Source of the DNA: Callorhinchus milii
Taxonomy: Eukaryota
Reading direction: 5' to 3'
Length of the DNA: 64,000 nt
NCBI RefSeq assembly: GCF_018977255.1
Contig: NW_024704742.1
Location: forward strand, 60,514,001 to 60,578,000
In this document: piece after piece, positions 1-64,000 of the stretch
How positions within the stretch are numbered: position 1 is the first letter of the stretch
Layout of the letters: every line of letters begins with the position of its first letter
Notes under the pieces: generated by a model
Seen by the model: only the letters and a program-made list of their open reading frames with translations
Told to the model about the DNA's origin: nothing
Databases searched by the model: none
Translations under genes and position numbers: made by a program

Positions 1-3000
1 CCTATGTTTATTTGGGTTGGTTTACTTTCGAACCTGTCATATTTGCAACACTATCAGAAACACCCAATGCATCACATGGGGTTTAGGTCTACATATCCAT
101 GAGCAGTAGTATTTACACTGCCTTTCTTCACCCCCACCTTAAACTGGCTCTTCATTGCTGAACCCCAATAATACATTGCCACAAGATAACCTTTGCTAAC
201 TTCAGTGGTGTGTATAACAATCATATTTCTGCCACGCTAAACACCCCAAACTACCACATGCCTGTATGACAAGATGCACGGCAGAGCACACACAGTGCGT
301 TCACCAGAATGAAGCAATTATGCTGCCTCGATTTTCCAAAACCAACTTAAATAAACTGCTAAAATCACTTAATGTGTGGTATAAACAAGACAAATGAAGG
401 GATTTGGTGGTTTTACAGAATCATAAATCACCAATGATTCAGGCCTGCAGAGCCCAGGAGATGTGGCTGGCATCACTCAGCGGTCTATTTTTCTCAGTAA
501 ACCATCAAATATTCCTGATTTCTATAACATGCTGCAATCTTTTAAAGTAATTGCTTTTGAATTTGACTTTTATTTCTCTGTGTGTAGTATCGTCAGTCGT
601 GTCACTGATACTCAGTGCACTGCATGAGCAACTAATCAGTGAGGAGTCTCAATGCGACACACAGGGAAAAGGAAAAACCTTCAGACAATTTGCCAGATAA
701 AGATTGATGGAGGGTTGTGGCTCCCGACCAGTCTGTGCAAGCTGTTGTATGTGGGCCAGCTTCTCCCTAGTCCTTCCCTTCAGGTCATTTCATCATGTCC
801 TGAGGCTTTTCCGCTCTTCAAGGCACATACATAAGTAAGATGTTATTTTGAACAATGATTTTGACGTTGCGCTTGTGCAAGGTCAATGATTGCCTGACTG
901 GTCGTCTTTGATTCTCATGGTCTCTAGCAGAGGCCAAACCTTTTCTCATAATCTCAGCTTTCAGATGAATGTCATCAAATGCAATATTTGGGGAAAAACA
1001 TATTTAAATTTAGTTTTGTTCTGCAAAACTATATTCCAAGTTGTAATAATGAAAATAAAAAACAATAATAATCTGTAGGCTTGATACTTCATTCATGTTG
1101 GTAGGATGTCTGAAAAAGCTTCACAGCATTTACTATAATGTGTAGTGACTGCATTTTGTAGATGAATGTGGCAGTCAGTTGATAATAATAATCCTTGCAT
1201 TTGATATAGCGCCTGATCATGTCGTCTCAAAGTGCTTCACACAATATATTGTGGAATGGATTGACTGTGTATTTTGTGGGCGTTTTGCAAACAGCAATGC
1301 CACGCAATCAGCAAGGTCAATTGTTCAATTTTATTTGGGGAAATGTTGACCAGGACACCGGGAGAAAGTCTTTTTGAGTCTTGTTGTGGGATCTTTAATA
1401 TCCACCTGAACAGGCAAATGGAAATTTGGTTCAATGACTTATACGAAGCACGGCATCTACAACACAGCAACACATTGCCAGCACTGCACTGGAACATCAG
1501 GCAATGAAAATTAAGACGGAATTCCTAAAATTCTTTAAGATCTTCGATTTTAAGGCAATGATCTTAAGACAAAGACCATGAAGGGTTTCCAAACCTCTGA
1601 TCTTCATGTTAAATTGAATATTTCTGCATTATTATAATGTTTAGACGCTAGTACCATGAAATGCAATGGAGATCCATGCAAGATACGTAATATGGTAGAT
1701 AAAGAGGCATATGTACCCAGTGGACAGTATAAATCTTGCCAAGGGGTAAAGGGAAGAACCTTTATTGGGACCATTCCCTGAAAGAGATTTAGAAATTAGT
1801 TGGCTCATCACTTACCATGTCAAAAGAGCATGAGGCAGCAATAAACAAGCAGTGCTGGGCTTTATTGCCAAATCAGAAGTCATACTCAACTGCTCTGGTC
1901 AGGCCACACAGAGAGTGTTGTGTACATTTCTGATCACTGAGAACTGCCCAGATCCAAAGGGCAATGTGCAAAAGACCAATGCTCAAATCCCACCCACCCC
2001 ATCCCTCAAACACACCAAGACATCAGATTTCAAAGCTGAAGAGCCCTACCTTGTCTAATTGTTGCTCATCATTCATTCCTCCAACACTGGGGATCATCCT
2101 CAGTGTTCTCCTCTCCACTGCATCAAATACTCCTTTCAGCATGTATTATTCCCATGAAAATAATATATTTTGATTTTTTTTAATTGCCATGCTGAGAAAA
2201 TGATCTGGCATTGAGTAATTCAGCACCATGTATTATTTTGCTTGTTGGAACTTCATCATTTATCATTTCTGCCAATTTTCACTCCTCTTCTTCTCCTGAA
2301 GCTATTTTGAGTCCTCTGTTTCTCCTAGTTGAGTGTACATTCTATGAGCTTGCCCACTGGCACCTCCTCGCTCCATGTTGCTACTGACAGTGTGAGCCTT
2401 GATAGTTGGTGTTGTCGGCCCAATTCTGTCCTCACCTGACATCCACACTTTCCAACCGGATTTTCTGGATCATGATCAGTAGGCTGAAACTCCTGTCCGC
2501 ATTACTAGCAGTGCCATTGATAATGCAAGATTATAATGCAGTGAAATCTCATTGAAAACTGACACTGCCAATGCTGCTACTCTTAATGCCCTCAGGAAAT
2601 TCAGTCCTTAAGAGATGGAATCATGGCTGATTTTTCTCTCTCATCAATATAGAGACTCTGAAGGCAATTGTAGTGCTTCAGCTGCTGTCCCAGCAGCATT
2701 TATATTATGTGATGCATTTTTCCCAGCTCTCAACAGATATTGGGCTGGTTTTCAATAATAGAATATAGTATTATCATCGGGAGGATCTTAAAAGCTTACT
2801 TTTGTGGCAAATTTACTTCCTTGTCTTTGTTTTTTTTAAAAAAACTCTTAATGGGAATCAAAGACAATCCTTCACCTTTCATCAGCATCCGAAAGCAATA
2901 ATGAAAGCAACTGTTTTCATTCTTGAATAAATTCAAGAATAATATTCGTGAAGAAATCAGGTGATATACGTTACTGGAGTGAACAAAAATAAGACAGATC

Positions 3001-3043
3001 AATGCAGAAAATTACCCAGTCACGTTTTAATACAGGCATCTTT

Positions 3044-3057
3044 TGCCCCCTTGTGGC
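3044..3057 (-). promoter_or_regulatory. CTCF core motif
   Basis: Minus strand GCCACAAGGGGGCA. Confidence 0.55.
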
Positions 3058-6000
3058 AGTTGTTAGGTACTATTCTCAACAATGCATTTATGTCTCAAAG
3101 AAAACACTCACATATTTGTGGCAATATTAAAATAAATTGACAAATGAGTTAACGGCAATTAGACCAGTCAACCGTTTGAAGTATTTTTATTTAATTTAAA
3201 CTGTAAAAATATATTTAAAATTTTGCTTTCAATTGCTAGCTTCTAGTGACATAATTGCAACAGAATACATATATTCTACATCTCTCTGTCGAAGCACAAG
3301 CCTTAAGATTATGCAGTTTTAGAGGACACGGCATAATGAATAAGTTTGTGCTACATTAAACCTTGTTGACATTCTTTTATTTACACGCGTTTGGTCTGAT
3401 ACCTTTATTAGGACCATCATTTTGGTAGCAGAGTAATAATAATTTTAATCCTTGCATTTTATTTAGCGGCTTATCATGTCATCAAGATGTCGAAAAGCAC
3501 TTCTCAGGATATGCTGTAAAGCTGTTTTATTGTGTGTATTTTGTGAGCAAATGTGGCAGCAAATTTGAGCACAGCAATGTCCCACAAACAGTGGTGGAGT
3601 GCCTGACCAATTTTATTTAGGAGATCGCTTGGCCACTTGGATAAAACTCCCTTTTCTTTTCAAATAGTGCCTTTGGGAACATTAAAGTTCACCTGGATAG
3701 GCAGACACAATCTCAGATTAACACCTCAGCTGAAAGTCGGCACCTCTGATGATAAGGCATACCCCTAGCACTGCACTGGGGAGTCCATTTAGACTATATT
3801 GGTACCAATGTGGGGCTTGAATCACAACTTTCTGACAGAAATGAGAGTGCTTCCAGTAAGTACTTCACTATTGTCTTTGCACAAGTTGTTATTTTTCCAC
3901 ATAAACAAGTTAATTGTAAACGTGCAGCGATATATGAATGCATTTAGAAAGAAGATACACTTTTATAGCTCTTTCTCACTTAGAAGTGTTTCATAGGTAT
4001 TTACTGTAAAAATGTAGTGACTGATTTTGTAAGCAAACTTAGTGGCAAGTCCCCAAAACAGCCATGAGGTGAATGATCAGGAACTCATCTGGAGAATTGT
4101 TGGTCAGGGCACTGGCAGAACCAGAATACATTTTAAATTTAGAATTAAAGTAATTAACGAGAGATCAAAGGGAGAAGGCAGATTTATTTTATGACGTGGA
4201 ATGCTCTCCTTGGAGCCATAGTTGAGGCAGAATCTGTGTTCATTTTTCTGAAGGAATTAAACATGAAAAGGAGAATCTAAAAGGGTGTGGAGAAAAGGTT
4301 GTCAAAAGGGTTTAAGTGGATTGTTGTTCCCGAGAGCCAGCACAGGTATGAAGAGCCGAAAGGCCTCCTTTTGTGCTGCAAATTCCTAACCTTTCAATTG
4401 TAAGGTCAACATTTTTACCCTTACAAAGTTAGAAATTTGAAATAATGCAGAAAATACCAACAGTTAAACTAATAGGATGACCACCTCAAGAAGCCAAAGA
4501 TACTGGGAGGAAATAACAAGCTTAAACCTACTAACCCACAGACAAAGAGTCAGCAAATGTGTAATTAACCGCCTGTGACATTTTGTAAACGGGTCATAAA
4601 TAGTAGAACTGTATCAGTGAGAGGAAGGGGAAACTGAGAGCAATTTAAAATTACATCCCAATACAGTTGCACAAATTAAATTACTACTTCAAGTAAATAT
4701 TGACCTGATTTCCAGAATGTTCTTCTTTTATTTTGTCCCCTCCCTTGCCTCCTTCAAGGCCCATCTCAAGACCCTTCTCTTCAACCATGTCTTTGATCAC
4801 CCTCCTATCCCCACCCTTCCTGCCCTCCACCCTCCTGATCCCAATCTCTTGCTCAGGTCCAAATCCTGACTGTCCAATGCCTTGGGATGTCCTCTCGACT
4901 TGAAAAGTGCGATACAAATGGAAGTTGTTGTTATTTATATTCACACAGAAGCTATTATAATACTTAACATTATACTGAAAGGTCAAAGAAAGATTTGGAA
5001 ATGCTACACATAGTATTTTTTTCAGAGCAAAAGAAAACAATTGCCTTAGGATTTTTCTCTCTTAATGCAAACCAATTCTAAATTTTCAATGGAACGGACT
5101 CTGGGAGTCTTGTGGTATGAATACAGGATGCATGCAGTTTCTGCTTTGATATCGGATAAATGCAACTTCATCCATTTGTAGCCCTGATTGTGATTGTTGT
5201 GATTTGACTGTAAGCCTCCAACAGTAGTTAAAAGGATGATTCTGCTCAATTTAAAATGATTTGTGTTGGATGACTTATGCCTTATTATTGATGGTATGCA
5301 GCTTTTTTTTGGATTTCAAGGCAGGTTCCTTATACCATGGCTTCTCTGCGGCACTTGAAGAAATTTTAAACCCATACCACTTCTGATAAGAAGGGAATTT
5401 CAGAAACAGCGTGTGATGTGTTTTATGAATGCAACAGTGATTTCAGCTGCAGTAAAATGACTTCTCTGCTGCTCAGTGTGGCATATATATCCAGCTGCTC
5501 CCCTGCTAAGATGTACTCCCAGGCAATGCCTTTTAATTTCCTGAAGTTGATTGCATTGTGAGGTTCCTGGTAATGTATTTGATTGGAACTTGCGGAGACG
5601 ACACCAGTTGGCTTACGTTTCCATTGAAAATATGCATCAGGAATTCATTCCTCTTGTCCCTCACAACACAACAATTTCAAAAAGTTAATGTGTTTTTGGT
5701 ATAAACTTTTGCATATATACTTGGCAACAATTGCTCTCAGTATCATGGAAATGTTAATAACCTTTTTTCCCGCATTTCCATTAATATGGTTAAGAGACAT
5801 AAACAGGCCAGCAGATGGCAAATGAAGTTTAATGTGGGAAAATGAGAAGTAATTCAACTTGGTAGGAAAAATAAAGGAACCATCTATAGTCTGGATCAGT
5901 GGTGACCAACCTTTATGGTCGGCCACAAAATAAATGTTACTGATTAAATATTTCTTGTAAATCAAGAAATATTCAATCAAGACAAAACTGAATAAAACTA

Positions 6001-7688
6001 CTGATAAACACAAGTGATAAACACAAGCGATTTCCTAAAGATAAGAAAGTTTTAATAATCAGTGACGGAATAAATGTTAATGTTTATAGTGAAAGAGAAA
6101 TGACAGCACCTTTTACACAGCCCCCTTGTCCTGTAATAATATTAGTTATGGATATTATTAACTTTTAATGCTCACTGACACTCTAATTGATTGATGCTGT
6201 GGTTTCCCCTATTATTTGACAATTCTTAATGGAGTATTACCTCTTAAGCACACTAACCCCAGAATAGCATGGCCACTCAGTAACTTTTATGGCACATGAG
6301 ATTGAAATTAAAGCGTTTATAAATAAATTCAGATGAAAGAAAGAGAGAGAGAGAGAGAGAAAATGTATTAAATGGTCATGTTAAAGTCAAATTGACTTCA
6401 AGCTTATCCTTCCAAGGTAACTCTTTCAGTGCTGAAAAAAGCCCATTTTGCTTTGCATTAAGGTCTTGCTCGCTCTCTTTCTGCCTTTATGTCCAACCTC
6501 AAATCCTTCTTCTTTGAACCTACAAGCACTTCCCACTCTTCCATCGGCCTTACTCAGTGTCCGACTCCATTCTTGTAAAGCTCTCTGAGGCATGCCCGAG
6601 GTGAAGGGCATTTTTTAAATACTATACAATACAATTTACATTTATATAGCAGCTTTCACTGTTTGAAGGACATCTCAAAGTACTTAAATGTAAGTTGTGT
6701 ATTCATTCTGGAGTACATATGAAGCTTCCAGCAGGAAGCTGCTAACGCTCTATAATAATCCTTGCATTTGATATAGCGCCTTATCACGACTTTGAGATGT
6801 CTCAAAGCACTTCACAGAATATATTGTAAAGGGAATTTCCCTTTAAGTGAGCCAGGTTTTAAATGTGGTAGAAACGCTCCACTATTAATTACACCTGAAC
6901 CCTCTAAATAAAAAACCTTCAGCACTTGTTTCAGTAACAGTCTATTCAGGATATGCTCTATTTCCCACTTAAATGGCTCGGAAGTGAAGCGTTGGCTGCC
7001 GTATGCAAACAATGAGAATTAGGCAACCGGAGCAATCAAAACCCTTGTTCTCCTGAAGTGTCTTCTTGCTTTTCATTATTCGACAATTAGGAGCATGACT
7101 GCAAGCAGTGCCTACACACTATCTCCAGCAGGTTATTTCCACTGTTTCTGGTTCTCCTTGATCTTGATCTGCCCTATTTTTCTCTTCAAATTTTCTTTTT
7201 TCTTTGTGGATTTATTATCTTACTTTTCTTTATTCTCTTTATGCAAAAGATAATCCGTGACTGGAATTGGTTGCCGGGAAATGTGATAGACGCCAGGACA
7301 CTGGACTCATTTATAACATAAGAAATGTTAGATGATAAAAGACCAAATTCCATCTAGTTTGCCTTCCACCTTTCTGTTGGTTGCATGCACATATTGCCCA
7401 AACTTACCTATGTGCTATATCCCATTATGTTATTTCCTAAAAGAAAATCTAATCTGTGTTTGAAAGAAGCAACACTTCCTGCTTCAACCGTCTCCTGAGG
7501 GAGTTTGTAGGTTTACTAAAATAGTGCTTGCGCAGATTCGTTCTGAATTTACTCCCTTTCAATTGCGTGCCGTGTCCTCTGGTTTTAGTATTCTGGACAA
7601 GTTGAAACAGCCTGTGAGATGCTGTGATGGGGGGACAATAGGCTTGGTGTTTTGGAAGGATGACATTGGATGGGCCGAAGAGCCTTCT

Positions 7689-8008
7689 TAATAATAATAA
7701 TAATAATCCTTGCATTTGATAAAGCGCTTTTCACATCTTCTAGACGTCCCAAAGCGCTTCAAGAATATACTGTAAAGTGAATTGACTGCATATTTGTGTG
7801 CGAACGCGGCAGCCAATTGTGCACAGCAATGTCCCACAAACAGTCGTAGATTAAAAATGACCAATTTATTATTGTTTTGTTTTTTTGGAGGGATTATTAT
7901 TAGTCGTGTGAAGTAAGGAAACTTGCCCAAGGTTTCGCACTGCCTGGAATTGAACTTAGGTCTCTCACTTGCAAAGCGAGTGCTCTAACCACTGAGCTAC
8001 AGGACTCC
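7689..8008 (-). mobile_element. Full-length tRNA-derived SINE (Deu-type core, L2-like tail, (TTA)n end)
   Basis: Reverse complement of GGAGTCCTGTAGCTCAGTGGTTAGAGCACTCGCTTTGCAAG...GTTCAATTCC...AAATGCAAGGATTATTATT; near-identical to the other copies. Confidence 0.93.
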
Positions 8009-11000
8009 AAGAAGACTCCTTCTTCATGCAGACCAATCTTGTGATCGAATGTAAGAATTATTTGAGGAGAGGAGGAGATAGTGGCCTTGTGTTCTCACAC
8101 CTTGCTTTTCTGCCATGCCTCTTGCCCTCTTCCCACAGTGCTTGTTGCTCTATCACTTGCTGTCCCATCATCTCCTTTCCCCCTGGCCAGCCTTGCTCTT
8201 GCTCTGAGTGGCGATGTATAGTTGGAATCCTTGCTGCAAAGTAGGACTGTCAGGCATGATGCGGACGTGTTCGTCCCTCATGTTTCTCACTGTCAATATG
8301 GTCATTTTTTAAATTTTAGACAGTGACAATTTTTGTTGATCTCTCAGACACTAGAATGGCTTTTTAACTTTAAAATTTTACCTTCAATAATATATTTTTT
8401 AGGAAAAGTACTGGGAAGTTGCAGGATTAAAGTCTTCCCAATCCACTAATATCAGGCATGTATCTTGCTTAATGTACAATATGAATGTCAGTCAATTAAA
8501 AGATCCGATCTCTTTCAATTTCTTCTTGAAGCTCAAAAGCTTAAAAGAAATGTCACAGCCTAAAATATATAACGGTGTTCAAATAAAGGGTGTATCTCGT
8601 GTATACTTATCTGATGAAGCACAGTGCATAATGTTACAAGAAAGCTTTAATTGTGTCACTTTATTTTTATCTCTTCTGAACAGAATATGCCTAATTAGCT
8701 TTCCATCTCCAGTAATCCTACTAGTGTGGGATGCACTTGTATGAGCAATGGTTGTGAAATGCAGAGAAGGAAACTGGATGAGGCTTGTTGAAATAATCCC
8801 ATCTGCCAAATTGCTAAGGTTCCTTCTCTGGGCTAATAGGCTGCCAAAACATTAGCTGTGGATCAACAAGCTATTACCACAAACTGTGTAACACACCGCA
8901 TGGCAGAGCGAGGGGAGCACTTGGAGATTAGTAAAACACTAATAAACTACTGAACAAAGCCAATCCATCAATCACCAAACTACTTGAGACAGCACCTTGA
9001 CCAAATGTACACTGATGTACTGGTAGTGCAGATCGCTGTGTGCAATTTGGCTATCGCTTTCACCTACAAGATACACAGTCACACCACTTTATAGTGCATT
9101 GTGTATCTTTTTTAAGCTTTTGAGCTGTGCTCCTGACGTGAAAGGCGCTGTATCAAATGTAAGCATTATCATTATGAAATGTAAGCATAAGCATTTTATT
9201 ATGTAAGGATTATTAAAGATTACAATGAGCCTCACTACTCTTGATTCCAATCCCCAGCTCGGGTGCAAACCCTTAGATGTCCATTGCTTTGGGATGTCCT
9301 TCCAACATGAAAGGTGATTTATAAATGTCACTTTGTGGTGTTTGTTATTGTTGAAACTGAAGTCTAATATTGGGAATGATGCATGTCTGCTTGGCATAAG
9401 AACATCCAGCAAGCACCCAGGACAACAGTTTAGAGTGAACCCCGTGAATCATTTTGAGATGTCCTCGCAAAGTTAGAGGTGCTATATCAAATGCAAAGAT
9501 TATTATCATTATCGAAGCACTGAACCTTGTCCATAGAGCTAATGTCGGTGCTATCTCCTCTCTTGGAACTATCTACTCTGATTTCAATTCCCTGCTCTAT
9601 CCCCATACTCGTTAACATTATTTCTTTTCAACAATTTATTCAATTCTTTTTTTAAACATAGTTATGATTTTAGGTTTAATAGCTATGTGTGACAAAGCAT
9701 GCCATTTTATCTAACCTGCGCATCAAAATTTTCTTCTAACCTATCCTTATTTGTATTTGTGATATTGATAACTGTCTCCGTCCTGAAGGTAGTTAACTTC
9801 TTTCAATACCAACGCCTGTGACTCTGACCTTCACTTTTCTGACTCAGTGACTCAGTGTCGTTAATGAAGACCTGGAGCAAAGAATATAGTTATGTGGCAC
9901 ATACTGTGAGTAATGATTTCTGCTGTAAGAACTTCAGTGCCTTTCAATTCAACTGTGTTTTTACAAATTTACAAGCTTTCATTTGCCCCCATGAAAGGTA
10001 TATCCTCCTGATGTGAAAGATGCTATATAAATGCAATGTGTTGTTGATTTTGTTGTTGTTGAATAAATGGGAGAGCACAGTTATGGGCCACAGCAGCTAT
10101 AATTCAATTGTATTACAAAATGTACCACTATCTTGAAGAAATATTAAATATGAACTGTGCAGTAGAATAAATTCTGTGCTGTGATAATGATAATATTCTT
10201 TACATTTCATGTAGTCCCTTTCACATCGGGAGGATGTCTCAAACCGTTTCACAGGATTTATTGTAAAGTGTGGTGAGTGTATATTTAATAGATGAAGAAT
10301 ATCCACACTTAATAAAAACTGGAGAAATTATATCTTATAAAAGCTTGTTTGACATATATATGGAGGTATACTAACTTATAATGCTCAATATTCGGACCAG
10401 ATTTTATATGTGTCAGCTTGATATAGATGGTAACAATTTTGCCTCTGAGTCAGAAGGTTGTGGGTTCAAGACCACCTTAGGACTTTGAACTTATATAGTC
10501 TATGCTGATACTCCAATATTGTGCTGGGGAATACTGAATGGTTGGAGGTGCGGTCTTTCAGAGGAGACATTAAACTCACCTTTTTAGCTTCAGCTAATAT
10601 AGCTTAGATTTTTTATGTTCTGATGATACTGGGGCTAGACTTTGGAAACCATCATAGCATCAGTTATTAACAAATGTAGCAATTTCCCAGGAAACTTGCT
10701 TCCTTGCAGTTCTAAAGGTCAAAGCAGTACCTGTGATAGGTGATGATGTAGTACTTACACTGTGTCGCGCCTGATAAAACAGGAGGCTTTTAGAAGGGAA
10801 CTAAATTGAATCAGGTTTAGGTTAAATTTATAATAATCAGTATTAGATATTACTAAATCAGTTCATGGCTGTACTTCGTTGTTCTCTTTCAAAAGGTTAC
10901 GAATCCTGATATTTCTTTCATTGCTCTGGAACATGTGAGCTTTTCATCTAATGACACTATTAAATGTAACGTTTGTGACTTTGTTCATTGTCAGTTTTTC

Positions 11001-14000
11001 TTTAAAGGGCAGCAAAGCTGAATTTTACCCTGGGCGAGCAGAAAGGTCACCCATTATCTAGGTCATTCACACATTACAATACAATTTACATTTATATAGT
11101 ACCTTTCATGTCGGAAAGATGGCTCAAAGTGCTTGGCACTGCTGCCTGGGTACTCGAGCTGGGAATGCAAGCCAAGTGGGAAGGGAAAAGATGAAAGTAT
11201 GGTCAAGGAGGTATATTTTGAGATGGCCGCTGAATGAGGGGGGTGAGCAAGCAAGTCGGGGACCTCTGGGATAGACTTCTAGAGAGTGGGGGCAGAATGG
11301 CTGAAAGCCCACCTACCATTGATACTGCACGAGACATGAAGCATAATATTAATTTATCGTCTCATCAGAGCAGAATCTGATTTGCAAGATTCACGCTGAC
11401 CCTTTGGAACATCGTTCGAGCATTGAGCTCAATCTTATGAAACAGTATTGGAGCCAAGGACAGGCTTCAAATTCTATACATGATAGTATCTTTGTCACTG
11501 TAAAATTGGGCATCAAAGCAATAAGGCATTCCTACCAATGTTCCCGACTCTTTGTGGGAAACTGCTGTGCGCAATTGGCTGTCTTGTTTTGCCTACAAAA
11601 TATACAGTCAATCCACTTTACAGTATAATCTGTGAAGTGCTTTGAGATGTCTCAATGACGTGATAAGGCGCTGTATCAAATGCAAGAATTATTATTTAGC
11701 ATTATGTAAAATTCTTTCTTCCCAACTTTGTTTTGTTACAAAGTACAAGAAAGAGAAATGTATAATAGCAATAATGTTACATGTAAAACAGTTGGCTTCA
11801 TATTTGTAATTTGGTATTTCAGAATTTTAATGATTACAAGACAGGCAAGTACAAATTTTGTGGCATTAGAGTTTGTACTTCTCTTATTGCATACTCTATG
11901 CTTGTAAAAATGCTAATTTACAGCTCTCTTACAAATGGATAGTAAAGCTACATTTCTAACTGTGGGCGATAGAATAGAATCACATCAACTGATATAGCAC
12001 GTAAAAGATCATTCAACCCAACTAGACCCATGAGTCCCTACCACTCCTATTCCCCTCTCCCACATCCTCCATTTCTCCTTCCTCATCAATACATCACATT
12101 TCCTCTTAAATACTTAATGCTTTCTGCCTTCAACAAAAGCTGATTGCGTGTATAATATATAATCACTAACTACACTTTTAGATTGGATCCTGTGAAGTGC
12201 TTTGAGACGCCCTCCTGATGTGAAAGGCACAACATATAAAACTCAAGATTTATTATGATAATCAGTCCAAACAAATGTATATCAGAAATGTGGACCGTAT
12301 GTGTAACTGACTCAGAGGAGTGGGAGACAAATCTGTCTAGGATTAATACAATACAAAACTTAATTTGTAAAACCCCTTTCATTCAGGGGGATGTCCCAAG
12401 GTGTTGGACAGTCAAGGATTTGGACCCGAGCGGTTAGCAGGTCAGAGAGGTAGGAAGGGGCAAGGCCATGAAGAGGCAAATACAGTGATTATGGGACTTT
12501 GCTGCCATTGCATTCATACCATGTATCTTATTCTTGGTAAGGGAATAAAGCTCTGTACTTGAAGATGTGAAAATCACATAGGAACATCATGCTTGTCAGA
12601 GCTCTGGCAGTTGATCACAAGACCCCTCTGCACCAATATGGTTTCTAATAATATATTGTTAAAGGCTCTATCTCATGAAAACATGTTTATTAACCCAGGT
12701 TTTATTTGGGGAAGGAGAATAGCACAAGGATCTGTTGGTGATTTCATTAAATTGCCATGTGCCTGGACACAACGATGCACTTCATCACAATTTATGCCAT
12801 TTCAGACAAATGATAAAAGCTCTGTTAAATAGCTTGCCATGAGGACAGTTCTCCATTAATGGTTTTATAATATATCAGTGCAAATTCAAAGGGTAAAGGC
12901 AGGACTCATACATTTTTAAATACAGTACAGTGATGGGTGATAGCCTCAATACAGGAGCAGTTTTATAGCCAACTCTAAACCATTAGTGGTGGTGTATAAC
13001 CCCTGGGGTGCTGGTGATGAAATAACTCATTTCAGTGTTCTCGCTCTTGCTCTGATGGACTGTTATCGAATCAAGCAGACAGGGCCCCCAACTTTGTCGC
13101 AAAAATCATCACAAGATTGACTTGGTTGCTTCAATAACATGCCTGGAACAAGCTTTAATATACTTTGAAACATTATTGTTTATGAAAGGCGCTATCTAAA
13201 TGCAAGTTGTTGTTGTAGCAGATGAAATAGATTCCATTCTTCAGATGAGATATTAAACTGAGGCCCCATCTGCCTGTTCAGGTTGATGTTAAAGATCCAT
13301 GGCCAAGGCTATAAAAAAAATCATGTGCCTAGATGTTGTTGCGGAAACTGCAACCTTTAACACACAGCAACTTTTATGGTTGCCACAACGTTTAATGGCT
13401 ACAGTGAGTACGCTAGCATTGAATCACAGAGTCATAGAATTATACAGCACAGAAGGAGGCCGTTCGGCCCATGGTGTCTGTGATGGCTCTTTGTAAAGAG
13501 CTATCCAAATCAATCCCACACCCCCGCTCTCTCCCCATAGTGCTGCAAACTTGTCCTCCCTAAATAATTATTTGGGGACCAAATGAACCATCAACCCACC
13601 CTTCATTCCCATTGATTCATCCACCTGTCAATAGGATGGTCTGATGAGAGTGTGGGATGAGTTGATGGACAGGTGAATGGTCGTATAGGAATGTGTAATT
13701 GAACTTCAACTGTCCTACCAAAGCCACAACTTTAACAAACTGAGGCAGCAAAAGGTACAACTTTCTTACAGCCTTACCCATGGCTGTATTTGAAAAAGGA
13801 AGGGACTTATTCCTGGTGTCCTGGCCAACAATTTCCCAGATAAAAAAGTGGTGTCTCACTTTATGGCAGTTTGTGGGACATTGCTGTGCACAAATTGGCT
13901 ACTGGATTCACCTACAAACTACATTATCACTGCACTTTACAGTAAATCCTGTGAAGCACTTTGCAACATTTTGACATGACAAGGCACTAGATCAAATGAA

Positions 14001-14788
14001 AGGATTATTACTATATTATATTATAATCAATTTAAGGCTATTTTTCCAAAAGTGAGTGGAGGTCCGAAATGGAAACATTTTTGTATAAAATCTTAGTCTG
14101 CTTAAACTACATCGCTAAATTAAACAGACTTCAGAACAATTTATAAACCAGTTGCTCTCATTTAATAAGGATTCATTTGCCATCCCTCCATACTGTATTT
14201 GTTTTGTTAATTGAAATTTACAGAATTCTAAATTGCCAGTGGGCAAAATGAGAAATAGTCCAGGATTTGATTCCCGCCAATCTTTTTTCACCTTAGATTT
14301 GCAGGGCAGAGCTTACAAACCAGAAATCACAAAGTAAAAATTGTGACAAATCTGGTTTCCAAATCAGTCTGCTGCGTGGAAATGCTGATCTGAGTATAAA
14401 ACAAATTAAAAGTTATCTTAAATATCAACAGCGACTAGGTGTTTCTGATGTCAGAGCATGTGACCAACGTTCATACGTCTATATTGGCAACATTCAGTTA
14501 TCAGCTAAAATGTCACGCTAAATTTGTTCTGCATTTATCAGAATGCAACTGTGTAGCTTGACTGACCTTCCAACAACAAGAAGTTGAATTTACATAGCGT
14601 TATTTCCTGGGGTACCGTCCTGGAGTGATTTGTTGTTGTTTTTGTTGTTTAGACCTTAGAATCCTCTGGAATTGTAGCCTGTTATGAAGTCCAGTATTTG
14701 TTATTATTATTGAGATACATTAAATGCATTCCACTTTCATTAATACAAGCTCTTAAATTGAGAGACATTGGAACTTATAATGTGCTAT

Positions 14789-14861
14789 TTGCTAACCGTA
14801 GCAACATGTTTTATTGTGCACTTATAATGGGAAATCCCATTACAAGCCTGCAATAAAACAT
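14789..14861. repeat. Twin inverted repeat (16 bp + 56 bp hairpins)
   Basis: TTGCTA-accg-TAGCAA followed by ATGTTTTATTG..CTT.TAATGGGA-aa-TCCCATTA.AAG..CAATAAAACAT. Confidence 0.85.
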
Positions 14862-17757
14862 TTGTAATAACTAAAAGACACATTACTAACCACAAGTGCC
14901 TACTATGGAATGAAAGGTATAATAATAATAATCCTTCCATTTGATATAGCATATTGTTGAGATATCTTAAGGTTCTTCACATGATATATTCTAAAGTGTA
15001 TTGTCTGTGTATTCAGTAGGTGAATATGGTAGTCAATTTGCACACACTAATGTCCCATAAACTGCTATGAAATGAATCTGGAGTGAAACTCCATTTTCTT
15101 TTCAAATATCTTTAACATCCACCTGAACAGGCAACCAAAATTTTAGTTTAATGTTGCATCCAAAAGATGGCACCTCCGACAATATAGTGTAACCTAGTCT
15201 AGACTGTGACCTCAAAGTCCTGAAAGAGGCTTGAACCCACACCTTCTTTCTCAAGACGAGAGTGCTACCAACTAAGCCAGGGTGTTACCTGTGTAATTTA
15301 AGTGGAGCCATACATATTTCCATATATCAAAAGTATAATGCATAACAAGTACTTTTATCAGATTAAAATCACTTTACTAAAGACCATTGGCTGAAGCAGT
15401 TAAATTAGCTGTTGCTGCTCACTTCTAAGCATGTGATTATAGAACAGCATCTGCAAATATGAAGCAGTAGGGAAAATGCACAGCACAGATTAGAAAATAG
15501 AAAATGCAGCAAATCTTTTCCGTTATTTTACATATTGGCAAGTGTCAAGCTCATTCAAGTCCTTTGACATGAAAGGATCTCTATAAATGTAAAATTGGAT
15601 ATTATGGCAACACATATTAAAGACTGGGGAATGATTTTGCTATTTTTAATGTACATTTCAGAATCACAAGAGAATTCCCCAGGTGAACTTATACAGCAAA
15701 CATACTGGCAGCAGAAAGAAAGTTTTCTTTCATTAGTAGTAAAGCTCACAGGCAACTAATACATGTAATTTAGCTCAAGTTATTTCAGGCAATGATCTCT
15801 TTGTAACTCCAAATAGTTTGCTGCAGCCTCTGGTAAAATAGTTCCTTTGTAGATGAATAGAGAACGCTGTGCCAAAAGATTGCTGGAAGATATGGGCTAT
15901 CTAAAATCAATTTGTCTGACTCCAGGAGATAGGCCATTGTAACTTAACACATTGCACTTAATGGAGATCTTGGACACATGGGTTTCACCAGGATGTCAAT
16001 TGCTCTGCTCGTATCTACTGATTAGATGCTAAAATGCTATTTGGTTGACATTCACAAATGGCACTTAAAAGTCTTTTAAACTGTCGGTACCTCAAATTAC
16101 TATACAATATAATTTTCAAATTGAATGGAAACCAATACATTTTACATTTAAGATTTCTTTATCCTACTGTACCACAGGATACTAATGATATCCACAAGTC
16201 AAAGTTTCATGGGAAGATTTAAAAGTTGCTTAACATGCATGACACTTGGTGGACATTGTCAGCCTGTTGGGTGCTATCAGTTTGTTTCTCTCATTTTACT
16301 AGAGCTACATATTAGTTTTCCAATATTTGTATGTACTTTCGTTGTTAACCAGTTTATTAGAAGTTCCTCCAATGTATGTAAAGGTATCCCTGTTGATTAC
16401 TGGACTGGATAGTTTAAAATTCATATTACTGTATTATTTCATACTAATATCAGAATTGTTGTATTTTTTAAAAAATTGTGTTTAAAATATATGAATCCAC
16501 ACAATAGATAAATGGAATTAACGACCAAAGCGTTGGTGGAGGCAGAATGTGAAAACAAATTCTAAAGGAAATTACATAGTTACAGTACTTGGTGAACAAT
16601 TTTGTTGAGGGTTATGAGAGAAATAACGCAGCATTATTTAGTTTTTTTAAATGTATTTAGTTCTAATATTTTTTAACTTTGGCGACAATAGATCATAATG
16701 GTCTTTTCTGGACCTCTACATTCCTATGTTGCTGTGATTAACTAAAATAATACATCTATATTGTATAATGTACACCTTTGAAAACTGCTTAAAAATAAAC
16801 AGTTCAACAAAATTCATTAACTGAGTACTTTCTTACCTTAGTTGAAGTATGGGAAATATATATTTTAATTATTAAGGAAGCTCTTTCAATATATTTAGCA
16901 TTTTCAGTTCAGTCATTTTATTTGTGATGCACAATTATCAATATTTCAGAAATAAAGAATTTTCGATGAACAGTTTAGGCAATTCAGTGACTTGAATAAT
17001 TGCGATGTAAAAATTCATGACAAGGTACTGCAATCAAACACATCCTTATTTAATTTAAAATCTAAAATGTCTTGAATCAGTTTTAAACTGCTGTATTAGA
17101 CAATGGTCTTTCTGTAGAGCGTAAACAGCTGTCACTCTTGCCGACCATTAAGAGACAATTATAACATTACATTTTCTGTGCCAAAGGCTACAAGCCTGAG
17201 GGAGAGGAATAGACGTTTTAAAACCTTTGTGATATTGAAGTACCATTAGCCGGTGGTATGAACCATTTTGGATGTCCCTTGAGAAATGCTCTGTATGGCA
17301 ATAAACTCCAGTATGACTTGTTAAACGAGACTTCCCATTTTCCAAAGACATTTTTGTTGGGCCGCCGGATGTCTGACACATGCGGAAACCCATCAATAGG
17401 GTTGAAAGTATCCAAGCCAGACTGAAAAATGAAACCCACGCGGAAACCGATTGCCGTGTTCAACGATTTCCGAACTGAACCGAGATTTCCACTTTACGCT
17501 TTGGCAAATCCCCTGAATTGGAAGGGAATGCGCGCGGCCCCGGAAGCGCGTGTCCTGCTTCTCTAATCCAGGAGTGCATCGGTTGCCGGCGGGAAAGAGC
17601 TGCGGCTTGGGGACCGCGGCAAGTGCATCGGGGAGAAAACCTGTGAGTGTAACCCGACTAAAGCCGCGTAGCTCCCCAGTGATGTCAGTGTCTGACAAAC
17701 TTCCTCACTGCGTGTCACTACAGCGAGGACCACCGCACCCTCCGGGGCTTGGGTTTG

Positions 17758-20700
17758 CAGTGGGGGGGGGAGGGGCTGATCACACAGTGGGGGGAGGGGG
17801 AGGGGCTGATCACACAGTGGGGGGGAGGGGCTGATCACACAGTGGGGGGAGGGGAGGGGCTGATCACACAGTGGGGGAGGGAGGGGGAGGGGCTGATCAC
17901 ACAGTGGGGGGGGAGGGGCTGAGCACACAGTGGGGGGGAGGGGGAGGGGCTGAGCACACAGTGGGGGGGGGGAGGGGGAGGGGCTGATCACACAGTGGGG
18001 GGAGGGGGAGGGGGAGGGGCTGAGCACACAGTGGGGGGAGGGGAGGGGGAGGGGCTGATCACACAGTGGGGGGAGGGGCTGAGCACACAGTGGGGGGAGG
18101 GGGAGGGGCTGAGCACACAGTGGGGGGAGGGGCTGAGCACACAGTGGGGGGAGGGGCTGAGCACACAGTGGGGGGAGGGGCTGAGCACACAGTGGGGGGG
18201 GAGGGGCTGAGCACACAGTGGGGGGAGGGGGAGGGAGGGGCTGATCACACAGTGGGGGGAGGGGGAGGGGCTGAGCACACAGTGGGGGGAGGGGGAGGGG
18301 CTGATCACACAGTGGGGGGAGGGGGAGGGGCTGAGCACACAGTGGGGGGAGGGGGAGGGGCTGAGCACACAGTGGGGGGGAGGGGGAGGGGCTGAGCACA
18401 CAGTGGGGGGGAGGGGGAGGGGCTGAGCACACAGTGGGGGGAGGGGGAGGTGGAGGGGCTGATCACACAGTGGGGGGGAGGGGGAGGGGCTGAGCACACA
18501 GTGGGGGGGAGGGGGAGGGGCTGAGCACACAGTGGGGGGGAGGGGGAGGGGCTGAGCACACAGTGGGGGGAGGGGGAGGTGGAGGGGCTGAGCACACAGT
18601 GGGGGGGAGGGGAGGGGCTGATCACACAGTGGGGGGGAGGGGGAGGGGCTGATCACACAGTGGGGGGAGGGGGAGGGGCTGATCACACAGTGGGGGGAGG
18701 GGGAGGGGCTGAGCACACAGTGGGGGGAGGGGGAGGGGCTGATCACACAGTGGGGGGAGGGGGAGGGGGAGGGGCTGATCACACAGTGGGGGGGGAGGGG
18801 GAGGGGCTGAGCACACAGTGGGGGGGAGGGGGAGGGGCTGAGCACACAGTGGGGGGAGGGGGAGGGGCTGATCACACAGTGGGGGGAGGGGGAGGGGCTG
18901 AGCACACAGTGGGGGGAGGGGGAGGGGGAGGGGCTGAGCACACAGTGGGGGGAGGGGAGGGGCTGATCACACAGTGGGGGGAGGGGGGAGGGGCTGAGCA
19001 CACAGTGGGGGGAGGGGGAGGGGCTGAGCACACAGTGGGGGGAGGGGCTGATCACACAGTGGGGGGAGGGGGGGAGGGGGAGGGGGCTGATCACACAGTG
19101 GGGGGGAGGGGCTGATCACACAGTGGGGGGAGGGGGAGGGGGAGGGGGCTGATCACACAGTGGGGGGACGGGGGAGGGGGAGGGGCTGATCACACAGTGG
19201 GGGGAGGGGGAGGGGCTGAGCACACAGTGGGGGAGGGGGAGGGGCTGATCACACAGTGGGGGGACGGGGAGGGGAGGGGCTGATCACACAGTGGGGGGAG
19301 GGGGAGGGGGAGGGGCTGAGCACACAGTGGGGGGGAGGGGCTGATCACACAGTGGGGGGAGGGGGAGGGGCTGAGCACACAGTGGGGGGGAGGGGCTGAG
19401 CACACAGTGGGGGGGAGGGGGAGGGGGAGGGGCTGACCACACAGTGGGGGGAGGGGGAGGGGCTGAGCACACAGTGGAGGGGAGGGGGAGGGGCTGAGCA
19501 CAGTGGTGGGAGGGGCTAAGCACACAGTGGGGGGAGGGGGAGGGGCTGATCACACAGTGGGGGGAGGGGGAGGGGCTGAGCACACAGTGGGGGAGGGGGA
19601 GGGGCTGAGCACACAGTGGGGGGAGGGGCTGAGCACACAGTGGGGGGAGGGCTGAGCACACAGTGGGGGGAGGGGCTGAGCACACAGTGGGGGGAGGGCT
19701 GAGCACACAGTGGGGGGGAGGGGCTGAGCACACAGTGGGGGGGGAGGGGCTGAGCACACAGTGGGGGGAGGGGAGGGGCTGAGCACACAGTGGGGGGAGG
19801 GGGAGGGGCTGAGCACACAGTGGGGGGAGGGGAGGGGCTGAGCACACAGTGGGGGGAGGGGAGGGGCTGAGCACACAGTGGGGGGAGGGGGAGGGGCTGA
19901 TCACACAGTGGGGGGAGGGGGAGGGCTGAGCACACAGTGGGGGGAGGGGGAGGGGCTGAGTACACAGTGGGGGGGAGGGGGAGGGGCTGAGTACACAGTG
20001 GGGGGGGAGGGGCTGAGCACACAGTGGGGGGGGGAGGGGGAGGGGCTGATCACACAGTGGGGGGAGGGGGGAGGGGGAGGGGCTGAGCACACAGTGGGGG
20101 AGGGGCTGAGCACACAGTGGGGGAGGGGCTGATCACACAGTGGGGGGGAGGGGCTGAGCACACAGTGGGGGGAGGGGGAGGGGCTGATCACACAGTGGGG
20201 GGGAGGGGAGGGGCTGATCACACAGTGGGGGGAGGGGAGGGGAGGGGCTGAACACACAGTGGGGGGAGGGGGAGGGGCTGATCACACAGTGGGGGAGGGG
20301 GAGGGGGAGGGGCTGAGCACACAGTGGGGGAGGGGCTGATCACACAGTGGGGGGGAGGGGCTGAGCACACAGTGGGGGGGAGGGGGAGGGGGAGGGGCTG
20401 ATCACACAGTGGGGGGAGGGGGAGGGGCTGAGCACACAGTGGGGGGAGGGGGAGGGGCTGAGCACACAGTGGGGGGGAGGGGGAGGGCGAGCACACAGTG
20501 GGGGGGGGGGGGGGGGAGGGGCTGATCACACAGTGGGGGAGGGGGAGGGGGAGGGCTGAGCACACAGTGGGGGAGGGGAGGGGAGGGGCTGAGCACACAG
20601 TGGGGGGAGGGGAGGGGGAGGGGCTGAGCACACAGTGGGGGGAGGGGAGGGGGAGGGGCTGAGCACACAGTGGGGGAGGGGCTGAGCACACAGTGGGGGG

Positions 20701-20766
20701 AGGGGCTGAGCACACAGTGGGGGGGAGGGGGAGGGGCTGAGCACACAGTGGGGGGAGGGGGAGGGG
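17758..20766 (+). repeat. G-rich minisatellite (~3 kb) upstream of AGA
   Basis: Unit GGGGCTGA(G/T)CACACAGT + variable G-runs (G5-G9, AGGGG(G) x1-3). Unit ~25-42 bp; roughly 90-100 copies (estimated by eye). Confidence 0.98.
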
Positions 20767-20881
20767 TTTGGTATCGCTGCCGCTGTTGTGAGCTCAGGTC
20801 CTCGGCAGCACTGTAACAGCGGGACTGAGAGAGAGAGAGAGAGTACAGACACACACACACGGACACACGGACACACAGGCC

Positions 20882-21071
20882 ATGAGGCCGGGCCTGGGCC
20901 TGGGGCTCGGGCTGGGGTTGGGGCCGGGCCTGGGGCTGGGCCTGGGGCCGGGCCTGGGGCTCGGGCCGGGGCTCGGGCTCTGGGCGGCGCTGCTGCTCGG
21001 GCGCGGCTCCCGCTCTGCCCTCCTGCCGCTCGTCATCAACACCTGGAGCTTCAATACGGCAACTCAGCGAG
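20882..21071 (+). CDS. AGA: Aspartylglucosaminidase coding exon 1 (leader/signal peptide and start of alpha subunit)
   Basis: ATG at 20882 (ggccATG). Translates MRPGLGLG...WAALLLGRGSRSALLPLVINTWSFNTATQR; LPLVINTW matches the AGA N-terminal motif LPLVVNTW. Donor G|GTCAGT at 21072, phase 1. Confidence 0.92.
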
Positions 21072-21078
21072 GTCAGTG

Positions 21079-23145
21079 CCCCCCACACACCCTCACACAC
21101 ACACCCTCACACACACCCACACACACACCCCCACACACACCCACACACACACACACACCATACACCATACACACACACACACACACATACACCCACACAC
21201 TCACACACACACCCACACACACACCCACACACACACCCTCACACACACCCTCACACACCCCTCACACCCCCCCCACACACCCCCCCACACACCATACACC
21301 ATACACACACCCACACACCCTCACACACACACACCATACACACCCCCCCCACACACCATACACCATACACACACCCACACACACACACACACACAACCTC
21401 ACACACACACCCTCACACACCCTCACACACACACTCACACACACACCCACACACACACACTCACACACACACCCACACACACACACTCACACACACACCC
21501 ACACACCACACACACACACCCTCACACACACACTCACACACACACTCACACACACACACACACTCACACACACACTCACACACACACCCTCACACACACA
21601 CCCTCACACACACACCCTCACACACACACTCACACACACACCCACACACACACACTCACACACACCACCCTCACACACACACTCACACACACACCCACAC
21701 ACACCCCCCCACACACCATACACCATACACACACCCACACACACACACACACTCACACACACACACCCTCACACACACACTCACACACACACCCACACAC
21801 ACACACACCATACACACCCCCCCACACACCATACACCATACACACACCCACACACACACCCTCACACACACACCCTCCACACCCTCACACACACACTCAC
21901 ACACACACCACACACACACACTCACACACACACACCCTCACACACACACCCTCACACACCCTCACACACACACTCCACACACACCCACACACACACACTC
22001 ACACACACACCCACACACTCACACACACACACCCTCACACACACACCCTCACACACACACCCTCACACACACACTCACACACACACACCCTCACACACAC
22101 ACCCTCACACACACCCCCCCACACACCATACACCATACACACACACACACCCTCACACACACACCCTCACACACACCCCCACACACACCATACACCATAC
22201 ACACACCCACACACACACATACACACCCTCACACACACATACACACACACCCTCACACACACACACCCACACACACACACTCACACACACCCACACACTC
22301 ACACACACACACCCTCACACACACACTCACACACACACTCACACACACACACCCACACACACACACTCACACACACACTCACACACACACCCTCACACAC
22401 ACACACTCACACACACACCCTCACACACACACCCACTCACACACACACCCACACACACACACTCACACACACACCCTCACACACACACTCACACACACAC
22501 CCACACACACCCCCCCACACACCATACACCATACACACACCCACACACACACACACACTCACACACACACACCCTCACACACACACTCACACACACACCC
22601 ACACACACACACACCATACACACCCCCCCACACACCATACACCATACACACACCCACACACACACCCTCACACACACACCCTCACACACCCTCACACACA
22701 CACTCACACACACACCCACACACACACACTCACACACACACACCCTCACACACACACCCTCACACACCCTCACACACACACTCACACACACACCCACACA
22801 CACACACTCACACACACACCCACACACTCACACACACACACCCTCACACACACACCCTCACACACACACCCTCACACACACACTCACACACACACACCCT
22901 CACACACACACCCTCACACACACCCCCCACACACCATACACCATACACACACACACACCCTCACACACACACCCTCACACACACCCCCCCACACACCATA
23001 CACCATACACACACCCACACACACACATACACACCCTCACACACACATACACACACACCCCTCACACACACACACACCCTCACACACACCCACACACACA
23101 GACCCTCACACCCCCCCCCACACACACACACACACACACACACAC
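21079..23145 (+). repeat. Compound (CA)n microsatellite, ~2 kb, start of AGA intron 1
   Basis: CA runs interrupted by CCCT, CT, CCC and a recurring CCCCCCACACACCATACACCATACAC marker. Essentially no G on the + strand. Confidence 0.98.
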
Positions 23146-23764
23146 GGAGGCTAATAATTGCTTCAAAAAATAAATAATAATAATAATTTGGTCACTTCAA
23201 TCCACAACTGTTTGTGGGACACTGATGTGCGCAATTGGCTGCTGCGTTTTGCCCACAAAATATACAGTCAATTCACTTTACAGTATATTCTGTGAAGCGC
23301 TGTAAGACGACTCAATAACGTGATAAGGTGTTGTATCGAATGCAAGGATTATCGTTGTTTTTATTATTATCAAAAGCCATTCCTTATAGGTGTAGAGGAG
23401 ATGTTCAAGCTGCATGCCATGTAGACGTTGACGCACAGCAACCCGTGACAAAAAGTTTCATGAACACGATGAAAGACATCTCCTATTATAGCTGCACACC
23501 TATGAATGTTACCTTAAAAAAGAACATAATTAATAATTAAATCCCTCTGCCTTTCCCCCTCCTTCGCCTCTTTTAGTTCACAACTAAAGACCTTCCTCAG
23601 CAAACTCCTGCCTCTCCCCGGCTCGGTGTCAGGCTCCACCAATGTTAATCTCTCTGAGACGCTGCCCCGAATGAATGGGTGCCATATAAATGCAAGTTGC
23701 CTCTCAGGGCTTTCTGACTTATTTCCTTGAGCCCTACAGTACATTAAAGGGACATTTAATGTGC

Positions 23765-23980
23765 AGCCTAATAATAATCCCTCCTAAACCAAAAACAATC
23801 ATAAATTGGTCATTTTCAATCTACGACTGTTTGTGGGACATTGCTGTGTGCAATTGGCTGCCGCGTTCGCCCACAAATATACAGTCAATTCACTTTACAG
23901 TGTGTTCTGTGAAGCACTTTGGGACGTCCTCCCGACGTGAAAAGCGCTATATCAAATGCAAGGATTATTATTGTTATTAT
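23765..23980 (+). mobile_element. 5'-truncated SINE (representative; similar partial copies near 1183, 6755, 11550, 23170, 29668, 55696, 61760, 62487)
   Basis: Core and tail near-identical to the full-length copies, no tRNA head. Confidence 0.9.
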
Positions 23981-26579
23981 AGCTTCAAGAGATACAATGT
24001 TGACCCCCAGAGCTGTGATTTGAATGAAATTGTGCAGTTCACACTTTCGTTCAAATCACCTTTAGCACGCACTCTCTCCTCACCTGAAAACAAAGCCACA
24101 TTACATTTTTTTTACCAGCAACCATTAAAAAAACAGACAGGTGGCCATCCTCGAGACATTGTTAATTGCAAGGAGGTGGTGTAGATTTCAAACAAAAGTT
24201 TTAGTGATGCTGGTTGCTGCGCTCAGTTCCTCCTTTTTTTTTATTTGGGAGAGTTGCGAAATTGAGAGATGTGTCAGTAGCAAGGAAATCCAGTACTGGA
24301 GATGGCATTCGTTGTCAGAGTGCCTGCCTTCAGGTTAGACGTTAAACCAAGGTCCCATCTGCCTGTTCAGGTGCACGTTAAAGATCCCATGGCATAAAAA
24401 CAGAAGGGAGCTCATCCAGCTGTGGCCACAATCCCCCCAAATAAAATTGGTCACTCACTCCATGGCCATCTGGAACATTACTGCGTAAAATGGCTGCCAC
24501 GTTCGGCTGCACATAGTTACACCACTCTACGGTATATCCTGCAAAGCGCTTTGAGGCAGCGCGGCAACATGATGAGGCGCTATACGAATTTGCAAGGATT
24601 ATTATCAGATTTAGAACAACTACAATTCTTTGCGCCTGTAAGACAAAAATCAGATGTGTTGATTGCTACTTGGTTCTTATACCACTTGTTTTTCAAGAGT
24701 TAAGTAGTTAATGGAAATTTTGCAAGTGGGATTTGTGATATACTGTGCAAACACGTAATAGTGAGTAGATGGTAATTCAGTCTGTGGGCACTAAACCTTT
24801 TACCAACGTTCTCTTGGTCAAGGTTGCTTCTTGTGAGTGAATGCAGCAATTTCTGCTAATAGGTGACTTAATTTACTGCCAGATTATCTCTTTGCAGGTA
24901 ATTTGTCACATTTTTTTCACACTGATGAGGAGGTTTCGAAACTGAATGATTAAAGGGGATGAAAGTTAGTAACTCAGTGCGATAAATTAACCAGAACTGC
25001 TGGAATTGTATATTTTTTTCACGTGAGATTGTAGTAGCGAAACATCACTATTGCCTCAACAACCAATGACAGTCTTAGCCCCAGATGTGTGAAGATCGTG
25101 TTGACGATTCTAAAAGTCAGGATTTTCGGAAACAGCCCCGGTCAAGGTGACAAATGACATTCTGCCCATCAGTGACCAGGGCTCCTCTGTCTCCTTAGGA
25201 AGGAGGAGATAGCGGGAGCCCACATCACCATATCAAACTATCCACTCCCTCTGCTCAGCAGATGTCCCTTACCCGGACCACCTCACCATCAGCGGATGGG
25301 CCTTCAGCCTCTCTGTCCCCACCCTTTGGAACTCCATCCCACATTCCCTTTGCCTGTTCCCTCCTTTGGCTCCTTCAAGGTACGCCTCAAAAACCCTCCT
25401 TCGACTCTGCCTTCGGCCACCCTCCAACCCTTTCTGCCCTCCACCTTTCCTGATGCCAACCATCCCCCCCCCCCCCCCCCCCGCTCGGGTCCTAATCCCT
25501 GACCTTTAAGCACCTTAGGACGTCCTCCTGATGTGAAAGGTACTTTACAAATGTAATATTGTATTGTATCTTAGCTATTTGTAATCATTAAACTCATATT
25601 TTTGGTGGGAGGCCTGGGAGTATTATTCCATGCATATGTTTCAATACTCTTCACGGAGTCCTGTCTTCTGTAACTTAGTTATAACAACAACAACAACAAA
25701 ATTACATTTGTATGCAATGCCAATGAGTACAGCGAATGTGTCACGTGCATCGCTGTGAAAATACAACCCATGCTGCATTCTTGCACAAATGATTTGGACA
25801 ATCAGTGCAGATTAAATCATTTATTTGATGGAGTAGGGAGTAACAACAACTACATCAATTTGCAATTATACATCGCCCTCACGCCTTCAGCCACTATATC
25901 CCGTAACTTTGGAAAAATCCCTGCATCAATCCTCCACCTTGCCCCTCTGCCCGTCTTTAGATCACACCTCAAAACGTTCCTCGTCTATGGTTACCTCCCC
26001 TTTCTCCCAGGTTCGGCTTCGTGCCACAACATTATTAATCTCTCTGAGACTCTACCTCATGTGTAGGGCTCTCTATAAATGCAAGTTGTTGTCCTTTGCA
26101 AGTTGCAAGTGCTTTGAGATACCCTCCCAACGTGTAAAGGCTCTTTATAAATGAAAACTATTGTGTATAAATTATGTTTTGTTATATTTTACGCTCTGCT
26201 ACTGAAAATGTATGAACGTTTGTTATTGTTAAATGTTTCATATTACAGCCCCTGCAAACTCTGACGATAAATATCCATATCTAGTGTCAAGCAGTCTGTC
26301 ACTGCTACATCCTGCAGCATGATATTCTAGAAATGGGAGACCTCTTTTTGAGTTCAAGCCATAAAATGGATTATTTTGCTTTCACATATAATTGATGAAG
26401 TGAATGTTTTCAAAATACTGTATTGTGTTGCTGTTTAAAAAAAGCAGATGCCTCTCACACATCCTCAAGTAAATGTTCAAGCTTGTGCTTCCGATGAATG
26501 AATCGGTTTAAACCTTTTTTTGGAAGTGATGTGTGTCATCGCCAGTTATTAAATTGAACGTCTTTTGTGTTTTTTTTAG

Positions 26580-26733
26580 CCTGGAGCACCCTTCAGTCTG
26601 GAGGCTCAGTATTAGATGCCGTGGAAAAAGGTTGTGCTCAGTGTGAAGTTGACCAGTGTGATGGCAGCGTGGGATATGGGGGAAGCCCAGATGAACATGG
26701 AGAGACGAGTTTGGATGCTATGATTATGAATGG
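26580..26733 (+). CDS. AGA: AGA coding exon 2
   Basis: tttttttag| acceptor. (A)[50 protein letters not shown](G). Donor GG|GTAGGC. 154 bp. Confidence 0.97.
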
Positions 26734-27280
26734 GTAGGCAATGACAGTAAATCCTGTTAAGTTCTTTGAGATGTCTTGATGACGTGATAAGATGGGCCCA
26801 TAACAAATTGCGGCTGCAATTTTTCTGTGGAATCTGCAGAATCCAACATTTCTATTGGTTCGGCAATAAGGCAGTATATCAAATACAAGAATTATTATGA
26901 TTCAACGTTTTATCCTATCTTTAATGACATTCTACTCAGATGCTCACATCTCTCTTTCAATCCATACTGGCAAATGTGAATGTCTAATATTTCAACTTAA
27001 TCTTGCAATAATTTTTCAAGGCACTGAATATAAATCATGTAAATATTAAAGACTACTTTTTCATTGTAACTATTTATGTCTTGTCACCGCGTAATGATAT
27101 GCAAAGTTTCAAATGAAAGCGCAACAGATGTGAAAATCATAGACAAAATAAAAACGTGGAAGGATTAAAACTCACAACATGTCACCTCTTTAAGGGATTA
27201 AAATATGATATGTCTGATATCCACTGCTGTTGAACATGTTCGGGTTTGATGTGAATATTTATCTAAACTGTGTCCTTCAG

Positions 27281-27393
27281 CAACACAATGGAAGTTGGGG
27301 CAGTTGCAGACCTTAGAAGAATCAAAAGTGCAATCAGTGTGGCTCGAGCCGTGATGGAACACACCAGACATACACTGTTAGTGGGAGAATCAG
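27281..27393 (+). CDS. AGA: AGA coding exon 3
   Basis: ccttcag| acceptor. [37 protein letters not shown]. Donor G|GTAACC. 113 bp. Confidence 0.97.
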
Positions 27394-28199
27394 GTAACCA
27401 ATGCTATCCTCTTTATTAGACGTTTCAAAGTGCTTCATCGAATATATTGTAAAGTTACTATATTTTGTGGGCAAAATATGGCAGCCAATTGATTCTTTAA
27501 GAGGCATTTGAAGAAAGGAAGGACATTGGTTTAGAGTTGCAAAGGTCAATTTCAGGATAGATACCGGGAAGTTTTCTTTACGCAGAGAGTAATTAATGAT
27601 CAGGGCTCCAGCATGAGGATTTTTAATGACAATTTATGCTGTACTGTGCTATTTGCAGAGAATCATGTCTAAAAGGAACTTTGTATAAACAAAGTATTTA
27701 TTGAGCAAGTATGTTGAAACTTTAAAGGAAGATAATAATAATGATCCTTGCATTTGATATAGTGCCTCATCACGTCTTTGAGACGTCTCAAAGCATTCAG
27801 AGAATATACTGTAAAGTGAATTGACTGAATATTTTGTGGGTGAAACGTTAAAAATCTTGTCAGTGCATGTTTTCATTCATCTACAGTTGCTATACTGAAC
27901 AGTATATTCTGTGAAGCACTTTGAGGTATCCTAACGTGAAATATGCTATATCAAATTTAAGAGTTATTATTATATCTACCAGGGGCAGCCATGCAGTTTA
28001 TAAACTACCTGTTAATTTTTTTTAAGAATCAATGTCAAATCTTCAGTAAGTTATATTAAATGTCACGGAGGTCAAAAAACTTTCATTCTAATTTCATTCA
28101 TTCAAAATGTGACGGTGTTCCACAAACAGTCATGGATTTTGATTGACCAAAAGCTCAGTCGCCTAATTGTTATTATATTTAATCATTATTGTTATCTCA

Positions 28200-29310
28200 G
28201 TCAGAAATTGATGGATGTCATGCATATGGATTTTCATGAAGCGTTTGGTGAAGTGCCACACGTAAAATAATTAGCTAAAAATTAAAGCACATGGAGTTGT
28301 AATATTCTGCTGTTGGTAGGAAATTGGTTGTGAGACAGGAAGCAGAGAGCTGATATAAAACGGTGTCCTCTGATTGGCAAGCAATAACAAGTAGTGTCCC
28401 CAGGAGTTGATGGGGCCGGCCTTTCACCCTATATATCAATGACCTTGAAATAGGAATAGAGGGGCCTATTTCTACGTTTGCAGATGACACTAGGGTTGGA
28501 GGTGTTGTAAATTGTGAAGAAGACAAGTGAAAAATACAATGTGACATGGCTTAAGCAAGTCGGCCATTAATCTATGTCGGAGAATTTTTAACACCGCAAA
28601 GTATGAAGTAGTACACTTCAGGTGGAAAAATAGCAGTTGTGAGTATATTCTAAATGGGAAAAGCCAAGGAGAGGTGGATAACCAGAGAGTTCTGCTGACT
28701 CAAGTCCATAGATCGTAAGATCCAGTTCGCAGATGCAGAAATCAGTACTATACTGTAATGTCCTTCAGCACAGTACTGTAATCAGCTTTGGGCACCTCAT
28801 CTTAGGAAAGATATGTATTGTGCTATAGCAGTTTAGCTCCCCATTTAATTGTGATAAATACTTGGAGGGTGTCTAGCAAGGTTCACTAGATTAATACCCA
28901 GGCTTTATTGTAAACTGAGGCTGAGAATGTGATTCTGTTCCCTGAAGCAGAGGTTTAAGGGGTGATTTGATTGAATTATGTAAAATAATGAAAGGAATTG
29001 ACAAGTTAGATAGTGGAAATGGGAGGGTTCAATTTGAAGGGTGCAAAGCCTTACAAACAGAACTAAAACAGTTAGAACTGAGGTCAGAGGCTGGGACGAT
29101 GTGGAATGGTGTGCACTAGAAAGCTGTAGAGGTGGAATCAAAAATGTGTCTTTGTTTAAAAGAGAGACACAACACATCTTTGGGTGATAGAGATATTAAG
29201 GGGTATGATGAAAGAGCAGGGCATTGGGATTAAGACATCCACCAAGATCTAATAAACTGGTGGAACAAGCTTGCTGGGTTGAATGACTTCCTCCTGTTCC
29301 TGTCTCCCTA
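28200..29310 (+). mobile_element. Degraded CR1 LINE fragment
   Basis: Remnants DVMHMDF.EAFGEVPH, SSVPQ, YINDL, FADDT; similar to 33950-35347. Confidence 0.85.
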
Positions 29311-30469
29311 TCTTTCTTAATGATATCTTGTTTTATTCACAAGAAGGAAGCGGTAAATTGTATATAAAGCTTATGCATTTTAGTATTAATTCCCAACTAC
29401 AGTAGGTGGCCTAATATTAAGACCCAGATATGGGAGTTAAGCCCACATTTCAACTGTAATTAATTACTGAACAGCAGCAGCAACTAATGAATTTGAAAAA
29501 GGATAATTTTTTTTAACTGGTCAATGAAACCTAAGATTTATCAGTTATGAAATATTAAATTATGATCCATATATTCGCTCACAAAACATAGGCACTGAAC
29601 TTTACAGTATATCCTGTGAGCGCTTTGGGACATCCCCCTCACGTGAAAAGTGCTGTCACCCAATATTAATAATAATAATCCTTGCATTTGATATAGCGCC
29701 TTATCACGTTGTTGAGACGTCTCAAAGCGCTTTATAGAATATACTATGAAGTGTAGTGTCTGTAAATTTTGTGGGTGAAATGTAAGGATTATTATTATTT
29801 TATTAGTTTTTCCTTAACTCCTAAATGTCTTCGGGTGCCCTTCCACTCCCTGAAAATATCCCTTACCCATTAAACCTAATGCATCATATTTCAGTAGTCT
29901 TGCATCTATTTCTGTTCAAAGCAACTTTCATAATTTAAGAAGTAATGAACGATTTAGTGCTGAAAATAAGCAATTATTTTTTAATGCATTTTATCACAAA
30001 GAATAAATAAACAATATTCATCTCCACATGCAGCTACAATTTTGGGGACCATGTTAATTAAATACAGTAAAATAAAGTCATATTTGAATCAATGGGAATC
30101 ATGGCTTTGTTACCTTTGAAATAAAACTCCTGTAAGATAAATATAGAGCTTGAAGTGACAGAATATTTGTTGCTCTACCTTTTGAATCACATTTGTATTC
30201 CCATAGTTATTGCCTAAACATAATTTGGATAAATTAACTTGTCTATTCCACATTCATCAGCATAAACATCGAAAACAGACAGAAGTGTCGCAGAATGTGT
30301 GTATACCATGAGTTATTAAACTTGTGTCAGCTGCTTTGTCTGGTTAAACTTCACTTCAATGGAGCAATTACTGTGGTGAAGCAAGGTCTGTTTCTAATCT
30401 AATAATCAAGATATTGGGTAAACTGTACTTTGGAAAACAAACTTTGAAGTTACCAATTATCCCTATGTT

Positions 30470-31712
30470 AACCTGGCTGTGTTGGTAACAATCTCCTCCG
30501 TCAGAAGGTTGTGGGTTCAAGCCCCACATTGGCACTTTGATTTTTGTTTGATCAGCGGGTGTCTAACACATGTACAAACCCATCACTGTGCTTTAGAGTA
30601 TCCAAACTAAACTGAGATTTTCCTGCGTCCCATCTACACTTGGAAATCTCAGAGATAGATTGTTAGAATTGAATGCACACTCTCTCCCTGGAGGGTTGCA
30701 TCCTGCTTCCCTAATTCTGGAAAGTATTAGGTGCAGGTTGACAAGAGCCAAGGCTTGGGGACTCCAAGGTGTGCGTTGGGGTACTGCTGGAGTCTAACCA
30801 GCTAAAATCACATAGCTTGTCATTGATATTGCGATCTGGTAAGCTTTCCCGCTGCTTGTCCGGCTAGGACCACCCTAACCGTTGGAGCTTTGGCTTGCAA
30901 GGTTAGCTGAGGAGCTGAGTGACTCCCTTCCCCCAGTGATAAGTCTGTCCTTCCAGATCCTGTGCTGTCATCAGCAGTGCCCTGGAATCTGTGGTCCCAC
31001 CTGGCTCAGGAACCGGACTACTGAGACCCCTGCAGAGGGCTGGCTCTATTCCAACATTGCATTGTTGGGGAAATCACCTCGGAGCCAGTTCAGCTACAAG
31101 GAGACCCCGCTTACCTCCCACCGAGGAGGATTGTCACTAGTTGGTCATTCGACATCCGAGAAGCATGGGTTTGAGCCTCACTAGGCCAATGGTAGGTACA
31201 GCGTACTCCCTGTGAGCTTCCCAGTGGGCAACACATCTCAGCATGAAATGCGTATGAGTATTGCCACCGTTTTCCTGTCCATAGCTCAGGCAACATCCCT
31301 TCCCATTGAGCGATGGTACTTGGAGCTCATATCCAGGCTGATAATCCAGTCCAGGGTTATATTTTATGTTGGAGGTGCGATCCTTTGGATGAGAAGTTAA
31401 ACTGAGGTTTAATCCAGCTGCCTTTTTAGGTGGATGTTAAAAAAAAGGCAGATTACAGGAATCCCATGGCACTATTGAGATGAGAAGGAACTATTTGAAA
31501 ACTGAGGGAGCTTCACCTGGTGTCCTGATCAACAATCCGCAAATAAAATTCACTTCTTGGCTGTTTGTGTGACATCGCTGTGGGCAAATTAGCTGCCGCA
31601 TTTGGCTGCAAGTATGCTGTCACTACACTTTACAGTAAATTCCTGTGAAGCACTTTGAGATGTTTCGACAAATTGATAAAAACGCAATTCGAATCCAAGG
31701 ATTATTATTATG
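30470..31712 (+). mobile_element. Older Deu-type SINE (second family) split by an ~780 bp insertion
   Basis: Head TCAGAAGGTTGTGGGTTCAAGCCCCAC at 30501. Body resumes at ~31320 (…GGAGGTG…TTTGGATGAGAAGTTAAACTGAGG). Related copies at ~10415-10580 (+), ~15000-15285 (-), ~3540-3860 (-), ~24320-24600 (+), ~48100-48280 (-). Confidence 0.75.
30541..31315 (-). mobile_element. Unclassified interspersed repeat, longest of six copies in the window
   Basis: Shares a T-rich end and GGGTGTCTRACACATG..AAACCCATCA...GCTAGGACCAC...TTTGGYTTGCA blocks with 17350-17760, 38167-38530, ~39600-40150, ~51450-51975 and ~55280-55645. Confidence 0.8.
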
Positions 31713-31895
31713 ATAAATGAATGGATCCTGATCTGAAACAGAAAGTGTTCTAATAACGCAGAGAAACAATAAAAGTGATCAGATGTTGCATGTATATTTT
31801 TTGATGGTGTGAATTATTCGCAAGACATTGTTAATTTCTCGGATGCCTTTTGCTTTGAATGAACTCTCATGAGAAATATTATATTTTTCCAACAG

Positions 31896-32008
31896 CATCA
31901 ATGTTTTCTCAGAATATGGGTTTCCTAAGTGAAGATTTAACAACTAATAATTCTCTGTCTATACACGCAAAATGGCTGGCCAACAATTGCCAGCCAAACT
32001 TTCGGAAA
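31896..32008 (+). CDS. AGA: AGA coding exon 4
   Basis: ttccaacag| acceptor. (A)SMFSQNMGFLSEDLTTNNSLSIHAKWLANNCQPNFRK. Donor |GTAAGT. 113 bp. Confidence 0.97.
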
Positions 32009-32497
32009 GTAAGTGTCAATTCCATCAAAACAGGTCTTTTTATTAACCTTTTAGATGTATGTTGTAGACTGTATTTAAAAAAAGGCAATATAATTACTGA
32101 TTGTTTAAAAGCACATACAGTTAAACTTGCATAAGTCTTATCTTTATTAATAGTACAATCACCTAAGTTGTACATTCACCCAAGTCCCATTCAGTTTCCT
32201 ACCAAAACCACTTAGATTTCTTTGCACTACTTGTATTAATAACCTCCTAACTCATAACATCACTCCCCTACCCTCCATAACTCCCGTACGTACTAGTTGC
32301 ATTAAATCGCGGAAAACATAGCCTTGCTCCGTCACGACATGCTCACTTACTGACTGGATTGAATTACGCATGCTTAGTGTAGATTATTGATTAACTTGGA
32401 TTTAATACAACTTATACAGTTTGCCTGCAACTCGAACTTCGCGTAAATCATATTAAATGTTATGGTCCCAATTATGTGAGTTTTCCTGTATTTGTAG

Positions 32498-32615
32498 AGC
32501 GTCTTTCCGGATCCGGAAACATCTTGCGGTCCATACAAGCCAACTGAGAGACGACAATCCAAAAAACTGAAAAACCTGAAGCAACGCATCAATTATCGCA
32601 GCCATGACACGATTG
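32498..32615 (+). CDS. AGA: AGA coding exon 5 (autocleavage site HD|T, catalytic Thr)
   Basis: tttgtag| acceptor. SVFPDPETSCGPYKPTERRQSKKLKNLKQRINYRSHDTI. Ends at non-canonical donor G|GCAAGT. 118 bp. Confidence 0.94.
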
Positions 32616-32892
32616 GCAAGTTTGTTTTAATACCCATATATTTATTATTTGCTTACAAAATATAGCCACCACACTTTAAAGTAAATTATGTAATGTGTTT
32701 TGAGACATTCTCCCAACGCAAGATGTTCTCATCAAATACAAGGGTTATTATTTATTATTTTTAAGAGTGGCCAAACCCAATGTACAATTGGAAAATAAAT
32801 GGGATTAGAAATCCATTATTTCTCAGCATGAAGAATGGAGTTGGGGATTTCTGCAGAATTTGTGCTAATCTTTGAGAATGTTTTGAATTTAG

Positions 32893-32968
32893 GTATGATT
32901 GTGATAGACAAGAACGGAAACGTAGCAGCTGGGACATCAACTAACGGTGCGAACCATAAAATTCACGG
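32893..32968 (+). CDS. AGA: AGA coding exon 6
   Basis: aatttag| acceptor. (G)MIVIDKNGNVAAGTSTNGANHKIH(G). Donor GG|GTGTGT. 76 bp. Confidence 0.97.
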
Positions 32969-33735
32969 GTGTGTACTTTTGATTAGGTGTTTTACAAGCT
33001 TAAGACTTTAAAGTGAATAAAGCGGATTATTGTTCCTACATAAACTTTGATTGGGGAAGATGATGCTCCCAAACCTTTCATTGTTTGTACTGTGGTTCAA
33101 ACACACACAAAAATATATATTCACATTCATTTATTGACATTCTGTAAGTTAAACCCATGTCCAACATCCACTTCAATAAACCTTTTCACAAAGGTCTAAC
33201 TTACATGAGACGATGGATAAAATTCAGCTGGTATTGAATTCCAGTCGCTGGGAAAGAAATAGTTTCTGGTGTAGGTCCCAAAAGTGCCTTTCACACCCCT
33301 GAATTTGTGCCCTTTTATCAAACTATCTTGGCAATTCCTTCTGCTTTTTAATAAAAACTGCTCGTTCCGTAAGTTCCTGTCTCCATTTATCACTTATCCC
33401 AAACAATCCCACTGATATCAGGACTTTCTGATTTTCCACAGTGCAACATAACAATTTATTAGCCACTCACTGTGCTATAATGAAATGTAATGGTTTACCA
33501 TCTCTTATTATTTACAAACCTAGGCAGCATGTTCTTAGAAAAGATTTTCCCTTTATCAGCGAGTGGCTTGCAAGTCGAGTAAATATACTGAACAGTGGGA
33601 AAAGAAATATAAGCTATTGAGGTAAATAAATATACTCTAGAGATGAGATATTTGTATATTTGTTAAAAATGTAATGCAACTTAACCTTGGCTGTTTTATT
33701 TGTGTTTCTTATCTGAAGTGACTTTAATCTTCCAG

Positions 33736-33843
33736 CCGTGTAGGGGATTCACCAATAGTTGGAGCAGGTGCTTATGCTGATAGCACAGCTGGAGGTGCAG
33801 CTGCTACTGGAGACGGTGATATCATGATGAGATTTCTTCCGAG
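33736..33843 (+). CDS. AGA: AGA coding exon 7
   Basis: cttccag| acceptor. [35 protein letters not shown], containing the Ntn-hydrolase substrate-binding motifs RVGDSP and TGxG. Donor AG|GTGCGT. 108 bp. Confidence 0.98.
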
Positions 33844-33949
33844 GTGCGTTGTCTTACCAAATAAGTATTTTAGTGGAGGATGTGTTTTAAACCTGTTAGC
33901 CACTAATAGATCAGAACATCAAAGTCCCAGTATTTGGAGGAATGATAGG

Positions 33950-35347
33950 TGTTCAAGAAAATCCAAAGCCCAGGGACAGAAAGATAAACCTGTGAACTAC
34001 AGTCAGTAGTGGAGAAACTTCTAGAGACTGTAATCCGGGACAAAATAAATTTTCACTTAGAAAAATATGGGATAATAAAGGACATCCAACACGGATTTGT
34101 TAAAGGTAAATCATGTCTAAGAAACTTAATAGAGCTTTTTTGATGAAGAAACAGAGAGGGTGGATGAAGATAGTGCAGTAGATGTAGTTCACATGGATTT
34201 TCAAAAGTCATTTGATAAAGTGCCACATAAGAGACTTGTAAGCAAAATAAAAGCCCACGGTATTAAAGAGACAGTGGCAGCATGGATACAGAACTTCTTG
34301 GTAGACAGAAAGCAGAGAGTGTTGGGGAACGGTTGTTTTTCTGACTGGAGGGAAGTGTGAAGTGGTGTCCCCCAGGGGTCAGTATTGCGACCACTGCTGT
34401 TTTTGATCTATATAAATGACCTGGACTTGGGTATAGGGAGTACAATTTCCAAGTTTGCAGATGATACTAAGCTAGGAAAAGTAGTAAACAGTGAGGAGGA
34501 AGTAGCAGACTGCAAGAGGACATAGACAGACTGTTAAAATTGGCAGATGAGGTTCAATGTGGATAAATGCGAAGTGTTGTATTTTGGGAGGAAGAATGAG
34601 GAGAGGCAATATAAGCTGATGGTAGAATCTTAAAGGGGGTGAAAGAACAGAGAGACCTGGGGGTTCATATAAGTAAATCTTTGAAGGTGGCAGGACAGGT
34701 AGATAAAGCTGTTAAAAAAGCATATGGGATACTAGTCTTTATAAATAGGAACATAGAATACAAAAGTCAGGAAGTTATGATGAACCTTTATAAAACACTG
34801 CTGAGGCCTCAGCCAGAGACTGTGTTCAGTTCTGGGCACCACACTTTAGGAAGGATGTCAAGGCATTGGAGGGTACAAAGGAGATTTACCAGGAATTAAG
34901 GACTTCAGTTATGAGGAGATGCTGGAGAAGCTGGGATTATTCTCCTTGGAGCAGAGAAGGTAAGAGGAGACTTAATAGAAGTTTTCAAAATTATGAGGGG
35001 ATTCAATAGGGTGAACAAGGAGAAACTATTTCCACTGGCGGGTGGGTCGGTAACCCGATAGCACCGATTTAACATAGTTGTTAAAGGAAACAGAGGGGAG
35101 GTGAGGAGAAATGTTTTCACACAGTGAGTTGGTCGGATCTGGAATGCATTGTCTGAAAGAGTGGTGGAAACCGATTCGGTAACAACTTTTAAAAGAAAAG
35201 TAGATAATTATTTGGGGAGGACAAGTTTTCAGGGCTATGGGGAGAGAGCGGGGGAGTGGGTTTGCTTTGGACTGCTCTTTTCACAGAGCCGGCACAGACA
35301 CGATGGTCCAAATGGCCTCCTTCTGTGCTGTATAATTCTATGAACTA
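33950..35347 (+). mobile_element. CR1-clade LINE, 5'-truncated and frameshifted RT region plus 3' end
   Basis: Peptides [57 protein letters not shown]1-type terminus ...CTGTGCTGTATAATTCTATGA. Confidence 0.93.
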
Positions 35348-36297
35348 AGCAGCCCTGATTTCTGATATGAATTTGGGCAACAACGATGGGTTAATTTAAT
35401 GACTGCTGTTAAGGTTACTGGGTTACATTTCCACCCAGTGATAAATAAATAAATAAATAATCCTTGCATTTGATATAGCGCTTTTCACGCCTTCTCGTGA
35501 AATAATGATGTGAACAAAGGTTTGTGGTTTAGCTATCACATGGACGCTCAGGGTTTGTGTGAAATTGCGGTGAACTGTTGTGCACGAAAGAATCCTACGA
35601 GATTGGTTTGCTTGAGTTTGTCGCTTGTTAATTTCTGAATTTCAATCCTGCAGTCAGATGAGGTGCTGTGAGGCATATTTCAGCAGGGATGGAAATATTG
35701 AAATTTGTGCTACCCTAAATTGATATAACACATATACCTCATAGTTGGTTTGAAAAGCAATGTCAGAGACCTGGGGCAGGTCATCAACCTGCCTTCACAG
35801 CCAAGGAATGGTGCATTGTTTGGAAGAGGAAAATAAAAGTTTTTTTTAAAAAAATCTGGTTCCTTCCAACTGGAACAAGTTATTTTTAGTTTGAAACTCA
35901 AATATTCATACCATTGCATGCTATTGTGGTTATCACAGTAGTATTACAGGGTAGCGGAATGTACTAGCCTTCTTATATGCCCACCCATGAGAGCCTGAGA
36001 GAAAAAGCGCATGAATGAGACCTTACTAAATTAAATCGAAAGACCTGTTTAATACTTATATAGGATTTTTTTTCTGCAAACCATGTTTGACAGCAAATCA
36101 CAGAAATGCTGGGGAAACTTTTTGGAACAATAGCACCCTCTAGTGAACAGTTTTACACCTTCAGGTAATGGGTGGAGGTGCCTTTATTTAAATACAGTAC
36201 AAAGGTATTTTTCTTGTATGACTTGTTTTATTAAAGTATATTTTGGATGTGGGGCGCTAACTTAATCTTACATGTTTTTGTTTGTCTCTCAATCTAG

Positions 36298-36431
36298 CTA
36301 CCAGGCAGTGGAATACATGAGAATGGGGCTTGATCCAACCATATCTTGCCAGAAGGCTGTTACAAGAATTCAAGTGTATTATCCAAAGTTTTTTGGCGCA
36401 CTTGTATGTGTCAACAGAACTGGGAGTTATG
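36298..36431 (+). CDS. AGA: AGA coding exon 8
   Basis: aatctag| acceptor. (S)[44 protein letters not shown]. Donor G|GTGAGT. 134 bp. Confidence 0.97.
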
Positions 36432-36559
36432 GTGAGTTTTTGGAATAAAACCTATGTAGGTACGGTTCATGTGAAATAGTTTCCTTCAGAGAGAAACAAA
36501 GCTGTATAATAAATAGCAAGAGATCGCAAGCATAAAACCCTTGTAATGCAAGGAAGAGA

Positions 36560-37200
36560 GTTGAAGGGACAGAGCAAAATGGGTGAAAGTTTGTCTGTCA
36601 ATGGTGAGACTGAGCAGGTGGATGGCATACAGCAAGCCAGAGTTGGCAGAGTGGAAGAAGTGGTTGTGGGATTAGGGCTGCAGAGATATGATGGGGCAAG
36701 GTCATGGAAGCATTTGTAAGTAATAATGAGGATCTTGAAGTTAATCGCTGAGGGATAGCAAGTCAGGTGTGGATGGGGGTGAAAGTTTTGAGGATCTTAA
36801 GTATGAGAGAGGATGTGGGCTGTGAAGTTCTGGAACTTGGGGTAGATGGAGCTTGGGCTCCGGCAAGCAGGGCATTAGAAAATTGAGTCTGGAGGTGACA
36901 AAGGCTTGGATGAGGTTTTCAGGGCTGTTTTGGTGGGGAGGTAGTGCTGGAGGGCAGTGATGTTGCAGAGATGGAAGAAATCAGAATCGGTCAGAGCCAG
37001 CTAAAAGGTACAACTGGTTGAGACTCGAACAAAACATTGAGGTTCTATACAGGCTCCATCAGTTGAAGTGAGAAACCAAGGAGATTGACATAGTTAGCAT
37101 CTGAGGTGAGGGGTTACTGACAGAAGCTGAGGATAGCCTCAGTTTTATTAGCATTAAAGTTGGAGAAAGTTACTGCTCATTCACGACTTGATTCCTGATG
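36560..37200 (-). mobile_element. Highly degraded L2-like fragment in AGA intron 8
   Basis: Purine-rich + strand with GAGTCTGGAGGTGACAAAGGCTTGGATGAGG and similar blocks matching the reverse of the L2 3' ORF2 region. Confidence 0.65.
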
Positions 37201-37832
37201 GCCAGTCTTTCTAACTAGCAGTGGTCTTTGCTACATCACTGAATCACTAGTATATTTTACTGCAGGTATAGCTAAGGTTTGCTGTTTGAGCTGTGAACAA
37301 GCGCGTTACAGTCAAGTTATGATGTCTGCAAACGTCATGCTTCAATTGTGTCATTTCTAAGCAACGCAAGTGTATTTTTTGTTTGCAGTGGAAATTGTTG
37401 AGAATAGCTGTATTCCACTGACACTGGTATGCCATCTACTTTGAAATGCCCAAGTGCAAAGATTAGATTAGAAGGTTGAAAGATGACATTGCTTGGAAGG
37501 GCTTTTACAAAAGCTCAGCATTTTAATAAGCCTGAAAGACTACTCTGCAGAATAGATGCAGAGGGTCATCATATTGTATGACTTATTTTTCTTTCGAATG
37601 AAAATTTTAGGAAAATATAATGTTTTATATAGAGAAACAGGAATATAGAATTCTGGAGTTAGAAACTAATTTGATAACTTGCAGATTCTACAGGACAAGC
37701 TTTGACCTTGATATATCTTACCCGAATTGTATCATCCAATTGTCCCTTATAAAGTTTCAATAAATGACTACTGCTGATATAAATATATGTGTATATACAT
37801 ATTGCTTAAGTAAGTTTTCAGTATAGTCAAAT

Positions 37833-37845
37833 CGCCCCCTGCTGG
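37833..37845 (-). promoter_or_regulatory. CTCF core motif
   Basis: Minus strand CCAGCAGGGGGCG; GC-rich island in AT-rich intronic sequence. Confidence 0.6.
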
Positions 37846-40476
37846 GCTGTGGACATTCTATATTTCAAAGAGCAGTATAATTATGCGATGACTTCTATCG
37901 GCAGTAGTAATGCCATAAATTCCTAATTGTGTTCTGCGCATATAGAAACACCTTTCATACACAGTCTAAATATCCAAAGTGCAAAGGGAAATGGAGCACC
38001 AAAACTCCATGGCAATTTAATTCACTAGGACTTCAGTCAAGCTTAATGGTGTCAATCTGTTAATCCTATGCCCATTTTGTGAGAAAAACACTCTACTAAT
38101 TTAATTGTATTCCTATCAAAGCTGGGTGGTTACATCTGGACATAACACTTTGAGCTACACTTCTAGGTTTTTTTTGGTCAGCCGGGTGTTTGACACATGC
38201 AGAAACCCATCACCATGCTTCCAAACCAAACTGAGAATTCCATGCTTCCACCTACACAAGGCCAGAGTGTGTTGGGGGTACTCCTGGAGTCTTTATCCAG
38301 TTAAAACCACATAGCTTGCCATTGAAATTGGCAAGCTTTCCTGCTACTTGTCCAGCTAGGACCACTCTGCCCAATAGGGCTTTGGTTTGCAGGGTTAACA
38401 GGAGCTGAGTGGGATGAGTCCCTGTTCCCAGTGACTGATCTGCACTTCAGGAACCAGACTATCGAGACTGCCATAGAGGGCTAGCTTGATTCTGACATCC
38501 GTTGCCAGGCATGTCACGTTTGGGGCCACTAAGTACTAGGCATGGTGGTAAGGGAACAATTTAAGGCAAAGAATTATCACCCACAAAGTGTATTGATATA
38601 ACATTTAAGCATGATGGATTCTGCTATTTTTCTGGTACTTGTACTATTAATGGTAAATAAATCTAGTTGCAGCACTGACATTTATTTATGCAGCGTTAAA
38701 TAAGTAATGTACTTCATGGACATGGTCATCTAGTTTACAAATTGAAATTGTGATCACATTGTGATGGAAACCCCTTGTTTGATGAAGCCAAAATGGGCAC
38801 TAATAGAGCAAATTATTTTTATTTAATGCTAGCCCATAAAAAGCATGACACTAATGAACATATTATCTCGTAGAGTTGAAATACTTGGTTCTTTACCAAT
38901 TTAGTTAGATGCATTAGAACTGGAAGAGAAAAAAAGCTAGAACCAGGTATTGAATGTATTTTCGGGATTGGCATAACAACCAGATAAATTTAACAACCAG
39001 GTTTTCCTACAGCACTTCATTAGAATATCAGTTTGGACCATAAGGTCAAAATCCCTTATAAACATTTGATTCACAGCAAGGGTGCTACCAACTAAACCAG
39101 GCTGACACCACAGTGGTATGTGTAGTATAAACCTGCATACTTATAAATTCAGATATGAAATTGCTTTTTTTTAGCAATCTGGAACCTCAGCACATTATTT
39201 ATTTAAGATTGTTCCGCATACCTCCATATCATTCTGAATTATAATATAGCATGGAATGGCTTCAATTGCTTGTCACAAAGATAACTTGCATGAACCATGT
39301 TTAAGACTCCAGGAGAAATGGATCCAAAGAAATGCTAAAAACAGTTTAAAATGTTAATCAGAATAAAAGAAGTCTCACCTTTTACTTTTGAAAAGAATTA
39401 CTATTTGTAGTAGGATGACCAATATGGTACCAATATGTGTCTTGTACATGACATTTCTCAATTAATAAAAAATCTCGGGTGATTTCACTTGAGGGAAGGT
39501 CTGTGCAGGGAAATTGAGCGTCAACAGTTCGTAGTGATTGTCTGCTTCCTATTGATGGGATGGGGGGTGGGGGAGGAGATGGAAGGTAAACAGATTTTCC
39601 TTGGAGATGAATTGGCTTCAACAAAACATGCGTGACAATGGAATCAAGTGAATCCTGTGGCAGTCCTGGTAGTCCATCCAGTTCTTGATACAGACTCGTC
39701 CAGAGTAATGCAGCACACTGCTGATGACATACCAGCCAGCCTGGCTCATCGGTAGGACTCGGAGGGGCAGACTCTATTGGATCATTGGAGGCAGTGATTT
39801 TTCCCACTCGGCTCCTGTAAACCTGCAAGAAAAAGCCCCAACAAATAGGGTGGTCCTAGCTGGACAACAGCAGAAAGCTTTCAGACAGAGCTTTTACTGG
39901 TAAGCTAGGTGGCTTTAGCTGGTTAGTACCCCAGTGCAAACTCCCTGGTTCCCCAAGCTTTGGCTCTTGCCAATCTGTGCCTAATATTCTCCGGATTGGT
40001 AAGCAGTATACGTCCCTCCAGGGAGAGAGGGTGCATTGCATTCCAAATACCAGATTTTCCATGTGTAGGTGGCATGTATGGAATTCTCCCTGGTTTTGAT
40101 GCTCTTAAGCATGGTTAATAGGTTTCTACATGCACCCAGCTTCCCACTAATAAAGGTCAGACTGAGTAAAGGATCAAGGTTCAAATTTATGCACCTTCAA
40201 AACAGTTTTGTCAAGTAGACTCAAGATCGTTGACTCGTTGAGCTTTCCACTTTCTCAAATTATTAACTGTGGTGAAAGAAGCATTAAAAATCAATACAAA
40301 GTTTTATTAGGCTTAACAGATTCACTTTTTTGAAGGACATTTTCTGATCTTTAACATCAGATCTTTAACATCACTTGCATTTATTATTGATTTCATCAGG
40401 TCTTGAAACAGAATAAATGTAATACCTGTACAAGTATGAAAGTGTTTCAAAAAGGTCAAAGAAAAACACTTGAAAG

Positions 40477-40790
40477 GGAGTCCTGTAGCTCAGTGGTTAG
40501 AACACTCGCTTTGCAAGTGAGAGACCTGAGTTCAATTCCAGGCAGGGCGAAACCTTGGGCAAGTTTCCTTACTCCACACGCCTAATAATATTCCCATCAA
40601 AACCAAAAACAATAATAAATTGGTCATTTTCAATCTACGACTGTTTGTGGGACATTGCTGTGTGCAATTGGCTGCCGCGTTCGTCCACAAATACAGTCAA
40701 TTCACTTTACAGTGTGTTCTGTGAAGCGCTTTGGGACGTCCTCCCGACGTGAAAAGCGCTATTTCAAATGCAAGGATTATTATTATTTAT
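40477..40790 (+). mobile_element. Full-length tRNA-derived SINE
   Basis: Pol III A box TAGCTCAGTGG, B box GTTCAATTCC, conserved core TGTGGGACATTGCTGTGTGCAATTGGCTGCCGCG and (TTA)n tail. Confidence 0.95.
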
Positions 40791-41267
40791 TAATAATAAT
40801 CCTTGCATTTGATAAAGCGCCTTATCATGTCTTTGAGACATCTCAAAGCGCTTCACAGAATATACTGTAAAGGTGAATTGGCTGCATATTTTGTGGGTGA
40901 AATGTGAGAAGTCTCTAGTCAGTACGTTTTCGTTCACCTGTAGTCACTACACTGAACAGTATATTCTGTGAAGTGCTTTAAGACATCCTCCCAATGTGAA
41001 ATATGCTATATCAAATCTAAGGGTTATTATTATTATTATGTGTACCAGGGGGAGCCATTCTGCTTACAAACTGACAGCACTACCTATTCATTTTTTAAAA
41101 TCAATGAAAAATCTCCAATAAGTTGTATTAAATGTCCTGGAGGTCAAAAAAACATTCATTCTAATTTGGAACCATTAGAAAATAAGAAAAAGACTATTAA
41201 CGAGCTGGTTTGAAAAACATTTATACAGATACTTGTTATGTAATCCTTGAATTTTTTTTTCTTTTAG

Positions 41268-41368
41268 GTGCTGCATGCAGTAAAACTCCAGGATTTAATC
41301 AATTTCACTTCATGGTTCAGAGTCCTGCACTAAATGAAGCTTCAGAACATATGGTTGACTGCATTTGA
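41268..41368 (+). CDS. AGA: AGA coding exon 9 (terminal, TGA stop)
   Basis: ttttcttttag| acceptor. (G)AACSKTPGFNQFHFMVQSPALNEASEHMVDCI*. The nine exons sum to 1107 nt = 368 aa + stop, with all phases compatible. Confidence 0.97.
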
Positions 41369-41441
41369 AACTACTGACATTTTCATAGCTTATAAATGGC
41401 TTGTGAAATTTAAACTGTTTACACTCATTATGAATTTAATG

Positions 41442-41447
41442 AATAAA
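41442..41447 (+). promoter_or_regulatory. Probable AGA polyadenylation signal
   Basis: First AATAAA, 74 nt after the stop, followed by U/GU-rich sequence. Confidence 0.6.
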
Positions 41448-42049
41448 ATTATGCTGTAATCTTCTGAATTCAATATAGAATATGAATGTTTGTAATTTGA
41501 CTTGAAACATGAGGTGTAGTCTATCTATTTGACAAGCACATGCAAACTATATTGTAAAGCTTCAGAAGTTTCTTTACAGCATATTTACTTTTGCATATTT
41601 TTATGAATGTTAGATATTTGCAGAAACCAGTTAATCCTTCAGTCCTGTGAGATATTGATACTAGGTAACCACCAGAAGACATTATTTTATGAAGAGATTG
41701 GAACAACAAAAAGTGGTTCAACCTTAAAAACTGAAAAGTCAAAATTTGTGTCTCCAAACCCCTAGGAAATTAAATTGAATCAATTCCAGACAACGTTTTG
41801 TCCTGTCAATTGATTGAAGTGTGGATTAATGGGAAAACTGCGGGTACCTGATCTTATCACTGTGGAGGGGGTAGGAAAAGGGAAACACGGACTGGCCTTT
41901 CCTTATTAATTTACGGACACAGATTGAGTGATCAAAAAAAAGCAAATTTATGATAACTTGTTAATGACCCAAGCGCTCATTCAACAAGACTGGAGAGCAC
42001 ATACAATGGGGAGTTGTAAAGAAAGGGTTTGTACATAGACATCATCATG

Positions 42050-42636
42050 GGTTTGATTCCCGGCATGCGAAGCCTTGGGCAAATTTCCTTACTCCACACG
42101 CCTAATAATAATCCCTCATGAAAAAAATAATAAATTGGTCACTTCAATCCACGACTGTTTGTGGGACATTGCTGTGTGCAATTGGCTGCCGCGTTTCACC
42201 CACAAATATAGTCAATTCACTTTACAGTATATTCTGGAGTCCTGTAGCTCAGTGGTTAGAGCACTCAGTGGTTAGAGCACTCGCTTTGCAAGCGAGAGAT
42301 CTGAGTTCAATTCCAGGCACAGGGCGAAACCTTAGGCAAGTTTCTTACTCCACACAGAGCCTAATAATAATCCCTCCAAAACCCAAAACAATAATAAATT
42401 GGTCATTTTCAATCTACGACTGTTTGTGGGACATTGCTGTGCGCAATTGGCTGCCGCGTTCCCCCATAAATATACAGTCAATTCACTTTACAGTGTGTTC
42501 TGTGAAGCGCTTTGGGACGTCCTGCTGACGTGAAAAGCGCTATATCAAATGCAAGGATTATTATTATTATGTGAAGCGCTTTGAGACGTCTGGAAGACAT
42601 GAAAAACGCTATATCAAATGCAAAGATTATTATTAT
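42050..42636 (+). mobile_element. Nested SINEs: young full-length copy (42236-42570) inserted inside an older copy
   Basis: The older copy breaks at ...tatattct| and resumes at |gtgaagcgctttgagac... after the inner copy's (TTA)n tail. Confidence 0.9.
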
Positions 42637-42760
42637 CAATATGTTTGGACTAAACACATGTTCCGTAACAGCCAGCAAACATAGTTTGAACTCCAGGATT
42701 GTAACCTTAAATGAACCAGACATTTGGTTAGGCTCAAGGGGCATAAAACTAACAAATCGG

Positions 42761-43097
42761 GGAGTCCTGCAGCTTGGTGGTTCGAGCACTCGCAAGCAAG
42801 AGACCTGGGTTTGGTTCCCGGCAGGGCGAAATGTTAGGCAAGTTTCCTTACTCCACACGCCTCTGTTTACCTTGCAATAAGTAGGTACTCGGTTGTTAGT
42901 CAATTGGAGAATCGCTTTTCCCGGGGTAATAATCCCTCCAAAAAAAATAATTTGGTCACTGTGCAACAATTGGCTGCTGCATTTCGCCCACAAAATATAC
43001 AATCAATTCACTTAACAGTTTATTCTGTGAAGCGCTTTGAGACATCTCAAAGACGTGATAATGTGTTATATCAAGTACAAGGATTAATATTATTATA
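42761..43097 (+). mobile_element. Diverged tRNA-derived SINE copy
   Basis: Degenerate head GGAGTCCTGCAGCTTGGTGG, family core and tail, with an internal insertion. Confidence 0.85.
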
Positions 43098-43099
43098 AA

Positions 43100-44650
43100 T
43101 CCCCTGGGGTGTTGAACTGTACCCCAGGGTTCTTGGAGAGACAAGGCAGAAGGCTTGCTCAGTACTAGTATGAGGGAGTCAATCAGGATTGGGGAGGTTC
43201 CAGCAGATGGAGGTAAGCAGATGTTGTCCTCGTATTCAAGAAGGGCGGCAAACCAAAACCCAGCAACTCGCCTCATCACAATAGTAGTAAACATTATGGA
43301 GGCAATCATCAGAAAGGAGGTGGAAGATTACCTATATAAAAATAGCCTAACAATTGACAGCCAACACAAGTTAGGAAAGCATGGGTATTGTCTGACCAAC
43401 CTCAGACTTTTTGTAGATGACAACCTAAATTGACTTAGTGAAGCCATGTAACATAATACATTGAGTTCCAAAAGCTGTTTTAACAAAGTACCACATGAAA
43501 GATTCCTGTATTCACTGGCCATCGAGGGTCAAGACATGGATATGAATTCAGTATTGGATGAAGGCAAGGAAACAGAGTCTTTGTCAGGGGAGCTGGGTCA
43601 AAATGGGGAAGAGGTATTAAGTGGGATGCCTCAGAGGTCTGTATTAGTCTGTTGCTCATATAAATGGGATTTGCAGACCCAGTGTAAGGTTGTTACAATT
43701 GCAGATGACACCAAGTTGGTGGGGTGGGGGTGAACTGTGGAATCAGAGGAGGCAGCAATTATCCTACAAAGAGAATTTAAGTTATGAACATGGCTTGATA
43801 ACTGGCAAATTAAGTTTAATATTGATAAATGCAAGATACTACAGATAGGATCCAAGAATAGGAATGACAAGTACTCAATTGAAGGGACTTTACTTACCAA
43901 AGGGGAAGATGAAAGATCTAGGGCTGTTAGTTGTCTCGTCACTGACCATGTCAAAGCAGTGTGAAGCAGCAATAAACAATGCAAATAGGGTTATTGGGCT
44001 ATATTGCTAGATAATTTACCCCACAAAATATGGTCAATCTACTTTACAGATATCTTGTGAAGCGCATTGCGATTTCTTGACATGATAAGGTGCTACTACA
44101 TCAAATGCAAGAATTATTATTATTATTATCATTTGAGTTTAGATTCCCAAATATCATTCTCAGGCTGTACAGTCCTCTGCTCAGACCGCACCTTGAATAC
44201 TGCATACAGTTCAGGTTCACCATGACATCAGAGGGCTGCCAAAGCCCTAGACACAGAGCAGAGAACAACAAAATGATCCCCAGTGTTAGAGGAAAGAGCT
44301 ATGAGAAATGATTAGATAAGCTAGGGCTCTTCAATCTTGAGAGAAGACAACGTAGAGGGGACCTTGTGGAGGTGTACACAATTTTAAATGAGATTGAAAA
44401 AGTAAACCCAGATCAATACTTTAGGACAAGATAGACAGTAGAACAAGACATTACTTTGGAGTTGTAAAGAACAATTTCATGTCTGACCGCAGGAAGTTTT
44501 TCTTTATGCAGACTAATCAATGACTGTAAAAGGTTGTCAAGACCAGGCCACTACTCTCATTTAAAAAGTAGTTTGATGCAGTGATAAGGGAACGATAAGA
44601 TGGGTGTTCTGGAATAATGAGACTGAATGGCCAAAGGGCCTTCTTCATCC
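43100..44650 (+). mobile_element. Degraded CR1 LINE fragment with a SINE tail inserted (~44020-44130)
   Basis: Remnants FNKVPHER, SGMPQ, IADDTKL, LYSPLLRPHLEYCIQF. Confidence 0.85.
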
Positions 44651-44693
44651 AGATTTGTGATCAATATGTCTTAAGATAGTAAATAAGATTGTC

Positions 44694-44990
44694 GTGGTCT
44701 GTAGCTCAGTGGTTAGAGCACTTGCCTTGCAAGCGAGAGACCTGGGTTCAATTCCTGGCAGGGCGAAACCTTGGGCAAGTTTCCTTACTCCACACGCCTG
44801 ATAATAATCCCTCAAAAAAAAATTGGTCACTTCAATCCACGGCTGTTTGTGGAACACTGTTGTGCGCAATTGGCTGCCACATTTCACCCACAAATATAGT
44901 CAATTCACTTTACAGTATCTACTGTGAAGTGTTTTGGGACATCTAGAAGACGTGAAAAGCTCTATGTCAAATGCAAGGATTATTATTATT
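44694..44990 (+). mobile_element. Full-length tRNA-derived SINE
   Basis: Head TGTAGCTCAGTGGTTAGAGCAC, B box, core and tail as in the other copies. Confidence 0.93.
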
Positions 44991-45046
44991 CTAAGGTATT
45001 TACACAAAATCACCACGATTATATATAGAGTATAAAAATCTGAAAG

Positions 45047-45052
45047 TTTATT
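45047..45052 (-). promoter_or_regulatory. Candidate NEIL3 polyadenylation signal (implies ~1.4 kb 3' UTR)
   Basis: First AATAAA I could find on the minus strand after the stop. It is preceded by U-rich UTR-like sequence and followed by a GU-rich tract. Confidence 0.5.
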
Positions 45053-46422
45053 GATAATTATCAAAAAGAAAATTCAGTAAAAAATAAAACAAGGAATACA
45101 GCAAGTCGTCTATACAGTATTCAAGCTAACTAATCACAAATAGTGAAGATAAGGGAACAAGGAAGTTTACTACTTTTAAAAATAAACATTTAAATGAGAT
45201 TGAAAAAGATTGAACCCAACATGTCTTCTTCAAAGACCAGAAAATAGCATACCGGATTAGCACATAAAAAGTAACATCATTCTAATTATTAAAAGAGTTT
45301 TCCTCCATCCACCCCTCCATTTGAAGGCTTGTATGCTATAAATTCACTATTCTCCTTTTTTAAAATCTTTTCCTAGGTTCGGTCTAAATAAAGGGACAAA
45401 CAAGGGATAAAATAAAGATGTTTTAAAGACATGATCTACCCAGGTCAAGGACAAATAGTAAGAAGGAAAGATTTTGGATTTTTATAGCACATTCGAGTAG
45501 TCCAGTTATCCCTACACCAAATCACCTCCCATCTATATCCACATGGGCCTCAGAAGCAGACATCGGACATGGGCTGCAAACGTGTCAGAAATAAACAGTG
45601 CAAATCTGAGTCTTACCCAGTACTTTTATAGGGTTAAAGTTAGAAGGATATTGAGGAAAAATGAGAAGCAAATAAAGAGATTTAGAAAAAGTCAGGCAAA
45701 AGCTGGCACACGTGGCACTATTGTATCATATAACTCCTAATGGAACAATTGTTTTATCACTGAAGGCAATTTGTACTTTGGATGATGTCCAATTATCCAC
45801 ACTGTTTGTTAACCACAAATAGGGTCAGTTCCAATTAGTGCAGATAATCAGTATGTCTCTAAAAGAGTTTGAAATGTCTGAAATTACTGCCAAGTGTAAT
45901 TATATTGTAGGCCATCATAATACCCATTTGTGCTGGTAATGTTTTGCAAGTAACCATGAAGTGAATATCCAATTAAACTGGAGGAAAGTTTGACAGGTTC
46001 TTTCCTCCAGTTTATAGCACAATGCAGTGGGAGTCCCAGTTCTTCCCACACCAAATCACCTCCCATCTATCTAAGGGGTTGAATACACTCCCTTCTTTTT
46101 TCATAGGATTTTTAACACCTATCTGAACACGCCGGCAGGAACTCAGTTTAACATCTCGTCGTTCCCCAGTAATACATTGGAGTGTTCATCTAGACTGTGA
46201 ATTCAAATTCCCAATGAGGGACTTCAACCCATCAACCTTGTAACAGGCAAATGTACTAACAACCAAGCTCAAGTGGGATTCAATAAAAAAACTACAAAAT
46301 AAATTCAACTGTAAGTAATTTCTGCTTTAGAATTTTACCTATTTTCCAGAGATTCCTGCAGATATACAACAATGTCTTAAAGGTTTCTCTCTGTTTCACA
46401 GTCAGTTAAATCTTGATCCATG

Positions 46423-46569
46423 TTACACCCACTTGAAGAAGTTACACTGTTTGTTCATTCCTTCAGAACAAACATAAAAGTTACGTCCATTATTTGGCCC
46501 AAGCTTCAGAACTGTCCTCATAATGCAGCGTTTTCCATGATTACAGAATGGAAAATCCAAGTCAGTCCA
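46423..46569 (-). CDS. NEIL3: NEIL3 coding exon 10 (GRF zinc finger 2, TAA stop)
   Basis: WTDLDFPFCNHGKRCIMRTVLKLGPNNGRNFYVCSEGMNKQCNFFKWV*. The ten exons sum to 1773 nt = 590 aa + stop. Confidence 0.97.
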   Translation of the reverse strand, partial: WTDLDFPFCNHGKRCIMRTVLKLGPNNGRNFYVCSEGMNKQCNFFKWV

Positions 46570-47645
46570 CTGGGAAAAAAAGATTTAAAAATACTTACAA
46601 ACTGTATTTTAAACCAACAGTTTACATTTATGTAGCACCTTTCATGTCAGAAAGTGCTTCAAAGTGCATATTCACACAGCTGACTGGGAGGTTGAACTTA
46701 AGGGACCTGTGGGAGCCTGCGAGCATGGTTGAAGAGATATGTATTAAGATGATTTTTGAAGGAGGGGAGGGAGGGACAAATACAAGTGGTTAGTAGTTAA
46801 AAATGTAACTGCCACCTGTTGGAAGGAAAAGTGATCACGAAAGCTCCACGATAGACTTGGTTAACTACAACTTGTATTTCCACCTCCCAATAAAACAGTT
46901 TTGTCAGTTGGAAACTGTAGAATTGTTTATAGCATGTGGGGAGGCCATTCAGCTCATTGTTTGTATGCTGGTGCTTGCCGGTCATTTCCTTCATTATACA
47001 TGAGTATAGAGAAATGGGCATCAGCGGCAACCTAAGGACCTAGAAGTCAGTTTTTTAAGTGTGGGAGTCAGGCGATGTGCATGAAGTGATATGGTTGTGT
47101 GACATGCGCAGTGAAACTGGCTCTCAGGGCTTCATTATAATGCGGGTTGGGATTTTAAGCATCACAAACTATTGCCTTATAATGACTGTCCACTGTAGTT
47201 GAATTTGATAGTACACTGACCAGCTATTGTCAAGCATAAATTGCAAAAAGAAACCTGGGATGGACAGGAGCTGCAGGATTTTCAAATACTGAACTTCCTC
47301 AATTTCAGGATTTTGATGATGTTGAACTGCCCTCTTCAGACCATTCAGTGTAATAAGCATTTTCTACATAAATACAATCTGCATTATATAGATTTCACCA
47401 CCTCTGCTTATAATACTTCAGCGTTGCCACTGAACAACAACTTGCATTTACATAGCGCCCAACTGACACTTTTATAATCATTAGGAATGTCAGGAAGGCT
47501 TATTATGTTTTTGTTACACAGTACTTTGTCTACATTATTGTAAGAAAGTGGGTCATTGTCAGCATGTTTCTATCATTTGTTTCACAGGTATAATTCTATT
47601 TGTCTAACCCACTGAAATTTAAAAGAAATATTTCTAAATTCTTAC

Positions 47646-47820
47646 TTGAAAGAAGTCACACTGAATTCCCTGAGGTAAGGAACATGCATAGAAGCATCTC
47701 CCCTTGTTGGCACCTTCTTTCTTAACCACTCTCAGCGAGCAAGAGCGAAAATGTTTAGTGCAATATGGGATTTTAGGGTTTAAAGCATCAGTTCCATCAT
47801 TTATATTAGTACAAGACACC
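47646..47820 (-). CDS. NEIL3: NEIL3 coding exon 9 (GRF zinc finger 1)
   Basis: VSCTNINDGTDALNPKIPYCTKHFRSCSLRVVKKEGANKGRCFYACSLPQGIQCDFFQ. 175 bp, canonical sites. Confidence 0.97.
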
Positions 47821-48370
47821 CTGTGTAAAGGAAATAAAGTTACTATAAAACCTTTGCAACAATAGAACAGCTTAACACTTATCATGTCAAACAACTCAAA
47901 GCATTTCAAAGTTTTGCATAAACGTATATAATTGACTACGTATAATGTCAATTAAGCTACTTTTGACATAGATGTCATGCATGTCTTAAATTCCATGAAC
48001 ATAATTTTCTTAAATAAAAAAAGCCAGGGAATATCTACATTAAAATATACTGCTTTTAATCTTTTGTTCTTATCCTCCCTAGGTCAATAGCTGTTTTTAC
48101 TTTGCGCACAGCAACGTTCCAAAACCTATATCTGGGGGATTGTTGCCCAGGACGCCAGGAGAAAAACTCCCTCCTCTTTTCGAACAGTGTCATGGAATCC
48201 AACATCCAACTGAACAGGCAGACAGCATCTTGGTTTAATGTTTCAGCTGAAGGACAGCATCTCTGACAACGCAGCATAGGTATGCCCAAAGGAATGAAGA
48301 TCACAAAACAATTCTAATGTTATTTTTAAAACTAAAATCCAACTTTCAAGAAATATAGGTGGGGACTCAC

Positions 48371-48827
48371 CTGAAATTAGAATCTGTAGTCCTGGTATTT
48401 GAAGTTAAAATTGAATCGTGATTGGTTTTCATTCTTTTGCCATGCTGATGAAATGAACCTTGGTCGATACAACTGAATGGTGAATTGTGGATAGTTTCAT
48501 TTGCAAAACTACTAAAAGAAGCATTTTCCCAAAGGCTCTGTTCATTTTTAAAACATTTCTCAGATAAAGAGAGAGTCTGATATGAAGTATCGCTACTGAA
48601 TGATGGCTTGTTACTTTTCAATTTACCAAACGCTGAGAAAGTAGAGTTAGGATTGGCAGGTGAAGTAACATTACCATTCAATGACGACAGAACCAATGTA
48701 GTAGTACCAAAAACTGTCTTCCGATTCAGCTTGAGTTCTACTTGGGGCTTTCCAAATCCATTGCATGGGTATTTTATGAGATCATTATTAAAACCAGAAG
48801 TTTGATGTGGGGCTTTCTGTGTAAAAG
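48371..48827 (-). CDS. NEIL3: NEIL3 coding exon 8
   Basis: Contains DLIKYPCNGFGKPQVELKLNRKTVFGTTTLVL (conserved NEIL3 block) plus a Ser-rich linker. ctgcag| acceptor and AG|GTGAGT donor. 457 bp. Confidence 0.95.
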
Positions 48828-49515
48828 CTGCAGAAATAAAAACAGTCACTTTATGAACACGATTAATTTATCGTGGGTAGCTTCAGTCTTGTCAAGACAG
48901 AAATTTAACGTTCCATTTTCTCAGTTACAGAGACTCAGTCACTGCAGAGTAGTGGAGATGCTTCATAATTACATCAGTAATTTACAGGATTACCCAAGGC
49001 AAGGGCAAAGAGGCTACAGGTTTGGCGACCAATGATGTGATGAAAATCGAAGGGACATGGAACAAGCAGTTGCAGAGAGGAAGGAGTAGGCAGGAGGTAC
49101 AGAAATGTACGAGTACAAAAGCAGGAAGGCATCTTGAGTTAGAACGAGGCTGGGGGAAAATGAATTTATTGCTCTGCAGCAGCCATAGCTCCTCCCACGT
49201 CAGGACCTGCTGAGTGACACTGCAATCGAAAAAGTCAGTAATATGATCAAGCAAAAAGGGGAAATGGGCAATAACAGTGAGAGCAAGGAAAGTAGATTAT
49301 TATACCAGGTAAAATGTTTGAACTCATCCTAACCCGATTATATCTGAGGGTTGACTACCGATAGCTGCATCTTTTCACAAACAGGTTAGCTCCCATGAGG
49401 ATGGTTACTGGACATCTAGAGTATTGAGTTCCCATTCGTCTGGATATTAAGCAACTACTGTACTAAAATTATTTTAGTCATCCTTTGTAGCACGTTTACG
49501 TGGCAGACTACTTAC

Positions 49516-49685
49516 TGACAGGCCTTGGTGACAAGCAGGCTTCACATGACTTGACTGAAGCCATGTTTACCAATGTGCAAAGTGCACATGTCCATTCTTC
49601 TTCCTCTTTTTTGGCGATGTTGTCAGCAGAATAGCTTCCAGTACTAGACACCCATCCTAATAGACTATTTCTTCTAGGCAAACTG
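49516..49685 (-). CDS. NEIL3: NEIL3 coding exon 7 (RanBP2/NZF zinc finger)
   Basis: SLPRRNSLLGWVSSTGSYSADNIAKKEEEEWTCALCTLVNMASVKSCEACLSPRPV, W-x-C-x2-C-x3-N-x6-C-x2-C pattern. Tandem CAGCAG acceptor. Donor A|GTAAGT. Confidence 0.96.
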
Positions 49686-50392
49686 CTGTAGGAAAAAAAG
49701 ACAGATATGAAAGATATTAAAAATACTAGTTTTTATTTCTATTTCTGAGTTTTTTTTTTAAACTCCGCTGACAGCAAATATTTTAGAAACAAGTTAAAAT
49801 ATGATGGACTTCAAAATTATTGGAAAATTGACATCTCTTTTTAAATCTTAAGAATCCTAGTTTAAGGAGAGAGAAATACAGTTAAAAGACACACAGCAAA
49901 AAAAATCACCAAGTCGTCTCATGTTTTATGGGCCATCTCTGATGGTGTAGCAAATAGGGCTGCAGCTTACAGACCAGGAGCTCGCAGATTGTACAGGTGA
50001 GTAGCATCCAGGTAGGGAGAGGTCAGGCTTGGCTATGTGACGTTTTCTAGGGTTGTGTTGCTTGTTGACCATCACCGCCAAGATTCACACGTGAACAATG
50101 GGCACTTGGTAGATTACAGGAGGGCAACCGGTACCCAAGTAAGAGGAGGTCAATCGGGAATAGAGAAGCATATGCCAGAGGGTGAAAATTAGAAATGTAA
50201 TTGGACACTAATCTTTTTTTAAAGAAAGTATGTGACCGACTATTTACTGAACTCCACAGAAAAAAAATAAAATGAGTCAAACATTTGAAAAACTATTCCA
50301 GTCTGCATTGCCTGGCCATCTTCAACGATATAAATATTTGCCTTGCATAAATAGTTTACAATGTTTACAATAGATTGACAGCTATGCTCTAC

Positions 50393-50559
50393 CTGATATC
50401 AACCTGCGACAGATCCTCCTTCTGACAAAATGAGCAGAAATAAGTCATCCGGCTGTTCTCACCTAGGCGGCAGACAGTTATTTGACCTTTACACTGTCCA
50501 CATGTAGATCGCTTGTAAACTTTGTAATGCTTATACAAGGCTGATCCTGTCTTACGACA
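50393..50559 (-). CDS. NEIL3: NEIL3 coding exon 6 (FPG-type zinc finger)
   Basis: CRKTGSALYKHYKVYKRSTCGQCKGQITVCRLGENSRMTYFCSFCQKEDLSQVDI. 167 bp, canonical sites. Confidence 0.97.
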
Positions 50560-51286
50560 CTAAAAAGTGGAAGAAACAACCAATATTCAATTTATAAATT
50601 AACATTATACATGCATATTGGATTTAGGCAATAAACATATATCTAGTTCCAAGATATAAAACAGGAAAAATATTACAACTCTAAGGCAGCTACACATATA
50701 TACATTACATTATTTTTGTCTCAAGACTACAATATCTGAACAATTCTACCGTTTCTAGTTACTCATGAGTCATGACCTGGAATTTCATACAATATTTACC
50801 ACATATGTACATGTGCCATAGCTACTTTTAATACAACATACTGAGCTGTTCAGATAGCCCTCTGGGGGAGGAGCTCTGGGTTGTTTAGGCCAGTGAGATG
50901 CTGAATCTCGGTAGGAGAGTTGAGCAAATGCAAATTAATGATTGGTTTTGCCAACAATCTCAACATACTCCTTGAGGTGCACAGGAATAATGCTAAAGAG
51001 TTTCCCTTCAGATAATATTAAGGCAAAAAGCACATTGTAAGTTGTCCGAGGATGATATTGTGCATCTCCCAAGTGTAAGTTACACATCCAACATATGCCA
51101 CAGAATATTCATGTCCTTTTTATGCGCAATTAATAGGTAACAATAATATTAAGCGACTCATGGGTATACATTGAGTTCTATAATTATCAGAGCAAAGGGC
51201 ATTCAAACATCAACAATAGTGAGCTATTCATTTATAAACCTCGATTAGCTTATTTTTGCAAATATTTTAAAGAAATGTACTCGTAC

Positions 51287-51361
51287 CTTATAAAAGAGGA
51301 TTGTGAAATCGCGAGTCATTTTGACAATATGATGTATTTGTTCAGCAGATAACTGGCAGAT
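51287..51361 (-). CDS. NEIL3: NEIL3 coding exon 5
   Basis: ICQLSAEQIHHIVKMTRDFTILFYK. ttgcag| acceptor and |GTACGA donor. 75 bp. Confidence 0.96.
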
Positions 51362-52023
51362 CTGCAACATCAAGAACATGCTACTTTGAAATAATGCTTT
51401 CCCTACCAACAGCTTGACTGGTAATGAAAAGGGACTTCAAACATGGTCTCCTGGGGTTAAACTGACTCCAGGGTGATAAATTGGCAATAAAATCTCAGAA
51501 TTGGGTGAATCTTCAGTGGTGGTCATGGTAGTCTCATTCCTCACCCAGGCAGGATTGCAATATTCCAAGCATTGCTGATGAAAGCCCAGAACATCTTGGC
51601 TCATCAGCGGGTCATGGAGAGACAGGCTGTGTACTGGGATTATTTCCATTTGGCTCCTGTTAACCCCTCCCTAATTAGTAGGTTGGTCCTACCTGGACAA
51701 GCATCAGGAAGATCGCCAGACATGCTTTTAATGACAAGTATACAATCTGAGCTGGTTAAATTTCAGAAGCACCTCAACCCACATTCTAAAGTCTTGGCTC
51801 TCGCAACCAGCACCTAATACGGAAGCATGGTGGGTTCCTCCAGGGAGAGAATGCGTACTCCATTCCAGATGCTGAGAAATTTCAATGCATAATTGGCATT
51901 TATATGAGGAAATCTAGTCTGAATACTCTTAAGGGTGATAATAGGTTTCCGTATGTATCAGTCACCCACTAAAAAATATTAAACACAGCGCACAGTTCAG
52001 TGTGAAACACAGGAATGATTTAC

Positions 52024-52237
52024 CTTAACAGCTGGATGGAAGCCACTGTCAAACAAGGATTCGTTTTTTATGATGTTTCCTACTCCAGGTAATACAGTTT
52101 GGTCCAAGAGCACATCACAGAGCATGCGTGTACAATGCTGCCCCAATTCATTCTCTGCTCGGGAGAAACTGAACTTTGGAGAACAAATGTCTAGTTCTTC
52201 CATTAATTTCACCTTGCGCTTACACTCCAAGGCACTC
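52024..52237 (-). CDS. NEIL3: NEIL3 coding exon 4 (H2TH motif)
   Basis: SALECKRKVKLMEELDICSPKFSFSRAENELGQHCTRMLCDVLLDQTVLPGVGNIIKNESLFDSGFHPAVK. Canonical AG/GT. 214 bp. Confidence 0.98.
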
Positions 52238-53281
52238 CTAATAGGCAATAGGAAATGGTACAATTGATCGGAACAGATACACATCTCGTGTTTTACTATC
52301 TCTACGTTTTTCCCTATTTCAACAAAAATTCACACTTATATAATCTATTGTTTTTCGCACTGGGAGAACATCTCAAAGCACTTTAGAAATTCAGTGAGAG
52401 CGAGGAGCTGAAAGTGTAGTCAAAGAAGTAGATCTTCACACGAGATTTGAAAGTAGAGAGAAAGGGATAAGGCAGAATTTTGGGAGGAGTTCTAGAGAGA
52501 TGGGCCAAAGTAACTGAAGGTTCAACTGCCAATTGTGCTCTGCACCCACTTGTCATAAAAACCAGATACCGCAATTGTAATTCAGAACTAATATTATCCA
52601 AACTGGATATGAGTGGGATATAGTTCCTTAAAGTTGAATTATCTGCTTTTAATTGAAAACAGAAACACATTTGTTAATCTATAACAGATATATATGTGCA
52701 TCACTCCAATATTTATCCATTTAAATAGCATTACTGAAATTAGTGTCAGGTTCAATGAAGTTGTTTCTACTAATACAACCAACACAAAAAGTGATGCCTC
52801 AATGGTACCTATTTTATTAATTGAAAGAACCCAGTACTTGTAAATGCATTCAAGAGTTAAGCAACCTACAGAAATTTTTCAAAAATATGACTAAATTAAC
52901 AGGTACAAAGTATTTAGTTAGTACATTTTTTCATTTAAAAAATCCACACTTGAGGTTTTTAAAATTAGAATCATAGAATTAATGAGAACTCAGTGAGCTG
53001 GACTGAAAACTGACATGGCAAATGAGACTAAAGGTGAATCATAAATATGGCAACCTGTTGGGGGAGGAGGGGAGAACAAGAATAGTGGAGTCCAGGGATC
53101 CACATTCTGGATCCCTACTCTAAAAAAGGAGGGAGAGAAGAGGTATTGGGGTTTCTATGATGGAACCAATTCTAAAGCCACTCAACTGGCAGATCCATAT
53201 GAATCCAAGGGATTGAAATTGGAGGTAGAATTGTGTAAGATAAACTTGAACAGGTAGTGGTCCCAGGTGGATAAATGTTAT

Positions 53282-53655
53282 CCGGTCTGCTCCACGTCCC
53301 CCGCCCCAACCGCCCTACCATCGGTGGTCGGGCCTTCAGCCTCTCAGCCCCCAGGCTCTGGAACTCCATCCCCCAGTGCCTTCGCCGCTTCCTCCCATTC
53401 CTCCTTCAAGGCCGGTCTCAAAACCTTTCTCTTTGACCGTGCCTTCAGCTCCCTCTCGACTCTCTTCCTCCTCCTCGCTCCCTCCCTTCCCTCCCTCACC
53501 CTGACCATTTCCCCTCCTCTCTCCCTCCCTTCCCTCCCCTCACCCTGACCATTTCCCCCCTGCTCGGGTCATGACCCAACTGTGCAGCGCCTTGGGACGT
53601 CCTCCTGACGTGAAAGGCGCTCTATAAATGGAATCTTGTTGTTGTTGTTGTTGTT
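53282..53655 (+). mobile_element. L2 3' end with (TTG)n tail (similar fragments at ~4735-4935, ~25260-25570, ~11075-11320 (-))
   Basis: GGGCCTTCAGC...CTCTGGAACTCC...CCTTCAAG...CTTGGGACGTCCTCCTGACGTGAAAGGCGCTCTATAAATG + (TTG)n. Confidence 0.88.
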
Positions 53656-53671
53656 ATGAAACGTATCAGTG

Positions 53672-54000
53672 CTCCTGTAGCTCAGTGGTTAGAGCACTCG
53701 CTTTGCAAGCGAGAGACCTGAGTTCAATTCCAGGCAGAGGGCGAAACCTTGGGCAAGTTTCCTTACTCCACACAGAGCCTAATAATAATCCCTCCAAAAA
53801 AAACCAAAACAATAATAAATTGGTCATTTTCAATCTACGACTGTTTGTGGGACACTGCTGTGCGCAATTGGCTGCCGCGTTCGCCCACAAATATACAGTC
53901 AATTCACTTTACAGTTGTTCTGTGAAGCGCTTTGGGATGTCCTCTCGACGTGAAAAGCGCTATATCAAATGCAAGGATTATTATTATTATTATTATTATT
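53672..54000 (+). mobile_element. Full-length tRNA-derived SINE in NEIL3 intron 3
   Basis: Head with perfect anticodon-like arm CTCGC-TTTGCAA-GCGAG and long (TTA)n tail. Confidence 0.95.
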
Positions 54001-54190
54001 TGTACAATAAGCTGTGTGTATATAGTTAGAGGGTAGATAACATAACAGTGGCTATGTCTTTCATTAACCTTACTAGACAATTAATCCTACTTACTTAATA
54101 GCCTAGTGTTTCTTGCAGCATAACTCTGCAAAATAAAACGAAAAACTAAAATAGAAATCAAGTGTAAATGTTATTTGTACAATTCCTCAC

Positions 54191-54325
54191 CTGATTTCTA
54201 CTGTGGAGTCAAAAAAGCAAATCAGATCATTGCTGAGCTGGATCTCCAAACCAGCTGCTGCTCCACTTCTGTTGGTTTTCTCAGATGGATTGATACGCAT
54301 GGAGCCATTCATGCCAAAATGTATC
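54191..54325 (-). CDS. NEIL3: NEIL3 coding exon 3
   Basis: IHFGMNGSMRINPSEKTNRSGAAAGLEIQLSNDLICFFDSTVEI(R). ttccag| acceptor, AG|GTGAGG donor. 135 bp. Confidence 0.97.
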
Positions 54326-54703
54326 CTGGAATCGTACATACATGTTCAGTAAGACTTCAATAGTCCTTGTGGAACAAAGATGCATCATAACATTTCCTAG
54401 ATATGTTTGCAGATGAACACCATTATAATTACTTATAAATAGCTAAGGGAGCATCAACTCTTCACATCTTCCTTTCCCAAATCCGGTAAGGAGCTCACTT
54501 CAACTAATAAAGCAGGTAGCAAAACAGAGTAAAGGTGAACATTAAATAGAACAATAAGCAAGAAAAAGATAATTATTCTGCCATTATATAATCACTAGAA
54601 AGACTATCTGAAATAGTATGTGCAGTTTTGTGACTATGTCTTCACAAGGATGCTAAAACATTGGTGTGGAATCAACAAGAAGGAAAAGTATCAAGAACCA
54701 TAC

Positions 54704-54831
54704 CTTAAGGCTGTTGGGCCAAAATAGAGAAAGAGTTCTTTGCCTAATGTCTCCACATCAGTGTAGACCTTTCCTTGGAGCAGACTGATGTCACTCCGAT
54801 TGGAAACCTTCTGTCCATTACTTTGATTACA
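54704..54831 (-). CDS. NEIL3: NEIL3 coding exon 2
   Basis: ttttttcag| acceptor. CNQSNGQKVSNRSDISLLQGKVYTDVETLGKELFLYFGPTAL(R), with the catalytic Lys in ETLGKEL. Donor AG|GTATGG. Confidence 0.93.
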
Positions 54832-55987
54832 CTGAAAAAAGTCAACATCACAGTCATTTGCATTTTGTTTTGTGCAAAGGAGCAATTGATAATCTGTAAG
54901 AACTCTTTCTGAGCTGTACTATGCATCCAAATACAAAACGTAAGTGCCACGATAGAGATCTTTCAACTCAGTTTTACCGATTTTCACCATATATCCTTGA
55001 ATTTTTTTTTCTGAAAGTTAATCTGTAAAAAAAAATGTATTTCTCTGAAAAAAAAACTGGATCGTCCAGCTTTTTCTGCTTTGGGGATGCATGTATCCCA
55101 TAGCCTTGTCAATACGCACATTCGAGTTTACATTAAGAAACAACAGTAAAAAAGGTGGGCTCAAGAGTTTACCTGTGTATACTTTCAAGACACGTTCTTG
55201 GGTCACCAAAATGTGATTTGGCGTCAGAATCGCTTGAATTTGCTGCTCGTGGAATCACTGTACCAGGGAATCTTCCCACTCACCTTCCACCCTGCAAGCA
55301 AAGCCCTAACGCGTAGGGAGGTCCGTACTGGACACCCAGCGGGAAAGCTGGTCAGGCAGTGCTCTCAATGGTAAGCTATGCAGTTTTGCAGTTTTAGCTG
55401 ATTAAATTCTAGCAGTACCCCAACACACACTCTGCGCCCCCGAGCCTTGGCTCCCGCTCACCTGCGTCTAATACTTCCCGAATTTCAGAGTCCAGGGAGA
55501 GAGAAAATACACGATACCGATAAACATCTCTCGAATTTCCATGGGTGGGTGGGGATGCAGAGAATTCTCAGTTGGGTTTGGATACTCTCAAGCAAAGGTG
55601 ATGAGTTTTCACGTGTATTAGACACCCGACTGACCCCCAAGAAATCAACACCGAAAGGTCTCAAAGCGCTTCACAGGATTTACTGATAAAGCTTAATCTA
55701 CGACTGTTTGTGAGACATTGCTGTGTGCAATTGGCTGCCGCGTTCGCCCACAAATATACAGTCAATTCACTTTACAGTGTGTTCTGTGAAGCGCTTTGGG
55801 ACGTCCTCCCGACGTGAAAAGCGCTATATCAAATGCAAGGATTATTATTATTATTATTATTAAGCGAATGCAGCAGCCAATCTGCATATAGCAATTTCCC
55901 ACAAACAGCCACCAAGTAAATGACCAAACTTATCAGAGGGACTGTTGGCCACAGACACCGCGAGAAACTCCTTCCCCTTCTCGAACA

Positions 55988-56059
55988 GTGTGTGTGTGTT
56001 TGTGTGTGTATATGTGTATCTGTGTGTGTATCTGTATCAGTATGTGCGTATCTGTGTGC
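55988..56059 (+). repeat. Short (TG)n/TATC microsatellite in NEIL3 intron 1
   Basis: Same TGTGTATC motif as the large tract at 57425-58358. Confidence 0.85.
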
Positions 56060-56122
56060 ACATCCCCCGTGAGGCCCGTCAGCCCGTGAGGTGGGACCGA
56101 GTCCCACAGCCGTGACACTCAC

Positions 56123-56227
56123 CGCCTGCCCTCCCGCGCGGTGTGTCACACGGAGCACCGTCTGTCCGCCATCCACTCCGCTTCTCAGCGCCGCTCCGTA
56201 TAGCGCACAGTCCGCGCCCTCCACCAT
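56123..56227 (-). CDS. NEIL3: Endonuclease VIII-like 3 coding exon 1
   Basis: ATG at 56227 (-). MVEGADCALYGAALRSGVDGGQTVLRVTHRAGGQA resembles NEIL3 MVEGPGCTLNG..R....GQ.V..V. Donor |GTGAGT, phase 0. Confidence 0.9.
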
Positions 56228-56243
56228 AGCTCTCCCTCTGCTC

Positions 56244-56278
56244 TCCTTCCCGCGCTGCTTCAAACCCGCCCCGCCCAC
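56244..56278 (-). promoter_or_regulatory. NEIL3 core promoter: CHR element (TTTGAA) with GC-box/CDE-like and E2F-like flanks
   Basis: Minus strand reads GTGGGCGGGGCGGG-TTTGAA-GCAGCGCGGGAAGG. TTTGAA at 56259-56264 lies ~32 nt upstream of the ATG. Confidence 0.7.
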
Positions 56279-57331
56279 GGCACGTCACAGCCCCGCCCAC
56301 GGCACGTCATCACACCGTCACAGCCCCGCACACACCCACCGTCACAGCCACACCCACCGTCACAGCCCCGCCCACCGTCACAGCCCCGCCCACGCCACCG
56401 TCACAGCCCCGCCCACACCCACCGCCACAGCCCCGCCCACACCCACCGCCACAGCCCCGCCCACACCCACCGTCACAGCCCCGCCCACACCCACCGCCAC
56501 AGCCCCGCCCACACCTACCGTCACAGCCCCGCCCACACCCACCGCCACAGCCCCGCCCACCGTCACAGCCCCGCCCACGCCACCGTCACAGCCCCGCCCA
56601 CACCCACCGTCACAGCCCCGCACACACCCACCGCCACAGCCACACCCACCGTCACAGCCACACCACCGTCACAGCCCCGCCCACACCCACCGCCACAGCC
56701 CGCCCACACCCACCGCCACAGCCCCGCCCACACCCACCGTCACAGCCCCGCCCACCGTCACAGCCCCGCCCACACCTACCGTCACAGCCCCGCCCACACC
56801 CACCGTCACAGCCCCGCACACACCCACCGCCACAGCCACACCCACCGTCACAGCCCGCCCACACCACCGCCACAGCCCCGCCCACACCCACCGCCACAGC
56901 CCCGCCCACACCCACCGCCACAGCCCCGCACACACCACCGTCACAGCCCCCCCCGCACAGCCCCCCACACCTACCGTCACAGCCCCGCCCACACCCACCG
57001 TCACAGCCCCGCACACACCCACCGTCACAGCCCCGCCCACGCCACCGTCACAGCCCCGCCCACACCACCGTCACAGCCCCGCCCACACCCACCGTCACAG
57101 CCCCGCACACACCCACCGCCACAGCCACACCCACCGTCACAGCCCCGCCCACACCCACCGCCACAGCCCCGCCCACACCCACCGCCACAGCCCCGCCCAC
57201 ACCTACCGTCACAGCCCCGCCCACACACACCGTCACAGCCCCGCCCACACCTACCGTCACAGCCCCGCCCACACACACCGTCACAGCCCCGCCCACACAC
57301 ACCGTCACAGCCCCGCCCACACACACTGTCA
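56265..57331 (-). repeat. GC-rich ~24 bp minisatellite upstream of NEIL3
   Basis: + strand unit CCG(T/C)CACAGCCCCGCCCACACCCA with shorter variants; roughly 45 copies (estimate). Confidence 0.98.
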
Positions 57332-57355
57332 CGCAGAAGCCTCAGGAGCGCGCGA

Positions 57356-57364
57356 CACTTCCGG
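57356..57364. promoter_or_regulatory. ETS/GABP-type motif in a short CpG-rich unique island
   Basis: CACTTCCGG (CCGGAAGTG on -) preceded by GCGCGCGA, between the minisatellite and the (TG)n tract. Confidence 0.5.
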
Positions 57365-57424
57365 GTCCTACACGTTCAACTGTCAGAGAAACTGCCGCTC
57401 GTCACCCGACTGCCAGTCACCGAC

Positions 57425-57554
57425 TGTGTGTATCTGTACCTGTGTGTGTGTGTACCTGTGTGTGTGTGTATCTGTGTGTGTGTCTGTGTATGTATCTGTG
57501 TGTGTGTGTATCTGTGTGTGTGTATCTGTGTGTGTGTGTATGTGTGTGTGTGTA

Positions 57555-57627
<73 letters not shown>

Positions 57628-57658
57628 CTGTGTGTGTGTGTATCTGTGTGTGTGTGTA

Positions 57659-57695
<37 letters not shown>

Positions 57696-57789
57696 CTGTG
57701 TGTGTGTGTGTATCTGTGTGTGTGTGTATCTGTGTGTGTGTATCTGTGTGTGTATGTGTGTGTGTATCTGTGTGTGTTGTGTGTGTGTA

Positions 57790-57822
<33 letters not shown>

Positions 57823-57896
57823 CTGTGTGTGTGTGTATCTGTGTGTGTGTATGTGTGTGTGTATGTGTGTGTGTGTGTGTGTGTGTATCTGTGTGT

Positions 57897-57932
<36 letters not shown>

Positions 57933-58188
57933 CTGTGTGTGTGTGTGTGTGTATGTGTGTGTGTGTGTATATCTCTGTGTGTGTGTATCTGTGTGGTGTG
58001 TGTGTATCTGTGTGGTGTGTGTATCTGTGTGTGTGCATCTGTGTGTGGTGTGTGTGTGCATCTGTGTGTGTGTGTGTGTGTGTGTGTATCTGTGTGTGGT
58101 GTGTGTGTGTATCTGTGTGTGTGTGTGTGTGTATCTGTGTGTGTGTATCTGTGTGTGTGTGTATGTGTGTGTGTGTATCTGTGTGTGT

Positions 58189-58254
<66 letters not shown>

Positions 58255-58278
58255 CTGTGTGTGTGTGTATCTGTGTGT

Positions 58279-58314
<36 letters not shown>

Positions 58315-58358
58315 CTGTATCTGTGTGTGTGTGTATCTGTGTGTGTGTGTGTGTGTGT
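57425..58358 (+). repeat. Compound (TG)n microsatellite with TATC/TA interruptions
   Basis: Direct reading: (TG)nTATC blocks over ~930 bp. Confidence 0.98.
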
Positions 58359-58359
58359 T

Positions 58360-60853
58360 CCCTTCAGGCTTTCCCTCAAAATCCTCCTTGTTTACCGTCC
58401 CCCCAGGCCTTCCCCCACCTTCCTCTTGGACGTTTCCACCCTCCTATCTTCCCTCTCCCTCTGCTCTCTGAACGCCTCTTAATCTTAGACGACCTCCATT
58501 TCACCCTCTCCTGCTCTACCTCTGCCGACTCCACCTGCTTCCTCATCCACTCCCCCACCCACGACCATGGCCGCCCCCCTTGACCTGGTGATCACCCGGG
58601 GCCTCACCGTCTCGGACATCATCATCATCGACAAAGCCACTTCATCTCCCTCAACACCTCCATATCCCTTCCCTTTTCCCAACCCTCTGCCATCACATAC
58701 CGTCCGTGGAAAAACATTTCCTCCCTCTCCATCGTATCTATAAAGGTAATCTTGAGAAAATAGTTTTGAACTATTAGGCAATTGCTGATCACTTTCTGCC
58801 CTGGAGTCATCTGAACTCCTTCACCTCTGGCCCTCACTGACCGATCTCCCCTCCTCACTCTCTTTTCTCCACAACTCCCTCTCCACCATTCTGGACTCCC
58901 TTGCCCCCCTCACCTCCCGAACTGCCTCATACTCCCGTAAATCCCCCTGATACACCAGTCACCTCCGTTCCCTCAAGGCACAAGTGAAAGCTGCTGAATG
59001 CGCCTGGACCAAATCCAAACTAACCGTCCATCGGCAGATTTGGCTTCATCATACCAAGATCTACCGTTGCGCTCTTGCCTCCGCCAAATCCTCCTTCTAC
59101 TCCAAGGTTATCAGGGCTCCCTCTGCCTCCTTGTCCTCCTCGACCTCTCTGCCGCCTTCGACACCGTCGACCACTCCATCCTCATACACCGACTCTCCGC
59201 TTTACTTAATCTTTGCGGACCTGCCCTTGCCTGGTTAGATTCTTATCTCTCTCACCGTCTCCACTTTGTTGCCTCTAACGATTTCTCCTCCAGCCCCCAC
59301 ACTGTCACGTCTGGCGTCCCCCAGGGCTCTGTCCTTGGCCCTCTCCTCTTTAATCTCTACATGCTCCCCCGTGGTGACATCATCCGCAGACACGGGGTCA
59401 ACTTCCATATCTATCTTTCTGCCTCCACCCTCAACTCCAGGGCCACTGCTGTCCTGACAGACTGTCTGTCGGACATCAAGTCCTGGATAAGGGCAAATTT
59501 CCTACAGTTGAATGTGAACAAGACTGAGGCCCTCCTGATTGGTTCGTGCCAACGCCTCAGCACCTCAGGCTCTGCCAGCATCAACCTCCATGGTTGCACA
59601 CTACAACTCACCAGCCAGTCAGGAACCTGGGTGTCTTCGATCCTCAACTGTCTTCTTCCCCACATCATCTTCCCCATCACCTGCTCTGCCTTCCCTCACC
59701 TCTGTAACATCAGCTCAGGTTCCATCTCCATCCAGTGGAGGCCTGTGGCTCAGTGGTTAGACCACTCGCCTCGCAAGCGAGAGACCTGGGTTCGATTCTC
59801 AGCAGGGCAAAACCTTGGGCAAGTTTCCTTACTCCACACGCCTGATAATAATCCCTTAAGAACAAAAAAAATGATTTGATCACTCAATCGACGGCTGTTT
59901 GTGGGACAGTGCTGTGCACAATTGGCTGCAGTGTTTTGCCCACAAAGTATAAAGTCAATTCACTTTACCGTATATTCTGAGAAGCACTTTGAGATGCCCA
60001 GAAGACGTGAAAAGCGCTATATCAAATGCGAGGATTATTATTATTATAGCCCGACTCCGCCACTACCTCACCCCTCAGGCCACTGAAACTCTCGTTCATG
60101 CCTTCATCACCTCCAGATGTGACTGCAAATGTCCTGCTTGTCGGCCTTCCCAACTCCTCCCTCCACAGGCTGCAGATAATCCAGAACTCTGCAGCCCATG
60201 TCCTCTCTCGCACCAAACTCCGTGACCCCATCTCCCCCATTCTCGCCCGACTCCATTGGCTCCCTATCCTTCAGAGGATCCAGTTCAAGATCCTGTTCCT
60301 CACCTACAAAGCCCTCCATGGCCTCGCCCCACCCTACCTCTGCGACCTCCTAACCCCCTGCCTTCAGCCACTCTGCCCCCAACCTCTGGAATTCCATCCT
60401 CCAGTCACTCCGCCAGAGCATCTAGAACTCTGCAGCCCATGTCCTCTCCCTCACCAGGCTCCGCGACCTTATCACCCCTATCCGCGCCCGACTCCACTGG
60501 CTTTCCCATCACACAGAGGATAACAGTTCAAGTTCCTGGTCCTCACTTTCAAAGCCCTCCATAGCCTTGCTCCTCCTACCTCTGCAACCTCCTACCAACG
60601 TGCCCGCTTCCTCCACTCAGCGGACTCTAGCCTGCTTCACGTTCCCCACCTCGCCTGCCCCAGAATTGTCGGGTGAGCCTTTAGACACTGCCCCCACCTT
60701 CTGGAACTCCATCCTGCAGTCCCTCCGCCTTGCTCCCTCCCTTGCCTCCTTCAAGACCCATTTCAAGACCCTCCTCTTCAACCATGCCTTCGGTCACCCT
60801 CCTTCCCCCCCTGCCCTCCACCCTTCCCGAAACCGACCCCCAGCTCAGGTCCG
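58360..60853 (+). mobile_element. L2-clade LINE, internally deleted (endonuclease end, RT, 3' region)
   Basis: PTHDHG..LDLVI (APE end), [61 protein letters not shown]; pyrimidine-rich sense strand. Confidence 0.93.
59737..60047 (+). mobile_element. Full-length tRNA-derived SINE inserted into an L2 LINE
   Basis: Family head/core/tail. L2 ORF2-like sequence (HLCNI... / ARLRHYLT...) flanks both sides. Confidence 0.92.
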
Positions 60854-61580
60854 AATACAATATTACATTTGTAAAGCACCTTTCACGTCGGGAGGACATC
60901 CCAAGGCACTGAAGTCAGGGATTAGGACCCGAGCAGGGTGGGGGTGGGATTTGGGATCAGGGAGGGTGGAGGGTAGAAGGGTGGTCGAAGAGGAGGGTCT
61001 TGAGGCATACCTTGAAGGAGTCAAGGGAGGGAGCAAGGCAAAGGGACTGTAGGATGTAGTTCCAGAAGGTGGGGGCAGATAGGCTGAAGGCCTGACCACT
61101 GATGGAGCAGGCCAGAGCCCACTGAGCGGAGAGATTGGACAGTGTGATATGGGGTTAGCAGGTCGGAATAGTAGGAAGGGGCAAGGCCATGGAGGGCCTT
61201 GAAGGTGGGGACGAGAATTTTGAACTGGATCCTCTGACTGATGGGGAGCCAGTGGAGCCGGGTGAGGGCGAGTGTGATGGGGTCATGGAGCCTGGTGTAG
61301 GAGGGGACATGAGCCTCAGAGTTCTGGATGATCTGCAGCTTGTGGAGGGAAGAGTTGGGAAGGCCGACAAGCAGGCCGTTGGCATGGTCAAGCCTGGTTG
61401 TAATGAAGACATGTATGACGGTTTCGGTGGTCTGGGAGGTGAAGCATTGGCAGTCGGGCAATGTGGAGGTGGGGGAAGGTATAGCAGATTCATCGCACAG
61501 ATGGTGAGAAAGGATAGTTGAGGGTCAAATAAGACGCCTAGGTTCCTGACTGGCTTGGTGAGGTGGAGTGTGCATCCGTG
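60854..61580 (-). mobile_element. L2-clade LINE 3' fragment in opposite orientation
   Basis: Minus ORF TETVIHVFITTRLDHANGLLVGLP...LHWLPISQRIQFKIL. The L2 tail reads from 60854. Confidence 0.92.
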
Positions 61581-63199
61581 GATATATAGAAAAACTTCTG
61601 TAAGAATTAAACTTTATGGTTTCAAGTGAGGAATGTTCATTTTAAAATCTTTGTCCTCTAATTCAGCTTCCACAGTCAGATAACCTGAGTCGGATAAGTC
61701 AGATAACCTGATTGCATCAATATCATCTATATAGAATCCCTCCCCCCCAAACAAAATGATAATAATGTGGTCACTCAATCAACGACCTTTTGTGGAAATT
61801 GCTCTTTGCAATTGGTTGCTGCATTTCTTTTACAAAATACACTTTACAATATATTCTGTGAAGCGCTTTGAGACATCTCAACAACTCGATAAGGTGCTGC
61901 ATCAAATGCAAGGATTATTATTGTTCAGCATATGAAAAAGCCTGTCCACCTTCAGCCACACAATAAAATTGTGTAAAGCTCTTTGAAACATTTCAATAGA
62001 AAATCCTGTGAAGCGATTTGAGAACATTTTACAATGTAATTTGCTATCAAATGACAGGATTATTATAGTTACCCTGATACTATTTTAATTTTGTGATGTA
62101 GTAATCTTATAGTGATTGTAGAGGGAGCTATAGACACACTATATTATGGTTTGGCAAGTTTATTCCTGTTTCTCAACATGCACTGACACAGTGTAAAGTA
62201 GAACAAATAGCAGGATGAGCATTCTATGCCACAACCTTGTCTAGATGGTAAACTGACAGCAATTGTCTTGTTGATCGGTTTATATTGTTGAATATATGAT
62301 GGGTCTCACAAGTCTCACAAGTAGGTCAAGGTAGCTCAAAATCTGGGAAAGGCAAAGAATGCATTTGGATACATGTTATTTCTGTGTCAAGATCCAGGAA
62401 ACCCAAAATATTCTTTGAAAAACTAAAATGAATTTTAACTTTCTCAAATTAGTTTTATTAGCCTAAATTCTGGATGTGCTGAGACAATAATAATAATCCT
62501 TGCATTTGATATAGCGCCTTATCACACCTTTGAGATGTCTCAAAGCGCTTCCAGGATATACTGTAAAGTGAACCGACTGCATATTTTGTGGGTGAAATGC
62601 AGTAGCCAATCGCACACAAACAGTCGTGGATTGACTGAGATGACTGGGACATCTCAACGAAGTGATAAGGCACTATATCAAAAACAAAGACTATTATAAT
62701 ATTTTAGTTTTTAATTATATCTATTATCATAAATTTTACCCCCGTAAATGCCAGTTGATGTCAGCTACTCTAACACCAGCTTATATCCATTTGTGGGGTT
62801 GGTAGTACTATTGTATCTACTTTTATATTTGTACAATCACTGACAGACGTAATAAGAAAGCTCTCTCAAATAAAACATAGCTAATACTGAAAAGAGCTAA
62901 CAAAAATAACACCTTACACTTATATAATGCCTTTCGCATAGGGAGCACATTTCAAAGACTGAGTGGGAGTAATCTATACAAACCTGTTTATATACATAAA
63001 ATGGCTACATTTTTATTTTAAAATATGAATTTGATTGTGCTGTATATTAACCAACTGTGTGCTCTCTCGTAGCCTGGCCAAGCATACAGTCTCACCACAT
63101 AAGGCAAAATGAATGAAAACTGACATTCTTAATGTTTCACATAGATCATCTACGATCATCAGAGGTCCTTTTATACTCCAGAGCTGGCAGGAGGTGAGG

Positions 63200-63535
63200 A
63201 GCAGATTGAGGGCTTTAATGACCCATTCCATTGGGAGGAGGTGATCTCCACACAGGAACCTTGCTAATGGCAAGGTAGCGGGTTCAGACAGCATTGATGT
63301 TGAGTTCCTAAAAACTGCTCGGGGTGGGTGGTGGGAGGAGAGCAAGAAGGGACAAAGAATGGTGAGGATCTTACAGACCCAAGCCAGAAACCTCCAACTC
63401 AACGTGTAGTTGTCCTCATACTGCTGGTCAACAGGACTCTCTGAGGCAGCAACTCCGTCAGTGTTCCAGAATGCAACGGTGGTTTCTGTCCACAAGGCGG
63501 GTGACCCTAGTGAGACTGAGAATTACACAGTCACT
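63200..63535 (+). mobile_element. Non-LTR retrotransposon RT N-terminal remnant, clade undetermined
   Basis: GKVAGSDSIDVEFLK and PSVFQNATVVSVHKAGDPSETENY resemble the K.PG.DG / A.V..I.K.GD....NY motifs of LINE RT domains 0-1. Confidence 0.65.
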
Positions 63536-64000
63536 GATGCATCAAACTCATTGGAGGATCGTGGTTTGATCAGGAAGGACCAGGCTTCTGTTCTTGTGAG
63601 GAATGTGTGGGATAATTTCAATAGTTTGATTAAATTGGAAAATTCTTGTAAAGAATTCTAGCAGTGATACTTAGATTTTCTGTTGACTTTGGGTTTGAAG
63701 GATTGCAATATGGATATTGACGTGTATAAATCTGAATTAGATAACACAATCATGCACATGGATCACAGTTGCATTGACACAGGAGTATCTTAATTCCCTT
63801 TCCCACCTGCTCTATAACACTAGCAAGAACCGAACTTCACTTACCACACCCTCCGCTAGCTGGTAGGAATCCTATAGATGAATCTCTGCAATAAATCTAC
63901 CAGATTCTCCCCATTAGACCGGCACAGTTGGATGGTTACATCACTGTTTCAAGCAACATATGGCATCTCTCCCCTCACCATTTCCTCCAAAGGAATCATA

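Follow-up and report, generated by a model that had tools for sequence, protein, structure and literature searches.

Why do two neighboring genes in Callorhinchus milii, the elephant shark, carry kilobase-long tandem repeats at their 5' ends? The window, which is the whole 64,000-nt stretch of DNA analyzed here (GCF_018977255.1, NW_024704742.1, positions 60,514,001-60,578,000, forward strand), contains the AGA–NEIL3 locus. A preliminary description had named both genes from the letters alone, and the names are borne out by exon matches of 96-100% to C. milii AGA and NEIL3 and by the Pfam domains Asparaginase_2, H2TH, and GRF in the products. TRF revealed four long arrays of 3.0, 2.1, 1.0, and 0.9 kb, two at each of the two promoters in the window (2/2). 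The next-longest array is 136 bp (42501-42636), consistent with the earlier claim that no comparable arrays occur elsewhere in the window. Rfam returned only six tRNA-like matches in the window, none within the arrays.

The clustering of arrays at gene 5' ends exceeds the expectation of a simple null. With two clusters that each reach a different ATG, P is 0.008; with the four arrays treated as independent and all lying no more than 1.3 kb from an ATG, P is 4e-5. Both are post hoc values from two promoters only. Long arrays could be common anywhere in a repeat-rich genome, with two sites having fallen at these promoters by coincidence. The small post hoc sample (n=2) is in keeping with this, as is the variation of tandem-repeat content by chromosome in chondrichthyans (PMC10620051, PMC12952989). 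However, all four arrays longer than 136 bp lie within the two promoter islands (P<=0.008) and none was detected by TRF in the 57 kb of other sequence, and coincidence seems quite improbable.

At AGA, the upstream half of the CpG island (17341-17761, + strand) is unique DNA with a CpG o/e of 0.96. It includes the ETS-type motif CCGGAAG (17540-17546, +), a sequence of the GABPA/ELK kind and the sole + strand copy in the window. The G-rich minisatellite follows (17762-20766, +; TRF unit of 30 bp x100.5), with approximately 100 units of 23-39 bp and a consensus of 30 bp. Each unit combines G-run/GA boxes with a CTGA(G/T)CACACAGTG core. The array as a whole contains 3 CpG, and its sense strand carries 37 canonical G4 motifs. 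Exon 1 (20767-21071, +) has its ATG at 20882 and a donor after 21071, and is spliced to exon 2 at 26580. Its 5' UTR carries short GA and CA repeats, and a coding hexamer repeat (GGCCTG/GGGCTG-like; 20886-20985, +) produces a Gly-Leu/Pro repeat in the signal peptide. None of the 13 further vertebrate AGA N-termini compared has this peptide repeat. A word search for other annotated versions of the AGA N-terminus, including those of other chimaeras, returned none; HMMER with the AGA N-terminus gave nine matches, and the five inspected are unrelated Gly-Leu low-complexity proteins. Intron 1 opens with GTCAGTGC and then a C/CA run, which was correctly described as starting 8 nt into the intron. The interrupted CA array (21084-23145, +; 2,062 bp by TRF) includes a near-exact tandem duplication of ~810 bp (21480-22290 versus 22292-23099; 792 matches, 8 mismatches, and 11 small gaps).

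The junction between AGA exons 1 and 2 (21071/26580) is present in contigs from three of the four runs aligned. Each of the 24 runs listed consists of contigs, and no piece among those listed crosses an array or even the 317-bp exon stretch. The RNA status of X2, X5, and X7 was judged from this spliced junction; run X1 leaves the unique part of exon 1 uncovered, a gap that carries no evidential weight. A single RNA contig of the 5' UTR stops 4 nt into the G-rich array, from which the array is probably upstream of the main start site. The X7 contig has six gap letters across the 5' UTR stretch with short GA/CA repeats, a hint of length variation for the short repeats only and not for the long arrays. 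A non-coding upstream exon spliced over the array from a donor-like CTGTGAGT at 17641 was considered and found no support. None of the loose ends listed fits such an exon, and the X7 contig is continuous and unspliced across 20767-20867.

NEIL3 is on the - strand, and its features are given on that strand. Farthest upstream is an interrupted (CA)n-GATA array (57441-58358; 918 bp by TRF; TG on the + strand), abutted by a LINE remnant on the + strand (RT domain 58998-59876). A unique CpG-rich spacer of 108 bp (57333-57440) carries CCGGAAGTG at 57364-57356; CCGGAAG had been placed upstream of both genes, and it does occur there, once per strand. The G-rich minisatellite (56313-57332; TRF unit of 24 bp x43.4, ~44 units) contains 30 GGGCGGGG GC boxes, 30 TGACG, 20 GGGTGTGG, 86 CpG, and no canonical G4 motif. 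It is organized in higher-order block repeats of ~196 bp, and its unit variants (A/G, T/A/G, and 18/24-bp units) are polarized at one end. Two 22-bp units with TGACGT and a GC box (56268-56309) lie beside the array and are likely the promoter's own native module, of which the array unit is a relative.

The position of the NEIL3 start site is suggested by TTTGAA (56259-56264), which matches the CHR consensus and stands 31 nt ahead of the ATG at 56227 of coding exon 1 (56123-56227; GC3 0.71). The hexamer has 82 occurrences in the window. CDE/CHR promoters were recognized by a CHR consensus near the start with an optional CDE four bases upstream; here GGCGG motifs are 1 and 6 bases upstream, not 4. 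Human NEIL3 is listed among genes whose CHR close to the TSS is conserved (PMC4176359). Given this candidate CHR, the start site is predicted downstream of the G-rich array, and the array is probably upstream of it. Intron 1 has a short interrupted CA/GATA tract (55988-56058).

The preliminary description assigned both genes the same repeat-expanded architecture. The four 5'-end arrays are real, but the parallel layout was overstated. At AGA the long CA array lies within intron 1, but at NEIL3 it lies upstream of the ETS motif, and the NEIL3 intronic tract spans just ~70 bp, with no pure run exceeding 5 CA. Both G-rich arrays are, as described, G-rich on the sense strand. They differ in kind: that of AGA is nearly CpG-free and G4-rich, whereas that of NEIL3 is CpG-rich and made of GC boxes. 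Both are minisatellites, being head-to-tail repeats with units in the range of about 7-100 bp (30-bp x100 and 24-bp x44), irregular in length (14-39 bp), and each restricted to one place in the window. The shared GGGGCTG was rejected as a common functional core, since such sharing is expected by chance; in 20,000 trials of unit shuffling, a shared word of at least 7 bases occurred in ~40% with both units shuffled and in 56% with one shuffled. The two units are unrelated beyond chance. Nor are the CA arrays simple, mostly uninterrupted (CA)n microsatellites. They have regular interruptions and higher-order blocks, with CCCT/CCAT interruptions and pure runs of at most 13 CA in AGA, and GATA interruptions and pure runs of at most 29 CA in NEIL3.

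What the arrays interrupt are CpG islands. With the arrays masked, the window has 11 island-like segments. The two longest, of 850 bp (17341-23257) and 910 bp (55918-58765), have a GC content of 0.58 and a CpG o/e of 0.79-0.84, and each contains exon 1, so that both minisatellites lie at a gene start, within or beside a CpG island. The masked 5' ends shrink to islands of 850–910 bp, which means that the arrays expanded inside normal promoters. CpG o/e is near 1 in the unique island flanks, and the islands are diluted by the CA arrays and by the G-rich array of AGA, which hold almost no CpG. The arrays occupy 86% (AGA) and 68% (NEIL3) of the island span and have lengthened each promoter several-fold. 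By length, the promoters are thus built largely from repeats, as had been proposed, but the recognizable core elements (ETS motifs, CHR, and exon 1) are all in unique DNA. That the expansions are local to promoters holds within the window, where the arrays are confined to the two islands.

The explanation we favor, to which we give an even chance, is that these are ordinary CpG-island promoters of ~0.9 kb, prone to recombination, in which local tandem repeats arose from the promoters' own sequence and grew to kilobases. Origin from local sequence would account for arrays with unrelated units inside both islands, and the NEIL3 unit grades into the native TGACGT/GC-box module beside the CHR. Blocks of ~200 and ~810 bp were then duplicated, presumably by unequal crossover or gene conversion. 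Duplication of blocks this size indicates that growth went past unit-by-unit slippage, and the recombination-type expansion proposed earlier fits such duplications of 0.2–0.8 kb in two arrays. Finally, meiotic breaks in this species may be directed to DNA that is unmethylated and promoter-like, as happens in lineages poor in PRDM9, a process that could also account for the fast, GC-leaning NEIL3 exon 1 and the AGA signal-peptide repeat. The arrays would be selectively neutral VNTR by-products, any influence on expression being secondary. They may be tolerated since unique DNA still holds the core promoter and exon 1.

Promoter arrays may mark sites of chromosome recombination in the elephant shark, with indirect support from the block duplications, the fast change of NEIL3 exon 1, and the doubtful function of PRDM9. 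In NEIL3 exon 1, 10 of 24 otherwise conserved positions are changed versus 34 of 284 in eight other exons (Fisher p=5.6e-4). Among 26 vertebrate proteins the contrast is strongest for C. milii (9/21 vs 12/171, p=5e-5), followed by 5/22 vs 8/173. An initial test whose outgroup was mostly birds (6/20 changed) was set aside, as some of these changes occur in birds too. PRDM9-independent hotspots at CpG islands of dogs and other vertebrates are unmethylated promoter islands with faster, GC-leaning substitution, of which NEIL3 exon 1 has the faster rate; the available portions of those papers report substitution bias and not the kilobase repeat growth seen in C. milii (PMC4350167, PMC11161765, PMC5519329). 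Against a recombination reading, only two promoters are involved, the exon-1 changes lean toward GC without reaching significance (about 7:2 vs 14:18, p=0.13), and CpG is almost absent from the CA arrays and the AGA G-rich array. SINE copies, taken as neutral reporters, also gave a null result: near the promoters, seven young copies showed neither a shift in GC nor surplus retention of CpG, and 33 copies showed no clear trend with distance.

Recombination and GC-biased conversion gather at unmethylated islands, as far as the accessible text describes (PMC4350167, PMC11161765). The unmethylated state of both islands at this locus is inferred from their CpG content and from a report, available in part, that expressed elephant-shark TSSs are hypomethylated (PMC5437953). 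Decay of CpG is nearly absent in the NEIL3 array (0 TGATG and 1 TGACA versus 30 TGACG), which is compatible with an unmethylated germline and can also be explained by recent homogenization. The PRDM9 status of C. milii is disputed. Its PRDM9 counts as complete by KRAB and SET (PMC8892340), yet in the accessible part of another study it has no detectable SSXRD and zinc fingers that are not fast-evolving, and C. milii is the sole species without detected testis expression (PMC5519329). The function of PRDM9 in this species is doubtful.

Instability during transcription or replication could instead have expanded the arrays, with R-loops or G4 on a G-rich non-template strand leading to fork stalling and repair expansion, and no meiotic recombination. 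The sense-strand G-richness of both minisatellites and the 37 G4 motifs at AGA agree with this route. The ETS motif upstream of each array could mark an upstream start; the AGA array has no ATG, with only one (17682) between the ETS motif and the start codon, and AGA RNA extends to the array edge. Yet the NEIL3 array has no canonical G4 motif and is upstream of the candidate CHR, and in the CA arrays it is C that prevails on the sense strand, a polarity opposite to what stable R-loops need, with the one at NEIL3 upstream of everything. Because both G-rich arrays are probably upstream of the start, the R-loop route named in the preliminary description is weakened, although a G4 block to reverse transcription would explain the end of the AGA contig equally well, making that point a weak one. 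Human promoter microsatellites have a similar bias, with motifs of 100% G/C preferring G on the coding strand in the sections available (PMC3566118). Overall, this route is unlikely.

The arrays might also be selected homotypic enhancer modules, consisting of multimerized Sp/KLF, CRE-half, and GA-box sites together with an intronic CA splicing enhancer. The motif counts of the NEIL3 array (GC boxes, TGACG, and GGGTGTGG) suit this reading. CA repeats just past a 5' splice site can act as hnRNP L enhancers. However, such motif content follows automatically from copying of promoter DNA, and the units are unrelated between the two genes and irregular in length. There is only a slight chance that selection built the arrays, despite the correlation with expression of human promoter VNTRs that have factor sites (PMC8096271, available in part).

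Promoter VNTRs and their enrichment at human promoters are already known, and this locus is a large example. In the portions available, PMC8096271 covers human minisatellite VNTRs with units of at least 7 bp within 1 kb of a gene start, enriched in CpG islands and often bearing factor sites, and its text or reference list includes VNTRs with Sp1 sites at XRCC5 and TPMT and a VNTR upstream of CSTB. The C. milii arrays are similar in their locus-specific units, CpG-island setting, and factor sites, but they are 0.9-3.0 kb, occur two per promoter, and fill 68-86% of the island, an unusual kilobase scale. Human promoter microsatellites likewise peak in density near the TSS and are associated with CpG islands and G4 (PMC3566118, in part). 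On the human coding strand, AC is enriched upstream and GT downstream, according to the same excerpts, whereas sense-strand CA in C. milii is both upstream (NEIL3) and downstream (AGA and NEIL3 intron 1), in compound tracts of up to 2 kb. Nothing on promoter arrays was found in the available parts of PMC3832898 and PMC3466250, and the preprint 10.64898/2026.09.07.749791 does not mention cartilaginous fish. The other genomes scanned contained no look-alike stretch, and word searches turned up no case from a shark.

A broader possibility, which we consider tentative and rather doubtful, is that in Callorhinchus, and perhaps across holocephalans, meiotic recombination has long been fixed on CpG-island promoters, a large share of them inflated several-fold by private kilobase arrays and accompanied by faster first-exon protein evolution. 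If true, promoter arrays would preserve a legible fossil record of where PRDM9-independent hotspots lay in the earliest-branching jawed vertebrates. If genome-wide, the pattern would provide a sequence-only test of promoter-directed recombination in a cartilaginous fish, with a bearing on disputed PRDM9, and would show that a vertebrate promoter tolerates 3 kb of G4-rich repeat lacking CpG at the center of its island.

Errors of overlap or consensus in long-read assembly could have stretched short real repeats. Most differences between the two ~810-bp CA blocks are 1-base gaps, and this AGA duplication might itself be an assembly error; the lengths of G runs in the AGA array also vary like homopolymer errors. 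Wholesale inflation is nevertheless improbable, given the structured and recurrent true variants (G/T in the AGA array; A/G, T/A/G, and 18/24-bp units in NEIL3). A further point against it is the UniRef AGA model of C. milii, which lacks the true exon 1, as would be expected if real repeats hid the exon. GC-rich promoters and first exons have similarly been lost from older assemblies (PMC9516821); its emphasis is on GC content and on repeats as a whole, and "tandem" does not appear in its main text as available. If arrays reach 5' UTRs and signal peptides genome-wide, the N-termini of many gene models in the elephant shark would be false, a warning about mis-annotated first exons in an early-vertebrate reference species. 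AGA is one such case, its UniRef model beginning in intron 1 at 26151-26249.

Protein matches place the two genes in convergent orientation, AGA on the + strand (ATG at 20882, last coding exon at about 41267-41365) and NEIL3 on the - strand (ATG at 56227, end of the last coding exon near 46426). The evidence came from this single window, from protein relatives, from four sequencing runs and from the literature. Callorhinchus milii proteins are 96-100% identical to the AGA and NEIL3 exons where the alignment stays within an exon, the identity of other chondrichthyan proteins is far lower, and Pfam matches in the window were Asparaginase_2, H2TH and the GRF zinc finger. TRF reported a G-rich array (17762-20766; 30-bp unit, 100.5 copies) and a CA-based array (21084-23145) at AGA, and a G-rich array (56313-57332; 24-bp unit, 43.4 copies) and an upstream array (57441-58358; TG on the + strand) at NEIL3. 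As the preliminary description stated, long arrays are confined to these two gene 5' ends: every other TRF array in the window, beginning with the fifth-longest at 136 bp, is no longer than that, and a lower threshold added short arrays only. In a post hoc random-placement test of two promoters, 0.8% of 400,000 trials had the two clusters on separate ATGs, and 0.004% had four independent arrays all lying no more than 1.3 kb from an ATG. It is improbable that the arrays lie at promoters by coincidence. The promoter array feature is real and non-random, and is partly as first described.

An island scan with the four arrays masked returned 11 island-like segments in the window, the two longest being 17341-23257, with 850 bp of unique DNA, and 55918-58765, with 910 bp. 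These masked islands have a GC of 0.58 and a CpG o/e of 0.79 (AGA) and 0.84 (NEIL3). Arrays account for 86% of the AGA island span and 68% of the NEIL3 span, and the AGA island is cut by its array into halves 3 kb apart. The ETS motif CCGGAAG does occur where it had been reported, once per strand in the window (17540-17546, +, for AGA; 57364-57356, -, for NEIL3). Chance predicts about one copy per strand over the whole window and 0.11 over the 1.1 kb of unique island DNA, so the position of the motif is compatible with an ordinary island motif.

The two promoters have no common designed architecture; their arrays are a variant of promoter tandem repeats that is unusual in its size. The word GGGGCTG, offered as common to both G-rich units, is uninformative, as the longest shared word is 7 bases and one of at least 7 arises in about 40-56% of shuffles. 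G-rich arrays are present at both genes, but they differ in kind, with 3 CpG and 37 canonical G4 motifs at AGA versus 86 CpG and none at NEIL3. The NEIL3 array contains no G4 by the strict pattern, yet its G4Hunter score exceeds 1.5. R-loop or G4 instability, among the drivers first proposed, would suit the AGA array; with the NEIL3 array devoid of strict motifs, it is an unlikely explanation. The intron-1 CA tract exists as a long array in AGA, but in NEIL3 the long array is upstream and the intron tract is merely 70 bp and interrupted. Neither CA array is the simple (CA)n described; both are compound, the longest pure runs are 13 and 29 units, and the interruptions differ between arrays. GATA interrupts both NEIL3 CA tracts (55988-56058, 57441-58358) and CCCT/CCAT the AGA tract; the common GATA may reflect local copying across the NEIL3 promoter.

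Judged by its motifs, the NEIL3 repeat unit is evidently promoter sequence, because the array holds 30 GGGCGGGG, 30 TGACG and 20 GGGTGTGG, which we take to be Sp/KLF/CRE-type sites. Such counts would suit arrays selected as enhancer multimers, an account with little probability for promoters whose units are unrelated. The gene-proximal array end merges into two 22-bp units (TGACGT plus a GC box), followed by TTTGAA (56264-56259, -), a CHR candidate 31 nt 5' of the ATG. According to the accessible text of the sources, a CHR is conserved in human NEIL3, a late cell-cycle gene (PMC4176359; also PMC4705690), and CHRs are near the TSS in 95% of the late cell-cycle CHR gene set (PMC4176359). Given this proximity and the hexamer's position, NEIL3 transcription likely starts downstream of the G-rich array, although TTTGAA is common in the window (82 copies).

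Repeats also enter AGA exon 1. Its 5' UTR has short GA and CA runs, and a 100-bp G-rich hexamer repeat (20886-20985) encodes a Gly-Leu/Pro repeat forming most of the predicted signal peptide; this repeat was not found in the 13 other vertebrate AGA N-termini compared. Part of the exon-1 stretch is contained in 13 of the 24 runs listed, none recorded as RNA, and four of these were examined, one from each of four studies. In each of runs X2, X5 and X7, a contig over exon 1 stops matching at 21071 and runs on into the first 30 nt of exon 2 (26580 onward). By this junction the exon between the arrays is real, and the three runs contain spliced RNA. In X7, one contig extends unspliced over 20767-20867 and only 4 more letters towards the AGA array. 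This end is a weak hint of an AGA start at the array edge, since contigs cannot show starts and reverse transcription halting at the first G-run fits equally. In UniRef, the C. milii AGA model (P0121) lacks exon 1 (20882-21071), and its first 33 residues are translated from an intron-1 frame (26151-26249). Its N-terminus is false, an error of the same kind as the loss of GC-rich first exons from older assemblies described in the available part of PMC9516821. Between the ETS motif and the AGA array, a donor-like CTGTGAGT at 17641-17648 could mark the end of an upstream non-coding exon; no splice from it was among the contig loose ends shown.

The arrays are of local origin within the islands, their units are unrelated, blocks within them are duplicated and NEIL3 exon 1 has evolved fast. 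The AGA CA array contains a block duplication of about 810 bp (792 matches, 8 mismatches, 11 small gaps) and the NEIL3 G-rich array one of about 196 bp (187 matches, 2 mismatches). It is improbable that the arrays were inflated in assembly; a partial error, for instance a false 810-bp duplication, has a better chance than a wholesale artefact.

Of the NEIL3 positions conserved across 7 elasmobranchs and 8 non-bird outgroups, Callorhinchus has changed 10 of 24 in exon 1 and 34 of 284 across eight others, exon 5 left out (p=5.6e-4). Exon-1 changes lean to G/C (about 7:2 versus 14:18 elsewhere), a trend short of significance (p=0.13). NEIL3 exon 1 has a GC3 of 0.71 and AGA exon 1, where the repeat raises it, one of 0.92; other exons have 0.21-0.49. 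Among 26 proteins, a comparison in which species within the reference groups are biased to low counts, the exon-1 excess was largest in Callorhinchus (9/21 versus 12/171) and reached p<0.05 also in one shark and one bird. Relaxed selection on NEIL3 exon 1 would explain the fast change too. The NEIL3 N-terminus (56123-56227, -) begins MVEGADC here, MVEGPGC in 24 of the 25 other vertebrate proteins compared and MVEGPCC in the remaining one, from a bird; T8A, N10Y and I14L are found in birds too. Birds are, to our knowledge, a lineage without PRDM9, and the changes common to Callorhinchus and birds are possibly convergent and GC-driven.

Neutral, recombination-driven expansion at unmethylated promoter islands is the best reading, held with middling confidence. 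Islands would be unmethylated in the germline, recombination would drive array growth there, and the arrays would be selectively neutral. Minisatellites mutate through germline recombination. In the portions of the papers available, expressed elephant-shark TSSs are hypomethylated (PMC5437953), and recombination and GC-biased conversion in dogs and many mammals are concentrated at unmethylated islands (PMC4350167, PMC11161765). C. milii PRDM9 is described there as having slow zinc fingers, no SSXRD and no testis expression (PMC5519329), and is counted complete in a later paper (PMC8892340). Among 33 SINE copies, 7 of them young, those near the promoters had neither an added GC shift nor added retention of CpG, which counts against a mutagenic-promoter reading.

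As far as the accessible sections report, human promoters and CpG islands are enriched in tandem repeats, and some of the promoter motifs have a G-rich bias on the coding strand (PMC3566118, PMC8096271). The AGA and NEIL3 arrays agree with these repeats in unit type and position and, by sequence, are likely promoter VNTRs, if not a complete match. Unlike them, they are larger, number two per promoter and, downstream of the start, have CA on the sense strand in place of GT. A search of the mainly non-subscription literature, including the available parts of PMC12952989 and PMC10620051, chondrichthyan genome papers that tie tandem-repeat content to chromosome size, gave no account of chimaera promoters with kilobase arrays. 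The value of the AGA and NEIL3 arrays is that they point to a cheap genome-wide test.

The stretch directly upstream of the NEIL3 CA array (58360-61560) consists of C-rich LINE remnants with an RT domain (58998-59876), together with an inverted piece, a segment with internal repeats and a SINE insertion near 59740-60050. A 510-bp GC-rich patch in a NEIL3 intron (53248-53757), with a short TCCC-type repeat (53465-53565), is the third most array-like GC-rich site in the window, behind both promoters. Six tRNA-like Rfam matches (7935-8006, 40479-40550, 42261-42319, 44695-44766, 53671-53742 and 59739-59810) each adjoin a copy of a SINE present about 40 times in the window, and are probably SINE heads, not tRNA genes.
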